Notes: generated from the sequence alone by a model not told the origin. Shown: positions 1 through 64,000, counted from the first letter of the stretch. The stretch: DNA of 64,000 bases from a bacterium (GCA_963662285.2 CAXXMV010000008.1:992001-1056000); one strand, 5' to 3'. Numbers and translations: made by a program.

Positions 1-3000
1 TTCATTTTTGCGGCTAAAACTGAGCATATTATCGATAATTTTGGCGGCGCGCTTGCCTGAATCAACTACAGCGTCAATCATTTCAGGGACTTTACGTTGA
101 TTCATATACTCTTCAATAACCTGAATAGTGGTCCCGCATTCTTGCGCTATTTTTGAATTTTGGGGGATTTTATCAGATATACGATTACGAATAACCTGGA
201 TATTTTGAAGAATCCCAGCCAAGGGGTTATTAATTTCATGCGCCATCCCGGCAGCTAAACCTCCAACAGATAGCATCTTCTCGGATTGAATCATCATCTC
301 TTCAATGCGTACGCGTTCAGTTACATCATCAATGCGGATCACTGCTCCTTCAACGCCATTAGCAACCAAGGGATAGATCGTAATATCTGAATAGCGCGTT
401 TCATCATTAATTTTTTTAGCAATTTTCCGCTCACTCTGCACCTGACATTCTTTTATCGCTTTTCTAATTCGATCCATTTCATTTGCGAATTGTGGATAAA
501 CATCGTTCAATATTCGTCCGTGAGCTTGATCAGCTTTTAATCCGGTAGTTTGTTCCGCCTGCAGATTCCATTGCGTCACTTTTCCGTCAGAATCAACGCC
601 AATTAATATGGAAGGCATAGAATTAATAATATTGCTCAACAGGTTTCGAAGACGATTCAAAGATTCTTCGGTCTGTTTACGATCAGTAATATCCTGAAGG
701 ATTCCCAGAGATCCGATAATATTTCCCTTATCGTCACTCACTTGAACTGCTGCATTTGCTACCCACCGTTCTTCGCCAGTACGCGTTTTTAATCTGTAAT
801 CAGCACGCCAACTGATTCCTTCTCCCTGCTGGGCAATATTTATGGCTTCTTCAGGTAATAGGCCTGTCAAATCTCCCATTAAAACTATTTCCTGAGCCAT
901 GGATTCCCAAACTTGATATGTAAATTCATCAGCAGAATACCCCGTTAGCTTTTCAATACCCGGGCCGACAAATTCATAATGTTCGCATGAGTAATCTTGA
1001 TAATATGGAACGGCGCCAGCCACTTCAATAGCCGAACGATAAAGACGCTCACTCTCTTGCAAGGCGTCCTCCGCCTGTTTAAGTTTAATCATGTCCTGCT
1101 TAAGTTTCTCATTCGCAAATTGTATTTCCGCAGTACGTTCGTCAACGATACTTTCAAGGTTGCGGGCATATTGGGCGAGTTTTTTTCTGGAATATAACAA
1201 TGATAACGCCAATAAAATAATGACGGCAATAATGCTATATAGAACAGGCATAAACCAGAAGCGATCTTGAATAGGAATGGAATGAACCTGAAAATCGAAG
1301 CGTGCGGGACTACGGTCAGCATTCAAATTAGTATCAAGCGCGCGAACTTCCACGCTATGTAAACCAACATTTAGAACAGGTATTTGCACCATTTTTTTTG
1401 AATCATAAGAAGACCATTCACTATTATCTATGCGGTAAGAAAAAAGAAGACGTTCGGATGATGTATATTCCCACCTGTCTTTTCCCTCAAACACTATTAT
1501 GGAATTGGTATCTTTGTGTATGTTGTTGGTATTCAAATCAGACGGGAGAAATGTATCAGGCGCATCCATATCTGTATCAGGATAATAAAGAGATAAACCT
1601 TTCGCAGTGCCGCACCACAACCGTCCTTGGCTGTCTTCAAATATATCTCTTATGGTTGAAGAAGGTAAACCATCTTCAACAGTATAACAAACCCAAGAAT
1701 CATCAAATTTCCGGTATAGCCCATTATCCGCGCCAATCCATGCATCTCCATTTTTGGCCGTAATCATGGAACGTACAATCGCTGATGTTTTTTTTATTGA
1801 TCTCCATTTCGTCCCATCATAAGCTAATATTTCTTTTCTGCCTCCCACCCAAATACCGCCATTATCCATTTGGTGAATGGAAAAGGCGCCGTTTTCGGTG
1901 AATCCATCCTCTAATGTAAAATTCTTATATTTGTTATTTTTGTATAAACCAAGACCTCCAACGCCTCCTAACCAGATGTCGCCATTTTTGGCGACAAAAG
2001 GTCTCCGCAATGTAGCAATGCCCCAATCTTGATTATTTAAAATGGTATCAAATTTATTTCCATCATATTTCTCTATGCTATAAGTGGCGCGATCTCCTAG
2101 AGCCGCAATAATCAAGCCATCATTTTGTTGAGAAATATGCCAGATTTCTTTCCCCTCAGGGTGTTTAATAGATTTGAATATACCACTCACAGGATCAAAT
2201 ATCAGAAAATGGTTTAAAATCAGATTGTTATCATCGATATTCCAAATTTCTACAACAAAACGCCCATCAGGTAATATGGATATTGCATTTGAATTATAAT
2301 AGTCTACGGCAAATCCTTTTGGTAAAGGATACGTTTTCCATTTTCCATCCAAGAAAGAAGCCAAGTGTGTACCGCAAGCAAACCAGACAGTTCCATCCGA
2401 ACTTTCACAAATCGAATGCACTGGTGATTTTATATGTTTAATTTGTAGAGGAGTTCTCCACAGAGAAGGAGAATATCTGACTAATCCTTGATCGGTCGCC
2501 AACCAAAACACTCCATTGTTTTCAACGGCTGCGTCTACAACTCTCCCGGATAAATCAATTTTTTCTATTTTATCATTAATGAAATATAGATTATTACTAA
2601 GCAGAACCCAGATATCTCCATTGGGATTAAGCCAGCCCATTTGGATATATTCCTCAGAATATAATTTATTCCACGCGTGACCATCAAATTGAAGCAAACT
2701 TGTTTGATCTGTTTCAATATCTGATGCGACAACAAAAACTTCTGCATTTGAACCAACTATGAGATTCCTGAAATTGCGATAAACTTGGTTATCGCAAATA
2801 AAATCATCCCATTGAAACGCGGAATCTGAATTATTAGAAGGAATCATCTTTGCGATTCCATTTTCTCCAACAATCCAAAAACCCGATGCTCTATCTGGTT
2901 GCAAATCAACAAAATGTTTTAATTTGGTTTCAAACGCTTTTTTCAAAACTCGGGTATTCATGGTTTCTATATTAAATTCGACGATTTGATCTGACAGTAA

Positions 3001-3459
3001 AAGCAATATGCGATTCTCATCGATTGGATAAAAAGAAAGAATTCCATCAATACCAGGCGGGATAGGATAACGTTGCCACTCATCATTGATGTATTTATAT
3101 GCAATATTAAATCTTAATCCCCAAATATTACCGGCAGGATTTTCATAAACAACAGGATATTCATCTTCACTGGGATATTCATTTTGATTGCTGGAATCAC
3201 CGGGAAGAGGTATTTTATAAAATTCATTACCATCATAATTTGTTATATTTGGAACATCCCCATGCCTGATCCACACTTTTCCATTAGGGCTGATACTTAC
3301 GCTTCTTGAGTAATTTTCTTCTAAACCATCTTGTACTGTCCAAGTACGAAAATCACGAAAACTTACACTCCAAACATTATTCAAGACAAAAAATGATAAA
3401 AAAATCAAGGATATAACATATTTTTCACATATTAATTCTCGAAATAAATATTTTCTCAT
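1..3459 (-). CDS. Membrane-bound sensor histidine kinase (beta-propeller + Y_Y_Y periplasmic region, TM helix, PAS domains, HisKA); 3' end runs off the window
   Basis: Not in ORF track. Manual translation of several segments in one frame: start MRKYLFRELICEKYVISLIFLSFFVLNNVWSVSFRDFRTWTVQDGL (ATG 3459), Y_Y_Y-like HSVEVRALDTNLNADRSPARFDFQV (~1280-1360), TM FWFMPVLYSIIAVIILLALS (~1201-1260), H-box QSEKMLSVGGLAAGMAHEINNPL (~220-290). Not every codon in between was checked. Confidence 0.88.
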   Translation of the reverse strand, partial: MRKYLFRELICEKYVISLIFLSFFVLNNVWSVSFRDFRTWTVQDGLEENYSRSVSISPNGKVWIRHGDVPNITNYDGNEFYKIPLPGDSSNQNEYPSEDEYPVVYENPAGNIWGLRFNIAYKYINDEWQRYPIPPGIDGILSFYPIDENRILLLLSDQIVEFNIETMNTRVLKKAFETKLKHFVDLQPDRASGFWIVGENGIAKMIPSNNSDSAFQWDDFICDNQVYRNFRNLIVGSNAEVFVVASDIETDQTSLLQFDGHAWNKLYSEEYIQMGWLNPNGDIWVLLSNNLYFINDKIEKIDLSGRVVDAAVENNGVFWLATDQGLVRYSPSLWRTPLQIKHIKSPVHSICESSDGTVWFACGTHLASFLDGKWKTYPLPKGFAVDYYNSNAISILPDGRFVVEIWNIDDNNLILNHFLIFDPVSGIFKSIKHPEGKEIWHISQQNDGLIIAALGDRATYSIEKYDGNKFDTILNNQDWGIATLRRPFVAKNGDIWLGGVGGLGLYKNNKYKNFTLEDGFTENGAFSIHQMDNGGIWVGGRKEILAYDGTKWRSIKKTSAIVRSMITAKNGDAWIGADNGLYRKFDDSWVCYTVEDGLPSSTIRDIFEDSQGRLWCGTAKGLSLYYPDTDMDAPDTFLPSDLNTNNIHKDTNSIIVFEGKDRWEYTSSERLLFSYRIDNSEWSSYDSKKMVQIPVLNVGLHSVEVRALDTNLNADRSPARFDFQVHSIPIQDRFWFMPVLYSIIAVIILLALSLLYSRKKLAQYARNLESIVDERTAEIQFANEKLKQDMIKLKQAEDALQESERLYRSAIEVAGAVPYYQDYSCEHYEFVGPGIEKLTGYSADEFTYQVWESMAQEIVLMGDLTGLLPEEAINIAQQGEGISWRADYRLKTRTGEERWVANAAVQVSDDKGNIIGSLGILQDITDRKQTEESLNRLRNLLSNIINSMPSILIGVDSDGKVTQWNLQAEQTTGLKADQAHGRILNDVYPQFANEMDRIRKAIKECQVQSERKIAKKINDETRYSDITIYPLVANGVEGAVIRIDDVTERVRIEEMMIQSEKMLSVGGLAAGMAHEINNPLAGILQNIQVIRNRISDKIPQNSKIAQECGTTIQVIEEYMNQRKVPEMIDAVVDSGKRAAKIIDNMLSFSRKNE

Positions 3460-3640
3460 AATTCTACCCTTGAGTTACAGTGCATTTTAAAACACATAAA
3501 CCTTAAATATGCATATTAATAATAGTATATCGGTATTTGCATCAACAATATTATAAATACAGAAGCAATTTACGTGCCATCGATAAACTATTATATCAAT
3601 GGTACGTAAATATTTTTTAAAAATTATTTCTGATGCGCAC

Positions 3641-4948
3641 TCATTTTTTCAAATGAATAACGGTTTCCAGGTGGTAGGTTTGAGGGAACATATCGAAAGG
3701 AACTATGCTTTGAATCTGGTATCCACTATCAACCAGTGATTTTACATCACGGGCCAGAGCTGCCGGATGGCAGGAAACGATCACCATTTCAGGAGCGGAT
3801 TTCTTGATAATTTCTTCTCTCACTTCATTGGAAAGCCCCGCTCTAGGAGGATTAAGAACCACGCAATCAAAACTTTTCTCACTATTATATTGCAGGAATT
3901 TCTCGATGGAGTCATTTACAATCTTGATACGCTCAGATAAATCTTCCAATTCCACCAGGCGCTTAGCTTCTTTAGCGGACGCTTTATTCAACTCAACGCC
4001 AGTAGCATGTTTAAAACAAGAGCTCAGGCTCATGGTTAGAAACCCGACTCCACAATAACCATCAAGCACCGTCTCCATCGACTGGTATGGAAGATCAATC
4101 ACATGTTGATAGAGTTTCTGGCGCACCACGTCATTGACCTGGAAAAATGAATCAGCCGCAATATCAATCTCTTCAGGCGCAACGCTATCACGCTGAGCGG
4201 CATTTTGCCTGATTTCTTTTTTACTCTCGCCCCGCAATATAATCTCATCAAACAATTCATCATTCATTGAAGCCAGTTTTAGAATATTATTAGCGCTTTC
4301 CGGTGAGAATAACACATCGAAAAATCTTACGGATAATCTATCATTCACCACCTGAAACTGGACTCTCGAGGCCTGGGGACGCTTGCGGTTGGCTGTTTTA
4401 ATACTGGGCCGGACGTCATTAAGCGCTTGTTGAATAAGCGGCATAGCCTGCCGGATAACCGGATGAGCAATAGAGCAATCCTCTACCATCACAGGTTTAT
4501 TAGGCTGATATACATGATGAAAAGCAAAAACGATCTTGCCGCGCATAGTACGAAGCGGCAGTACAATCTTATTGCGGTACTGCCAAGGCGGAGAAGATTC
4601 AACATCATCCGGTTCAACCTCAAGATGAGCCACCCGGCGGAAGGTTTCCTTGAGCCACTCGCGCTTCAATGAGCGTTGATCTTCATAGGCAATATGCTGC
4701 AAATGGCATCCACCGCATTTAGCATAATATGGACAGGTAGGCGTGATGCGCTGAGGCGCGTCGTCGCTTCGTTCAATTAATTCGAGTGGAAGCCCGCGCT
4801 CAAAGTTCTTTTTCCGCTCGATAATTTCCACTTCCCAGGTTTCTCCGGGCAGCGTAAACGGAACAAAAACAGCTTTCCCATCGACGCGGGCGATGCCTTC
4901 TCCCCGCGTTGACAGGGTTGATACAGTAAGTTTGGTTTTATTATCCAT
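3641..4948 (-). CDS. rlmD: 23S rRNA (uracil-5-)-methyltransferase, RlmD/RumA family
   Basis: N-terminal TRAM domain, CPYYAKCGGC Fe-S motif, SFFQVN, LDGYCGVG, NPPRAG, VSC and DMFPQTYHLE motifs. Confidence 0.9.
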   Translation of the reverse strand: MDNKTKLTVSTLSTRGEGIARVDGKAVFVPFTLPGETWEVEIIERKKNFERGLPLELIERSDDAPQRITPTCPYYAKCGGCHLQHIAYEDQRSLKREWLKETFRRVAHLEVEPDDVESSPPWQYRNKIVLPLRTMRGKIVFAFHHVYQPNKPVMVEDCSIAHPVIRQAMPLIQQALNDVRPSIKTANRKRPQASRVQFQVVNDRLSVRFFDVLFSPESANNILKLASMNDELFDEIILRGESKKEIRQNAAQRDSVAPEEIDIAADSFFQVNDVVRQKLYQHVIDLPYQSMETVLDGYCGVGFLTMSLSSCFKHATGVELNKASAKEAKRLVELEDLSERIKIVNDSIEKFLQYNSEKSFDCVVLNPPRAGLSNEVREEIIKKSAPEMVIVSCHPAALARDVKSLVDSGYQIQSIVPFDMFPQTYHLETVIHLKK

Positions 4949-4979
4949 TAATTATAGACCTTAGGCGGTCATCTCTTTA

Positions 4980-7634
4980 CTATAGATCTGCTACGACCAT
5001 CTCTTTAAATTTTTCCAGCGCTTCAGGCAGTTTATCAGGATTCCTGCCGCCTGCCTGGGCGCGGTCTTTTCTTCCGCCGCCGCCGCCTCCGGTAATCTTG
5101 GCCATCTCTTTGACCAGTTTCCCGGCGTTAAGCGTTCCGGTTAAATCCTCGCTCACTCCGCAAATGAAAGTCACTTTATCCTGACCTTTGGCAGCCAGGA
5201 CAGCGACAATCTTGCTGGCGCCGTTCATCAGTGAATCCATAGCGGATTGCAGGTCTTCCGTACTGCCAGATTCGACTTCACGCGCAATGATGGTAACACC
5301 GTTCACTTGCTCAGCGCCTTCGGTGAGATTGGTAGTTTCGCCTTGCAGCAGTTTTTGGCGCAGTTCACGGTTTTCTTTTTCGAGTTGCTTGATCTGAGCA
5401 TTCATTCGCGTCAACCGCTCTGGAAGATCATCTGCTGAGGTTTTTAGTTCCAATGCCAGTTGGCGCAATAAATCATGTTCCTTAATAGTATACTCGACAG
5501 CCTTCTTTCCGGTAATTGCTTCGATGCGGCGGTTTCCGGCGGAAATTGAACTTTCACTCAAAATACGGAAGCATCCAATCTCGCCAGTCGTTTTAACATG
5601 GGTTCCACCGCACAGTTCTAAACTGACCGATGACTCTGAATTACCTTGATTTACCACTTCGACCATACGCACTTCATTGCCGTATTTTTCGCCGAATAGC
5701 GCTGTCGCGCCTCGTTTTTTGGCTTCATCCAGAGATACGGTTGCAGTTGCCACCGGGTGATTTTCATATACCCACTGGTTGACAGATGCTTCGATAGCGC
5801 TTAATTCTTCCGGCTTAACTGATTCGTAATGAGTAAAGTCGAAGCGCAGAGACCCGGTTTCAACCAATGAACCTGATTGCTTGACATGATTTCCTAAAGT
5901 AGAACGCAAGGCCGCTTGCAGCAGATGAGTCGCAGTATGATTCTTCTCGACTGGTTTACGTGATGCGTCATCAACTTTAAGTCTAACCTTGTCGCCTTGT
6001 CTGGCGGTTCCCCGTTCAATGGTTCCAAAATGGACGAAGACGTTGGAGGCGGTTTTACGGGTGACTTCAATTTGGATTAAAAGATCATCTTCCGCGAGGC
6101 CTTCAATGACGCCCTTGTCTCCAACCTGACCGCCGGATTCGGCGTAAAATGGAGTGGTTTCGACAACCACTTCAATAGCCTGTCCCGCAATGGCGGATTC
6201 GATCCGTTCGCCTTTGCAGAAGATGGCCTGAATTTCGCTCTCTTCCTCTACCGAGTCATAACCAGTGAATTTCGACGCGGGCACGCCGACATCAACCTCA
6301 ACCTTGGTCTCGCCCGATCCCTTCCAGGCGGCCTGGGCGCGTTTGCGCTGCTCTTCCATGCACGTTTGAAAAGCTGCGTCATCGTAACCTGCAAAATCAC
6401 GTTCCAGGAGTATTTCCTTGGTCAGGTCAGCCGGAAAGCCATAGGTGTCATAAAGCGCGAAGGCTTTATCGCCAGCCAATAGTTGCTCTTTGGAAGACTG
6501 CATCTCCTCGATCATCTCTTCCAATTTGCCCAATCCACGGTTGATGGTGCTGCGGAAGGCGTCTTCCTCAGCAGTTGCAATGCGCTTGGTGAATTTGAGG
6601 CTTTCAACCAGATCGGGATATTCCTTGCAATTGACTTCAGCCACCATTTCCATGGCCGGGGCCATCAGGTTGCTATCGATGCCCAATATCAAACCATGGC
6701 GGATGGCGCGGCGCATGATGCGGCGCAGCACATAGCCCCGTCCGGTATTGGCGGGAGTTACTTGATCGGTCAACACGAATAAAGTAGCGCGCAGATGATC
6801 CGCCAAAACACGAAAGGAGACGTCACGCGCTGCATCGTCTCGGAATTTGAAACCGGAAATGTTTTCGAAATATTGAATAATTGGATAGAGGGTATCGGTT
6901 TCGTAGTTGGAATGAACGCCCTGTTTAATGGCCGCCAGACGTTCCAGCCCAAGCCCGGTATCAATGTTCTTACGATCCAGTGGAGGCAGCGAACCATCGG
7001 CCTGCCGGTCGTATTGGGTAAATACCAGGTTCCAGTATTCCAGAAAGCGGTTGTCTTCGCTCTCATCAACCGGAGTGGCGTTTTCTTTGCCCGTGCCGTA
7101 TTGTTCGCCTAGATCATAATATAATTCAGAGCAGGGGCCGGATGGCCCAAGGATGCCTGAACTGGGCCAAAAGTTATCCTTGGCGCCCATGCGGACAATG
7201 CGGCTGGCATCGATATCGGTCTCTTTCAGCCAGATATCAGCCGACTCTTCATCTTCTTCAAATATGCTTACCCAGATTTTTTCTTTATCCAGTTGCATAT
7301 CTTCAAGCGAGAATTCCCAAGCCCAGCGGATGGCGTCTTGCTTGAAATAATCGCCGAATGAGAAGTTGCCCAACATCTCAAAGAAAGTATGGTGGCGTTC
7401 GGTATGGCCGACGTTTTCGATATCACTGGTGCGGAAGCATTTTTGGCAGGTAGTAGCCCTTTTCAGGGAATCGCCCATTTCGCCTCTAAAATAGGGCTTA
7501 AACTGAACCATGCCCGCACTGGAAAACAGCAGGGTAGGATCATTTTTAGGCGCCAGCGAATCGCTAGGCCATGCTTCGTGTCCTCTTTTAACAAAAAATT
7601 CCCGGTAACTATCTCGTATTTCCTGGGTTTTCAT
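4980..7634 (-). CDS. alaS: Alanine--tRNA ligase
   Basis: DPTLLFSSAGMVQFK, HHTFFEMLGNFSFGDYFK, DTGLGLERL, editing motifs NHTATHLL and ELCGGTH, C-terminal GGGGGGRKDRAQAGG. Start moved to ATG 7634 (MKTQEIR) behind a purine-rich RBS. Confidence 0.98.
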   Translation of the reverse strand: MKTQEIRDSYREFFVKRGHEAWPSDSLAPKNDPTLLFSSAGMVQFKPYFRGEMGDSLKRATTCQKCFRTSDIENVGHTERHHTFFEMLGNFSFGDYFKQDAIRWAWEFSLEDMQLDKEKIWVSIFEEDEESADIWLKETDIDASRIVRMGAKDNFWPSSGILGPSGPCSELYYDLGEQYGTGKENATPVDESEDNRFLEYWNLVFTQYDRQADGSLPPLDRKNIDTGLGLERLAAIKQGVHSNYETDTLYPIIQYFENISGFKFRDDAARDVSFRVLADHLRATLFVLTDQVTPANTGRGYVLRRIMRRAIRHGLILGIDSNLMAPAMEMVAEVNCKEYPDLVESLKFTKRIATAEEDAFRSTINRGLGKLEEMIEEMQSSKEQLLAGDKAFALYDTYGFPADLTKEILLERDFAGYDDAAFQTCMEEQRKRAQAAWKGSGETKVEVDVGVPASKFTGYDSVEEESEIQAIFCKGERIESAIAGQAIEVVVETTPFYAESGGQVGDKGVIEGLAEDDLLIQIEVTRKTASNVFVHFGTIERGTARQGDKVRLKVDDASRKPVEKNHTATHLLQAALRSTLGNHVKQSGSLVETGSLRFDFTHYESVKPEELSAIEASVNQWVYENHPVATATVSLDEAKKRGATALFGEKYGNEVRMVEVVNQGNSESSVSLELCGGTHVKTTGEIGCFRILSESSISAGNRRIEAITGKKAVEYTIKEHDLLRQLALELKTSADDLPERLTRMNAQIKQLEKENRELRQKLLQGETTNLTEGAEQVNGVTIIAREVESGSTEDLQSAMDSLMNGASKIVAVLAAKGQDKVTFICGVSEDLTGTLNAGKLVKEMAKITGGGGGGRKDRAQAGGRNPDKLPEALEKFKEMVVADL

Positions 7635-7939
7635 CCTATCACCTTCTCTATAATTCAAGTTATAAATTTGTTGATTTCAAATTGAATAGAAACAAAAAAG
7701 TATAAAAGCAACCCAGCAAAGCGGCAATGGCTTCAATCTCTGGATCGAACGTAGAACCTAAAAACAATTGACGCCAAATGAATATCTACAGTGGTTCTCA
7801 AGAACCTTACCGTGTATTATTGAGTAATCTTAAAATTTAATAATTATGTAACTGTCAAATTGTTTTGTTTTTTTACGGGAAAATCATTAAAATACTTTAT
7901 ATAGATTTTATTTAACATTTCTTTGTAGGGAGATAGAAA

Positions 7940-9058
7940 ATGAAAAAAGTAATTTTCACCGTTTTATGCTGCACAATCGCAATGATCTCTTTCGCACAGG
8001 ATCAGGTCTTCATCACTGGATTTGAAGATACTGAAGAAATAACCGGAGAGTGGAGTTGGATAGGGGGCGCATTCACATCATTCGTCGATTATCCAACCGA
8101 TCCAGCGCCGGTTGAAGGTGAGGCCGCACTGGTGGTAATCTATGACAACAATGGTTCTGAATGGCAGCACGCCAGAATGGATTTCGCTGTTCCCGCCGTC
8201 GATCTAACCGGGATGCGCGAGATTCGCATGTCGGTTTATTTCACTCCTGAATCTACCGGAGATATGAGTATTCGCTTCGACTTACCGAATGGGAACAGTC
8301 TCGGTTTCGCTTATGTCCCGAATACGGGAGAATGGCATGAATTGTCTTGGAAAATTGACCGGTTGACATCCGCTACCAGAGTGAGCAGCGTTGGCTATAT
8401 TCAAGGTTTTATCTGTCCCACTCCAGGCGATGCAGCTGGTGAAGTGTTTATTGACAATATGTACGCCATCCGGCCTGCCTCAATGCCCGAACTCGAAGAA
8501 ATCATGCTTTATGGATTCAATGAAGCCGATCCAGAAACCAGCGCTCCATCCGGCTGGATCAACGCGGAAGGCGCGTTACCGGAATTAACCAACGATTGGG
8601 TAGAACCTTTAGAAGGTTCGGATTCAATGGTGTTTTTCGCTGGGGGTGGATATCTACAAAATATAGTTACCACAAACGCTCTTGAAGTTTTCGACAGATG
8701 GGATGAAGTAAGCGAAATACTGTTTGATCTTAGGATCGCTGAGTCAGTCCCAGGAGATTGGCTTCAAAGCCGTTTGCGTTTTCGATCCGGCATTACAGGC
8801 AACGATGATGCCTTAGTCGAAGAAACCACCAAGGAAATGGGATACTCCGACGCAACCGAAGCATGGAAAACCATGTTATTTGAAGTGGATTTATCCAACC
8901 ATGTCGATAACATGAATGATCCCAACGGCTGGTTTGAAATCCGCATTGATACTAACAACGCTGCCTCCGCAGATGGATTTGCGATATTCATCGATAATTT
9001 CAGGGTTGCAGTTCCTGTCGGCGGTCCAGTCAACGTCTCTGAATGGAACCTGTATTAG
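7940..9058 (+). CDS. Secreted protein with two carbohydrate-binding-like jelly-roll domains and C-terminal VxxWxxY motif
   Basis: Signal peptide MKKVIFTVLCCTIAMISFAQ; two internally similar halves (ITGFE...FIDNMYA / LYGFNE...FIDNFRV); ends VNVSEWNLY. Confidence 0.65.
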   Translation: MKKVIFTVLCCTIAMISFAQDQVFITGFEDTEEITGEWSWIGGAFTSFVDYPTDPAPVEGEAALVVIYDNNGSEWQHARMDFAVPAVDLTGMREIRMSVYFTPESTGDMSIRFDLPNGNSLGFAYVPNTGEWHELSWKIDRLTSATRVSSVGYIQGFICPTPGDAAGEVFIDNMYAIRPASMPELEEIMLYGFNEADPETSAPSGWINAEGALPELTNDWVEPLEGSDSMVFFAGGGYLQNIVTTNALEVFDRWDEVSEILFDLRIAESVPGDWLQSRLRFRSGITGNDDALVEETTKEMGYSDATEAWKTMLFEVDLSNHVDNMNDPNGWFEIRIDTNNAASADGFAIFIDNFRVAVPVGGPVNVSEWNLY

Positions 9059-9089
9059 AATAATTATCAATAATTATATTGAAACCTTT

Positions 9090-9123
9090 AATGGGATGAG
9101 TGATTCGACTCATCCCATTTTTT
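9090..9123 (+). terminator. Rho-independent terminator
   Basis: AATGGGATGAGT-GATTCG-ACTCATCCCATT perfect 12-bp stem followed by T run, 30 bp after the 9058 stop. Confidence 0.85.
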
Positions 9124-9197
9124 ATATTTAATATCATTCCCTATCATTTCATGAGTAATAAGTTAATAATTATTGATTAATATTAGAGGAGAAAATT

Positions 9198-11414
9198 ATG
9201 CGGTTCCTATTGGTTATATTAACCTTATTCATGGGTCTTACGGCTCAATCAAGAGATAATGCTTATCAGCCATTCCAGGATGATTGGTTGATTAAATCAG
9301 TATCCGGTCAAGCGGGAATTAATGAAATTGCAGACGGCAATGAACTGGTCATCAGCAATGGATTGATAGCCCGGACATTCCGCCTGCAACCAAATTTGAC
9401 CAGCATCGGTTTCAAGAACTTGAAATCCGACCGAGAATTCATTCGCGGAGTCAAACCCGAAGCTATTATAAAAATCGACGGACAAACATACCAAGTCGGT
9501 GGTCTTCTCGGACAACCGGACTATGGCTACTTAAATCCCACATGGCTCGAGTCAATGACCAGCGATCCTAATGCTTTTCAATACCAGGACTACACTATTG
9601 GAAAAACCGCCGAACGGTTTCCCTGGAAGAAGAAAAGGTATTGTGAAGACCGCGCCTGGCCGCCGCAAGGCATATCTATAACCTTCCGTTTCACTCCTCC
9701 AGCAAAATTAGCGGAAACTCATAACGGTCTGGAACTCTACGTCCATTACGAAATGTATCAGGAGATACCAGTACTATCCAAATGGATAACTCTTAAAAAT
9801 AACTCAAACCAATGCATCACGATTGACGAACTGACTACAGAAATTCTGGCTGTGGTTGAGCAAGACAGCGAAGTCAACCTGGCCCGCTCCACCAGACCCC
9901 GTACATATAAAGACTTTATCGATCCCAACGACCTGGCCGCCATGTCCAACCTTCGCTTGCACGTACAGAGCGACTATGCATTTTGCGGAGGGACTCCCAA
10001 ATCTTCCGATCAGACAAACTTCTGGGAACCTGATCCAGATTATAAAACCCAGGTCAATTACGACCTTACCTGGCCTCATCTTTTCACCAGCCGCTATCCC
10101 TATGGCCCCGGCGCCAGGATTGATGCGGGCGACTCATTCACCTCGTTCCGAACCTTCGAGTTGCTGCATGACTCTGACGATTTTGAACGAAAGGGATTAG
10201 CGGTCAGACGAATGCACAGAGTATTGGCGCCCTGGTGCACCGAGAATCCACTAATGCTCCACTTGCGCTATTCCGATTCTGAATCAATCCGCCGGGCGGT
10301 TGATCAATGCGTAGCGGTCGGTTTCGAGATGATCATTCTAAGTTTCGGCAGCGGAATTAACATGGAGAGCGATAATCAGGAATATATACAACGCATCAAA
10401 GCCGACGTCGATTACGCCCACAGCAAGGGCATAGAAATTGGCGGTTACTCTTTACTGGCCTCACGCAGCGCCGGGCCGGAGCATGACGTGATTGATCCAG
10501 AGACTGGCAAACCCAAAGCCTACTTCGGCAATTCTCCCTGCCTGTGCAGTGAATGGGGTGAGCGCTATTTCAAAAACTTGAAAAATTTCATCATCCAGAC
10601 TGGCTGCGACATCCTGGAGCATGACGGATCATATCCCGGCGATATTTGCGCATCAACCAACCACCCGGGACATCATGGATTAAACGACTCGCAGTGGACC
10701 CAGTACAACAAGATAACCGAGTTCTATCATTGGTGCCGCGCCAACGGAGTTTATTTGAATGTGCCGGATTATTATTTCTTCCAGGGTTCCAACAAATCGG
10801 CCATGGGATACAGAGAAACCAACTGGAGCCTGCCCCGTGCGCAACAGATTATACATGGCCGCAAAAATATATACGATGGGACATGGCTTAAGGCGCCCAG
10901 CATGGGTTGGATGTTTGTGCCGCTAGTTGAATATCACGGCGGTGGAGCGGCGGCTACGATTGAGCCATTGCATGAACATCTTGATACTTACGAAACCCTA
11001 CTGGTTGAAAATCTTGGAGCTGGAGTGCAGGCCTGTTACCGCGGCCCGCGTTTATACGATACTGATGAGACCAAAGCTATGGTTAAAAAATGGGTGGATT
11101 TTTATAAAGAATACCGCTCCATTCTTGATTCAGACGTCATTCATCTGCGCCGCCCCGATGGACGCGACTGGGATGGATTGCTGCATGTTAATCCTGACCT
11201 CAAAAAACGCGGCTTCGCCTTGCTCTTCAATCCTACTGATCAAACCATCCAACGGGATATCCAGCTGCCTCTGTACTACACCGGCTTAACCAAAACCGCC
11301 AAAGTACGGGAGCAAGACGGCAAATTCAAAAAATATAAATTAAACCGCGATTACAGCATCGATTTGTCTTTTGAGATTAAAGCTCAATCATGGACGTGGT
11401 TTGTTATTGAGTAA
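9198..11414 (+). CDS. Secreted glycoside hydrolase, alpha-galactosidase (GH36-like) family
   Basis: Signal peptide; N-terminal beta-sandwich (ISNGLIARTF) and TIM-barrel-like region with GFEMIILSFGSG and LEHDGSYPGD, resembling proteins commonly annotated as alpha-galactosidase. Confidence 0.65.
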   Translation: MRFLLVILTLFMGLTAQSRDNAYQPFQDDWLIKSVSGQAGINEIADGNELVISNGLIARTFRLQPNLTSIGFKNLKSDREFIRGVKPEAIIKIDGQTYQVGGLLGQPDYGYLNPTWLESMTSDPNAFQYQDYTIGKTAERFPWKKKRYCEDRAWPPQGISITFRFTPPAKLAETHNGLELYVHYEMYQEIPVLSKWITLKNNSNQCITIDELTTEILAVVEQDSEVNLARSTRPRTYKDFIDPNDLAAMSNLRLHVQSDYAFCGGTPKSSDQTNFWEPDPDYKTQVNYDLTWPHLFTSRYPYGPGARIDAGDSFTSFRTFELLHDSDDFERKGLAVRRMHRVLAPWCTENPLMLHLRYSDSESIRRAVDQCVAVGFEMIILSFGSGINMESDNQEYIQRIKADVDYAHSKGIEIGGYSLLASRSAGPEHDVIDPETGKPKAYFGNSPCLCSEWGERYFKNLKNFIIQTGCDILEHDGSYPGDICASTNHPGHHGLNDSQWTQYNKITEFYHWCRANGVYLNVPDYYFFQGSNKSAMGYRETNWSLPRAQQIIHGRKNIYDGTWLKAPSMGWMFVPLVEYHGGGAAATIEPLHEHLDTYETLLVENLGAGVQACYRGPRLYDTDETKAMVKKWVDFYKEYRSILDSDVIHLRRPDGRDWDGLLHVNPDLKKRGFALLFNPTDQTIQRDIQLPLYYTGLTKTAKVREQDGKFKKYKLNRDYSIDLSFEIKAQSWTWFVIE

Positions 11415-11445
11415 TTTTTTGCTATAAGCCTATAGGAGAAATTTC

Positions 11446-12444
11446 ATGACTAGAGTTAATAGATTAAGAAATTCCATGTTCATATTCTCATTAACTATCA
11501 TGATGACAGCGGGACTACTAGCGCTGAACGCACCTGCTGTTTTTGGCGGCTCACCCGATCCGGCGGCAATCCATAAGCCGTTTGGTACGATAGGTAAAGA
11601 ATTGCGCATCCTGAAGACTGATCAGGAGACAGAATTATATAAATTTCAGGGAGCCGGCTGTCTGACCCACATGTGGTTTGGCGGCAGCTGGCCTGATTAT
11701 GGCAAGACGCAGGTACGCATCTATGTGGATGATGAAGAGACAGCATCGATTGATATGGAACTGATGTTGGGGCACGGCATCGGCTTCCAAGATCCGGCGG
11801 CGCCGTGGGGCGTCGCCCGCATCGGCGTAACCGGCAATCCCAGCGGCCTCTATAACACCTACCGCATACCCTTCGGCAAAAGCATCCGCGTCACCGCCCA
11901 GATGGCGCCGGGCGTTGAAGGGCAGCCCTATTTCTGGTGGATAATACGCGGATCGGAAAACCTACCTGTTGAAGTAGGCGGCGTACATCTACCAGACTCA
12001 GCCAGACTGCGTCTGTATAAAAAGGTAGACTATAAAGCCAAGAGGCTGGAAGAATTCGACCTAATCAATACATCAAAATCCGGCGCCCTCTATCAAGTGA
12101 CGCTCGCCGCGCAAGGCTCAAATTTCAGTTATCTGGAAGCCTGCGTACGCGCTTATATCAATGGCGCACAGAAGCCGCTCTGGCTTTCATCCGGTTTGGA
12201 AGATTATTTTCTGGGAACCTATTATTTCAACCGCGGCAAGTACTACACTTCAGTAGCTGGTCTCACTCATCTGGATAAGGAAAATTTCAGTTTCTCGGCC
12301 TATCGGTTCCACGAAGACGATCCACTATTCTTCCAAGACGGACTGCGCCTCACCTGCCGATGCGGCGAAAAGATCGGCGACAAAATATTCCATGATCCAC
12401 AGGAAACTGTTTATACCAGTTACGTATGGGTATATGAATGGTAA
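11446..12444 (+). CDS. DUF2961 / GH172-like glycoside hydrolase
   Basis: GAGCLTHMWF, IYVDDE, YRIPFGKSIRVT, SGLEDYFLGTYYF and SAYRFHEDDPLFF motifs typical of DUF2961. Confidence 0.75.
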   Translation: MTRVNRLRNSMFIFSLTIMMTAGLLALNAPAVFGGSPDPAAIHKPFGTIGKELRILKTDQETELYKFQGAGCLTHMWFGGSWPDYGKTQVRIYVDDEETASIDMELMLGHGIGFQDPAAPWGVARIGVTGNPSGLYNTYRIPFGKSIRVTAQMAPGVEGQPYFWWIIRGSENLPVEVGGVHLPDSARLRLYKKVDYKAKRLEEFDLINTSKSGALYQVTLAAQGSNFSYLEACVRAYINGAQKPLWLSSGLEDYFLGTYYFNRGKYYTSVAGLTHLDKENFSFSAYRFHEDDPLFFQDGLRLTCRCGEKIGDKIFHDPQETVYTSYVWVYEW

Positions 12445-12446
12445 AC

Positions 12447-12480
12447 ATGATGGATTGATAATGCTTTGTCAATCCATCAT
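12447..12480. terminator. Hairpin between convergent genes, probable bidirectional terminator
   Basis: ATGATGGATTGATAA-TGCT-TTGTCAATCCATCAT inverted repeat between stops at 12444 and 12500. Confidence 0.7.
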
Positions 12481-12499
12481 TAAAACTGCCGTATTAGGT

Positions 12500-14551
12500 T
12501 TATTTTTGATCCAATACGCGCCGCACAGTGCTCAACAATTCATAAGAGTGATAAGGTTTTGCTAAAAATCCGTCCGCCTCGATCTCATCCATGAAGTCCT
12601 TGTCAAGCGATTCTGTATAGCCACTGCTTATAATCACTTTGATATCGCTATTGCTTTTGCGCATATTACTTAGACTCTCATCTAGTGGAAGAATAGGCAT
12701 TGATAAATCAATTACGATTATATCGATAGGATGAGTTTCATCTTCAATCAGTTTGATGCCCTCAAAACAGTCCTTAGCCAGCAAAACAGTGTAACCATTA
12801 TTTTGCAGAATTTCCTTACTTAAATCCAGGATCAACTCCTCTGAATCAATGATAAGAATGCGCTCTTCACCCTTAGCTGATAGGTCCATTAAATTATTCT
12901 GATTATCGCTATCAACCTGCTCTTCAATAGCGGGCAGGAAAATCTGAAAAGTGGTTCCATTGCCATATTCACTAGAAAAATCGATCCAACCATTGTGCTG
13001 TTTGATACTGCCGAATGCACTGGCCAATCCTAAGCCAGTACCCACGGTATTTTTGGTTGAATAGAATGGTTCAAAAATTCTACGCCTGGTCTCTTCTTTC
13101 ATCCCGATACCATTATCAGAGACGCTTAATACAACAAAGATCCCGGGATAGGATGAAGGATTCAGATGGTGTATATCGTCTAAAACCACTTTCTCTAATT
13201 TGATGAATATAAAATATTCTTTTTGATCTTGTGAGAATATAGGATTATTCTCAATATCTTTATTAATTGCATCTTGCGCATTAAGACATAAGTTCATCAA
13301 GATGGAATTAATCTGTGAAGCATCAGCATAAATTTGAGGAAGGTTTTTTTGAATATCAATATTGAAATCTATTCGCCGGTCAATTATTGGACGAATAAGG
13401 TAATATACCCGCTCAACAATGAGATTCATATTAACCAGTTTTAGACTAGCCGTTGATTTGCGGCTAAATGAGAGCAAATCATTAATCATCTCTGACGCCT
13501 GATTTGAAGCCTTCAACGCTATACGTAGATAACAGGAAATTTCTTCAGGCGCTTTTAACTGAGCCATATTTATATTTCCAATTATTCCCGTCAGAATATT
13601 ATTTATGTTATGAGCTATACCACTGGCCATCTGAGTTATAGCATCATATTTATGCGCCTGGATCAGTTGCTCCTCAATCCTTTTCTTCTCGGTAATATCA
13701 ATAGAAATGCCAATAATACCAATAGCATTACCTGATTTGTCTTGAAGGGGAACTTTATGTGTAGAAACCCAGGCATATTTGCCATTTTTACCAAGAAGTC
13801 TTTGTTCGTAATTCTCTATCGGCTTATTAGTTTGAATTATCTTTTGGTCAATTTCTCTGATCTCACTTGCGATATCATCAGAAAACAGATCAAAATCCGT
13901 CAAACCTTGCAGACGATCTATGGGAATACCTAAAAAATCTGAAACGCTTTTACTGACAACAATATATCTAAAATCTTTATCTTTTACATATATTTGAGCA
14001 GGAATAGCCGAAAGTATCAAATCCTGAATTTCAAGATTATTACGATAAGTTTCTTCGATTTTCTTTTGTTCAGAAATATCAAAAATTATTGCCATAACAG
14101 CATATATTTCACTGTTTTTATCTATTAAAGGACAAGTTTCTATCAAAGCAGAGAAATGTTCACCAGATTTACGAACAGCAGTAATATCAATACGGAATCC
14201 TGAATCACCCTGTTTTAAGGGTGTTAGAACATTGTGGAATTTATTGCTATCCTGTGGGATACTCAATAATGCCGCAGGTTGACCAACAATCTCTTCTCTG
14301 CCGTAACCAAAAATCCGTTCAGCGCCAAGGCTGAAATCCACTATCCGAAATTCGCCGCTACCGGTTTCCACACTCAGAAATGCAATATTATCCGTAGTTT
14401 GGAATATTGCTCTAAGGCGTTGTTCACTTTCGGAAGTTGAACTTTTTGTTTTTTGGTATTCACCTTTACGACGCTCAAGTTCTTCGACATGAGATCGCAA
14501 TCTTGCTAACTCTGAAATCAGTTGCTTTTTTGTTTTTTGGGAATCCCCCAT
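12500..14551 (-). CDS. Cytoplasmic hybrid sensor kinase (PAS-PAS-HisKA-HATPase-REC)
   Basis: Two PAS/PAC regions, GIAHNINNIL H-box, NLCLNAQDA, SDNGIGM, FEPFYSTK, GTGLGL, receiver VIDLSMP...SSGY...LAKPY. Confidence 0.93.
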   Translation of the reverse strand: MGDSQKTKKQLISELARLRSHVEELERRKGEYQKTKSSTSESEQRLRAIFQTTDNIAFLSVETGSGEFRIVDFSLGAERIFGYGREEIVGQPAALLSIPQDSNKFHNVLTPLKQGDSGFRIDITAVRKSGEHFSALIETCPLIDKNSEIYAVMAIIFDISEQKKIEETYRNNLEIQDLILSAIPAQIYVKDKDFRYIVVSKSVSDFLGIPIDRLQGLTDFDLFSDDIASEIREIDQKIIQTNKPIENYEQRLLGKNGKYAWVSTHKVPLQDKSGNAIGIIGISIDITEKKRIEEQLIQAHKYDAITQMASGIAHNINNILTGIIGNINMAQLKAPEEISCYLRIALKASNQASEMINDLLSFSRKSTASLKLVNMNLIVERVYYLIRPIIDRRIDFNIDIQKNLPQIYADASQINSILMNLCLNAQDAINKDIENNPIFSQDQKEYFIFIKLEKVVLDDIHHLNPSSYPGIFVVLSVSDNGIGMKEETRRRIFEPFYSTKNTVGTGLGLASAFGSIKQHNGWIDFSSEYGNGTTFQIFLPAIEEQVDSDNQNNLMDLSAKGEERILIIDSEELILDLSKEILQNNGYTVLLAKDCFEGIKLIEDETHPIDIIVIDLSMPILPLDESLSNMRKSNSDIKVIISSGYTESLDKDFMDEIEADGFLAKPYHSYELLSTVRRVLDQK

Positions 14552-14901
14552 TTTAAAAATCCTTATGGTCTAAAGACTCATGGTGATTCCCCCAAATTAA
14601 ATAACAAGAAAAGAAAAGAAAATATATACAATATATTAAGTGAGATTATTTTAGAACAAAAATAATTCTTCACTGAACAACACCAGAAATAATAATATCA
14701 TATAAAATGTCTCGATAATTCACGCCAAAATTGGCAAATACAAATCATATAAAAATATAATTATATCATATAAAAAATGCAAAGTTAAGCAATTTTTTAC
14801 ATTTTAATTTAAAAGTCCACCTATATGTTAATTATAATAGATTTATATACAATGTAAATATTAGTAGTATATTACTATATTAATTAAATCGAATAAATCA
14901 A

Positions 14902-16581
14902 TTAAGAGCGTTTAAATATTTCGATTATTGGCCCAGGACGATCACGGGACCATAAATCATCAAATGGACTGTATACATCTTCAATATCATTTGCATGTGG
15001 GGGCCAATCTGGACTAGAAGAGAATGTTCTTATCGGATTAACCGTTCCAGAAAACTCGATCAATGAATTACGCCGCTCCAAATAAGTATCAGCAATATGT
15101 CCGGGCAATGAAGCGAACCCACTGATAACCAATAACTCAACCGGAGCAGGTAGAGAATCCAGCCGATTCAAATCGCTGGAAACCAATCTATCAATATACA
15201 CCAGTCTTGGATCAGCCGGTTGAGTCCAAAAATCTGCTATCCCCCGATAAACCAGTGGGATAGAGAATTGATCCAAGCCGATAAGAGACTGATTTTTTGT
15301 CCCGGTTTTTATCCAATGAAGAAATTCTATGCGGGTATCCGTCTGTTTTAACAGATAGTTGCTGCGGATATCCTTAGTTAAAGGTTCTATAGCAAGGATA
15401 GTAAACAAAATCACTACAATCAGGGTGGCGAATAATTCCCTTCCCTTGTAATGTTTCACGCACTCAGCTACCGCAATAGCAGCCATTACCGAAATCCACG
15501 GAAGCACTGGCAACGAGAAACGCACGAAGAATAATGGATGGGTGCAAACCAGCAGACCATAGAGCAATGGGAATAACAAAATAGATATATTTTTACGGTA
15601 AATAGAAATGATCAATCCAGCTAACGACAATAGCGCTGCTGCGATTCCCTCGCTCTTCCAGATAGTCTCTAGCAGTTGAACGCCCGACCATCTGGCATCC
15701 TGCCCCTGCCAGGGTTTATCCGCCGCAAGGCGTAATTTCTCTATTTCCAAACCAAACGTTTCCGGGTCGGTAATTGGAAAAGGGCAAATCAACAGAAAGC
15801 ATAAGACGCCCAATAATCCCATCACCACCAAATCCCGTAAGAGTGGTTTATAACTCTCTTCCCACCGCTTCGGCCAGAATTGCAGAACGCGCATCCCCAC
15901 TACAGCAAGCAGAGCTGGCGCCATATTATACTTAAACGCTATGGCCGCTCCACATAATCCAGCGGCTAGGTAAAACAACTTGGTGGAACTTTTCCTGAAC
16001 GCCATAACGCCCAGGACCATCGCCCACAATACCAGACATGCCGCCGCTGGATCGTTTACTGCAAAATGACACTCACGCACATTGGCGAATGAGACCGCCG
16101 CCAATCCCGCCGCTCCGAAAGCGTATTGCAATGACAACCACTCTCTAGCCAGATAGAATACCCCGGCAACTGACAACATCCCCAACAGAGCTGATAATGC
16201 GCGTCCTCCCAAAACCAGATCGAATGGACGATACATAAAGGTTGTTTCTACATCATCCGACGGGGCAATCCACATCGGATTGATTCCCAGCCAACCGGGA
16301 ACCTCAACCGGCGTCCTTACCTTAAGCCACAAGGGATACCATGCCGCATTTAGATAAGAAAAACCTGGAGGATTCCTGAAATATTTGGGATTAAATTCGC
16401 CAAGATGACAGTTGGCGCCTGCTGAGACATATTTCCATTCATCGGGATGCAGCCGGAAGGGCAAGCCCCAATCGTTGCTATCCGCCCGTAGAAACAAGGC
16501 GAACAGCATCAAAACCGGCAACACCAACATCCGACCCACCGACAACCAGGAGACCTGTTTTTTTGCAGTATTTTCATTCAT
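14902..16581 (-). CDS. Polytopic GT-C glycosyltransferase (GT39/ArnT/PMT-like)
   Basis: WGLP...HPDE motif after first TM, multiple hydrophobic helices, AIAFKYN motif. Confidence 0.8.
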   Translation of the reverse strand: MNENTAKKQVSWLSVGRMLVLPVLMLFALFLRADSNDWGLPFRLHPDEWKYVSAGANCHLGEFNPKYFRNPPGFSYLNAAWYPLWLKVRTPVEVPGWLGINPMWIAPSDDVETTFMYRPFDLVLGGRALSALLGMLSVAGVFYLAREWLSLQYAFGAAGLAAVSFANVRECHFAVNDPAAACLVLWAMVLGVMAFRKSSTKLFYLAAGLCGAAIAFKYNMAPALLAVVGMRVLQFWPKRWEESYKPLLRDLVVMGLLGVLCFLLICPFPITDPETFGLEIEKLRLAADKPWQGQDARWSGVQLLETIWKSEGIAAALLSLAGLIISIYRKNISILLFPLLYGLLVCTHPLFFVRFSLPVLPWISVMAAIAVAECVKHYKGRELFATLIVVILFTILAIEPLTKDIRSNYLLKQTDTRIEFLHWIKTGTKNQSLIGLDQFSIPLVYRGIADFWTQPADPRLVYIDRLVSSDLNRLDSLPAPVELLVISGFASLPGHIADTYLERRNSLIEFSGTVNPIRTFSSSPDWPPHANDIEDVYSPFDDLWSRDRPGPIIEIFKRS

Positions 16582-16615
16582 AGCAAGAGTAAACCAAGTC
16601 CCCTCTCCAGACCAT

Positions 16616-16715
16616 GTAGGGCGCGCCCCTTGTGGGCGATGTCATTAAGTTAAGGAATTTCACCCTATCATTGGTGGCTTGATCAAGGGCTGAGCGCAAT
16701 GCGCTCTTGCCCTTG
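16616..16715. repeat. REP-like element and GC-rich hairpin in intergenic region
   Basis: GTAGGGCGCGCCCCTTGTGGGCG (16616-16638) resembles GTAG-family REPs; CAAGGGC-TGAGCGC-AAT-GCGCTC-TT-GCCCTTG hairpin at 16684-16715. Confidence 0.4.
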
Positions 16716-16762
16716 GCACCCAGCGCCCGATTTTCCAGCAACCTAAGGCATCACAGATTCAC

Positions 16763-17749
16763 CTAAGGCAATTGATAATCAGTCATGCTTTCATAGAAAT
16801 CCTGCATTATTTTATCTTTATCAAAATTTTCCCAGATAATGATATTGCGTGGATTATCAGGTCGATCCACCCATTTTTTATTCACTACTTTCGGCGCGGG
16901 GATTTCAATAGGCGTCGCCCAGGATGAATTTTTCACAATCGCCACCGCCGCCATATCAAATAGAGCGCGTGATGGAGGGTTGCCATGCAGCTGGATATTC
17001 TGGAAAAGGTTTAGTGAGTAGTCGCCGAAATTTGTAAATTCCTTGCCATGTCTTCCGACAACCGGTTTAGATATTTGAGGCCCTTTGCCCGGCATATTGC
17101 GCTTGATATCAGACAAGGCGGCGCGAACTGCGTCTGTACCGGATGGCTTGCCATAACGCACAATGGCAAATTCAAACTTAACCTTGGCATCAAGGATATA
17201 ATTCAGTGATGGCTCATCATTGACTTGATTGTATTCGCCCGGTTCGGGGTAATTCGAACCAAGCCACACGATCCTGACTTTTGAAGCAATGGCAGGCTCT
17301 TTTTTCAGAGCCAGCGCGATATTGGTCAGTTTCCCTACCGGCAGCAATACCAATTCTCTGGAGTCTTCCGCCAGGGCGCGCTTGATAATATGATTGACCG
17401 CTTCTGAACCATCAAACTCTTGCTGGCCGACATTATTCTTTATCTCATCGAAACTGCCATTGGCGCCAGTATAGACTTTGATCTTAGGATGCAGGTTGCA
17501 TAATTTCACAACCCGTTCCGCTTCTTCATAATGCTTATCAACCTCACCACCGCTTTTGGTCTTGTTGACGGTGATGCCTTCTACATCAAACACGTCTCCG
17601 TTAAACAGCATGTAAGCGATGGCGTGTTGATCATCCAGTTCATTATTGGCGTCGGTATCTAGAATAACCCGAATCTTTTCAGCCGCGCTGCACTCAACCA
17701 GCGCAGCAACCAATAAAGACATAATAAATAAAACAGATAATTTTCTCAT
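16763..17749 (-). CDS. Nucleoside hydrolase family protein (IU-NH fold) with signal peptide
   Basis: VILDTDANNELDDQHAIAY (DxDxxxDD-type motif), VGKLTNIALAL, IVWLG, EYN, LFDMAAV. Confidence 0.85.
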   Translation of the reverse strand: MRKLSVLFIMSLLVAALVECSAAEKIRVILDTDANNELDDQHAIAYMLFNGDVFDVEGITVNKTKSGGEVDKHYEEAERVVKLCNLHPKIKVYTGANGSFDEIKNNVGQQEFDGSEAVNHIIKRALAEDSRELVLLPVGKLTNIALALKKEPAIASKVRIVWLGSNYPEPGEYNQVNDEPSLNYILDAKVKFEFAIVRYGKPSGTDAVRAALSDIKRNMPGKGPQISKPVVGRHGKEFTNFGDYSLNLFQNIQLHGNPPSRALFDMAAVAIVKNSSWATPIEIPAPKVVNKKWVDRPDNPRNIIIWENFDKDKIMQDFYESMTDYQLP

Positions 17750-17797
17750 TGGACTGAACTCCTTGTGTTATTGTTTCATAACTTATGCAATTAAATA

Positions 17798-19213
17798 CTA
17801 TGGTTGAGGATACTTTTGACTCTCGTCTTCCAATATAAGTATCCAATCATCTACATCGCCCGAAGTGGGAGGCGTATATGTTTGGATTCCTGAATTATCG
17901 GATGTATGGATATAATACGAAACGCCATATCGTGGATCATACCAGGTTTGTTTGACTCCTTTTGCTTTGATGCGACTTTTATCGATTGAAAATCGTTCTC
18001 CACGCGGTGAATAGATAAAGGCGAACGATCCATCTCTGGCGCGGGCAGCCCGTATCTTGGCGCCTCCATTAGCAGGTCCATCAACGATCATACTCTGATC
18101 CGGGACTAATTGATTGAACGGTTTCGATTCAAACAACTTTTTTACATGTCCCATTTGAAATGCGCCGGGATGATCCAGCGCTTCTTTCCAGGGGATATTG
18201 GCGCTGATAACCGGGCCGCGTCCCGGCTGCCACATCTGCCAGATGCTGTTGTTTCCATAAGTATGACCACAGGCGCCAGCCAGCAATGACCAGTAGGCCG
18301 CTTGACGGGCGTCGTAATCGGTGAATCTTTGGTTGGCGTTAATTCCCTTAAAATAGAAGCCGACCTGGATCGTTTCGTATCTTGGTTCGCCGTCAATGGT
18401 AGGTTTGGTCGGCTTGAGATTGTAGTCATGATCGATAAACAGACCGTTGTCATGGTCGCGGGCGCCATGCGATGATTGCACCATATTAAAATCCAGCCAA
18501 TCAGCATTATGCAAGGCATCTGAAGACAAGCCCGGCCCCCGTGGATGAAAAGTCATCAAGTGAGCGCCGCCGTCGCCTTGATCCAATCCGGCGGCGATAG
18601 CATCAACGATTTTACGCTCATCATCGCACTTAATATTCTCATCGCCGCCCAGCACCCAGATAACCGGTTTATCTTTATAGCGTTTCCCTAGAAATTCACC
18701 ATACTGTCTGGCGCTCGATTCATTAAACAGGAATGGACCTTTGCGGTTTGCGCTCTTCCAATAGTTACCCCAGGTAGGCAGCATCCCGATATACAATCCA
18801 AGTTGCTGCGCCTTGTTGACGATGAAATCCACATGCTTAAAATACGCTTCATTAGGCCGCGTGGGGTCCTTATCTATCAGTGGACAATCGCCATAGGGAT
18901 TTGGCGCATCCAATCCACCAAGTTGAGCGATCACCACGGCTTGAATAACCGTAAAACCTTTTTCCGCCCGGTTTGATAAATAAAGTTCCGCTTCTTCGCG
19001 GTTCAATCGATGAAACAGTTCCCAGGCGGTATCACCCAGATAGAAGAATGGCGAGCCGTCTTCATATTCCAGATAGCGGTTATTGTCGCAAACCCGCAGG
19101 TTCTTAAATTCCACTGCCGCACAGTTTGCATCTGCCAATACAAACACAGTTAATAAAGCCAATGCGCCAGCCATTAACCGCTCCACCCCGAACACAGCTT
19201 TACCATATTTCAT
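17798..19213 (-). CDS. DUF4038 / GH140 (apiosidase-like) glycoside hydrolase with C-terminal collagen-binding-like domain
   Basis: PFFYLGDTAWELFHRL, GFTVIQAV, WVLGGD, MTFHP, DGEPRYE, AGACGHTYG, WYDPRYG motifs. Confidence 0.85.
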   Translation of the reverse strand: MKYGKAVFGVERLMAGALALLTVFVLADANCAAVEFKNLRVCDNNRYLEYEDGSPFFYLGDTAWELFHRLNREEAELYLSNRAEKGFTVIQAVVIAQLGGLDAPNPYGDCPLIDKDPTRPNEAYFKHVDFIVNKAQQLGLYIGMLPTWGNYWKSANRKGPFLFNESSARQYGEFLGKRYKDKPVIWVLGGDENIKCDDERKIVDAIAAGLDQGDGGAHLMTFHPRGPGLSSDALHNADWLDFNMVQSSHGARDHDNGLFIDHDYNLKPTKPTIDGEPRYETIQVGFYFKGINANQRFTDYDARQAAYWSLLAGACGHTYGNNSIWQMWQPGRGPVISANIPWKEALDHPGAFQMGHVKKLFESKPFNQLVPDQSMIVDGPANGGAKIRAARARDGSFAFIYSPRGERFSIDKSRIKAKGVKQTWYDPRYGVSYYIHTSDNSGIQTYTPPTSGDVDDWILILEDESQKYPQP

Positions 19214-19339
19214 AATACTCTCCCATATTGAACCATTATTATAAACATAGCAGTACTTTTAATATCCAGTAAATTCAAGAATATCCCGATTTACCTTATT
19301 TTACAATTTCAACGATATATCCATTACAAAGATGCAACC

Positions 19340-19963
19340 TCACCGTGGAAACGCTACGTTGCCATCGCTGACCAATCCATTGGATGAATCGTAGCCGTAG
19401 GTATATGGCCAATCCACTTCCAGGGCGAAGCCGTTGTTTTTGCTGCTGACGTCGGTGTCGGGGCCGCGCCCTTGCAGGCAATAGCGCCAGTTGGCTGGAC
19501 GCCGGGGGTCGTTCATATTGGCGCGGTATTGATTCTGCCCGGCCTGATAGAAATACTTGCCTTCTCCTCTGGGATCGAAATAGGCCTCGTAGAAATCCAC
19601 GCTGGCTTCTTTCTTGCCGCTGAAGAATGGGTCGCATGGAATAGCGGTGATATATGAGATGGGAGTGGTCAACACTTTGGGAAGCCCCCATCCGTTATCC
19701 GGTTCGTTAAATCCATTGGGTGGAATCTTGCCCCGGTCGAGCGAGTACATCTCCAACGCGGTGACGCAGGCCTTCATATCCGCCAGACAACGCGAATATT
19801 TAGCACGAATCTGAGCATTGAGAAAATTGGGTACGGCGATAGCGGCCAGGATGCCGATGATGGCGACCACGATGAGTAGTTCGATTAATGTAAATGCACT
19901 TGTGCGATTCACAGAAGAATTTGCGGCAATGCGGTTCTTAACCGCCATAGTTGTTTTATTCAT
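19340..19963 (-). CDS. Prepilin-type N-terminal cleavage/methylation domain protein (GspG-like pseudopilin)
   Basis: SA|FTLIELLIVVAIIGILAAIAVPNFLNAQ; C-terminal YDSSNGLVSDG. Start is probably ATG 19963 or 19948 because a terminator lies at 19976-20011. Confidence 0.85.
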   Translation of the reverse strand: MNKTTMAVKNRIAANSSVNRTSAFTLIELLIVVAIIGILAAIAVPNFLNAQIRAKYSRCLADMKACVTALEMYSLDRGKIPPNGFNEPDNGWGLPKVLTTPISYITAIPCDPFFSGKKEASVDFYEAYFDPRGEGKYFYQAGQNQYRANMNDPRRPANWRYCLQGRGPDTDVSSKNNGFALEVDWPYTYGYDSSNGLVSDGNVAFPR

Positions 19964-19975
19964 GATTTTAAGGTT

Positions 19976-20011
19976 GAAAAAGAACAGGGCGATGCATGCG
20001 CCATCGCCCTG
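19976..20011 (-). terminator. Rho-independent terminator of the 20039-22291 gene
   Basis: CAGGGCGATG-(7 nt)-CATCGCCCTG 10-bp stem (19985-20011) followed on the minus strand by TTCTTTTTC. Confidence 0.75.
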
Positions 20012-20038
20012 CTCCAGGTTCATTCCATCCATTCAGTT

Positions 20039-22291
20039 TTAGTTCAACATCCAGTCAAGAACCGCCGTAGGAGCGGTGGGACCCGCTTTGAGGTTGTCGA
20101 ACCGGGCGTGATTCATATATAGCATGTCGCTCAATGCGTCGCTGTAGCAAGCGCGGTAATGCAATCCAGCCGGACCGAAGGGATAGTCGCCGTCATTGAT
20201 TTCGGCGATTGGTGCGCCATCCACCAGGAAGGATACTTTGCCATTCAAGTATTCGATGCGGAAACGATGCCATCCGCTGTCGGTCAAAGTTACCCGCGCG
20301 AAATCTTCGGCGAATCCTTCGGTGCGGTTGATAACATGAACCTTGCTGTTGCCGGGGGCGTACTTGCGGGCGATGATGTCGCCGCTGTCGGTTTCAAAAG
20401 AAATAGCATAGCCGCCGGAACTGCGGTAGGTATTGCTGTCGCCCAGAGCGTCCATCGACGGTTTGTCAGGATTGAAAACGCTGCAATGCACTGCCAATGA
20501 AATACGGTCGAACATATTCTCCGGCGCATCAAAACGAACATCGCAATATGCGTCGACTTCGACGAAATAATTGGCGTCGGCGTTCTGTCCGAAGGCCAGC
20601 ATATCCCAACTAAAGAAACCACCCACTTCCAGCGCATAACTTGGGCTGGTCGCTCCTTCAAGCGTGTTGGGTTCAATATAATAGAGAACTGTTTCATCGC
20701 CGGCAGCGTCAGGGAAATTGACCTGATAGAAAGTATCCTGAGTAACATCGATTATCGGCCGGACATCGCCTGCTTCTTCGTGTCCCCATTCACGCGAACC
20801 GCGATAAACTATTTCTGGATTCAAACCGCTTGGGTCGAATTGATCGGCGATAGCGTTATCTTCCAGACTATTGAAGAGACTGGGTATAGCGCTGAAATCC
20901 TGAGTATAGGCGTCGCCGAACATGGTAACGGTTTCCGCAGCCGGATCGAAATCGTAATATTTGGCTATAGGTCCGACGCGGTATTGCTTGCCCTGTTGCA
21001 GGTCGTTAAACGAATAGGCGCCCGACTCATCAGTGACCGTCTGATACACTGAATTCTGATCTATGGCGAATACCATAACGCCAGCTAGAGGTTGATCTGC
21101 TTCGGTGATGGTTCCTGTGATAGAAGCGGCGGCCTGCTGGCTGACGAACTGAACGTCATCTACATAGAAGGTTGCGACTTGATCCACGTCATCGCCCACG
21201 CACATTAAACCCAATGCCACAACATCGTTTTGGTTGGCGTCGGGAGTATCCGTACCGTATCCTGCGTCCCATTCCTCTTCGCCAAAGGCATCGAGCGAGA
21301 GGGTGAGTTTCTGCCAACTGGCGTTAGTGGTGTAATCGTTGGGCAGCGCGAATCGCAGAGCGCGTCCCTGGCTATCGTACAAAAAGACGGTGAAAGTCAA
21401 CTGACCGGGAGTCACGTTGGCGTCGCCGTAAAACCACATTTCCACCGCCGCGAATTTTGAAAGACTCAAGGCGCCTGCTTCAAAATCCTTGCGAACCGTG
21501 TTATGCCACCATTTTTCCGGCAGATCAACGTCCATCAATAAACAACCGGAACCCTGGGGCGAGGGATTCTGATCATCTATCGAGATAAACAGACCGTCGG
21601 GGCCGCCCGCCTTGCTGAATTGCCACACTGTGTTGAGATCGTCGTTGTTGGCGTAACCGTCAAACGCATCGACTACCATGCTTTCAGGTTTGATGTTCAT
21701 TTTGATGTCGTCGACGTAGAAGGTGGCGAACTGTTCAACTTCGTTGCCAACCGTCATCAAGCCAACTGATACGATATCGGTTTTATCGGCGTCAGGCGCG
21801 TCAGTGCCATAACCTGAATCCCACTCTTCTTCGCTGAAGGCGTCCAACGACAGGGTGATTTTCTGCCATTCGGGATTAACGATGTAATCATTGGGTAGCG
21901 CGAATTTCAACACGCGACCTGCGCTGTCATACAGGAAAACATTGAACGCCAGGGCGCCGGGAGTGACGGATGCATCACCAGCGAACTGAAACTGGATATT
22001 GAGATACTCAGAAAGGTCCAATGGGCCTATAGGAATCTCTTTACGAATGATGTTGTGCCACCATTTTTCGGGCATATCGATATCCATAGCCAAACAGTTG
22101 GAACCCTCGATGGCGCCATTGGTCTCCAGCCAGGCGTAAAGACCATCCGGGCCGCCCGCTTTGGAAAACACCCAGTTCTCCTGAACGTCGAAATCGTCGA
22201 TATAGGTTTCGAAATCATCGATGGGCAATGTCTGGGCGTTCACGTTGAACGCCGACATGACCAGCGCTGCAAATAAAATAATCCGGTACAT
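20039..22291 (-). CDS. Secreted modular protein: two tandem CBM11-like domains, carboxypeptidase-regulatory-like Ig domain, C-terminal ConA/LamG-like domain, VxxWxx[YN] C-terminus
   Basis: Signal peptide; two ~185 aa repeats sharing FSKAGGPDGL...PEKWWHN...FYVDD; ITGTITEADQPLAGV...TDESGAYSFNDL; GWHRFRIEY; ends TAVLDWMLN. Confidence 0.7.
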   Translation of the reverse strand: MYRIILFAALVMSAFNVNAQTLPIDDFETYIDDFDVQENWVFSKAGGPDGLYAWLETNGAIEGSNCLAMDIDMPEKWWHNIIRKEIPIGPLDLSEYLNIQFQFAGDASVTPGALAFNVFLYDSAGRVLKFALPNDYIVNPEWQKITLSLDAFSEEEWDSGYGTDAPDADKTDIVSVGLMTVGNEVEQFATFYVDDIKMNIKPESMVVDAFDGYANNDDLNTVWQFSKAGGPDGLFISIDDQNPSPQGSGCLLMDVDLPEKWWHNTVRKDFEAGALSLSKFAAVEMWFYGDANVTPGQLTFTVFLYDSQGRALRFALPNDYTTNASWQKLTLSLDAFGEEEWDAGYGTDTPDANQNDVVALGLMCVGDDVDQVATFYVDDVQFVSQQAAASITGTITEADQPLAGVMVFAIDQNSVYQTVTDESGAYSFNDLQQGKQYRVGPIAKYYDFDPAAETVTMFGDAYTQDFSAIPSLFNSLEDNAIADQFDPSGLNPEIVYRGSREWGHEEAGDVRPIIDVTQDTFYQVNFPDAAGDETVLYYIEPNTLEGATSPSYALEVGGFFSWDMLAFGQNADANYFVEVDAYCDVRFDAPENMFDRISLAVHCSVFNPDKPSMDALGDSNTYRSSGGYAISFETDSGDIIARKYAPGNSKVHVINRTEGFAEDFARVTLTDSGWHRFRIEYLNGKVSFLVDGAPIAEINDGDYPFGPAGLHYRACYSDALSDMLYMNHARFDNLKAGPTAPTAVLDWMLN

Positions 22292-22591
22292 GATATGATA
22301 CTCCTTTTAAATAATGATTAATTCTCTAAGAACATTGTGCTATCACAGAATCAGCAGTAAAGGGTGATGCAAATATGTAAAATCATTATATTATAAATAG
22401 TCAAGCAGGTTGGATAATCAATACCATTTTGGCATAGACAAAAAATATCTAGATACACCAGCCAAAGATGCATAAAAATTATCTAAAGCCTGATCTATCT
22501 CAATACCGAAGCATAAAATCGATATCATTGAGGCGCAAAGTGAAACGCGCCCCATGCTGTTAGAGGATTAAGATAAAGTTAAGAAAGGCCA

Positions 22592-23194
22592 TTATTCGAG
22601 CATGTTGCCCGGTCCAAAAATAGCGATATCGCCAATGCTGATCAATCCATTCGAGGAATCATAGCGCATAGTGTAATCATCCCCATTGCCGCCCGACCAT
22701 AAACCCGGCATCCCGGCATTAGGTCCAAACGATTTCACATACCATTTGGCGGAACATCCTCTTGTCTGGGATTGAGCTACAGCTTCACTCCAAGGAAGAA
22801 ACGGCGGGAAATATCCCCAATAATCATTACATACCGAAGTTCCCCGGCCATCCACTCCAGGAGGAATGGAGAAATAACGGTACCAAGTCCATTGCAACCA
22901 TGCTTCCGGTTGCCCACTCGTATTATCGTGGGGAGGAGGAAAAACATCTTTGGGAATTGAACTGAGATAAGGAACAGGCGTACTCAATAAAGGCAGATAA
23001 TGGCTGGGCGGATAGGCGTTATTATCCAGAAAATATTGCTCTTGCGCCATGCCAATAGCCCGCAGGTCGGATTTACAACGCGCTACTTTCGCGCATATCT
23101 GAGCATTCAAAAAATTGGGAACGGCAATCGCAGCAAGAATGCCAATGATGGCCACAACAATAAGAAGTTCGATTAAGGTAAATCCTCTTTTCAT
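22592..23194 (-). CDS. Prepilin-type N-terminal cleavage/methylation domain protein, paralog of 19340-19963
   Basis: MKRG|FTLIELLIVVAIIGILAAIAVPNFLNAQ; C-terminal YDSSNGLISIGDI. Start placed at ATG 23194. Confidence 0.87.
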   Translation of the reverse strand: MKRGFTLIELLIVVAIIGILAAIAVPNFLNAQICAKVARCKSDLRAIGMAQEQYFLDNNAYPPSHYLPLLSTPVPYLSSIPKDVFPPPHDNTSGQPEAWLQWTWYRYFSIPPGVDGRGTSVCNDYWGYFPPFLPWSEAVAQSQTRGCSAKWYVKSFGPNAGMPGLWSGGNGDDYTMRYDSSNGLISIGDIAIFGPGNMLE

Positions 23195-23643
23195 GATTGA
23201 GTTCTTTCTTAACAATGGAGTTGTTGTACCGGATGTTAACCATACACAAAATATGGATAATAAACGGCTTGATGCATCAAGTCGATTAAAAACGTTTTGC
23301 TGTTACCACAAAATACAATCAGGATATAAAAAAAGGAAGGATATTAGTCAATATTCCCAGGCAGAATAATAAAAACCTCTGAGAGTCGCCTTATAGCGGA
23401 ACAGGCAAGAATTCTAGCGGTGTTCCACGCCAAATGTTAAAGAAATATTTCACTAGATTGTCATCCGCCATTTGGAGTTTTGGATAATTAAAACATATCA
23501 CTAACCTTAACAAAAACAGTTCTCTTATTATATATTGGATAAATGGAAAGATGCATTTTCGACTTTTGTTATATATCTTTATTGAGATCAGTAGGTTATG
23601 GAATGAATATTTCATATATTTTTATAGAGGTGAATAAAGAAAC

Positions 23644-25704
23644 ATGCGAGTTCCCCAAATCATCAAACACTTTAAAAGTATAACGCTATGTCTGTTTTTT
23701 CTGACATTATTACTAGGGATTAATTCCGGCAGATCATTCAGTGACGCAATTAGTAAGAAACAATATAATGATGCAATAAGTCTTCTTAGAAACGGGATGA
23801 GCAAGCAGGATATACCCACTCTAATCGAAGCCAAGAAGATATTTGATGTGATGCCTGACAAGATGCACGGTTCAGGAAATTTTCGCGCCTCGATACTTCC
23901 TTTCGTGGAAAAATGTAATAACGCCCTGATCAACTTTAGTAAAAACGGAATTACTAAAGGCGAAAAAACTCAAGACTGCAAATTATTGCTCGAAATGGAA
24001 AATCATCTTCTGGTCATGAAATCCCTTCAGCGCCCTGAAGATGAGATGACGGAAGCCCGGCAGAGAATTGAAAGAAAATTCAGGGAATCGTATTTGATAC
24101 TTTCCGATCAATGCGACGAACTTATAGCTAAATACTGCCAAAATGGAAATACTTTGCCTTCATCTGCGATTCTCGATATCTGGGGTCCTGATTTTGTTGT
24201 GGATGACGCCAAAATGACATTCCCCTTTACTCTTCACATGAAGCGTGAAAAAACGCTTCCCTGGCAAACAGTCACAGAGGGAGTTACATGGGATATCACT
24301 GTCGCTTCCGCTAAAGCAACCATCGAAGATGGTACTCTTGTGTTGAATGATTCAGGAGCGGATGTCAATCTCATCGTCCATGCTTCCTATCGGGGACGTA
24401 CCAGATCCAAGACGATTGATATTCGCCGGAACTTGAAATTAATCGTTGAAGGCCAACCTGAAATCATGAAAAATTCAGAAAGCCAATACCATTTATTCTC
24501 TGAGGGGAAAAAAATACTGCTTAATGTTGAGTGGTCAGTCAGTCAGAATACCGCCAATGCAACAATCAAGAACGGCATCCTCAGCGTCGGTAATACGAAC
24601 GACAACCAGACGGTATACGTACAAGCGGAGTATATGAAAAACACAGCTACCATCCCGGTGAAAGTCCTGGCTGATGTATCAACCCAGATTGTCGGTCCTT
24701 CCTCACTCCGCCAAGGGGAGCAATTCACTTACCAGTTTCTCTATAAAGGGAGAGAGATCACGGAGGGAGTCAGCTGGTCGATTAAAGATGAATCCGCTGG
24801 AACGATTGATCCCAAAAAAGGAACTCTTTCGATTGTTGATGATAATAAAAAAGAAAGCGTAATAATTATCGCTCAGTATATGGGAACTTCGGTGTTTAAA
24901 ACGATTCAACTTCTGAGTTTTCAGCGATGGGCGATCATATTTGGCGTTACGAATAATGAAAAAAAGCAACTCGTAAAACGGGGATACGCAGACACGGATG
25001 CGGAGAAAATCTATAACTGGGCGACATCAAGCGCGGGAGGCTTTCCTGAAGATCATGTCCTCTATTTAACCGATTCAACGGATACTAAGGCGACTACAGG
25101 TCAGCTGCAAGAAGCATTATTTGAATGGACCAAACAAATCCAACCAGATGATTTTCTCTTGTTCTATTATGCTGGTCATGGTGAAGGCGCTTTTTCAAAG
25201 GTAGAAGAAGAAGGTGCAGAAACTGATCAAATGACAAAAGAACTTTATCTCATAACATATGATACCGATCCACTTGATAAGCCAAATACTGCGTTTCCCA
25301 TGAATCGCGTCAAACAAGCGTTAGCGGAAACCGCTTGCCGTAATATCTTAGTTGTCGCTGATACCTGTTTTTCGGGTGGTATTGGATCTGAATTGTTTCA
25401 ATCCAACCTGGATTTCGCCAACCTCGTAACAGCCAAAGATGGAGTCTCTGTATTTACGGCTGCCGATTCTACTCAATCTTCTTATTTTAAGGGAAATGAA
25501 TGGAACGGAGGGGTATTTACTTATTATTTTGAGAACGGATTAAAAGGGGAAGCAGATTTTGATAATGACTCTCTGGTTACATTAGGTGAAATCACTTATT
25601 TTGTCACCAAAGAGGTGATTGGAGCAAATACCAGTGGACCGCAAACTCCCAAGACCTATGGAAATATTGATCAGACTTTTCCATTGTCGTGGTGTTATGA
25701 ATGA
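23644..25704 (+). CDS. Exported caspase-family (peptidase C14) protein with Ig-like repeats
   Basis: N-terminal hydrophobic segment; three Ig-like repeats (VTWDI/VEWSV/VSWSI...GTL); C-terminal RWAIIFGV, FYYAGHG (His ~25177), VADTCFSG (Cys ~25366), GVFTYYF, ADFDNDSLVTLGE, QTP. Confidence 0.87.
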   Translation: MRVPQIIKHFKSITLCLFFLTLLLGINSGRSFSDAISKKQYNDAISLLRNGMSKQDIPTLIEAKKIFDVMPDKMHGSGNFRASILPFVEKCNNALINFSKNGITKGEKTQDCKLLLEMENHLLVMKSLQRPEDEMTEARQRIERKFRESYLILSDQCDELIAKYCQNGNTLPSSAILDIWGPDFVVDDAKMTFPFTLHMKREKTLPWQTVTEGVTWDITVASAKATIEDGTLVLNDSGADVNLIVHASYRGRTRSKTIDIRRNLKLIVEGQPEIMKNSESQYHLFSEGKKILLNVEWSVSQNTANATIKNGILSVGNTNDNQTVYVQAEYMKNTATIPVKVLADVSTQIVGPSSLRQGEQFTYQFLYKGREITEGVSWSIKDESAGTIDPKKGTLSIVDDNKKESVIIIAQYMGTSVFKTIQLLSFQRWAIIFGVTNNEKKQLVKRGYADTDAEKIYNWATSSAGGFPEDHVLYLTDSTDTKATTGQLQEALFEWTKQIQPDDFLLFYYAGHGEGAFSKVEEEGAETDQMTKELYLITYDTDPLDKPNTAFPMNRVKQALAETACRNILVVADTCFSGGIGSELFQSNLDFANLVTAKDGVSVFTAADSTQSSYFKGNEWNGGVFTYYFENGLKGEADFDNDSLVTLGEITYFVTKEVIGANTSGPQTPKTYGNIDQTFPLSWCYE

Positions 25705-25931
25705 TATAAATAAGTACGTATAAATGCATATTTCAATGATAATTACGTTAATAGTCTTTGATAATACTAAGTTGTTCCTGCCATAAATATTGAGGAGTCT
25801 TCTCTATACATAAAATATTCTGATAAGATAAATGACTTGTGATTCGTAATAAGAGCGTGATTTTTTTTGTTTAGCAAATATTCATGTTATGAAATTGAAA
25901 TTAATTAGCGTAGGATATAAAAAGGGGAAAT

Positions 25932-28900
25932 GTGATGAAATATCGAGTGAATTTTCATTTTATAAAACAATTGATAATCTATGGTACCTATTTAATTTTA
26001 ATTACCTTATCTGCTGGCGCCAAACCAAGAATCGTATTGATTAAGGATTTTCTTAGTGATATAAGTTTGCAAAACGCCGTCTGGCGAGATACCGGACTAC
26101 AGGCATTTGAATTCAGTAGTCGACAAGCGGGAACGGAGCGTGCGGGAACCGGATTTATAAACCATTGTGCGGATATTCATACGAATCCATCAAAGGATCT
26201 CCACTCTTCAATATATGGATCGTATATTATTAATCTCCCCGACCTAAAACGCATTCAATTAGAACTACGTTACGATTTATTCAAAAATGCTAATGGAGTA
26301 TTTAAACATAGTGATTTCTATGTAAAAGTCATTGAAAAAAATGAATTGGGAAAATATCACGCTACTGCGATTTTTCATGATCCGAATCTTGAACAACAAA
26401 CGCAAATAGATTCTATCAAAAAAGAAGAAGACCGTGAATTTACTTCTCACCCATTTATCGTTGACCTTTCTCCTTGGCGAGGGGAGAAACTCATCCGTAT
26501 AGACTTAGTAGTTGATACCCCTTCAGGTATAACTGTTCCATGTCATGGAAGATGGGTGGAAGCAAGCCTGAAGGGAACGACGTTCAACATTGCACTAGGC
26601 GAAGTTCAGAAGATTACTGGCAAGCAGGCTTCCCGTAATTCGAACAATTCTCTTTCTATCAATCCACAACTATTGAGAGACAGTGAAACAGGAGAGCGCC
26701 AGGATATTTCAATCAATGACCTGAGCAATTACCCGGATACGGGTATAACAACGGTGAACCTTAATGGCCGCTGGTTGGCTTATACCCATGCAATAAACTC
26801 ATATAATAACTCCAATAAGAGAGGAACTGTAGTTTTCGATTTATCAAGTTATAGTTCTGAAAACCTTTATACTATTTCGGTTGATGATTTTGCAAAAACT
26901 CTCGTTCGCGGCGAATCATTGCATTCTGCAGAGCCAGCTTTATCGGGGAATCCATTTCTCCTATTCGAACCTTCAGACTATTCTTCTCGAATAGATAATT
27001 ATTACACTGGCGTTTCATCCGCTGTGGTTAATAATTCACAGGTTCATGCATTTCTTAATCTACATGATCGATATCTGAATTTGTCGTATCACAATTGGGA
27101 TTATACGCGTATCGGATATGCACGGTCACAAGATACTTGGGATCATGATGGTTATGAATTTGGAGAAATCTATTCTATCATCGAAGGTTATCAATCTGAA
27201 TCTTCCATAAATGCAACGCGGAATACTTATGGAGTTGGAACGCCATCGGTGATTCAAAAAGGTAATTATTATTATCTTTTTTACACTAGATGGTTGGATC
27301 GAAAATTTATTTCCGATTCGTTAGATTCAATCTGCGTTGCCCGCGCTTATAAAAACGATCTATTTAATTCCAATATTGAAATTTCTACTCAGGCATGGAA
27401 AAAATACTATCTCGGTTCATGGTCAGAAAATGGGATTGGGGGAAAATCAAGCCCTATCCTTAATCAAGGTTGGTCATGGCGGGCGTTTCCTAAAGTACAT
27501 TTCAATACTCACTACAACGAATATGTAATGCTCTGCCTGGGACCAAGCGGCGTCTATATGTATATGACGGATAACCAGGATTTAACGGACTGGGGCTCTT
27601 CGGTTCTCCTTCAAGGCTTGGAATCATATCCTCAAGCGCTCTATCCATCTGTGATTGGACAAGGTGGCAGCGATACAGAATGTGACCAGTACGGGATGTT
27701 GTATTACGCCTATGATACAAACCAGACTCTTGGTGGTCATACTATGGCGCGGCGTCAGATATACTTTGATGGTAAACCTTCACCGCCAGTTGCATCTATA
27801 GATTCTATTAGAATAGATGATGAAAGTGTTCCTGTTGATATTTCACCAATTACTTTAAACGAGGGTAGAAAACTGAAAATCGCTTTCTCTGGATATGATC
27901 CAGGAAATACCAATCCAACCTATACTCATGGATTGAATCCACCGTCAGTACCTGCAATCATCGAAACTTCTGTGAATTCAGAAGGATTTATCACTGGAAC
28001 CTTAACATATACTCCTGGTCAAAACGATGCCGATATACTAGATAATGGTAATGATAGTACTAATGATCCATTTCTCTTCCAATTTAGAGTTACCAATGAG
28101 TTTGAAGAAAGTGTTATTAATATTGTTGTTGATATAATCAACTCAAATCAACCTCCTGTCATCTCGACAACTTATAAAATTCAGGGATCCTATACAACTC
28201 CAATTCCAATTAATGATGGTAATACTATTAATGCGGAAGCCGGGCAAACTTTAGTATTTAATTATCAAGCGGTTGATGAAGATGGCGATGCTATTATGCT
28301 TCCTGAACATCCTATCATATCTGGTCCAGATGATTTAACTTCATCATTAACTGTTACAAATGTCGAAACTAATTCGATCGACTGGTTACTTGTTATCGAA
28401 ATCCCATCAGAAATCAATTTATTAGGTGAAGAGATTACAATTGAGCAGTACGTAGAAGATGAACATAACGTTTTACGCAAAGTAACTTATTACATATATG
28501 TAAAACCTCTTCCACCGACGCCGACGTTCACTTTTACTCCAACGTATGAGCCGCCGACATTTACTCCAACGGCTACTTCAATTCCAACGCCTGAGCCGCC
28601 AACATTTACTCCAACGGCTACTTCAATTCCAACGCCTGAGCCGCCAACATTTACTCCAACGGCCACTTCAACTCCAACGCTTGAGCCGCCAACATTTACT
28701 CCAACGGCCACTTCAACTCCAACGCTTGAGCCGCCAACATTTACTCCAACGGCCACTTCAACTCCAACGCTTAAGCCGCCAACATTTACTCCAACGGCCA
28801 CTTCAACTCCAACGCCTGAGCCGCCAACTCCTACTCCAGAAGTTACATCGAGCGAGCCGGGGGTTTACATAACGACCAAAGAAATCTTACGGCGGTGCAG

Positions 28901-31799
28901 TGGAAAAAGCGTTTTCTTCCAGGTTATTGTGGAGGGACTTAATGGATTTAATGATAAAGTCTATCTGCAACTCAAAAAATTGCCTGCCGGATTTGATGCA
29001 CGCATCTTTCCCGATACGCTTATCCCGCCAAGCCGGGCTACGCTTATCCTGACTCCAAAATCGGACGCTGGAATATTTGATAATGCTGATGGATATGGGG
29101 TCGAAGAATTTGTGATCCAGGCGCTCCCGTCCAAGATCAAATCCGTTGAAGAAACAGCTTATATCAATATCCTTCCTCGGGGAGCAATGATCTTAAAAGA
29201 TCCCGTTCCAAGAGAGCCATATCAAATCGATCTCCGCTCCACATCGAAAGGAGAAGAAACTGTCGGTCAAACAGTAAAAATCAAAGGCCAGATTTATAAT
29301 AATCCCGCAATTCGATATATCACAGTCAGCGCTTTACGACCGGGGGAGTTTGCGCCTGAGATTCATCCGAATGTTGAAGTCTCTGAACGCGGGGGATATT
29401 TCGATACGGAATTTGAGATTCGCCATTCAGATCAGTTAGTTCTTGATTCCAATGACGCGCCATGGAAAATCGAAGCCTTTTATAAAAGCGGTACGCGCGA
29501 CAATCCGTTCAACGCCGTCAGCGAGCCGCTTTATTTGCGCGTCGGCGAATCGAATCCGATTGCTGGAAAGCGAAGCCGCCGTCAACTGAATATGATCGCA
29601 TCCACCGATGATGATCAATTAAAAATCCTTCACGGAAAAGTAATCATAGTCGGCGGCGCAAGCGACGGATCGATCAGCGTTAACGCTATCTATAATTTGA
29701 CATCGACATTATATAGAAACCTGATTAACGAACGGCGTTTCAATCCGGATTCCATCCATTACCTGGCGCCCGTTCCGGTCGATCCATCCATCGGTCAGAA
29801 AACGAGCAACCAAGCGTTAAGCACAGCTATCGACAATGCAAATGACGCAGATTACCTTCTTATATATCTGGTCGGAGGAGGAGGAGATGGATATTTCTAT
29901 CTGTCTTCGCAAGAACGTTTGACCGGCGATTCTTTGAAATCACTTCTTTATGAGCGTATTCAAAATACTGAAAAATATACTCTTATTGTTGTAGATGCCC
30001 CACAAGCAGGCATCATGAAAAGCATTTTCCCAATCCAACCCAATCTAGAAGTTATCGCCAGCACCGGTTCGAGCGAAGACAGCATTGCCATCTTCAGCGT
30101 ATCGGATGAAGGGCAGCCATTCTCATTTTCCGATCTTTTCTTTGATGGATTGATGAGAGGAAAAACCATCCGGGATTCACTTGCCTATTCCCGCAAGCAT
30201 TTGCGAAGAATTCAGGAACCGAATATTCAACAAATCCCCGTTCCATTGGAAAACGACCTTTCCGAACCGTTTGCATCACTCGTTCTTGGTACGGCATATA
30301 CGCCGGAAAACGAACCGATGGCGGACAACCTGCCTCCACGAATCGAAGAAGTCCCCGATTCGATGAAAATATTACGCGGTGGAACGTTGCATCTCAAGGT
30401 TAAAATTAGGGATGAAGAGGAAGAGGATAAAGACAGCAGCGGTGAAGATGTGATTCTATCAGTTCGAATCACAGAATTTGGAACATCCATTAGTTATGAA
30501 ATTCCAGCGACGTATCTACCCGATAGCGACGAGTTGGATATACATGTTGAGAATTTCCCCATCGAGCCATTCGGAGAAAATGCTCCTAACGGACAATATA
30601 CATTGAGCATGCTCGTTCAAGACAAAACGGACAACTCAACTGCGCCCGCAATTACGTCGATTGATGTAATAGCGCCAATGCAAACTTATGAGTTCGGTGA
30701 AAGCAGTTTAGCTGAATCCGGTTGGGCGGAAATTGCAGGTGGTTTTTCCGGAGCGATCCCGGGAAGGATATCAATGCAAGGTTTTAACAATCCAAGCATC
30801 ATACCTTCCAGCCAGGATCAAAAAGGAATGGCCATCCAGGTTGAACCGGGACAAGTGGCTTTCGTTTACGCCACAACTCCAATTCAGACCAACGGTAATC
30901 CAATATTGCTCCGAGCCATGATGCGTTCCACCTCGCAAAATGCCGCCATTTGGTGCGTCGGATTGAAAGGCGATTTGAGTAAAACTGAACAGGTAGACGG
31001 TTCGTTGACTTTAACTAACGCCATGACGGCCAGCGCTTTTCTCGCTCAAGAGAAGCACAATATTCTTTTGTATAATCCCATCGGCGAAGAACCAGTAACT
31101 CCGGTAATTCAAGTTCAAGGAAATGGAGATAGCGCAACCACTGTCTGGATCGACCGAGTTGAAATATATGAAATCGATCCAACCAAATCATATCCAAGCG
31201 AACTGTTCACGATGATTGAGACCCAGCCTAACAGCCAAACAGCGCAAACAAGTTTTCAGCCGGATGCGGTTTATGAATTCGATGGCGCGTCACAATGGTT
31301 AGAAATTCCAGGAGGCTTTGAAGGCGCTAATCCCGGTTCTATTGATTTAGTCGACTTTGGTAATAATTACAATATTTTGCCTTCAAGCTTAGACCGTAAA
31401 GGACTTGCAGTTTCTATGGATAAAGATGAACTGGCGCTGATATTCTCCGCATTGCCTATACCGGTTGAGAATGAACCAGTTTTAATGCGTATGAAGGTTC
31501 AGGCCAGTTCTTCAAATGTCTCTAACTGGTTGATTGGCCTCAAAGGGAATGTTGCTACAGGCGAAAATGTTGATGGATCGAAGGGTTATAATTACCTATC
31601 TCAATCCTATGATTATTCGAATTCAGAGAAGACGATTATTCTTCTTTATGAGCCAGATTCGGGAACGTTGATTACCCCTGGAATTCAAGCGACGAACAAG
31701 TCAGGAAATGGACAAGCGATTCTATATATTGATCGCATGGAAATATACAAACTGAAATCCGGTTTATACTATCCCGGCTCATTATTCAATGGAGAATAA
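25932..31799 (+). CDS. Giant secreted modular protein: jelly-roll + GH-like beta-propeller + Ig domains + Pro/Thr repeats + inactive clan CD domain + two copies of shared C-terminal domain
   Basis: 1955 aa ORF with signal-like N-terminus; GTPSVIQKGNYYYLFYT propeller-like region; EPPTFTPTATS repeats; C-terminal ~990 aa closely related to 44264-50596. Confidence 0.75.
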   Translation: MMKYRVNFHFIKQLIIYGTYLILITLSAGAKPRIVLIKDFLSDISLQNAVWRDTGLQAFEFSSRQAGTERAGTGFINHCADIHTNPSKDLHSSIYGSYIINLPDLKRIQLELRYDLFKNANGVFKHSDFYVKVIEKNELGKYHATAIFHDPNLEQQTQIDSIKKEEDREFTSHPFIVDLSPWRGEKLIRIDLVVDTPSGITVPCHGRWVEASLKGTTFNIALGEVQKITGKQASRNSNNSLSINPQLLRDSETGERQDISINDLSNYPDTGITTVNLNGRWLAYTHAINSYNNSNKRGTVVFDLSSYSSENLYTISVDDFAKTLVRGESLHSAEPALSGNPFLLFEPSDYSSRIDNYYTGVSSAVVNNSQVHAFLNLHDRYLNLSYHNWDYTRIGYARSQDTWDHDGYEFGEIYSIIEGYQSESSINATRNTYGVGTPSVIQKGNYYYLFYTRWLDRKFISDSLDSICVARAYKNDLFNSNIEISTQAWKKYYLGSWSENGIGGKSSPILNQGWSWRAFPKVHFNTHYNEYVMLCLGPSGVYMYMTDNQDLTDWGSSVLLQGLESYPQALYPSVIGQGGSDTECDQYGMLYYAYDTNQTLGGHTMARRQIYFDGKPSPPVASIDSIRIDDESVPVDISPITLNEGRKLKIAFSGYDPGNTNPTYTHGLNPPSVPAIIETSVNSEGFITGTLTYTPGQNDADILDNGNDSTNDPFLFQFRVTNEFEESVINIVVDIINSNQPPVISTTYKIQGSYTTPIPINDGNTINAEAGQTLVFNYQAVDEDGDAIMLPEHPIISGPDDLTSSLTVTNVETNSIDWLLVIEIPSEINLLGEEITIEQYVEDEHNVLRKVTYYIYVKPLPPTPTFTFTPTYEPPTFTPTATSIPTPEPPTFTPTATSIPTPEPPTFTPTATSTPTLEPPTFTPTATSTPTLEPPTFTPTATSTPTLKPPTFTPTATSTPTPEPPTPTPEVTSSEPGVYITTKEILRRCSGKSVFFQVIVEGLNGFNDKVYLQLKKLPAGFDARIFPDTLIPPSRATLILTPKSDAGIFDNADGYGVEEFVIQALPSKIKSVEETAYINILPRGAMILKDPVPREPYQIDLRSTSKGEETVGQTVKIKGQIYNNPAIRYITVSALRPGEFAPEIHPNVEVSERGGYFDTEFEIRHSDQLVLDSNDAPWKIEAFYKSGTRDNPFNAVSEPLYLRVGESNPIAGKRSRRQLNMIASTDDDQLKILHGKVIIVGGASDGSISVNAIYNLTSTLYRNLINERRFNPDSIHYLAPVPVDPSIGQKTSNQALSTAIDNANDADYLLIYLVGGGGDGYFYLSSQERLTGDSLKSLLYERIQNTEKYTLIVVDAPQAGIMKSIFPIQPNLEVIASTGSSEDSIAIFSVSDEGQPFSFSDLFFDGLMRGKTIRDSLAYSRKHLRRIQEPNIQQIPVPLENDLSEPFASLVLGTAYTPENEPMADNLPPRIEEVPDSMKILRGGTLHLKVKIRDEEEEDKDSSGEDVILSVRITEFGTSISYEIPATYLPDSDELDIHVENFPIEPFGENAPNGQYTLSMLVQDKTDNSTAPAITSIDVIAPMQTYEFGESSLAESGWAEIAGGFSGAIPGRISMQGFNNPSIIPSSQDQKGMAIQVEPGQVAFVYATTPIQTNGNPILLRAMMRSTSQNAAIWCVGLKGDLSKTEQVDGSLTLTNAMTASAFLAQEKHNILLYNPIGEEPVTPVIQVQGNGDSATTVWIDRVEIYEIDPTKSYPSELFTMIETQPNSQTAQTSFQPDAVYEFDGASQWLEIPGGFEGANPGSIDLVDFGNNYNILPSSLDRKGLAVSMDKDELALIFSALPIPVENEPVLMRMKVQASSSNVSNWLIGLKGNVATGENVDGSKGYNYLSQSYDYSNSEKTIILLYEPDSGTLITPGIQATNKSGNGQAILYIDRMEIYKLKSGLYYPGSLFNGE
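28548..28817 (+). repeat. Coding tandem repeat, 6 x 45 bp (EPPTFTPTATS[IT]PT[PL])
   Basis: Unit gagccgccaacatttactccaacggc[ct]acttcaa[ct]tccaacgc[ct]t repeated six times in frame. Confidence 0.95.
28840..31799 (+). repeat. Left arm of ~3 kb inverted duplication (partner ~44264-47220)
   Basis: 30048-31799 is almost identical to the reverse complement of 44264-46015; ~29140-29620 closely matches ~46440-46920; near-identical shadow ORFs appear in both arms. Confidence 0.93.
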
Positions 31800-31818
31800 T
31801 ACATATTATGAGTGAAAC

Positions 31819-31849
31819 AAAAAGCCCTTCTTGGCGAGAAGGGCTTTTT
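31819..31849. terminator. Bidirectional rho-independent terminator
   Basis: AAAAAGCCCTTCT-TGGCG-AGAAGGGCTTTTT between convergent stops at 31799 and 31872. Confidence 0.9.
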
Positions 31850-31871
31850 AGCGAAATATCATGGCTAGATT

Positions 31872-32402
31872 CTATTTATGATTAAAAACGACATCGGTAA
31901 TCATATCATCATCAGGACCTTCTTGATCATCACCAGTTCGCATTGGATGATTGTAGACTGTAATATTATAGTTTGCTGCATACTTATAATTTGGACGATC
32001 TTCCCATTTCTGAATCAATCCATTAATGAAATCGATCAGCATTGTAATTAAGATGCCGCTGCTTTGGCCTTGATACTGTGGGTCTACCGCCACTTCATAG
32101 GAGCCTCCATATTGCTGAACAGCGGCAATCCATTTTGCTAAGCGCCTTGGAGGAGCATTAAGCCGGTATTTCTCTTCTAGATGAACAGTAACGCTAGCAA
32201 ATTCTTCCCGAAGGGAGGCTGATAATAATTGTTCAAATTCAGGCGTATTCTGAAAGTCAATCTCTTCCTGGCCAGTGATCGAAGAGCCTGAATAATCTAT
32301 GCTTCCACCCGGTACTCTAGGGAGTGTAGAGATGCACCCAACCAAAAGAATAGAGGATGATAATAGAAGAACCATCACAAATACCAACATAGTTCGCTTC
32401 AT
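31872..32402 (-). CDS. Hypothetical lipoprotein
   Basis: MKRTMLVFVMVLLLSSSILLVG|C lipobox; AGGAG RBS upstream. Confidence 0.75.
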   Translation of the reverse strand: MKRTMLVFVMVLLLSSSILLVGCISTLPRVPGGSIDYSGSSITGQEEIDFQNTPEFEQLLSASLREEFASVTVHLEEKYRLNAPPRRLAKWIAAVQQYGGSYEVAVDPQYQGQSSGILITMLIDFINGLIQKWEDRPNYKYAANYNITVYNHPMRTGDDQEGPDDDMITDVVFNHK

Positions 32403-32797
32403 TATTTTTACTCCTTTAGATATTTTTTAGAAAAATAAAACATTTCCCTCATAATGTCTAGTGCACCTGTAGATGTAATGTAATGATGCACTATAGGAAA
32501 TGATTTTTCTCCCCTTGCGCTATTTGGGGTATCTATTTTTGGTATATTTCGTCTGTTTTTATATTATCATGTCATTTGGATATTGTTAATTAATTGCAAA
32601 TATTCTAATAGACGCTTATGTAAAATTTTATTGCATATTAAAAGATATATTAAAATAAAGAAATTAAATAATTTTAGAAAAAATACATTTTAAATGGCAT
32701 AATTTGATTTTATGAATTGTGTTTGACGAAGTAGATGGGTTATAATTGGAAACCTGAATTTTTTATCTAAATTTATCTAAATGACAGGAAAAGATAA

Positions 32798-35110
32798 ATG
32801 TCCTCTCGTTATCATATCTCTCTATCCGTACTTCACTTTTTGATAATTTCTCTTTTTATAATCCCGTATTTATATGCTCAAGAAGTATCCGATCCAATAC
32901 CCGATCAAGGGCCAGACTTGTATGACTTATTCATGATGGATGATACTCATGAAACAGAGAATATTGTTTCAACAAATATCAATCAAATGCACAATTTCGA
33001 TTCTTCCGGGGATGTTGATTGGATTCATTTCACCGTCTTAAACGCAACCGATGAATTGAAGATCACTGTCACCAATATAGGCGCCTTATGTGATCCTAGT
33101 ATGACATTCTATGAAAAAGCAGAAAATGAAGATGCTCCGGGACATCTGTTTGATATTCTTGATAATCCACGCAATAATGCTGGCGCTGGCGTTGGAAAAG
33201 AAGAGGTAATATTAAGTGCGCAAGTAAGTGGTTTGAATGATTATTATTTAAAGATAGAAAACGATGCTCCTTATGACAATGCCTTATTTGCAGATATGGT
33301 TTATAGTGTTGAAATCAAATCCAATTTAGCCGGTTCGGTACCGGCAATTTTGTTTCTTTCACCTGATCCACAAACTGTATATCCCGGTTCAACGCCTAAT
33401 GAAATATATTTTACAATTAAAAATATTGGAGAGATAAAGACTAGTATCGATACTCAAGCAACGCTTATTCCCATTTCTCCTATTGAAATCATTGATAACT
33501 CCAGCATTCAACAATTTGGTAACATAGAACCCTCTGCTACGGCCAATAATGAACAACCTTTCAAATTTATTATACCCGATAGCATGATCGGTGAAGAACA
33601 TCTTATATTCAAACTTATATTCAAATATAAGATTCAGATTTCCTATACGAGTATTGGATTAAAATTTGGTCATAACGAAGTGAATATATCCATGCCGATT
33701 GGTGAAGCGCCGGAACCATCTCCTACCAATACGCCAAGCAATACTCCGACTAATACGCCGATTCCGACCAATACGCCAAGCAATACTCCGACTAACACGC
33801 CGATTCCGACCAATACGCCAAGCAATACTCCAACTAACACGCCGATTCCTACCAATACGCCAAGCAATACTCCGACTAACACTCCGATTCCGACCAATAC
33901 GCCAAGCAATACTCCGACTAATACGCCGATTCCGACCAATACGCCAAGCAATACTCCGACTAACACGCCGATTCCGACCAATACGCCAAGCAATACTCCG
34001 ACTAACACGCCGATTCCGACCAATACGCCAAGCAATACTCCGACTAACACGCCGATTCCGACCAATACGCCAAGCAATACTCCAACTAATACGCCGATTC
34101 CGACCAATACGCCAAGCAATACACCGACTAACACGCCGATTCCGACCAATACGCCAAGCAATACTCCGACTAATACGCCGATTCCGACCAATACGCCAAG
34201 CAATACTCCAACTAACACGCCAACGCCGGATATTTCATTTAATGTGGATATTCAATCGACAGCAGTTGATATTGCACTACTTGATCAACCTCTACCTTTA
34301 TCTGCCGATATAGTAAACCGTGGTGATTCCCCGATTAGCGGCAACGTAAAGGTCTTTATAGATGATTTCTTGTTTTTCCAATTCAACGCGTTTGATTCAT
34401 TGGCGCCTAGTGAATCCCTAACATTCACAACGGAAGCAGCTTATTTTCATATTCCCAAAAATATCTCCGTGAAATGGCTTTGTGAAGTAATAGATTCTGG
34501 CGTCACTTATCCATATGAGAGAAATTTGTTTTTTAATGTTATATCTCTTCCAGAAAAAAAACCTGATTACATTTTTGAATTTAGGCCTTCAGCCAATCCA
34601 AATTCATTTACAGATGGTTGGGTAGAAATTCCAGGAGGTTTTGATAATGAAGATCCAGGAGATATTCTATCCGAAGAATTTAATGCAAACTTATTCACCG
34701 ATTCTCAAGATAATCAAGGGTTGAAATTTAATGTTGAAAACGGTCAGGTAAGTCTGATTGTTGATATGAATCCTGTTGATACTAATGGAAAGCCTGTATT
34801 GATTCGAGCTTCTATACGTTCGGATGGAGACGGTGCGCAGATTGCTCTTGGCTCTTTGACCGGTGATCTTTTACATCACACTTATAATGGTTCTCTTGCA
34901 ACAATCATTGTTGCTACATCGACTGATTATCAAGAAATAGCCAAACAAGTTATTATGCTTTACCAACCTGATGAGAGAAATTTAATTACGCCAGTTTTTC
35001 AAGTTTCATCAAATAAAATGGAACCAACTAATGTTTTTTTGGATCGTATAGAGATATACATCCTAGATGATCAAACAAAAGTAACGGGTTCGTTATTTGA
35101 AAGTGGATAA
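32798..35110 (+). CDS. Secreted protein: PPC-like domain, Ig-like domains, long PTNT repeat, one shared C-terminal domain
   Basis: Signal peptide; [17 protein letters not shown]-like motif; 12 x 14 aa repeat; C-terminal GWVEIPGGF...DRIEIY domain. Confidence 0.75.
33722..34225 (+). repeat. Coding tandem repeat, 12 x 42 bp ([14 protein letters not shown])
   Basis: Unit ccgaccaatacgccaagcaatactccgactaa[ct]acgccgatt, contiguous, no spacers, in frame. Confidence 0.97.
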
Positions 35111-35177
35111 AAAATAAGACATATCTTTTTGGCCTTATTTTTAAATTTTAGACTTATTAAAATCATAGGAGGAAGTT

Positions 35178-36449
35178 ATGAGTATTAGCAAGTTGGGTAT
35201 TTTGAGTATTGCTTTGTTATTACTGTTTTCGCCGAATGTAATGGCTCAGCAGGTTTCAGATCCATTTCAAGAAAGCATAAACACCGTCTTTCTTGATTCC
35301 TTAAGCGGTTATAGCCCTCTCGGATTGCACTCCGCACGCACTTTGGGCATGGGTGGAGCAGGAATCGGTATAGCCGATGATGCTTCGGCGCTTCGTTATA
35401 ATCCATCTGGTCTTGGAAATATAGATCGCTGGCAGATTTTTGGATCGGGTTGGTATGATACTAGCCGGGGTTTCCAAAAAGATACTCGTCATAACGAATG
35501 GGATGATTTTGGATTTTCACAGGGAGGGGTTGTCGCTCCCATTACTGAAGGTTTGACAGCTGCTTTTCTCTATCAAGTTATGCAGTTTTATGAAGCGCAA
35601 TACCGGGGCGTAGACCGTTGGGGCGACTATCGTTTGGATTTAGATCAGGAAGGTCAACTCAATTCATATAATATAGGTTTGGGATGGCGAATGATGGATG
35701 ATATTAATATCGGTCTATCTCTCTCATACCTTAATGGAAACCGCGATCAATCTCTATACTCTGAAGGATGGGCTTTGCTGAATCAACCTGGCGAATTCAA
35801 TCTTCAGGGACAAGTAGATCGGGATATTGAAGGATTCGGATTAACCATGGGCGCCCAGTTCTTCCCTGGTCCTGAGAATCTTATTTCCGCCGGCGTCACG
35901 CTTATATCATTCTTTGATGTGGAAGAAGAGTCAAACTTCCACAATGCATTTTATAATCCAGGCAATATTGCTGAAAATAGTTATAAAAGTACAACAGATG
36001 TCGATATTCCTTTCACGCTAGGCGGCGGTGTTGCCTGGCGCCCCTACGAGAATGAAGAAGGCTATCGCCCGTTGACTCTTGGTCTTGATGTCATTTATTC
36101 TCTTTGGGATTCCGGGGATTATCCGGACGATATTCTGGTAATCTTTGGCGACACGAAATACGATTATAGCCTGGATGTCATGATTGGAGGCGAGTATCAG
36201 TATTTCATCACTGATTCAATCAGCCTCACTCCAAGAATTGGCTATAAGTTTGAAAAACTGCCTAATGAACTCGAAACAGGTGAAACCCTATATTGGCATA
36301 ATGTGACGGGTGGTTTAGGCGTTGTTTTCGGCGTAAATCTTCAGTTCGACGTTGCTTACCAACGCGGGTGGTTGTATATCCAGGATAAACGATTCAATGA
36401 AGAACTCGAACGTGATCGGCTTGTTTTCAGCATGACCTATGCCTTTTAA
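35178..36449 (+). CDS. Outer-membrane beta-barrel, FadL/OmpP1/PorV-like family
   Basis: Signal peptide; SARTLGMGGAGIGIADDASALRYNPSGL plug motif; amphipathic beta-strands; C-terminal SMTYAF. Confidence 0.82.
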   Translation: MSISKLGILSIALLLLFSPNVMAQQVSDPFQESINTVFLDSLSGYSPLGLHSARTLGMGGAGIGIADDASALRYNPSGLGNIDRWQIFGSGWYDTSRGFQKDTRHNEWDDFGFSQGGVVAPITEGLTAAFLYQVMQFYEAQYRGVDRWGDYRLDLDQEGQLNSYNIGLGWRMMDDINIGLSLSYLNGNRDQSLYSEGWALLNQPGEFNLQGQVDRDIEGFGLTMGAQFFPGPENLISAGVTLISFFDVEEESNFHNAFYNPGNIAENSYKSTTDVDIPFTLGGGVAWRPYENEEGYRPLTLGLDVIYSLWDSGDYPDDILVIFGDTKYDYSLDVMIGGEYQYFITDSISLTPRIGYKFEKLPNELETGETLYWHNVTGGLGVVFGVNLQFDVAYQRGWLYIQDKRFNEELERDRLVFSMTYAF

Positions 36450-36522
36450 ATATTATCATTATATTATTTTTACGATATAATGATAAAATAGGAAAAACAA
36501 TTCTAGTTACACGAGGGATATC

Positions 36523-37155
36523 ATGAAATATTTTGCAAAACTATCCGTTTTTTTATTGATCGTATTTACGGTCAGTTGCGTCAGTCTCACATTGAATATC
36601 TATTTCCCCGCTACAGAGATTAAAGAAGCTGCGGAAGAGATTGAGCAGCGGATTCGAACAGGACAGGGAGCAGAAGGGCTTGATAGCACCAGCTTCGGAA
36701 CAGATATTGCCCCACATAAGTTTTATGTGAGCATCTCGTTTGATGGACGTGAGGCGTATGCTGCTGAAAAGTTGAATATTGATATAAAAACTCCTTTGAT
36801 TCTCAAGATTGTTAAATCAAGAACAGACCGTTATAAAAAAGATATTGCCCCTCTTATGGATAATGGCGTCTTGGGAGAAGGCGCCACGGGTTTCCTGGCT
36901 GTCCGTGACAATAAAGGTCTCGATCTCAAAGCATCAGTAGCCCTGAAAAAAATAATTGATGCAGAAAATAAAGATCGAAAAAGTTTGTATGAAGAAATTC
37001 TTCGTGCAAATAAACTTGAAGTGTCAAAAGAGAATATGGAGAAAGTCCAACAACTTTTTTTCGAAGCAATTCAAAAAAAATTGAAGGTTGGTCAGTATTA
37101 TGAAGTGATTAAGGGGAAAAAGTCTACTTGGATTCAGAAGCAGAAGAAAAAATAA
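36523..37155 (+). CDS. YdbL/DUF1318-family lipoprotein
   Basis: Lipobox TVS|C; LNIYFPA...AAEEI N-terminus; GVLGEGATGFL...AENKDRKSLYEEI...GQYY typical of DUF1318. Confidence 0.8.
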   Translation: MKYFAKLSVFLLIVFTVSCVSLTLNIYFPATEIKEAAEEIEQRIRTGQGAEGLDSTSFGTDIAPHKFYVSISFDGREAYAAEKLNIDIKTPLILKIVKSRTDRYKKDIAPLMDNGVLGEGATGFLAVRDNKGLDLKASVALKKIIDAENKDRKSLYEEILRANKLEVSKENMEKVQQLFFEAIQKKLKVGQYYEVIKGKKSTWIQKQKKK

Positions 37156-37183
37156 TTCCCCAAGTTCCATATTTACTTAAAAT

Positions 37184-37228
37184 AAAAACGTCTCTCATGA
37201 AATTTTGAGAGACGTTTTTTTCTTTTTT
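37184..37228 (+). terminator. Rho-independent terminator
   Basis: AAAAACGTCTCTCA-TGAAATTT-TGAGAGACGTTTTT followed by a T-rich tract. Confidence 0.88.
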
Positions 37229-37394
37229 AATCGATTCTGTGATTCAAATAAACAACAATCTGTTTAACCTTGTTGTAACTAACGCGCTATTACAAAACAA
37301 GAAGAGATATTCTTCTTATAGTAGAACTACCCAAAATGAGTTAGTTGGCCAATTTGCCAATACAGGGCACACCAGAGACATAGTATATGGAAAT

Positions 37395-37787
37395 TTAACG
37401 CGACTGGTTTAGAAATTTACGTCTTTCTTCCCTCTCGCGGAGTTTATCTTTTTGAATTTTGTGGTAGGTGAATGTACCATAAATACCACTCAAAAAACAA
37501 TATGTAAAAATCACAATCCATAACAAACCTCGAGCTTCTCTACTTTCCAATAACGGTAATAAATTGATAAAAAGAAAATATGAAAACAACAGCAGAGAAC
37601 ATATCCGGCTTTTAAGAGCCAGTCCAATAAGAAAGATTATCAATATGACCAAATCAATCATTATATATATATTCAAGGTACCTGATATCAGGTGATATAT
37701 AATCCCTAAAAATATATATAAAATTCCTCCAACAACACCCAGGTTAATTTTCTTTTCTGCAAATTGTAGGTTCATACATGTCTCCAT
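37395..37787 (-). CDS. Small hypothetical membrane protein (about 4 TM)
   Basis: Four hydrophobic stretches and a basic C-terminal tail; last gene of the minus-strand cluster. Confidence 0.6.
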   Translation of the reverse strand: METCMNLQFAEKKINLGVVGGILYIFLGIIYHLISGTLNIYIMIDLVILIIFLIGLALKSRICSLLLFSYFLFINLLPLLESREARGLLWIVIFTYCFLSGIYGTFTYHKIQKDKLREREERRKFLNQSR

Positions 37788-37851
37788 TAATATTAGTCAA
37801 TATTATTTGCATAGAGGCGTTCTAACTGAGCAGTTAACTTGTTCAATTCCA

Positions 37852-39789
37852 TTATTCCTGTTTTATTTCATGATCAAAGAATAATCCTTCCAGGTTTTGT
37901 TGAGGAGAAAGAAGATAGACTTCAATTCGATCCAGATTCACCTCCACAGGATATTCCGTATAAGAAGCAACTTGAAAAACAGGCGTGATGATAGAAGCCT
38001 GATCGGGATCATAAGCAACGACCATTATATTATCTTGTTCGATAAATCTCTTTGCGGAAGATGGTATAAGAGTAGCGATTGATCTATCGCTAGATTCACC
38101 GCTAAGCAAATTTCCCTTATAGGCGCCCAAAGCAATCTCGGCTTGATATCCTTTAGCTCGCAGATACGCTTTTAATAAAACAGGATACCCATATGTCTGG
38201 ATTGGTTTAATGGCATAGATGAAATGGACTTGATTGTTTTGGACGTTTATTTTAATTCCTTTTTGATCAAGTGAATTGGAAAATAAATCTACCGGAAAAT
38301 TCGTTATAACAGCGGCGCCTCCCGGTGAATTGACAAAACCTCCGGGAATATCGCCCCAGCCATTCAGTAATAATTCATCTTCATCGAAGTCGTAAACAAC
38401 ATCAGGCGCCGGGTAGGAGTGTTGAGGAATCATCCCGTTGAACGTCTCATCTTGCACCTGAATGACTTTACTATCTTCAATGAATTCACTTCCGTCCGAA
38501 TAAGTGATTTTCCATTTAATTTGATGCGATCCAGCGATATAGAGTCTTATGGGTTCTGTGCGAATTTGTTGGGGATCCGTCGTATCTTTTAGATTGAGGC
38601 TTCCAGGAGATTGAAATAACAAAGACTCGTCAACATATACTTCATACTCAACAGGCATTGTTTTCAAACTTTGGTTGATGACCAATGCTGTAAAGCGTAT
38701 CGGTTCACCTCGTTTAGGTTCGTTGCTGCGCACATCATCTTCTAGAATCCCACCACCATCATCTGTTACGACATAAATTTCTTCGATTTTGGGATCTGAT
38801 ATGGGTACCGGAGTCGGTTCGACGCTAGCTCCTGTGACTGGTAAAGATACCTGTACAATTGATACTCCGCGTAAATCATCATTATCTTCTTCGTTCAGAA
38901 TGAACGATACTTTCATAAGCATTTGAATAAATGTTCCGGCTGGAAAATCTGGAGGAACTTTCAACCTGAATGATTCATGGTTAGTTTGAATCGCATCTGA
39001 CTCGATATTACCGTATTCCCGACTTTGAGTTGATTCTTCAAGAGTAATTCCGGGAGTGTAAATGAATAAATCTCCTTTAGTATGATATCCAGTGATAGGG
39101 CCGATATTTTTTATACCGATTGTAATGTCTGAAGTAGATCCAGTTTCTATAAGATTTGGTTCAATAGAAGAAAATACCATCAGAGGTAAATTAAGTCCTG
39201 ACGCTTCGGACCATTCGATTTTTAATTCATATGCCATTCTAGAAGGGATGATTTCAACATTGGCAGGATCATAATCTGCAGGCTTATAGTTTTCTATTTT
39301 CAAATAATAGGTTCCTATATGGTCTGGATAAAATTCTATATATTCTTTTCGATCTATTCCTTTTCCAGCATTATCTCTAGGATTGTTCAAAATATCAACT
39401 TTTTCACCTAACTCACCATTTTTTGATGTAAAAAGCGTTAAAACAGTATCGCAATCTTCACCCAAATTAGTTACCGTAATCGCAATTACTCTCGTGGCTT
39501 GAATGATGGCAATTTTACACCAATCAACATCGAGCGGAGAATGAAAATTATGATATTGAATCACCCCTGCTGAAATTGTGTTGCGCGTGGCAGAGGTATC
39601 GTCCATATATATAGAATTGAAAAAATCATATTCATCCGGCCCGTTGGGATCAATATCCACACCCAAAAGAGTATTTCCATTTTCGGATGATTGAGAATAT
39701 GCGTTATTTCCCGCTGTTGGAACGGAAAAAGCGAGTATTAATAATAAGAAGATAATGCTACTTTGAATTTTCATCGAATAATTCTCCAA
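37852..39789 (-). CDS. Secreted paralog of 32798-35110 (PPC-like + Ig-like + shared C-terminal domain)
   Basis: Shares GPDxYD...MDDT, HNFxSxxDVDW, DILxNPRxNAGxG, YYLKIEN and the GWxxIPGGF...DRIE C-terminal domain. Confidence 0.78.
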   Translation of the reverse strand: MENYSMKIQSSIIFLLLILAFSVPTAGNNAYSQSSENGNTLLGVDIDPNGPDEYDFFNSIYMDDTSATRNTISAGVIQYHNFHSPLDVDWCKIAIIQATRVIAITVTNLGEDCDTVLTLFTSKNGELGEKVDILNNPRDNAGKGIDRKEYIEFYPDHIGTYYLKIENYKPADYDPANVEIIPSRMAYELKIEWSEASGLNLPLMVFSSIEPNLIETGSTSDITIGIKNIGPITGYHTKGDLFIYTPGITLEESTQSREYGNIESDAIQTNHESFRLKVPPDFPAGTFIQMLMKVSFILNEEDNDDLRGVSIVQVSLPVTGASVEPTPVPISDPKIEEIYVVTDDGGGILEDDVRSNEPKRGEPIRFTALVINQSLKTMPVEYEVYVDESLLFQSPGSLNLKDTTDPQQIRTEPIRLYIAGSHQIKWKITYSDGSEFIEDSKVIQVQDETFNGMIPQHSYPAPDVVYDFDEDELLLNGWGDIPGGFVNSPGGAAVITNFPVDLFSNSLDQKGIKINVQNNQVHFIYAIKPIQTYGYPVLLKAYLRAKGYQAEIALGAYKGNLLSGESSDRSIATLIPSSAKRFIEQDNIMVVAYDPDQASIITPVFQVASYTEYPVEVNLDRIEVYLLSPQQNLEGLFFDHEIKQE

Positions 39790-39873
39790 TCAATTTTTTG
39801 AGTTTCTATCAAATTACCAATATTTATAATATATATAAAATTAAATACTTATTGATAAGACATTAGTGTATTG

Positions 39874-42800
39874 TTATTCGTATTGATTCCAATTTTCAAC
39901 TACTGTATTTTCACTGCCTTGATATGACAATATCGCTGCTTCGGGTTTTGCATGTTGTCCCTTATAATATTCTGCTTGATATAACAGTAAGTAGTCGCCA
40001 TTTTTATGTAAAGCGTCTTTACCAATTTCACTTGACCAAATCCAACTATCATTTTCGCGGAATAATTCAATTTCTAATTTTTGAACAGAAGAAATTTTTT
40101 CAGATAAATAAGGTATAATAGTAATCCATACTTTTTGAGGCGCTATCGATTGAACCAATTTTACCTGGACTCTAAATGTTGGAGACGTCACAGGTTCAGG
40201 AAAGTCCGATACAGATATTATTGCAGGAAGAGCTTCATCATCTTCTCCTGCAAAGACGCCTTTCTTACCGAAATACCAAGTCCTCGATTTATTATCATCT
40301 TTATCATATTTCCCATCTCCATTTTCATCTAATATGGGTACAGTTGATTTGTATGTGTCTGTATATTTTGCTTTACAATAATCATAACTATTATATAAAT
40401 TATCCCCTTGTCTTGCTATGTGAAATAAATTCCAACTAAACAAATGATAGAGTTCTCGATAATTCATGAAGCATTCCTTTGAGGGCTCGGTGCTAGAAAT
40501 TACAATTCGACGATCTGATGAATCCAGACGATTAGCATATGCAAACAGACCTGAATAATCAGATTCTACTACCAGCAAGACTTCAAGATTTGAATTATTT
40601 GATTGAATATCATTGAGTTTTAAAATAACATTTGTAGCCGACAGTATATTCCCCGGTGAAAGTTCGAGCGTTCCATCTTGTTCGCCTTTACCAATAAGGT
40701 ATAAAAAAAGTCTCATTGGATTAGATGTATCTTCAACTTGAACAATATCATCCAATCTCTTGTAGAATTCATCCGTGGTTATTGAAAAGTCACGGCCAAT
40801 AATATTAATATTATTATCGAGAAAACCTCGATCTACGCAGGTTTCTTCAATATTAGTTATTACTTCTGAAACAAAATTGCTGTATTCCGGCCATCCTCCA
40901 CCAACCAGTAATGCCCGGTTGATGCGCTTATCATCTTCCGATATTTCACTTCCAATTTGAATTGTAGTCGTACGTGGACGGGAACGCCATCCGTGATCTA
41001 AATGTGCGGTAAAACTGACAGAATAAATTCCTTTTTCTTTTAATTCTCCTGATGGAGCTGACCATAATCTAGTATTATCGTCGTCTTGTTTTAGTGAAAT
41101 TATACTAATCTCGGGGTTTTCTGTCTCATTAACTGTGGCCGCAGAAGGAGGACGTATAATTGCTTGAACTTCTTTTGGTTTTATCCCCGGGATCATAGTT
41201 GCAATTAATTCTACTTTATTATTATCCGGATCAGTAACAGGAGGTAGAACGCTCTCTATCGCAATAAGATTGCCTTGAGAGTGTCCGGCATATATCCAAC
41301 TACGACCGAAGAAATTTCTCCCCATATTATTTCCATCAACACCCATAGTCATGATGCCATCAGAATTATCGTCAATTTGCGGTTCCTGCATTACATCTTT
41401 ATTTAATATTAACGAACTTGTTAAATATGAACTAGCAATATTGAACGATTCCTTTATGCTGGCGCCCATATATGCTGCATCCCAAAATAGTGAACTAAAC
41501 GAAGTGAGTGAAGGAGGGCCAAGTATTATAGATGGTTGTACTGCCGAACTACTGGCAATCACCATACGCTTTGATTGATTTTGAGGCGTACATTTCTGAA
41601 CGAATCCTCCAGAATAACAAGTCTCTACGATCAAGGTGACATCATTATCAACCGTTGATGCATCCAGCCATGAATCAAGTTCTGTTGCAGACAACCTTTC
41701 TTCATCAATCAGAAAAAAATATTCTATTACATTCTTTTCATCACTGGTATCCTGTTCTGAGCCATGATCGATCAGATATATCAGAAAACGCCGTCCTGGA
41801 GAGATTAAGTCTTTATCTCCCCAATTAATGGCATTTTTAATTGTATCTTCACTCGCAATATCAGATACATCAGATTTTCCATCGCTGTCTGCATCTTGAT
41901 TAAAATATTCATGTTTAAAATCACTATATTCAATTACTGGAGGAATTGCAGATAACCATTGAACATCCTCTTTTTGATATCCGCGTTTCATACACATCCA
42001 ATATAAAGTTTTTGCGAGAGCATGTGTTTGAGGAATTATACTATCTTTTAGATCATGTTTTCTTCCAGAAACAATCAGTACTCTTGGTTCATCGATTTCC
42101 CATAGCCAGATTGTTCCATTATGGCTGCCTATAATATTTCGATAATCATTGGAGAATGTTACATTTATACTGCCTTCCGCCTTTGTCCCGAAAGTCCGCA
42201 GTACAGTTTGTGTTTCTATATCCCAAATGCGGGCTATTCCATCTTCACAACCAGTCAAAACTCTCTTGCCGTCTAATGAGATAGAGGATGATGTAACAAA
42301 ATCCGGATGTTCGAAAGTTACAACCGTTTCTGTTTTGACTTTGTTATTTTCTAAATCCCATAATTTTGTAGTTGCATCCCAACTTCCCGACAGAATCCGG
42401 TTCATCTCCCGGTTCATGGATAATGATTTAACAAAAAACGAGTGACCGTTCCAAGAGTCTATATATTCACCAGTTTCGACATCCCATAATGTGATATCGC
42501 CCCATTCCGTTCCTGTTAAAAGCATCTTGTTATCTGGAGAGAACGCTACTGCGGTGACTGCAGAATCATGCACTACATTGAATTTCTCTGATTGATTCGT
42601 CAAATCCCATAACCGTGCAGTCATGTCATAACCACCGGTAATAAGACGAGTCCCATCTGTATTTATCGCAAAAGATTCAGCGTTATGACCGGTGTTGGCG
42701 CTCCATTGGAAAGTGAAAATTTCTTCAAAAGTAATCTCTTCTTCATTTGTTTGCAGTTTCCATTTAGTTAATTCTTCGCTGGTTCCTGCGAGTAAGTGAT

Positions 42801-44184
42801 TATCATTTGTAAAGAAAATAAATTGCGCTACAGGTTGTCTCCATGAGTTGGTAAGTATACGTTGGCGAATTTCACCACTCTTGGGATCGCGGATTTGTAT
42901 CTCTTTACTATCTGCAATCGCCAGCAACATCCCGTCTGGAGAGACATCAAAAACCAGGTTTTCTCCTAAATGACCATGAAAAATAAGTTGTTCGGTTCCA
43001 CTATTCACTTCCCAGGATTTTATCTTCATATCGGTGCTCCAAGTCAGGCATTCATTACCATTCTTGGAAAAACCTGCCGGGATTACAATATATCCTGTAT
43101 GACCAATATATTGCTGTTCAATATTCCGGGTTTGAATATCAAGCAAATAGGCTGTTTCGTTCTTGCTTCCAACGAGTAGTTTTGTTCCATCCGGCGTGAA
43201 CCGAACCGCATATGGATATTGAGTGGAATCTCTCTGTAGTCGGTTTCTAGATGAATCCCTATCTTCTGATATTTTCGCACTGACAGTTATGGAATTCGGT
43301 GAATTATTAAAATGACCGGAAGGGATAATAGTGTCTGATTGATATGTTTCCAGGTTCCAAAGAACGATGCGTCCGCTCTCTTCAAGCGTAAGGAGAGTGC
43401 TTCCATCAGGAGAGAAGGTTACGAAATTAACTTTATCCGTAAATTCATTAAATTGATGAATAAGATCACCTGTACTGGCATTCCAAACATTAGCTACTCC
43501 GGAAACATAAGAACCTTTAGGATCTGTAAACGACGCATACCCGATACTACATGTAGCGATCATGCTGCCGTCAGTTGAATAATCAACTGCATTAACCGAA
43601 CCGGTATGTTGTTCTAATACATGAAGTAATTCTCCTGATGATACATTCCAAATTTTGGCAGTCCCTTGAATAACTTCTCCCGTATCCAGATATAGATCAG
43701 TAAAGGATTCACCCGATACGATGAACTCTCCATCAGGTGAAATGTCAACGGCGTTAACTTCTTTTAAATGTTCACCGAAAGTGTTGATTAACTGCCCGGT
43801 TGCAACATCCCATACTTTGGCTGTTTTATCCCAACTTCCGGTTACGAGTTTGTTCCCATCTTCAGAGAAAGCCAGAGTTTCCACTGAATTCGTATGTCCG
43901 GTGAAACGGCGTAAGATTATTCCGGTCTCAGTGTTCCACAGCGTCGCCCATCCGCTTTTACTTCCTGTCGCAAGATATTTCCCATTAGATGAAACCGCGG
44001 CGCAGCGTATGGCGCCTTCTGAAAAAACCTGTAATGGCGGGTATATTTCTGCGCTTGTTGTAAGAGAGAACCAAACGCTCATGACTACCAAAGGTAGAAG
44101 GAAATAGAATATTCGTAAACTCGCTGTTGATGAATTATTTTGGCTTCTATAATACACTAAATACGAAAATCCAAGAGAATGCAT
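39874..44184 (-). CDS. WD40-repeat protein with one active and one inactive C13/caspase-like (clan CD) domain; VxxWxxY C-terminus
   Basis: Many WD40 repeats (GHTNSVETLAFSEDGNKLVTGSWDKTAKVWD); domain 1 FLIYLIDHG...IVETCYSG; domain 2 LYLIGKG...VVESDYSG; ends TVVENWNQYE. Confidence 0.85.
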   Translation of the reverse strand: MHSLGFSYLVYYRSQNNSSTASLRIFYFLLPLVVMSVWFSLTTSAEIYPPLQVFSEGAIRCAAVSSNGKYLATGSKSGWATLWNTETGIILRRFTGHTNSVETLAFSEDGNKLVTGSWDKTAKVWDVATGQLINTFGEHLKEVNAVDISPDGEFIVSGESFTDLYLDTGEVIQGTAKIWNVSSGELLHVLEQHTGSVNAVDYSTDGSMIATCSIGYASFTDPKGSYVSGVANVWNASTGDLIHQFNEFTDKVNFVTFSPDGSTLLTLEESGRIVLWNLETYQSDTIIPSGHFNNSPNSITVSAKISEDRDSSRNRLQRDSTQYPYAVRFTPDGTKLLVGSKNETAYLLDIQTRNIEQQYIGHTGYIVIPAGFSKNGNECLTWSTDMKIKSWEVNSGTEQLIFHGHLGENLVFDVSPDGMLLAIADSKEIQIRDPKSGEIRQRILTNSWRQPVAQFIFFTNDNHLLAGTSEELTKWKLQTNEEEITFEEIFTFQWSANTGHNAESFAINTDGTRLITGGYDMTARLWDLTNQSEKFNVVHDSAVTAVAFSPDNKMLLTGTEWGDITLWDVETGEYIDSWNGHSFFVKSLSMNREMNRILSGSWDATTKLWDLENNKVKTETVVTFEHPDFVTSSSISLDGKRVLTGCEDGIARIWDIETQTVLRTFGTKAEGSINVTFSNDYRNIIGSHNGTIWLWEIDEPRVLIVSGRKHDLKDSIIPQTHALAKTLYWMCMKRGYQKEDVQWLSAIPPVIEYSDFKHEYFNQDADSDGKSDVSDIASEDTIKNAINWGDKDLISPGRRFLIYLIDHGSEQDTSDEKNVIEYFFLIDEERLSATELDSWLDASTVDNDVTLIVETCYSGGFVQKCTPQNQSKRMVIASSSAVQPSIILGPPSLTSFSSLFWDAAYMGASIKESFNIASSYLTSSLILNKDVMQEPQIDDNSDGIMTMGVDGNNMGRNFFGRSWIYAGHSQGNLIAIESVLPPVTDPDNNKVELIATMIPGIKPKEVQAIIRPPSAATVNETENPEISIISLKQDDDNTRLWSAPSGELKEKGIYSVSFTAHLDHGWRSRPRTTTIQIGSEISEDDKRINRALLVGGGWPEYSNFVSEVITNIEETCVDRGFLDNNINIIGRDFSITTDEFYKRLDDIVQVEDTSNPMRLFLYLIGKGEQDGTLELSPGNILSATNVILKLNDIQSNNSNLEVLLVVESDYSGLFAYANRLDSSDRRIVISSTEPSKECFMNYRELYHLFSWNLFHIARQGDNLYNSYDYCKAKYTDTYKSTVPILDENGDGKYDKDDNKSRTWYFGKKGVFAGEDDEALPAIISVSDFPEPVTSPTFRVQVKLVQSIAPQKVWITIIPYLSEKISSVQKLEIELFRENDSWIWSSEIGKDALHKNGDYLLLYQAEYYKGQHAKPEAAILSYQGSENTVVENWNQYE

Positions 44185-44263
44185 TTTTCTTCTCCCAGTT
44201 ACTATTTGATTGTCTCAACATGCAAAATTATAGGGACTGAATATTTACATCTTTTATTCTGAT

Positions 44264-47220
44264 TTATTCTCCATTGAATAATGAGCCGGGATAGTATAAA
44301 CCGGATTTCAGTTTGTATATTTCCATGCGATCAATATATAGAATCGCTTGTCCATTTCCTGACTTGTTCGTCGTTTGAATTCCTGGAGTAATCAACGTTC
44401 CCGAATCTGGCTCATAAAGAAGAATAATCGTCTTCTCTGAATTCGAATAATCATAGGATTGAGATAGGTAATTATAACCCTTCGATCCATCAACATTTTC
44501 GCCTGTAGCAACATTCCCTTTGAGGCCAATCAACCAGTTAGAGACATTTGAAGAACTGGCCTGAACCTTCATACGCATTAAAACTGGTTCGTTCTCAACC
44601 GATATAGGCAATGCGGAGAATATCAGCGCCAGTTCATCTTTATCCATAGAAACTGCAAGTCCTTTACGGTCTAAGCTTGAAGGCAAAATATTGTAATTAT
44701 TACCAAAGTCGACTAAATCAATAGAACCGGGATTAGCGCCTTCAAAGCCTCCTGGAATTTCTAACCATTGTGACGCGCCATCGAATTCATAAACCGCATC
44801 CGGCTGAAAACTTGTTTGCGCTGTTTGGCTGTTAGGCTGGGTCTCAATCATCGTGAACAGTTCGCTTGGATATGATTTGGTTGGATCGATTTCATATATT
44901 TCAACTCGGTCGATCCAGACAGTGGTTGCGCTATCTCCATTTCCTTGAACTTGAATTACCGGAGTTACTGGTTCTTCGCCGATGGGATTATACAAAAGAA
45001 TATTGCGCTTCTCTTGAGCGAGAAAAGCGCTGGCCGTCATGGCGTTAGTTAAAGTCAACGAACCGTCTACCTGTTCAGTTTTACTCAAATCGCCTTTCAA
45101 TCCGACGCACCAAATGGCGGCATTTTGCGAGGTGGAACGCATCATGGCTCGGAGCAATATTGGACTACCGTTGGTCTGAATTGGAGTTGTGGCGTAAACG
45201 AAAGCCACTTGTCCCGGTTCAACCTGGATGGCCATTCCTTTTTGATCCTGGCTGGAAGGTATGATGCTTGGATTGTTAAAACCTTGCATCGATATCCTTC
45301 CCGGGATCGCTCCGGAAAAACCACCTGGAATTTCCGCCCAACCGGATTCAGCCAAACCGCTTTCACCGAACTCATAAGTTTGCATCGGCGCAATTACATC
45401 AATCGAGGTTATCGCTGGCGCCGTTGAGTTATCAGTATTGTCTTGTACGAGCATGCTCAATGTATATTGTCCATTAGAAGCATTTTCTCCGAATGGCTCG
45501 ATGGGGAAATTCTCAACATGTATATCCAACTCGTCGCTATCAGGTAGATACGTCGCTGGAATTTCATAACTAATGGATGTTCCAAATTCTGTGATTCGAA
45601 CTGATAGAATCACATCTTCACCGCTGCTGTCTTTATCCTCTTCCTCTTCATCCCTAATTTTAACCTTGAGATGCAACGTTCCACCGCGTAATATTTTCAT
45701 CGAATCGGGGACTTCTTCGATTCGTGGAGGCAGGTTGTCCGCCATCGGTTCGTTTTCCGGCGTATATGCCGTACCAAGCACTAGCGAGGCGAACGGTTCG
45801 GAAAGGTCGTTTTCCAATGGAACGGGGATTTGTTGAATATTCGGTTCCTGAATTCTTCGCAAATGCTTGCGGGAATAGGCAAGTGAATCCCGGATGGTTT
45901 TTCCTCTCATCAATCCATCAAAGAAAAGATCGGAAAATGAGAATGGCTGCCCTTCATCCGATACGCTGAAGATGGCAATGCTGTCTTCGCTCGAACCGGT
46001 GCTGGCGATAACTTCCAAATTCGCTTGCGTGGTAAAATTCTCTTTTATTACGCCTGCTTGATGAGTATCAATAATCAGTAGAGTATGTTTTGTCGCATCC
46101 TGGAGGCGTTCGTCGAGAAGACTTCTCAAAGAATCGCCTGTGAGGCTTTCGTTTGACGATAAGTCGAAAAATCCATTATCACCGTCGCCAACCAGATAGA
46201 GAAGAAGATAATCGGCCATACTGGCATTGGAGATAGCGGCCGCCAGCGACTGATTACTTGCTCTTTGCCCGATGGAAGGATCAACGGGAACGGGGGCCAG
46301 GTATTGAACGGATTCTATATCAAAACGCCGTTCGAAGATCAGATTTTCATACAGCGATGAAGTCAGATTATAGATGGCATTTGTGCTGATGGTTTTGCCT
46401 TGCGCCCCACCAACAATAATAACTTGCCCACAAAAGATTTTAGATTGATCGCCATCAGTAGATGCAATCATATTCAATTGACGACTGCTTCGTTTTCCAG
46501 CAATTGGATTCGAGGCGCCGACGCGCAAATAAAGCGGCTCACTGACGGCGTTGAACGGATTATCACGAGTTCCGCTTTTATAAAAGGCTTCGATTTTCCA
46601 TGGCGCGTCATTTGAATCAAGAACTAACTGATCTGAATGGCGAATCTCAAATTCCGTATCGAAATATCCCCCGCGTTTAGAGACTTCGACATTCGGATGA
46701 ATCTCAGGCGCAAACTCCCCCGGTCGTAAAGCGCTGACTGTGATATATCGAATTGCGGGATTATTATAAATCTGGCCTTTGATTTTAACTGTTTGACCGA
46801 CGGTTTCTTCTCCTTTAGAAGTGGAACGTAGATCTATTTGATAAGGTTCCCTTGGAACGGGATCTTTTAAGATCATTGCTCCCCGAGGAAGGATATTGAT
46901 ATAAGCTGTTTCTTCTACGGATTTGCTCTTGGGAGTGAGCGCTTGGATAACAAGTTCTTCGACGCTATATCCATCAGCGTTATCAAATATTCCAGCATCC
47001 GATTTTGGAGTCAGGATAAGCGTGGCGCGGCTGGGCGGCACGACGGAATTGGGGAAGATTCGGGCGTCAAAATCGCTAGGGATTTCCTTAAGTTGCAGAC
47101 GAACTTTATCATTAAATCCATTGAGTCCCTCCACTATAACCTGGAACGATACGCTTTTTCCGCTGCACCTACGTAAGATTTCTTTGGTTGTTATGTGAAC
47201 GCCTGGCTCGTTTGATGTAA
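44264..47220 (-). repeat. Right arm of ~3 kb inverted duplication (partner ~28840-31799)
   Basis: Both genes end ...YKLKSGLYYPGSLFNGE with near-identical DNA over 44264-46015. Confidence 0.93.
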
Positions 47221-50200
47221 CCTCTGGCGTTGGAGTCGGTAATGGTTCCGGCGTTTTTGTTGGCGTTGGAGTAGGCCAGTCTTCAATAGTCGGAGTCTGA
47301 GTCGGCTTTGGCTGTGATTCATCAACAAGTCCACTGCCCTGCGCTATATAAGGAAGAGCATAATTAGAACCGTAAATAGTACCTTGATCAGGCGACAACG
47401 TTCGGGAAAAAGCAAGATGGAAATCATCTTCCGAATCACTATTGATTCGATAAAAGCCCTCGATAGTTAATCCGTTATTTGATACTTTGCATCGGGTATC
47501 AATTATAACGGTATCTGGATTGTAACCTTCCAGAAGATCGGGATTATTATCATCTTCCAGCAATTCCCAATAATACTTATTAACGCCTGACTCATAATTG
47601 TTATCGAGCGTCGCATTGAGCCTCAATGCGTTATGATAGGCTTTTCCGTTCATCAATCCACTGAACCAGGAGATGCGGAAACTGCTTGTAAAGAATCCCA
47701 ATTGACTGCTACTGCAACCTACTCCAAAACCATAGTAATACTGTTGTTGATTCATGTTTTTGAAATTTGAAAATCGGGCAGTCATTTCCCATTCTTTTGA
47801 ACCATTGGGTGTAGAACTTGTACTAAATAAATAAGCGGTGCCCAGTGTAACTGCATCATCTTCCGCTTGTGGAGTCCAGACGCGATATGCCCCATCAATC
47901 AGTCCAGCCCTGAGATCACGCTGTGGATTATAAAGCCAAGAGTAAACAGAATCTGATTCAGTACTCGGAGCGGAGCGAATAGATTCTGAGGGAAGAATAA
48001 CTTGTCCATTATCATTCATTTGCCCTGAAGAGAAATCATAATAGATGTCTCGTCCAACATTATCTTCATATTTGATCCAATCAACATCGCATATAAATGA
48101 ATCTTGAGGAATTTCAATCGAGAGCGTAGGTATTGGCGTTGGTTCTATCCCATCAGTCCTGGACACACGAAATCCATTGATGTTGCCCGTGTAGATAGGG
48201 CTGTCGCTGTTACGATACGCCGAACGACAGTCCCCGGCGTAGTTGCTCCAGATACCGCCACGAATAACCCTATAATTACCTGAGTTAGTAACTATGGGGT
48301 CGGTTATAGGCGTAGAAGGATAGTCACTATACCAATCCTGACACCACTCCCACACATTACCGCTCATGTCAAACAGGCCCCAAGGATTAGATAATTTCGT
48401 AGCTACTTCTTTGGCGCCATTGACGATGTTGTTACCGCTATACCAGGCGTAATCTTCGATTTGCGTATAGTTAGGATCATCTCCCCAATAAAAGCGTTCT
48501 GTCGTTCCCGCACGGCAGGCGTATTCCCACTCTGCCTCTGTGGGTAAACGAAACGTTCCCAGGCCCATCTGGTTCAGTTTAGTAATGAACTCCTGGCAAT
48601 CATTCCATGAGACATAATAAACCGGATAGTTTGGACCCACTCCATAATTTCTGGCAGGATTGTTTCCCATCACCGCTTCCCATTGGGCTTGAGTGATTTC
48701 ATACTTCCCAATGTAGAAATCATGCGTAAGAGTGACTTGATGCTGCGTCTCGTCAGAACCACGATTCCTCTCACTTGAAGGCGATCCCATCATAAACGTC
48801 CCCGCCGGGATCAAAACCATCTCCAGCGGTTTGGCGCCTTCGGGGAGGTTGGGGATGTTAACTGTGATACTTTCAATAACCAGCTTTGGTGTGGGCGTCG
48901 GTGGAACCGGAGTATTGGTGAAAGTCGGCGTAGTGGTATTGGTCGGCTTTGGTTCATTCTCATAAGTCCTGCACAAACGAAACCCACTTCCACTGTACGT
49001 GCTGACAGGGTTCTCGTAGTCGTTACGAACCGCCGAACGACAGTACCTAGCCATGTTGTACCAGCTGCCGCCCCGAAGAACCCTATAATTACCTGAGTTA
49101 GTAATAATGGGATCGATCTTAGGCGTGGAGGAATAGCCGCTATACGTATCTTGACACCACTCATATACGTTGCCGATCATGTCAAACAAACCCCAGGGAT
49201 TTGGCAATTTAGTAGCTACTTCTTTGGAGCCATTGACGCTGTTGTTACCGGTATACCAGGCGTAATCTTCGATTTGCGTATAGTTAGGATCATCTCCCCA
49301 ATAAAAGCGTTCTGTAGTTCCCGCACGGCAGGCGTATTCCCACTCTGCCTCTGTGGGTAGACGAAATGTTCCTTGGCTCATCTGGTTCAGTTTAGTAATG
49401 AACTTCTGACAATCGTTCCATAAGACTTGTTCAACTGGATTATTTGGCTTTCCACTAAAATATGAGGGATTGTTTCCCATCACCGCTTCCCATTGCGCTT
49501 GAGTCACTTCATATTTCCCAATGTAGAAATCCTGCGTAAGAGTGACTTGATGCTGCGTCTCGTCAGAATTACGATCCTGCTCACTTGAAGGCGATCCCAT
49601 CATAAACGTCCCTGCTGGTATCAACACCATCTCCAGCGGTTTGGCGCCTTCGGGGAGATTGGGGATGTCAACGGTGATGATTTCTATATCTATCGTAGGA
49701 GTGGGCGTCGGTGGAACCTGGGTGTTGGTAGGCATCGGCGTGGGGGTTTTGGTCGGAGTTGGCATTGGCGTATTAGTAGGTACAACAGGCGTTGGCGTTG
49801 GTTCTATCTCAGCAGTTCTGGAGATACGAAACCCAACGTAGTAGTACGTGTAGTCAGGGTAGACGTTGATACGATCCGCCGAACGACATTGCCAGGCGTC
49901 GTTGCACCAGCTGCCGCCGCGAAGAACCCTAAAGTTACCTGAGTTAGTGACAACAGGATCGATCTCAGGCGTGGAGGAATAGCCGCTATACGTATCCTGA
50001 CACCACTCATTCACGTTTCCGCTCATGTCAAACAAACCCCAGGGATTTGGCAATTTCGTACCAACCTCTTTGGTTCCAGATGGACTGTTGTTGCCGGAAT
50101 ACCAAGCGTAGTCATTGATCTGTGAATAATAGAGATCATCTCCCCAATAAAAGCGTTCTGTAGTTCCCGCACGGCAGGCGTACTCCCACTCTGCCTCTGT

Positions 50201-50596
50201 GGGAAGGTGGAACGTTCCCAGATCCATCTGGTTCAGTTTAGCAATGAATTCCAGGCAATCGTTCCATGGGACTTGTTCAACCGGATTGTTTGGTTTTCCA
50301 CTATAATATGAAGGATTGTTTCCCATCACCGCTTCCCATTGTGCTTGAGTCACTTCATATTTCCCCATATAAAAGGATTTGCTGATTGTTACCTGGTGCT
50401 GTGGGCCTTCATCGGAATATCGATCTTGTTCGCTATCCGGGCTTCCCATAGTAAAACTCCCCGCCGGGATCAAAACCATCTCCAGCGGTTTGGCGCCTTC
50501 GGGGAGGTTGGGGAGATCGATGGTGATGGTATCTTGAGCAATTGCTCCACAAATAAATTGGCAAAATATCAAAACGGTCAATAATATTGCTCGCAT
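44264..50596 (-). CDS. Giant secreted protein: three tandem FGE-sulfatase/CLec modules, Pro/Thr linkers, inactive clan CD domain, two shared C-terminal domains
   Basis: Signal peptide MRAILLTVLIFCQFICGAIAQ (ATG 50596 after GGAGA); three copies of IPAGxFxMGSP...YE[VI]TQAQW...LPTEAEWEYACRAGT...GLFDMxGNVxEWC...RGG.W...GFR. Confidence 0.88.
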   Translation of the reverse strand: MRAILLTVLIFCQFICGAIAQDTITIDLPNLPEGAKPLEMVLIPAGSFTMGSPDSEQDRYSDEGPQHQVTISKSFYMGKYEVTQAQWEAVMGNNPSYYSGKPNNPVEQVPWNDCLEFIAKLNQMDLGTFHLPTEAEWEYACRAGTTERFYWGDDLYYSQINDYAWYSGNNSPSGTKEVGTKLPNPWGLFDMSGNVNEWCQDTYSGYSSTPEIDPVVTNSGNFRVLRGGSWCNDAWQCRSADRINVYPDYTYYYVGFRISRTAEIEPTPTPVVPTNTPMPTPTKTPTPMPTNTQVPPTPTPTIDIEIITVDIPNLPEGAKPLEMVLIPAGTFMMGSPSSEQDRNSDETQHQVTLTQDFYIGKYEVTQAQWEAVMGNNPSYFSGKPNNPVEQVLWNDCQKFITKLNQMSQGTFRLPTEAEWEYACRAGTTERFYWGDDPNYTQIEDYAWYTGNNSVNGSKEVATKLPNPWGLFDMIGNVYEWCQDTYSGYSSTPKIDPIITNSGNYRVLRGGSWYNMARYCRSAVRNDYENPVSTYSGSGFRLCRTYENEPKPTNTTTPTFTNTPVPPTPTPKLVIESITVNIPNLPEGAKPLEMVLIPAGTFMMGSPSSERNRGSDETQHQVTLTHDFYIGKYEITQAQWEAVMGNNPARNYGVGPNYPVYYVSWNDCQEFITKLNQMGLGTFRLPTEAEWEYACRAGTTERFYWGDDPNYTQIEDYAWYSGNNIVNGAKEVATKLSNPWGLFDMSGNVWEWCQDWYSDYPSTPITDPIVTNSGNYRVIRGGIWSNYAGDCRSAYRNSDSPIYTGNINGFRVSRTDGIEPTPIPTLSIEIPQDSFICDVDWIKYEDNVGRDIYYDFSSGQMNDNGQVILPSESIRSAPSTESDSVYSWLYNPQRDLRAGLIDGAYRVWTPQAEDDAVTLGTAYLFSTSSTPNGSKEWEMTARFSNFKNMNQQQYYYGFGVGCSSSQLGFFTSSFRISWFSGLMNGKAYHNALRLNATLDNNYESGVNKYYWELLEDDNNPDLLEGYNPDTVIIDTRCKVSNNGLTIEGFYRINSDSEDDFHLAFSRTLSPDQGTIYGSNYALPYIAQGSGLVDESQPKPTQTPTIEDWPTPTPTKTPEPLPTPTPEVTSNEPGVHITTKEILRRCSGKSVSFQVIVEGLNGFNDKVRLQLKEIPSDFDARIFPNSVVPPSRATLILTPKSDAGIFDNADGYSVEELVIQALTPKSKSVEETAYINILPRGAMILKDPVPREPYQIDLRSTSKGEETVGQTVKIKGQIYNNPAIRYITVSALRPGEFAPEIHPNVEVSKRGGYFDTEFEIRHSDQLVLDSNDAPWKIEAFYKSGTRDNPFNAVSEPLYLRVGASNPIAGKRSSRQLNMIASTDGDQSKIFCGQVIIVGGAQGKTISTNAIYNLTSSLYENLIFERRFDIESVQYLAPVPVDPSIGQRASNQSLAAAISNASMADYLLLYLVGDGDNGFFDLSSNESLTGDSLRSLLDERLQDATKHTLLIIDTHQAGVIKENFTTQANLEVIASTGSSEDSIAIFSVSDEGQPFSFSDLFFDGLMRGKTIRDSLAYSRKHLRRIQEPNIQQIPVPLENDLSEPFASLVLGTAYTPENEPMADNLPPRIEEVPDSMKILRGGTLHLKVKIRDEEEEDKDSSGEDVILSVRITEFGTSISYEIPATYLPDSDELDIHVENFPIEPFGENASNGQYTLSMLVQDNTDNSTAPAITSIDVIAPMQTYEFGESGLAESGWAEIPGGFSGAIPGRISMQGFNNPSIIPSSQDQKGMAIQVEPGQVAFVYATTPIQTNGSPILLRAMMRSTSQNAAIWCVGLKGDLSKTEQVDGSLTLTNAMTASAFLAQEKRNILLYNPIGEEPVTPVIQVQGNGDSATTVWIDRVEIYEIDPTKSYPSELFTMIETQPNSQTAQTSFQPDAVYEFDGASQWLEIPGGFEGANPGSIDLVDFGNNYNILPSSLDRKGLAVSMDKDELALIFSALPISVENEPVLMRMKVQASSSNVSNWLIGLKGNVATGENVDGSKGYNYLSQSYDYSNSEKTIILLYEPDSGTLITPGIQTTNKSGNGQAILYIDRMEIYKLKSGLYYPGSLFNGE
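48167..48262 (-). repeat. DGR-like variable repeat VR-C (internal, third CLec module)
   Basis: CGT GGC GGT ATC TGG AGC AAC TAC GCC GGG GAC TGT CGT TCG GCG TAT CGT AAC AGC GAC AGC CCT ATC TAC ACG GGC AAC ATC AAT GGA TTT CGT; 13 of 13 variable codons are NNC. Confidence 0.75.
48977..49075 (-). repeat. DGR-like variable repeat VR-B (internal, one extra codon)
   Basis: CGG GGC GGC AGC TGG TAC AAC ATG GCT AGG TAC TGT CGT TCG GCG GTT CGT AAC GAC TAC GAG AAC CCT GTC AGC ACG TAC AGT GGA AGT GGG TTT CGT; 10 of 13 NNC. Confidence 0.68.
49826..49921 (-). repeat. DGR-like variable repeat VR-A (internal, first CLec module)
   Basis: CGC GGC GGC AGC TGG TGC AAC GAC GCC TGG CAA TGT CGT TCG GCG GAT CGT ATC AAC GTC TAC CCT GAC TAC ACG TAC TAC TAC GTT GGG TTT CGT; 12 of 13 NNC. 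Confidence 0.75.
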
Positions 50597-50636
50597 ATTT
50601 ATTCTCCACAATTAATTCAAAAATTATTTTCAATGT

Positions 50637-53600
50637 CTAATTTGAAAACAGTTCACCGGCAAATGCTTTGCCCGGTTCTAAGGAATAGATTTCCATCTTA
50701 TCAATATAAATAGAATTCTTCAGGGCGTTTATCGGGCTTGCGACTTGAATGGCTGGCGTCATCCATTCTCCTTCGTCGGGTTCGTATAACAAAATGATTG
50801 TTTTTTCCCGTCCAGCGCTGTTTGAGACGTTGGCCCATTGCCGGAATCCCAGCGAGCCATCTATCCCGGCGCCCGTTATGAGGTTCCCTTTTAAGCCAAC
50901 CAACCATAATGAAGCATCCGGCGTAACTGACTGAACTCTTACCTTAATCAGATAAGGATAGCCAGTGTATTGCAATGATTGCTCCGAGAAGGCGAAAGCA
51001 ACCTGCCCGGATTGCACGGTGAAAGCCAATCCCCGACGATCATCGCTGGAAAAAAGCAGGTTGTCTTCATAGGGAAAATCAACTGGCGTAATAGAACCTT
51101 CCGGCGCTCCGGTAAAATCGCTCTGCGCTTTGCGCCAATTCATGTCCTGAAGAGTCTTTTGGGAGAAATCGTATTTGATGAAAGGTTCAGGATCGTTAAT
51201 CATCAACTGGCTTTCCGCTACATTCATGTATGAAGAGAATAATTCGGAGGGATAAGAAAGATTGTCATCAATTTCGTATAGCTCCACCCGATCAATAAGA
51301 ACAGTGGTCACTCCATCCATATCCAATCCGGCTACCTGAATTAAAGGCGTAATGGATTCGTTTTCAACGGGGTGATATAAAGCAATTAATTTTCGCTCCC
51401 CGCTGGATAGCACGGAAGAATGTGAATTAGTGATTAAAGACTGAGATTCGTCTACATCAATCAATGTATTAAAATCTCCTTTCAATGCTGTCAGCCATAC
51501 AGCCGCATGTGGAGAGTTGGAGCGCATGGTCGCTCGAATCAAAACAGTTTTCCCTTTGGTCGGGAAAGATTGCATTGCATGAACAAGAACCACCTGATTT
51601 CGTTTAACGCTTATCGCCAGACCTTTCTTATCATGGCTGGATGGAATGAGAGAATCATCAGTTTTAAAATCAATACAATAGGCGGCGCCGGGCTGCGCTC
51701 CTCCAAATCCTCCATTGATAATATTCCATCCGGAATCATTAGGATTATCCTGCTCGAATTCATCCTTCCTAGCAGGTCCAACCACTTCTATAGAAGTAAT
51801 CGCCGGCGCCGTTGAATTACCGGTATTGTCCTGAACCAACATGTTTAATGTATACTGCCCATTTGAGGCATTAGGTCCGAAAAGTTTTTCGGGGAAATTT
51901 TCTTCTAAGATTTCAAATTCGTCATCTTTAATAAACCGGGCGCTTACATCATGGTTTATCGATGTTCCATGCTGAGTAATGCGAACGTTGAGAAGAACGT
52001 CTTCGCCATTACTGACATCTTCATCATCACGTTCTTCATCACGTATTCGTGCTTTTAATTTCAAGGTTTCACCGCGGACAATTTGAATGGTCGACGGGAT
52101 ATCGATAATGCGCGGGGGAAGATTGTCTTCCAAGGGCTTGCCCTGGGGGACATAGGCGGAGCCAAGCACTAGTGAAGCAAAAGGCTCTTTGAGTTCGCCT
52201 TCTAACGGAACGGGAATCTGAAATATGTTAGGTTCTTGAATACGGCGCAAATGAATACGGGCGTATTTAAGGGATTCTTTAACATTTTCCCCTCTTAAAA
52301 GTGCATCAAAAAAGAGATCCGAAAAAGAAAACGGTTGCCCCTCATCGGTTCTGCCAAAAATTGCTTTACTGTCTTGGGTGGAACCGGTACTCGCAATCAT
52401 TTCAAAGTTGAGTTCATCAGGCATGCTTTCACGCATTATACCCGCTTGAGGAGCATCAAGAATTACGAGCGTATATTTACTTTTATCCTGGATTCGTGAA
52501 CGCAACAAATTCTTAAGTATTCCACCATTAATAAAATCAGCTTTTGAAGCAAATTGAAAGAAACCTCCATCTTCAGATCCAACAAGATATAGAATTAAAT
52601 AGTTAGCATCTTGTGAATCTGAAATTGCTTGCTCTAAAGCTTCATATGATGATATTACACCAACGGAAGGATCAACATCACTAGTAGGCGCCAGATAATG
52701 AATCGATTCTTCATCAAAACGCCTTTCATCAATTAAATTGTGATAGAGAGGAGTTGTAAGCATCTCAATAGATTTCGTATTAACTTCCAATCCACCAACT
52801 CCGCCAACAATGATAACATGACCCGAAAAAATATGGGATCCATCGCCCGTAGAAGTAACAACATTCAAATATCGATTCCGCTGTTTTGCTGATAGAGCAG
52901 GATTTTCCGAGCCGACTTTTAAGTACAACGGATTACTCGCCGCGCGAAAAGGATTATCCCAAGTTGTCCCTTTGTAAAAAGCTTCAATCTTCCAGGGTGT
53001 ATCGTTGTTATTGAGCACTAAATGACTATCTTTTTCAACAAGAAATTCCGTAACGAAATTGCCTCCACGCTTAGAAATTTCTACTTCATCATCGATAATG
53101 GGAACAGATTCTCCCGGTCGTAATGCAGAAACAGTCAACCAACGAATTCCGGGATTATCGTGAATCTCTCCTCGGATAACGACTTTATCTCCAATCCTTT
53201 CCCTATTTCTGGATTCTGTTCGTAAATCGATAAAAAACGGTTCACGCGGAACGGGAGAATTATAAAGAGGCGCCCCATAAGGCAATAGATGTAAATAAGC
53301 AATTATTTCTTCAACTTTATCGCTGCCTGATAGAGCTTGAATTAGAAAGGAATCAACGAGAGGGATATCTCCGCTAATTCCATTAAAAATAGTCTTGTCT
53401 CGTGGAGAGATAATTAAGGTAGATTGATTATTTGGAACAAACTTTTGATGCGAAAACTGTGCATCAAAACCATCGGGCAAATCCCTAACCTGGAGACGAA
53501 CCTCTTCGTTAAATCCATTAAATCCCTCAACGATGACCTGAAAAGTGACGGTTCCTCCATTCGTCCGCTGAAGAATTTCTCTAGTCGTTATTCTTATTCC

Positions 53601-56600
53601 AGGTTCCTTCGAGGTCTCATCCGGCGTAGGTTCGAAAATCGGATCATCAGGTTCTTCAGGAGTAGGCGTTGGCATATCCGGTGTTGGTATATCCGGCGGT
53701 GGGGTATCTATCGGAGTAGGCATATCTATCGGCGTTGGCTTAAAAGTAAAATCGCGCACAATTCGAAATGAGATTGTTTCAATGCCAATTTTGGGATTGG
53801 CGCTATCTCTTGCCGCAGACCGGCAACCGCCAATACTATCGAAAAAGCCGCCTCTTACAACACGGTTTTCTCCTTCATTTGGTCCTTGAGGATCAATTAC
53901 TGAAGATGAATTATATTCTGTATACCAATCGGCGCACCATTCATTCTGGTTGCCGCTCATATCATATAATCCCCAGTCGTTAGGTGATTTCCCACCTACC
54001 GTTTGAGGTGAATGACGAGAGTTAAACCAATTCCATGCATAATTATTAATTTCGGTATTGCTTTCATCTTCTCCCCAATAAAACCGTTCTGTGGAATCTG
54101 CCCGACAAGCATATTCCCATTCGGCCTCTGTAGGTAGACGGAAATTTCCGATATTCAATTTATTCAATTCTTCAATGAAATGATTGCAGTCTTCCCATGA
54201 AACAGCATCCACCGGATAATTAGAACCACCATAAACAGATGGCTTAACATTCATTACAGCAAACCACTGTTCTTGAGTGATTTCATATTTCGACATATAA
54301 AAGGGCCTTGAAATAGTCACTTCATGTTGAGGTCCTTCATTGGGATCTCTACCTTTCTCATAGGAGGGACTTCCCATCAGAAAGGTTCCGCTAGGAATAT
54401 AAACTAATTCAAGTGGTTTTGATCCTTCATAAAGATTTAACGGGACATCAATAAGCATGATTGGAGTGGGAGAAGGTATGGGTGTATGCGTCGGCGTATT
54501 TGTCGGCCTTGGGGTATCTGTCGGCGTCAGAGTATTGGTCGGCGTAGGTGAGTTCGTTGACGTCGGAGTATGCGTGAAAGTATTTGTTGGAGTTGGCGGA
54601 TATGGAGTTAATGTCGGAGGAAGAGACTCATGATCTCCCATTATTCTCAAAGAAACATCATCGTACCATAATATAGAATCTACGCTTTCGGTTGATCCCA
54701 TAAATCTACCGAAATATAATTTAACATATTTTGCGCTCTCCGGCATACTGTTTTTTGGAATAATAAATTGGGCGTATCGCCAATCTCCTGCCAGTCCATT
54801 GGGATAATAGGTTGTCAAACCTATATCATCCCCTTCATCGTTATATGCTCTTATCCCAATTTCCGCAACATCTCCACTAAGGGCGGGCTTATCCCATAGA
54901 TACCAAAATGTAAGTAGATACTGTTTTGATCGATCAAACTCAATCAAATCGATAGTGCTCCAATGTAATGAATAGTTTTGAACTGATGAACCTGCAATTT
55001 TTACAGAAGATGAAAATGAATGAGCAATAATACGATCCCAGATCAGGTTTCCACCAGAACCGGGATTCTCCCATCCCATAGGTAAAGAACCACTGGCAAT
55101 ATTAAATGATGGATTAGGTATCAAATTAACAGCAATAAAAGGCGTACTCGTCGCTGTTGGTGGATTTGGAGTATCAGTCGGAGTTGGTTTCGGCGTATCG
55201 GTTGGCGTCGGTTTCGGCGTATTGGTTGGCGTCGGTTTCGGCGTATTGGTTGGAGTAGGTTTTGGCGCGTCGGTTGGAGTCGGTCTAGGCGTATCAGTAG
55301 GTTTCGGAGTTGTCGTATAAGTTGGCGTCGGCAGTATTTCGTTGGCATCCCAAAACAATACAGGATCAAGAGAGGTTAATAGATATGCTCCATCAGAAGT
55401 TATGGCATAGACTAAGAATTTGTATAATTTTTTATACTGCGGACCATCAACAAATGAATCTGTAAGAAAAGGATTTCCTATCCGCCATTCAAAGTAGTAT
55501 ACAGATCCAGATTTTGTTTGTCCTAAAAATTGAGGAAATCCATTATCAATCTTAACATAAATATGGAAATTAGCAGCGTCTGATTTGCTATAATTCCATC
55601 GAACCGCAAGAGCTCTATCGTGGGCGACGTCGATATCGTAGCCACCATTTAGTTTCTCTGTTGATTGCAGATGATCGGTAACAACCACAGTATCTACAGG
55701 AATATTAAGCGGCACAGGTGGAATAGTATTGGTTGGCGTCAATGTTGGAGTATAGGTAGGCGTAGGGATGGGAGTATTTGTAAAAGTAGGAGTAGGTGTA
55801 GGGATATCGGAAAAATCAATTACGCCGGAACTGAAAGAACTGGTACTTCCAATAGTTAGATTAACAATCACGGTAAAACGGTAAGATTTATTGAATTGTG
55901 GTCCACCCTTAACGCTCTCATCGAAAATAAGAGGATTTCCTTCTCTCCACTCAAAGGATGTGGTGAGTGGATCAAGGTTGGCCGCCAGACGAACTTGACC
56001 TGTTCCCGTTCCAGCGACATTTAATTGAATCGCTTTGGGTTGAGATAGAAAGCCGCCAATGTTCCAATGAATCATCAACGCCCGATCTGATGGGGCGTCA
56101 TAATCCGTCTTGTCCATAAGATTCTCAGTGGATTGCCCATCATCTGTGACATAAATCATTTTCGGAGGAACCTCAATAGAAATGTAAGGCCTCCAGGGAG
56201 TTGGAGTAGTTATAACCGTCGGCGTATTAGTGGGAACAGGCGTCTCAGTGTAGGTAAAAGTAGGCGTCGGCGGTTTGTGCGTCGGTACTGGAGTGTAGGT
56301 ATTTGTAGGATTTGGGGTATTAGTAAATGTGGCCGTTGGTGGATATGGAGTATTCGTTGGCGTAGGCGTCGGGTTGGTCGAGGTATTTTTCCAACCATTT
56401 AAAATAACCTGTCCGACTGAAGAATCATCACGGCTATCATATATCTTGGTTAAATTTGAGATTTCTTGATTCAATTCAGTTGTAGTAGGTTCACCCCAAT
56501 AATTTACATTCGCTATGATTGCAGCCGCTCCGTTGTTTTTGAGTTCGTACGAGTGATTATCAAAAACATCATTAAAATATATCCAACTATATGTATCCGT

Positions 56601-57803
56601 AGAGATTGATGTTTGGATGCCTATATTGTTGTTCTGAATAATATTATTAATTAATTCACCACTTGATGTGGTAATATTAATGCCAATTTTCCCATTGTAA
56701 CTAATTATACTGCCATTGGAACTCAGGGCATTTGATATTCCATTATTTGTATTATAAGTAATCTCACTACTGGTTAATTCGGCAATAAAAGCGGAAGCAA
56801 TTCCATTCCACTTGTTTCCACTAATAATACTATTTTCGATAATCGCTGATGAGTTTGATCCATAATAGGAACCAATCCCGTCAGCGTCATTATCAAGTAT
56901 TCTGGAATTATTTTTTACAATAACATATCCGCCGCCATACTCAGAGCAATCGCATATTCCATGCCCGGGAAAGGCGCCTCCATTAATCGTGTTGCTTATT
57001 ACACAATTATCCACTGTTATTTTTGTTGCATAAATTCCATACCACCCATTGCCCGCTATCTGACAATTTCTGGCATTGACAGTACTCCTCCATCCATTTA
57101 TTCCTGCTCTACCATCCGTGGAATTATTAAGAATTTGACAATTCTCGATAGTCAAGACGCCTTCCCATAGATAAATGCCATCTTTCGTATTTTTTTCAAT
57201 CAGGCTATCTTTGATATCCAGATTAAGGCTCTTTTCTAATTGAATTCCAGTTTGGTTATTGGAAATAATAAGATCAGACAAGGTAGAATTAACCTTCAAA
57301 TGCAATCCAAACTCTTTATTTTCATTTATAGTCAGATTGCTGAATGAAGGATTCCCGCTATTAACAGTTATACCATTAATACCATAATAAATCTGACAAT
57401 TTTTCAAGGAAATATTTTCACCGTAAAAAATCAATCCATACCAATCCCCTTTTACCGGTGACGTGGAAGAAGAAGTAAATACAATTGGCGAGGTTTCCGT
57501 ACCTTGCGCTATCAGCGATCCATTATCGACGATTATTTCTATGCGCGAGGTATGTACACCGCCGATTTGAGCATCTACATTCGCATCGCATTCTATTCGC
57601 GTTCCCGGAAGAATAGTCAATTCGCCCGAACTGGTGACAGTCACATCACCCTTCAATTGCACAACGCCCGACCAGGTTTCCTCACCGGAAATTTCACCAT
57701 AGGTTGTAAGTGAATATGAAGTTTGAGAAAAGGAAAAGGAAAAATAACACATTAGAAGAAAAATATATTTATTACGAGTGTAATAGATATTGATATACTT
57801 CAT
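50637..57803 (-). CDS. Giant secreted protein: right-handed beta-helix, two copies of an unknown domain, CBM4/9-like domain, one FGE/CLec module, inactive clan CD domain, two shared C-terminal domains
   Basis: GDVTV...LTILPGT...FTS...GDWYG and NN..GI parallel beta-helix repeats; NLIPNPSF...WYDDVSL; RLPTEAEWEYACRA; shared C-terminal ~990 aa architecture. Confidence 0.85.
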   Translation of the reverse strand: MKYINIYYTRNKYIFLLMCYFSFSFSQTSYSLTTYGEISGEETWSGVVQLKGDVTVTSSGELTILPGTRIECDANVDAQIGGVHTSRIEIIVDNGSLIAQGTETSPIVFTSSSTSPVKGDWYGLIFYGENISLKNCQIYYGINGITVNSGNPSFSNLTINENKEFGLHLKVNSTLSDLIISNNQTGIQLEKSLNLDIKDSLIEKNTKDGIYLWEGVLTIENCQILNNSTDGRAGINGWRSTVNARNCQIAGNGWYGIYATKITVDNCVISNTINGGAFPGHGICDCSEYGGGYVIVKNNSRILDNDADGIGSYYGSNSSAIIENSIISGNKWNGIASAFIAELTSSEITYNTNNGISNALSSNGSIISYNGKIGINITTSSGELINNIIQNNNIGIQTSISTDTYSWIYFNDVFDNHSYELKNNGAAAIIANVNYWGEPTTTELNQEISNLTKIYDSRDDSSVGQVILNGWKNTSTNPTPTPTNTPYPPTATFTNTPNPTNTYTPVPTHKPPTPTFTYTETPVPTNTPTVITTPTPWRPYISIEVPPKMIYVTDDGQSTENLMDKTDYDAPSDRALMIHWNIGGFLSQPKAIQLNVAGTGTGQVRLAANLDPLTTSFEWREGNPLIFDESVKGGPQFNKSYRFTVIVNLTIGSTSSFSSGVIDFSDIPTPTPTFTNTPIPTPTYTPTLTPTNTIPPVPLNIPVDTVVVTDHLQSTEKLNGGYDIDVAHDRALAVRWNYSKSDAANFHIYVKIDNGFPQFLGQTKSGSVYYFEWRIGNPFLTDSFVDGPQYKKLYKFLVYAITSDGAYLLTSLDPVLFWDANEILPTPTYTTTPKPTDTPRPTPTDAPKPTPTNTPKPTPTNTPKPTPTDTPKPTPTDTPNPPTATSTPFIAVNLIPNPSFNIASGSLPMGWENPGSGGNLIWDRIIAHSFSSSVKIAGSSVQNYSLHWSTIDLIEFDRSKQYLLTFWYLWDKPALSGDVAEIGIRAYNDEGDDIGLTTYYPNGLAGDWRYAQFIIPKNSMPESAKYVKLYFGRFMGSTESVDSILWYDDVSLRIMGDHESLPPTLTPYPPTPTNTFTHTPTSTNSPTPTNTLTPTDTPRPTNTPTHTPIPSPTPIMLIDVPLNLYEGSKPLELVYIPSGTFLMGSPSYEKGRDPNEGPQHEVTISRPFYMSKYEITQEQWFAVMNVKPSVYGGSNYPVDAVSWEDCNHFIEELNKLNIGNFRLPTEAEWEYACRADSTERFYWGEDESNTEINNYAWNWFNSRHSPQTVGGKSPNDWGLYDMSGNQNEWCADWYTEYNSSSVIDPQGPNEGENRVVRGGFFDSIGGCRSAARDSANPKIGIETISFRIVRDFTFKPTPIDMPTPIDTPPPDIPTPDMPTPTPEEPDDPIFEPTPDETSKEPGIRITTREILQRTNGGTVTFQVIVEGFNGFNEEVRLQVRDLPDGFDAQFSHQKFVPNNQSTLIISPRDKTIFNGISGDIPLVDSFLIQALSGSDKVEEIIAYLHLLPYGAPLYNSPVPREPFFIDLRTESRNRERIGDKVVIRGEIHDNPGIRWLTVSALRPGESVPIIDDEVEISKRGGNFVTEFLVEKDSHLVLNNNDTPWKIEAFYKGTTWDNPFRAASNPLYLKVGSENPALSAKQRNRYLNVVTSTGDGSHIFSGHVIIVGGVGGLEVNTKSIEMLTTPLYHNLIDERRFDEESIHYLAPTSDVDPSVGVISSYEALEQAISDSQDANYLILYLVGSEDGGFFQFASKADFINGGILKNLLRSRIQDKSKYTLVILDAPQAGIMRESMPDELNFEMIASTGSTQDSKAIFGRTDEGQPFSFSDLFFDALLRGENVKESLKYARIHLRRIQEPNIFQIPVPLEGELKEPFASLVLGSAYVPQGKPLEDNLPPRIIDIPSTIQIVRGETLKLKARIRDEERDDEDVSNGEDVLLNVRITQHGTSINHDVSARFIKDDEFEILEENFPEKLFGPNASNGQYTLNMLVQDNTGNSTAPAITSIEVVGPARKDEFEQDNPNDSGWNIINGGFGGAQPGAAYCIDFKTDDSLIPSSHDKKGLAISVKRNQVVLVHAMQSFPTKGKTVLIRATMRSNSPHAAVWLTALKGDFNTLIDVDESQSLITNSHSSVLSSGERKLIALYHPVENESITPLIQVAGLDMDGVTTVLIDRVELYEIDDNLSYPSELFSSYMNVAESQLMINDPEPFIKYDFSQKTLQDMNWRKAQSDFTGAPEGSITPVDFPYEDNLLFSSDDRRGLAFTVQSGQVAFAFSEQSLQYTGYPYLIKVRVQSVTPDASLWLVGLKGNLITGAGIDGSLGFRQWANVSNSAGREKTIILLYEPDEGEWMTPAIQVASPINALKNSIYIDKMEIYSLEPGKAFAGELFSN
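55165..55315 (-). repeat. Coding tandem repeat, ~24 bp unit (TPKPTPT[ND])
   Basis: TPKPTDTPRPTPTDAPKPTPTNTPKPTPTNTPKPTPTDTPKPTPTDTP linker. Confidence 0.8.
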
Positions 57804-57828
57804 TTTTTGGCTCCCAATTCATAGATGA

Positions 57829-60800
57829 TTATTTCTTCGACATAAAAATAGTTCCAGGATATGCTTGCCCAGGTTCTAAGGAATATATTTGTAAACTATC
57901 GATTCGTATAATATTTTGAGATGCTTCTGATTTACTGGCAACCTGTAGAGCGGGGGTCATCCAGGAACTGGAATCCGGTTCATATAAAAGAAACATGGTT
58001 TGTTCTTTTCCCGTACAATTCGCGACGTTAGCCCATTGCCGGAATCCCAGCGATCCATCAACACCCTCGTTTAAATTGAGGTTTCCTTTGAGTCCCACTA
58101 ACCATAGTGAAGCATCCGGCGCGTCTGACTGTACTTGCATTTTAAATAGATAGGGATAGCCCGTATAAGGGAGAGATTCCTTTGAATAAGTAAAAGCAAC
58201 CTGCCCGGATTGCACAGAGAATGCCAGCCCCCTGCGATCATTGCTTGAAGGCAGCAGGTTAGCGTCATGACTGAAATCACTCGCGAAAACCATGCCTGGA
58301 GATTCTTCAGTAAATCCTCCTGGAATTTCCTGCCATTTCATCGCTTGAAGATTCGGTTTAGAAAATTCATACTCAACAATCGGATTAAGATCGTTTACAA
58401 CTTGTGTAGAACCTGAATCTCCCGGAAGAGTCGAGAATAACTCTGAGGGATATACGCTATCTTGATCGATTTGATAAGCCTCAATCCGGTCAATCAGAAC
58501 TGTAGTAACGCCTTCTGCATCCAACCCAGCAACTTGAACAACTGGAGTTACTAATTCCTCTCCTACGGGATGATATAGGACGACTAGATTTTGTTCCATA
58601 GTGGATATCACAGATGAGTTTGACGATGTTATTAGAGATTGAGAGTTATCCACATTCACCCCGGAACTCAAGTTCCCTTTTAAGGCCGTCAACCATACGC
58701 CGGCATTAGGGGAATTGGCGCGCATAGAGGCGCGAATGAGCAAAGGCTTCCCTTCTGTCGCTATCGGTTCCAAAGCAAAGAACATGGTGATCTGTTTTTT
58801 CTGGATGGTGACAGCCAGCGCTTTTTTATCTTCACTGGAAGGAACCAAGGAAGGATCGAAACTAAAATCAAGGAATGATACTGTTCCGGGAGCATTACCT
58901 GAGAAGCCGCCCGGGATTTCCGCCCAACCATTAGCGCCGATATCATTTTGATCAAACTCGTAAGTTTTGATTGGATCGGGTTTCAAAACTGGATCAGCAG
59001 ACGATGGAACGACATCGATTGAAGTTATCGCCGGAGCGGTTGAATTATCAGAGTTATCCTGTACCAGTAGACTTAATGAATATTGCCCGTTCGGCGCATA
59101 ATCTCCAAACAATGAATTTGGGAAATTATCAATATTAAGATGAAACTTATCAGTACTGCTATCATAAGTAATATATTCTAATTCAGATATCTCTTTACTG
59201 ACATTAGTTTCAAGTTGAGAAATGCGAACAGATAGAACCACATCTTCGCCGCTGCTGTCTTTATCATGAGTCTCTTCATCTCGAATAGCGGCTTCCAGGA
59301 CAAGTGGTTCTCCACGAACATGCTCAATAGATGCAGGAACGCCTTCTATAGCTGGAGGAAGGTTGTCGTTTATACTTTCATCTTCTTCAACAAAGGCGGA
59401 ACCGATAATCAACGAAGCGAATTCTTCCTTCAAATCTGATTCCAACGGTTCCGGGACTTGCGCAATGTTCGGTTCCTGAATGCGCCTTAATTGATTCCGG
59501 GCATAAGCCAGAGATTTATAAACTGTTTTGCCTGATAAAATTGCATCGAAAAATAAATCTGAGAACGAGAAGGGTTGCCCCTGGCTGTCAGAGAAAATCG
59601 CAGGATGCTGATCTCCCGTGCTGGCGATTATTTCCAGTCCCTTGTGGGTAGGCAATCGATCACGAAGGAATCCCGCCTGTTGTATATCGATAATGACCAG
59701 CGTACGCTTATTGGCGTCTCTACAGCGAGGAGATAGAATTTCGGCTAATGTTGGACCATTAAGCGGCGTACCTGAAGCGAAATAGAACACGCCTCTTTCT
59801 CCCGAACCGATTAAATACAGGAGGAGAAACTCCGCTTCAGACGCCTGGTCAACTGCATCGATTAATCCTTGCTCGCTGGATTCAACATCCAACTGTGGAT
59901 TAGAACTATGAGACAGGAGAGTAACCGAGTCATCAGTCAGGCGTCTTTCGGAAACCAGGCTTTTGTAAATCGAGCCAGTCAGTTTTTCTATTTGACCTGC
60001 ACTGATGTCATCCCCGTCTTTGCCGCCCACAATAATTACATGTCCTGTATAATTTTCCAGACTTTGAGATTGCACCACCGAACGGTATTTCACTTTTCCA
60101 GGGAGATTAGCCCTGATAGAACCTACGGGAATGAACAATGGTTCGCTCTGTCCTCTCAGAGGAAGATAGTTTAATCCGATATCAAAGGAGGCGTCGATCC
60201 GCCACTGGACGTCATCAGGATCATTTATCAATTGATCAGAGTTTTCCACCAGAAATTCCGCTTCAAAATATCCACCACGATCAGAGACAGTTACTTTCTC
60301 AGTCACAGGATTGCTATCTCCCGGTCGGAGAGCACGGACGAATACATCAGATATCCCCGTATAGCTGCGAATCTGGCCTTTTACTACTACCGTTGACCCA
60401 GCAGTTTCATCCAGTTTGGATGGAGAAGCCAGATAGATGGGAATCGGTTCTCGATAGACGACATCGCCGTCAAGCGTCGTGTAACCGCGGGTAAGAATTT
60501 CGATTGACGCTTCCTCGGAATCACTCTTTGAGGGAGAACTGCCTTTGATAGAGAATTTTTCCACCAATCCTCTTGATGTAATGGAATCGAAAATATTATT
60601 GTCACTATTGGGCGTAAGGATCAACCGGGATACCGCGGGAGGAACCACTGGGTTCGGAACAAATCTCACGTCGAAACCATTTGGAGCATTAGGCGTGTAT
60701 AAATCCACTTTCTCATTAAATCCATTAACACCCTCAACATTGACGGTAAAAACAACGCTTTTGCCATTGCAACGGCGTAATAATTCAAGAGTTGTTATTT

Positions 60801-62745
60801 CCAATCCAGGTTCATTGGATATCTCCGTTGGCGTTGGAGTAGGCAATACAGGCGTTGGCGTCGGTAATGGTTCCGCTGGCGTAGGAGTTAATGTTGGCGT
60901 GGGAGTATCAGTCGGAGTTGATATAGGTGTATCAGTGGGTAAAACAGGCGTTGGCGTAGGTAGAATCCCATCAGTCCTACATATACGAAAACCACTGCCG
61001 TAGTACCCGAAGTCGGGATCGCTCCCGTAACGGCTCGCGGAACGACAGTACCTGGCATCGTAGCTCCAGCAGCCGCCCCGAAGAACCCTATAAATACCTG
61101 AGTTAGTAACAACGGGATCGATTACAGGAGTAGAAGGATAGTCACTATACCAATCCTGACACCACTCCCACACATTACCACTCATGTCAAACAAACCCCA
61201 GCGATTTGGCAATTTCGTAGCTACTTCTTTGGTTATATAGCCACTATTACCGTCATACCAAGCGTAGTCATTGATCTGTGAATCATTGGGATCATCTCCC
61301 CAATAAAAGCGTTCTGTCGTTCCTGCACGGCAGGCGTACTCCCACTCCGCTTCTGTGGGTAAACGAAATGTTCCTTGGCCCATCTGGTTCAGTTTAGTAA
61401 TGAACTCCTGGCAATCGTTCCATGATACTTGTTCAACTGGATTGTTTGGCATTTCACTAAAATAAGAGGGATTGTTTCCCATCACCGCTTCCCATTGGGC
61501 TTGAGTCACTTCATACTTCCCAATGTAGAAATCCTGTGTAAGAGTGACTTGATGCTGCGTCTCGTCAGAACCACGATCTTTATCACTTGACGGCGATCCC
61601 ATCATAAAGGTTCCTGCAGTGATGAACACCATCTCCAGCGGTTTGGCGCCTTCGGGGAGATCGGGAATATCGACTGTGATAGTTTCTATCTCCAGCGTCG
61701 GCGTGGGGGTTTTTGTCGGAGTTGGCATTGGCGTATTAGTAGGTGCAACAGGCTTTGTCTCATCATAAGTCCTGCACAAACGAAAACCCCTGCTGACGTT
61801 CATGTAGTAGGGGCCAAGTGCGTCACGGAACGCAGAACGGCAGTACCAGCTTTCGCTGCCCCAGCTGCCGCCCCGGTACACCCTGGTACTACCTGAATTT
61901 TCACCTTTTGGATCAACTATTGATCCCCGGTTGCTTGGTTCTTCCCACCAATCATTACACCATTCCCACACGTTGCCATGCATATCATATAGGTTCCAGG
62001 GATTGGGCTGTTTCAAGCCCACTTCTTTCGCGCCTGCTTCATTGCCGCTATAGGTATTATTTCCCTTCCACCACATATATTGATCGCCAATTTCTCTATA
62101 TGAATCTCCAAAATCAGGTATTTCCAAAGCGTTACCAAATGAAAAACGGGTTCGGGTTCCCGCCCGGCAAGCGTATTCCCACTCCGCTTCGGTTGGCAAC
62201 CGATACCCATTGGCGGTCCAATCAGTAGTCCAGTCCGATTCGTTATAAACCGGCGTTAATCCCTGTTGCTTACTAAGTTCGTTACAGAAACTCGCTGCAT
62301 TAATCCAAGTTACTTGTTCAACCGGATTGTCCGGTTTGTTTTGGAAACCGGATGGATTGTCGTCCATAACCGCTTGATATTGCGCCTGAGTAACTTCATA
62401 TCGCCCGATATAGAAATATTTTGTAAGAGTAACTTGATGAGGCGCCCACTCTAAATATTCATCTCTCCCCCGCTCATCCGCTGGCGATCCCATAGTAAAT
62501 GTCCCCGCCGGGATTAAAACCATTTCCAGCGGTTTGGCGTCTTCGGGGAGATTGGGGATATTGGGGATATCGACGATATCAGTATCTATTGTTTTTATAA
62601 TGAATGGTTTGAAATAGGCGGTGTGAGATGTAGCAGTATCTATTGTATTTATAGTGAATGGTTTATAATTGGCTGTATGAGTTGATGGATACACGCTTAG
62701 TGCGATTGTAAAAAACAGGAAAGTGGAAATAAAACAATGGCGCAT
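57829..62745 (-). CDS. Giant secreted protein: two FGE-sulfatase/CLec modules, Pro/Thr linkers, inactive clan CD domain, two shared C-terminal domains
   Basis: Start moved to ATG 62745 (MRHCFISTFLFFTIALSVYPS) after AGGAGA; two CLec modules; LYLIGSG...IIDIQQAG; GW.EIPGGF C-terminal domains. Confidence 0.87.
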   Translation of the reverse strand: MRHCFISTFLFFTIALSVYPSTHTANYKPFTINTIDTATSHTAYFKPFIIKTIDTDIVDIPNIPNLPEDAKPLEMVLIPAGTFTMGSPADERGRDEYLEWAPHQVTLTKYFYIGRYEVTQAQYQAVMDDNPSGFQNKPDNPVEQVTWINAASFCNELSKQQGLTPVYNESDWTTDWTANGYRLPTEAEWEYACRAGTRTRFSFGNALEIPDFGDSYREIGDQYMWWKGNNTYSGNEAGAKEVGLKQPNPWNLYDMHGNVWEWCNDWWEEPSNRGSIVDPKGENSGSTRVYRGGSWGSESWYCRSAFRDALGPYYMNVSRGFRLCRTYDETKPVAPTNTPMPTPTKTPTPTLEIETITVDIPDLPEGAKPLEMVFITAGTFMMGSPSSDKDRGSDETQHQVTLTQDFYIGKYEVTQAQWEAVMGNNPSYFSEMPNNPVEQVSWNDCQEFITKLNQMGQGTFRLPTEAEWEYACRAGTTERFYWGDDPNDSQINDYAWYDGNSGYITKEVATKLPNRWGLFDMSGNVWEWCQDWYSDYPSTPVIDPVVTNSGIYRVLRGGCWSYDARYCRSASRYGSDPDFGYYGSGFRICRTDGILPTPTPVLPTDTPISTPTDTPTPTLTPTPAEPLPTPTPVLPTPTPTEISNEPGLEITTLELLRRCNGKSVVFTVNVEGVNGFNEKVDLYTPNAPNGFDVRFVPNPVVPPAVSRLILTPNSDNNIFDSITSRGLVEKFSIKGSSPSKSDSEEASIEILTRGYTTLDGDVVYREPIPIYLASPSKLDETAGSTVVVKGQIRSYTGISDVFVRALRPGDSNPVTEKVTVSDRGGYFEAEFLVENSDQLINDPDDVQWRIDASFDIGLNYLPLRGQSEPLFIPVGSIRANLPGKVKYRSVVQSQSLENYTGHVIIVGGKDGDDISAGQIEKLTGSIYKSLVSERRLTDDSVTLLSHSSNPQLDVESSEQGLIDAVDQASEAEFLLLYLIGSGERGVFYFASGTPLNGPTLAEILSPRCRDANKRTLVIIDIQQAGFLRDRLPTHKGLEIIASTGDQHPAIFSDSQGQPFSFSDLFFDAILSGKTVYKSLAYARNQLRRIQEPNIAQVPEPLESDLKEEFASLIIGSAFVEEDESINDNLPPAIEGVPASIEHVRGEPLVLEAAIRDEETHDKDSSGEDVVLSVRISQLETNVSKEISELEYITYDSSTDKFHLNIDNFPNSLFGDYAPNGQYSLSLLVQDNSDNSTAPAITSIDVVPSSADPVLKPDPIKTYEFDQNDIGANGWAEIPGGFSGNAPGTVSFLDFSFDPSLVPSSEDKKALAVTIQKKQITMFFALEPIATEGKPLLIRASMRANSPNAGVWLTALKGNLSSGVNVDNSQSLITSSNSSVISTMEQNLVVLYHPVGEELVTPVVQVAGLDAEGVTTVLIDRIEAYQIDQDSVYPSELFSTLPGDSGSTQVVNDLNPIVEYEFSKPNLQAMKWQEIPGGFTEESPGMVFASDFSHDANLLPSSNDRRGLAFSVQSGQVAFTYSKESLPYTGYPYLFKMQVQSDAPDASLWLVGLKGNLNLNEGVDGSLGFRQWANVANCTGKEQTMFLLYEPDSSSWMTPALQVASKSEASQNIIRIDSLQIYSLEPGQAYPGTIFMSKK
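60985..61080 (-). repeat. DGR-like variable repeat VR-D (internal)
   Basis: CGG GGC GGC TGC TGG AGC TAC GAT GCC AGG TAC TGT CGT TCC GCG AGC CGT TAC GGG AGC GAT CCC GAC TTC GGG TAC TAC GGC AGT GGT TTT CGT; 10 of 13 NNC. Confidence 0.65.
61780..61875 (-). repeat. DGR-like variable repeat VR-E (internal, most diverged)
   Basis: CGG GGC GGC AGC TGG GGC AGC GAA AGC TGG TAC TGC CGT TCT GCG TTC CGT GAC GCA CTT GGC CCC TAC TAC ATG AAC GTC AGC AGG GGT TTT CGT; 10 of 13 NNC. Confidence 0.55.
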
Positions 62746-62856
62746 GATAGCGGTTCTCCTTGAAAATAATTTTCCTATAATCGTTACAAAAAAAATCACG
62801 GCAGTGACTTTTGACGCAGTAAAATGGAAAAAGGCAAAGGATAAAAGCTAACAGGT

Positions 62857-63960
62857 CTACTGAGTTCTGGATAGACGAAATCCAAAGTAGTAGCTCGCGT
62901 AGTCAGGTCCGTTGCCGCCGCGATCCGCCGAACGGCAGCTATCGGCGCTGTAGTTCCATACACCGCCGCGAAGCACTCTATAGTTACCAGAGTTAGTAAC
63001 AACGGGATCGATCTCAGGCGTGGAGGAATAGCCGCTATACGTATCCTGACACCATTCATACACGTTGCCGATCATATCAAACAAGTTCCAGGGATTTGGC
63101 AATTTCGTACCTACTTCTTTGGCGCCATTGACGATGTTGTTACCGCCATACCAAGCGTAATCTTCGATTTGCGTATAGTTAGGATCATCTCCCCAATAAA
63201 AGCGTTCTGTCGTTCCTGCACGGCAGGCGTATTCCCACTCCGCCTCTGTGGGTAGACGAAACGTTCCTAGATCCATCTGGTTCAGTTTAGAAATGAATTC
63301 CAGGCAATCATTCCATGAGACTTGTTCAACCGGATTGTTTGGATTACCAATGAAATATGAGGGATTGTTTCCCATAACCGCTTCCCATTGGGCTTGAGTC
63401 ACTTCATATTTCCCCATATAAAAGGATTTGCTGATTGTTACCTGGTGCTGTGGGCCTTCATCGGAACCTCGATCTTGTTCGCTATCCGGGCTTCCCATAG
63501 TAAAACTCCCCGCCGGGATCAATACCATCTCCAGCGGTTTGGCGCCTTGGGGAAGGTTTGGTAAAGGAATCGTAAAGTCTTCTATAAAATGGTCATCCGC
63601 AGTTACCGCAACGCCAAACAGAGTATTGAATACGCCTGGCATATCCTTCCCTGCATCCCAAATAACATGCTTGTTTTCTCCTGGAACCACTAAACCAACA
63701 TCGCCCGACAAACTTTCAGGGATTATGTTATATGTCGCTCCATTGTTATCCGAGAACCTTATGGAAATCATCAATTGTGAACTGTCCGGATCATCAACAT
63801 CATAATAGACATCCAGCAACTTTGATCCATCCGTCCGCTGTTCCGCACGAACGTTGCTGACAAACGGCGGTTCAGCGGCAAAAGCGCAGAATGACACAAA
63901 AAGGAAACCTATCAATAAACTAGTTCTCAAATACATCAAGCGTGATCCGGCCATAGTCAT
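62857..63960 (-). CDS. Secreted FGE-sulfatase/CLec protein with N-terminal Ig-like domain; canonical DGR-target architecture
   Basis: Signal peptide; VSNVRAEQRTDGSKLLDVYYD...KHVIWDAGKD domain; one CLec module ending GFRLSRTQ-stop. Confidence 0.9.
   Translation of the reverse strand: MTMAGSRLMYLRTSLLIGFLFVSFCAFAAEPPFVSNVRAEQRTDGSKLLDVYYDVDDPDSSQLMISIRFSDNNGATYNIIPESLSGDVGLVVPGENKHVIWDAGKDMPGVFNTLFGVAVTADDHFIEDFTIPLPNLPQGAKPLEMVLIPAGSFTMGSPDSEQDRGSDEGPQHQVTISKSFYMGKYEVTQAQWEAVMGNNPSYFIGNPNNPVEQVSWNDCLEFISKLNQMDLGTFRLPTEAEWEYACRAGTTERFYWGDDPNYTQIEDYAWYGGNNIVNGAKEVGTKLPNPWNLFDMIGNVYEWCQDTYSGYSSTPEIDPVVTNSGNYRVLRGGVWNYSADSCRSADRGGNGPDYASYYFGFRLSRTQ
62875..62970 (-). repeat. DGR-like variable repeat VR-F (3'-terminal)
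   Basis: CGC GGC GGT GTA TGG AAC TAC AGC GCC GAT AGC TGC CGT TCG GCG GAT CGC GGC GGC AAC GGA CCT GAC TAC GCG AGC TAC TAC TTT GGA TTT CGT; 12 of 13 NNC; five codons before the stop. Confidence 0.72.
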
Positions 63961-64000
63961 GCTCCAAATGTGAATTAAATATATCCAACCTCTAAAAGTA

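Follow-up and report, generated by a model that had tools for sequence, protein, structure and literature searches.

The window analyzed here is a 64,000-nt stretch of bacterial DNA (GCA_963662285.2, CAXXMV010000008.1:992001–1056000). Three of its open reading frames encode proteins of 2115, 1656 and 367 aa with three, two and one matches, respectively, to the FGE-sulfatase domain (Pfam PF03781; E = 1.6e-145, 1.7e-96 and 9e-50, with 7.9e-50 for the last in a second search), and each of these domains ends in a variable repeat, termed VR1–VR6 (Table 1). The six repeats were found exactly where a sequence-only reading of the window had placed them. Each is 32 codons long (33 in VR2), starts with CGN GGC GG., ends with GGN TTT CGT, and stops 3–4 codons short of the end of the FGE domain.

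Table 1. Positions of features in the window and of the DGR elements on contig C1.
Feature	Position	Strand	Description
ORF 25932–31799	25932..31799	+	Scaffold paralogue; unrelated N-terminal 940 aa; without FGE module
ORF 44264–50611	44264..50611	−	2115 aa, secreted; three N-terminal tandem FGE/CLec modules, then ~1300 aa scaffold
FGE/CLec modules of ORF 44264–50611	49814–50500, 48965–49651, 48155–48841
VR1	48167..48262	−	Internal, in ORF 44264–50611; NNC 13/13 at the AAC columns of the sequence-only reading
VR2	48977..49075	−	Internal, in ORF 44264–50611; one extra codon
VR3	49826..49921	−	Internal, in ORF 44264–50611; 3′ boundary AGA ACT
ORF 50637–57803	50637..57803	−	2388-aa paralogue; beta-helix (Pfam Beta_helix); one FGE module (53754–54428); same scaffold
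ORF 57829–62799	57829..62799	−	1656 aa, secreted; two N-terminal FGE/CLec modules, Pro/Thr linkers, C-terminal scaffold
FGE/CLec modules of ORF 57829–62799	61768–62544, 60973–61653
VR4	60985..61080	−	Internal, in ORF 57829–62799; 3′ boundary AGG ACT
VR5	61780..61875	−	Internal, in ORF 57829–62799
ORF 62857–63960	62857..63960	−	367 aa; signal-peptide-like N-terminus; single FGE/CLec domain ending in VR6
VR6	62875..62970	−	C-terminal end of ORF 62857–63960; 3′ boundary AGA ACT
RT	C1:675.4–676.5 kb		377-aa ORF between Avd and TR; PF00078, 87.5 bits (cut-off 29.6)
Avd	C1 cassette		Sole copy in the genome; NF033474 DivGenRetAVD, 126.4 bits (cut-off 80); PF22296 bAvd, E = 1.7e-22
TR	C1:675.36–675.46 kb		AAC-rich
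Cognate VR	C1:about 677.0–677.1 kb		In the GH10-FGE target gene

Modules, scaffolds and codon composition

ORF 62857–63960 has the layout of a canonical DGR target. Its putative signal peptide is read off the translation, and in the PDB its product is closest to TvpA, a variable protein of Treponema denticola (2y3c, E = 6.2e-31). All genes are intact, an observation that counts against reading their repeats as relics.

Compared in pairs, the five similar modules have a mean DNA identity of 72%–97% along the body, which drops to 59%–64% within the VR. Near-identical DNA stretches, as claimed for these five modules, are present locally (exact runs of 32–75 nt), but the claim does not extend to whole bodies, which are 77%–88% identical. 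The one module said to have a diverged body is that of VR5, with 60%–62% identity.

The scaffold of ORF 57829–62799 is 48% identical to that of ORF 44264–50611, and the scaffold of ORF 25932–31799 is 84%–91% identical to the latter. Since ORF 25932–31799 combines the same scaffold with an unrelated N-terminus and no FGE module, the binding heads have evidently been swapped on a common scaffold. Pfam shows nothing on the scaffold of ORF 44264–50611 other than a weak hint of Peptidase_C13 (E = 0.0039), and on ORF 25932–31799 a weak Peptidase_C13 alone (E = 1.2e-4); both scores are below the cut-off. At the sites where the His/Cys dyad of clan CD (legumain/C13-like) peptidases would presumably be located, the four scaffold paralogues have the sequences LVGxGx and D..QAG, neither of which contains His or Cys. 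An AF2 model of the scaffold (4-row alignment) has a mean pLDDT of 62.8, and Foldseek yielded tandem Ig-like matches only (TM 0.14–0.22). Because the model is of low confidence and the Ig-like matches are generic, no fold was assigned to the alpha/beta part of the scaffold.

A recount of NNC codons at the 13 AAC columns of the sequence-only reading gave 67 of 78 for the six VRs, in agreement with its figure, and C is indeed rare at codon positions 1 and 2 of these columns (3/156). When the 13 AAY/AAA codons of the real template repeat (TR, see below) are taken as columns, the count is 65/78, compared with 1224/6350 (19%) in the remaining codons of the same four genes (Fisher p = 2e-33). VR2 has three third positions other than C. 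The base spectrum at the positions of TR adenines is A90 G64 T42 C8 in the six VRs and A10 G17 T7 C0 in the VR cognate to the TR; both are alike C-poor. The DGR signature is absent from the FGE module of ORF 50637–57803, where NNC is 5/13 and mismatches to the TR are found at 22/36 A and 45/78 non-A positions (p = 0.45).

A complete DGR on contig C1

The window was said to be devoid of RT and template. The genome (7.29 Mb, 8 contigs, 92.5% complete) gives two matches to RT and one to Avd, and all three do lie outside the window. The search recommended by the sequence-only reading, for an AAC-rich TR beside a DGR-type RT and Avd, was successful. The genome contains exactly one complete DGR, on contig C1 at about 675.3–678 kb, in the order GH10-FGE target, Avd, RT, TR and RT-14-like RNA. 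The best NCBIfam match to the RT is a group II intron RT (135 bits, below the cut-off of 300); that collection has no DGR-RT model. The RT contains IGNLTSQ, which we take to be the DGR-typical I/LGxxxSQ motif. An RT search of genome contigs detected three distant DGRs, all in unrelated phyla. Over 32 codons, 24/34 adenines and 0/62 non-A positions of the TR are changed in the cognate VR, with one more difference at the 3′ boundary (AGG vs. AGT).

The VRs of the window are not clean copies of this TR. Over 38 codons, mismatches affect 15–21 of 36 adenines versus 10–21 of 78 non-A positions (p = 1e-2 to 1e-6). Over the 32 codons, the A and non-A mismatches are 15/34 and 11/62 in VR1, 17/34 and 12/62 in VR2 (with one codon removed, i.e. 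there is a codon indel), 19/34 and 11/62 in VR3, 21/34 and 6/62 in VR4, 21/34 and 7/62 in VR5, and 21/34 and 15/62 in VR6, the most decayed of the six. None of them shows the A-only fit that is asked of targets of a resident DGR, as in the available part of PMC5758913, with minor exceptions allowed.

The constant codons separate the VRs further. They equal the TR at 13/15 in VR5 and 11/15 in both VR4 and VR2; the values for VR1 (6/15), VR3 (8/15) and VR6 (6/15) are no better than those of the module body. The score of VR5 can be compared with a same-residue codon identity of 0.52 between its module body and the cognate target (P = 0.005); for VR4, P = 0.045. The VR/body codon comparison with the cognate target was based on a protein-guided alignment, an ungapped comparison of the upstream flanks being out of register and uninformative. 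Between CGG and TGC, VR5 agrees with the TR at each of the 13 A-free codons, its 3′ end (TTT CGT TTG TGC AGG ACT) equals that of the cognate VR, and all 7 of its non-A changes are inside A-containing codons; when the two codons of the 5′ flank are included, giving 15 constant codons, the figures are 4/45 vs. 7/28. A slightly different template or noncanonical mutagenesis, instead of decay, could account for these changes. VR5 is the strongest candidate for a target that the C1 DGR serves now or served recently, with VR4 the second closest to the C1 template.

VR2 is a mixed case. Its flanks equal those of the cognate VR (5′ AGG GTT CTT CGG GGC GGC AGC TGG; 3′ TTT CGT TTG TGC AGG ACT), so that it looks homing-competent, and its interior does not fit the TR. 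VR1–VR3 have in common several states that are missing from the present TR (TGT, TCG, CCT, ACG and a final AAT-derived codon), and the sequence ACG AAC AAC AAC AAT GGT TTT CGT GTG is present in the TR of a relative, G011. These shared states, together with the misfit, bear out the earlier suggestion that several templates, or events of greater age, lie behind the non-A differences; VR1, VR2, VR3 and VR6 may point to another template version, not in the assembly.

In G000, G011 and G032 the VR has AGG ACT at its 3′ boundary, as against AGT or AGC ACT in the TR. In the window, AGG ACT occurs in VR1, VR2, VR4 and VR5, and the boundary of VR3 and VR6 departs from it (Table 1). The AGG vs. AGT/AGC base may be a functional VR/TR discriminator (IMH). 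There is no conserved hairpin at the VR 3′ ends; the ~100-nt DNA folds are weak and non-conserved (−4 to −9.5 kcal/mol), and a cruciform signal after the VRs is unsupported.

Same-residue codon identity between modules is 0.46–0.85 in the constant codons of the VRs and 0.49–0.83 in the bodies. The constant codons thus diverge about as much as the bodies, which argues against a single template having recently rewritten all six. VR4 and VR5 are identical at 10/12 constant codons, compared with 0.51 in their bodies.

A further template was not detected in the 7.29 Mb with BLAST using the VRs and TRs, with the RT-14 model, or with the 31-nt block downstream of the TR; a genome scan for in-frame AAC/AAT density was too noisy for finding templates. 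A collapsed second cassette is present at C1:279 kb. Its TR-like tail was considered as the missing template and rejected, as it is overall no better than the present TR (non-A mismatches 11–18/66 vs. 6–15/62); the TRs of relatives G011 and G032 likewise fit no better.

Origin and present state of the repeats

The proposal that the six repeats are of DGR origin holds. Three outcomes had been named beforehand as speaking against it (no TR or RT, mismatches not concentrated at adenines, and NNC equal to that of control loops) and the reverse was found in each case: the genome has a resident RT, Avd and AAC-rich TR, the mismatches are A-enriched and NNC is far above the controls. An origin without a retroelement, in which the NNC-rich loops would owe their composition to selection for Tyr, Asp, Ser, Asn and Gly at binding sites and to gene conversion among the modules, is strongly disfavored and highly improbable. 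Some excess of NNC does exist in the 24 other FGE tails of the genome (132/312 at the same ungapped columns), and the mosaic module bodies with their exact runs suggest conversion. Selection on residues, however, does not pick the C-ending synonym, and the variable codons are NNC in 65 and NNT in 8 of 78, against a C share of 35% among C-or-T-ending codons in the same genes. The variable codons also fall where a real TR of the genome has AAC codons, their C-poor spectrum is that of the cognate VR, and the flanks equal the TR codon for codon.

The six VRs are probably true DGR recipient sites of this lineage that are now mostly relics. They would have been written into FGE-type C-type-lectin modules of three adjacent secreted proteins by mutagenic retrohoming, in which an error-prone RT makes cDNA from a template RNA, randomizing the adenines, and this cDNA replaces the VR. 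The source would have been the DGR lineage to which the intact C1 cassette belongs, acting in trans from afar. At least two template versions would be needed: one near the present TR (for VR5, VR4 and perhaps the flanks of VR2) and another, absent from the assembly, for VR1, VR2, VR3 and VR6. Most likely the rewriting has ended, with VR5 and VR4 the last served, and ordinary mutation would now act on fixed, diverse heads, two to three per protein, with a presumed binding function. Ongoing diversification, which the sequence-only reading named beside a past one, is unsupported, the sole assembled TR misfitting all six repeats at non-A sites and fitting its own VR perfectly.

According to the available part of PMC5758913, non-A-to-N differences occur in 23% of DGRs, with up to 11 in one target, are most frequent in a lineage that uses remote targets, and in one DGR a clean target stands beside a target with seven such differences and an indel. 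Because their counts are within this published range, VR4 and VR5 (6–7) and just about VR1 and VR3 (11) could be live; VR2 (12) is one above it and VR6 (15) well outside. That all or most of the six are live is rather unlikely; a second template, either alone or accompanied by a separate RT and Avd, would then be in the unassembled 7% or in an unbinned element, or the C1 enzyme would use several templates. Consistent with this are the constant-codon states in which VR1–VR3 agree with one another and depart from the present TR, the recurrence of the ACG...AAT 3′ half in the TR of a relative, the complete set of NNC codons in VR1, and the collapsed cassette at C1:279 kb, which shows that more than one template was once present. 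With 92.5% completeness in 8 contigs, a second TR or cassette may be unassembled. In Thiohalocapsa some diversified VRs are without a perfect reference TR, which the part of PMC10907252 available explains by structural variants. Against it, the synonymous divergence among VR1, VR2 and VR3 in constant codons is as great as that among their bodies, VR2 has its codon indel and three non-C third positions, and there are one RT (of two RT matches genome-wide), one Avd and one RT-14-like RNA in 7.29 Mb. The contigs from two runs of one sample that span each VR have 0–1 differences among those listed, which counts only weakly against live targets as contigs drop rare variants. A broader variant is somewhat less probable: a single Avd-RT pair would serve at least 10 dispersed CLec modules via several templates, non-A changes and codon indels being normal, and the tandem modules would still be rewritten independently as combinatorial two- or three-headed binders, amounting to a multivalent repertoire in a bacterium, the misfit representing template turnover and noncanonical mutagenesis, not decay.

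It is more doubtful still that the two repeats of ORF 57829–62799 alone are current remote targets of the C1 DGR, with their 6–7 non-A changes due to noncanonical mutagenesis or to selection on binding residues and the other four repeats being relics. The match of VR5 to the TR at all A-free codons and to the cognate VR at its 3′ end, the agreement of VR4 and VR5 in constant codons although their bodies differ, and the strongest A enrichment of the six (p = 1e-6 and 5e-6) argue for it, as do the published targets with as many as 11 non-A differences (PMC5758913, as far as available). The RT, however, does not look sloppy, given 0/62 non-A changes in the cognate VR; synonymous changes in constant codons of VR4 (TGT, TCC) resemble drift; and a strong hairpin follows neither VR.

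Variation between strains was also looked for. In the sample that yielded the spanning contigs a second strain is visible solely at 44264–46915, among the differences listed. When metagenome contigs were scanned for other alleles of the scaffold protein, tblastn confirmed 0 of 58 pattern matches, and a metagenome scan with a 37-nt exact stretch adjoining VR1 gave 0 matches. There was no same-genus genome among the 40 relatives searched.

Relation to known systems

The locus documents the fate of DGR targets over time. One genome, of an uncultivated and poorly known lineage, displays a graded series from an A-only VR through VRs with 6–7 non-A differences to VRs with 11–15, and the collapsed second cassette adds to this picture. 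The definition of remote targets in surveys is affected, since strict A-only rules miss all six VRs despite an unmistakable codon scar. The probable DGR-written lectin heads form stacks of two to three at the N-terminal end of very large secreted proteins and have been swapped on a common scaffold; if the VRs are found to vary at the read level, this would be a natural system of multivalent, independently diversified binders. As it stands, the locus extends known DGR biology without changing it. Internal CLec VRs in tandem, remote targets and remnant targets have each been published before (PMC5758913, PMC10907252 and PMC4891356, in the parts available). The published cases include a target whose three tandem FGE domains all appear diversified, remote targets at distances above 100 kb, and a set of three CLec domains in tandem that each bear a VR and are diversified in trans (PMC5758913, PMC10907252).

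The DGR of T. denticola, which includes TvpA and as many as seven remote targets of the FGE type (PMC4891356 and PMC5758913, as far as available), has the same FGE-sulfatase-type CLec fold with the VR at the domain end, and its targets are far from the RT, as here. Remnant targets are reported in strains with a lost or changed cassette, and a remote VR of one strain fits the TR of another strain better (19/21 changes at adenines), which parallels an orphaned VR. Unlike in T. denticola as described there, 5/6 VRs of the window are internal, with two to three per protein at the N-terminal end of 1656–2115-aa proteins, and the misfit to the resident TR is larger (6–15 non-A differences).

The Bordetella phage BPP-1 DGR (Mtd, avd, TR, brt; PMC5758913 and PMC3240598, in part), the reference system, shares adenine-specific transfer from TR to VR, an Avd, a target of the CLec fold and a 3′ boundary element, putative in the present genome, by which VR and TR are distinguished. 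It differs in that the order here is target, avd, RT, TR and RNA element, the target is of the FGE type, and the VRs are not followed by a clear hairpin.

The targets of Thiohalocapsa PB-PSB1 DGR 4/5 (PMC10907252, as far as available) likewise carry several tandem CLec VRs, three per target, with RT and TR at another locus, and duplicated and degraded cassettes with transposons nearby are a further likeness. Those targets, however, are cytoplasmic vWA/MoxR conflict-system sensors with C-terminal CLec domains, whereas here the fit to the TR is imperfect, the targets are putative, and signal-peptide-like N-termini directly precede the CLec modules. A published triple-FGE target (PMC5758913, in the part available) also has three FGE modules in tandem; the VRs of two are internal, so that the IMH must be coding sequence; it differs in belonging to a cassette with a matching TR.

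Variable repeats in the large FGE genes

On the minus strand of the window, five large open reading frames are arranged head to tail (see the table of features). Four of them carry FGE-sulfatase-type C-type lectin (FGE/CLec) modules connected by Pro/Thr-rich linkers, and the N-termini of all four proteins read as putative signal peptides. The sequence-only reading had placed six variable repeats (VRs, the recipient repeats of a DGR) in these genes. They are found there, as the final 32–33 codons of six of the seven FGE modules; five are internal and VR6 is at the gene end. Among solved structures, the best match to the 367-aa protein is TvpA (2y3c, E = 6.2e-31), a DGR variable protein from Treponema denticola.

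The codon count at the 13 AAC columns of that reading is reproduced: 67 of 78 codons are NNC, with C at codon positions 1–2 in 3/156. At the 13 AAY/AAA codons of the actual template repeat (TR), the six VRs show NNC in 65/78 and NNT in 8/78. The remaining 6350 codons of the four genes display 19% NNC and a preference for T (C/(C+T) 0.35). The same ungapped columns in 24 other FGE tails of the genome, a set that includes further VR-like tails, give 132/312. The C-ending synonym is chosen against the genes' own usage and thus cannot come from residue selection.

Mean pairwise DNA identity of the five similar modules falls from 72%–97% along the body to 59%–64% in the VR. The near-identical stretches claimed for these modules are present as exact runs of 32–75 nt, but the whole bodies are 77%–88% identical. 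The one module said to have a diverged body is that of VR5 (60%–62% identity to the others). The observation is confirmed, and on sequence grounds a DGR origin of the six VRs is supported by the NNC scar, by mismatches enriched at adenines and by the presence of a DGR with a TR on contig C1 of the same genome.

Features of the window and of related loci (A and non-A: changed positions relative to the TR over 32 codons, with 34 adenine and 62 other positions)
Feature	Location	Strand	Remarks
VR1	48167–48262	minus	A 15/34; non-A 11/62
VR2	48977–49075	minus	A 17/34; non-A 12/62, after removing one extra codon
VR3	49826–49921	minus	A 19/34; non-A 11/62
VR4	60985–61080	minus	A 21/34; non-A 6/62
VR5	61780–61875	minus	A 21/34; non-A 7/62
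VR6	62875–62970	minus	A 21/34; non-A 15/62
367-aa gene	62857–63960	minus	FGE-sulfatase x1 (Pfam)
1656-aa gene	57829–62799	minus	FGE-sulfatase x2 (Pfam)
2388-aa gene	50637–57803	minus	FGE-sulfatase x1 (Pfam)
2115-aa gene	44264–50611	minus	FGE-sulfatase x3 (Pfam)
1436-aa gene	39874–44184	minus	WD40 repeats
Scaffold paralogue, 1955 aa	25932–31799	plus	without FGE module; different 940-aa head; six-fold Pro/Thr repeat linker
Cognate target, 846 aa	C1:676.99–679.5 kb (L004:8986–11526)	minus	GH10 (E 7.3e-87), FGE-sulfatase (E 7e-52), C-terminal VR
Avd, 115 aa	C1 cassette	minus	NF033474, 126.4 bits (cut-off 80); PF22296, E 1.7e-22
RT, 377 aa	C1 cassette	minus	
TR, AAC-rich	C1 cassette	minus	overlaps 3′ end of RT
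RNA element	directly behind TR		Rfam RT-14, full-length match; 39.3 bits, below gathering score 48.1; E 6.5e-4
VR-like FGE tail	C8:271.7 kb		
VR-like FGE tail	C8:270.9 kb		
VR-like FGE tail	C6:788.8 kb		
VR-like FGE tail	C1:444 kb		

The DGR cassette on contig C1

The RT and template are absent from the window, as had been noted, and Avd was likewise not found there. A dispersed DGR had been proposed, and a search of the genome (7.29 Mb, 8 contigs, 92.5% complete) does find an AAC-rich TR beside an RT and Avd. RT matches are 2 out of 6 candidates. One, at C8:1292 kb, reads like a putative group II intron RT/maturase; the other is in a textbook DGR cassette on the minus strand of C1. No second Avd or RT-14-like match was found in the 7.29 Mb. 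In the VR of the cassette's own target gene (the cognate VR), 24/34 TR adenines and 0/62 other positions are changed, plus one base of the 3′ boundary (AGG ACT where the TR has AGT ACT). This target is in effect an enzyme (GH10) with a hypervariable lectin-type FGE/CLec module; glycoside hydrolase or xylan wording is absent from the PMC5758913 main text. The cassette is on another contig than the window, and both lie >570 kb from the ends of their contigs; any action on the window would thus be in trans and over a long distance.

The TR is followed by a conserved element at each of 7 loci, in 6 genomes (L002:1022–1167 minus; L003, L009, L010, L013, L014, L015), and its core is CGGGGCTGGTA..G...C.GAA.G..C.G. 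In the source genome this element is the RT-14-like match. RNAalifold gives it 15 predicted pairs, of which 3 have compensatory changes. In cassettes whose TR follows the RT, the element may serve for priming or as a spacer within the DGR RNA. The next ~100 nt after the RT-14-like element (C1:675.08–675.2 kb) form a palindromic repeat, GTCTGAATCTGGAT...ATCCTGATTCAGAC, which is dispersed over the genome in dozens of copies, with an array at C3:413.5–414.4 kb and some copies adjoining other FGE tails (e.g. C6:788.9 kb). The relative G011, which belongs to the same family, has a C-terminal FGE VR (C111:393–513, L036) that is changed at 16 adenines of its TR and at one other base; the latter is AGG (VR) versus AGT (TR), at the same boundary position as in the source genome. 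A truncated TR-like copy lies ~200 nt downstream of this FGE gene.

Probable template versions and age of the repeats

The cognate VR is an adenine-only copy of the TR; in contrast, the window VRs match it only in part. Mismatches are enriched at TR adenines in all six (p 1e-2 to 1e-6, over 38 codons), as expected from the earlier reading, but are adenine-only in none. Bases at TR-A positions are C-poor in both (A90 G64 T42 C8 in the six window VRs; A10 G17 T7 C0 in the cognate VR).

BLAST with the VRs and TRs detects no further template in the assembly. The matches are the TR, the cognate VR, the six window VRs, three to four more VR-like FGE tails and one TR-like tail (C1:279 kb). This TR-like tail and the TRs of two relatives, G011 (RT 63% identical) and G032, were considered as better templates; their overall fit to the window VRs is no better, and for VR4 and VR5 it is clearly worse than that of the C1 TR. 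The additional VR-like tails (C8:270.2–271.8 kb = L007:5647–7812, C6:788 kb, C1:444 kb) show NNC at 9–10/13 and 11–16/62 non-A mismatches to the TR. A second protein with two modules is among them; in its last tail, the 3′ end and the first ~25 nt that follow the stop codon are those of the cognate target.

From CGG to TGC, all 13 A-free codons of VR5 are those of the present TR, and its 3′ end, TTT CGT TTG TGC AGG ACT, is that of the cognate VR. With two 5′ flank codons included, 13/15 of its constant codons are identical to the TR, while its body shares 47/91 same-residue codons with the cognate target (P 0.005). The figure is 11/15 for VR4 (P 0.045) and VR2 (P 0.03). For VR1, VR3 and VR6 it is 6–8/15 and does not exceed that of their bodies. 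VR4 and VR5 are alike at 10/12 constant codons, their bodies at 0.51. VR1–3 have in common TGT, TCG, CCT, ACG and the last AAT-derived codon, and VR6 has some of these; the present TR has TGC, TCT, CCC, AGG and AGG. The run ACG AAC AAC AAC AAT GGT TTT CGT GTG is present in the G011 TR. These states thus point to a template version that exists in the family and not in the assembly. Non-A differences had been taken to imply more than one template or older events, and two template versions can indeed be read from the constant codons.

Same-residue codon identity between modules is 0.46–0.85 for VR constant codons and 0.49–0.83 for bodies. Since the two are about equally diverged, the six VRs were not all rewritten from one template since the modules split. 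Eleven of the 78 AAC-derived codons lack the final C; two (GGG in VR4, GCA in VR5) trace to AGG in the present TR, and the other nine of 78 are of the same order as the bodies' synonymous divergence per lineage. VR2 carries a codon indel. Because of the constant-codon divergence, the lost final C and this indel, most of the six VRs read as probable relics. Counted against this are VR5, whose non-A changes from CGG onward are all in A-containing codons, the flanks of VR2, which equal those of the cognate VR, and the incompleteness of the genome (92.5%). PMC5758913 also counts against it, describing non-A-to-N differences in 86/372 DGRs (up to 11 in one target), mostly, with indels, in a remote-target-using lineage, and one DGR with a target bearing seven such differences and an indel beside a clean target.

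Every VR is spanned by a contig with 0–1 differences in two runs (X1, X2) of one sample, such contigs dropping rare variants. Other alleles were found neither in two metagenome scans nor in relatives' genomes, which include none of the same genus. At 44264–46915, X2 contigs and a low-depth X1 contig show a second, slightly different strain (8, 6 and 32 differences in three pieces).

Tandem internal VRs and remote and remnant targets are already published; the window locus adds a useful gradient of decay. Three papers report internal VRs, a target whose three tandem FGE domains all appear diversified, targets as long as 2697 aa and remote ones >100 kb away (PMC5758913); CLec domains with VRs, three in tandem and diversified in trans, along with duplicated and degraded cassettes and VRs for which the reference has no perfect TR (PMC10907252); and remnant targets, with a remote target fitting another strain's TR (PMC4891356). 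A full-text literature search found no paper combining the phylum name Hinthialibacterota/OLB16 with DGR terms.

Scaffold, neighbours and a possible collapsed cassette

The scaffold behind the modules matches no Pfam family apart from a weak Peptidase_C13 match. It has four paralogues in the window (100, 91, 51 and 48% identity) and relatives at 41%–45% identity in one genome of the same order; a large protein collection yielded no other relative of similar length, one weak match excepted. A model of low confidence (pLDDT 62.8) points to two Ig-like sandwiches with an alpha/beta domain behind them. The open reading frame at 25932–31799 shows 84%–91% scaffold identity with that at 44264–50611 and is a case of recent head swapping on a common stalk. 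The window proteins would be secreted or surface proteins with two or three putative lectin-type binding heads, formerly tuned by a DGR, on this stalk.

Neighbours at 23644–25704 (plus), 39874–44184 (minus) and 37852–39789 (minus) have a caspase domain (Peptidase_C14, E 2.6e-10), WD40 propellers and a weak PPC domain. Behind the propellers are regions with H-G and C-Y-S-G motifs, legumain- or caspase-like to the eye. As a whole, the cluster resembles a group of large protease-like proteins, secreted or at the surface.

At C1:279.0–279.9 kb (L003:7047–8102, minus) is an FGE gene with an in-frame stop. Its AAC-rich tail is undiversified and resembles the TR (87.9% identity over 99 nt). The 31-nt block found downstream of the real TR has its sole other genomic copy (96.8% identity) ~150 nt beyond this tail. 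The locus may be the remnant of a target-avd-RT-TR cassette in which VR x TR recombination deleted avd and RT. An open reading frame that is transposase-like by eye lies 2.5 kb away.
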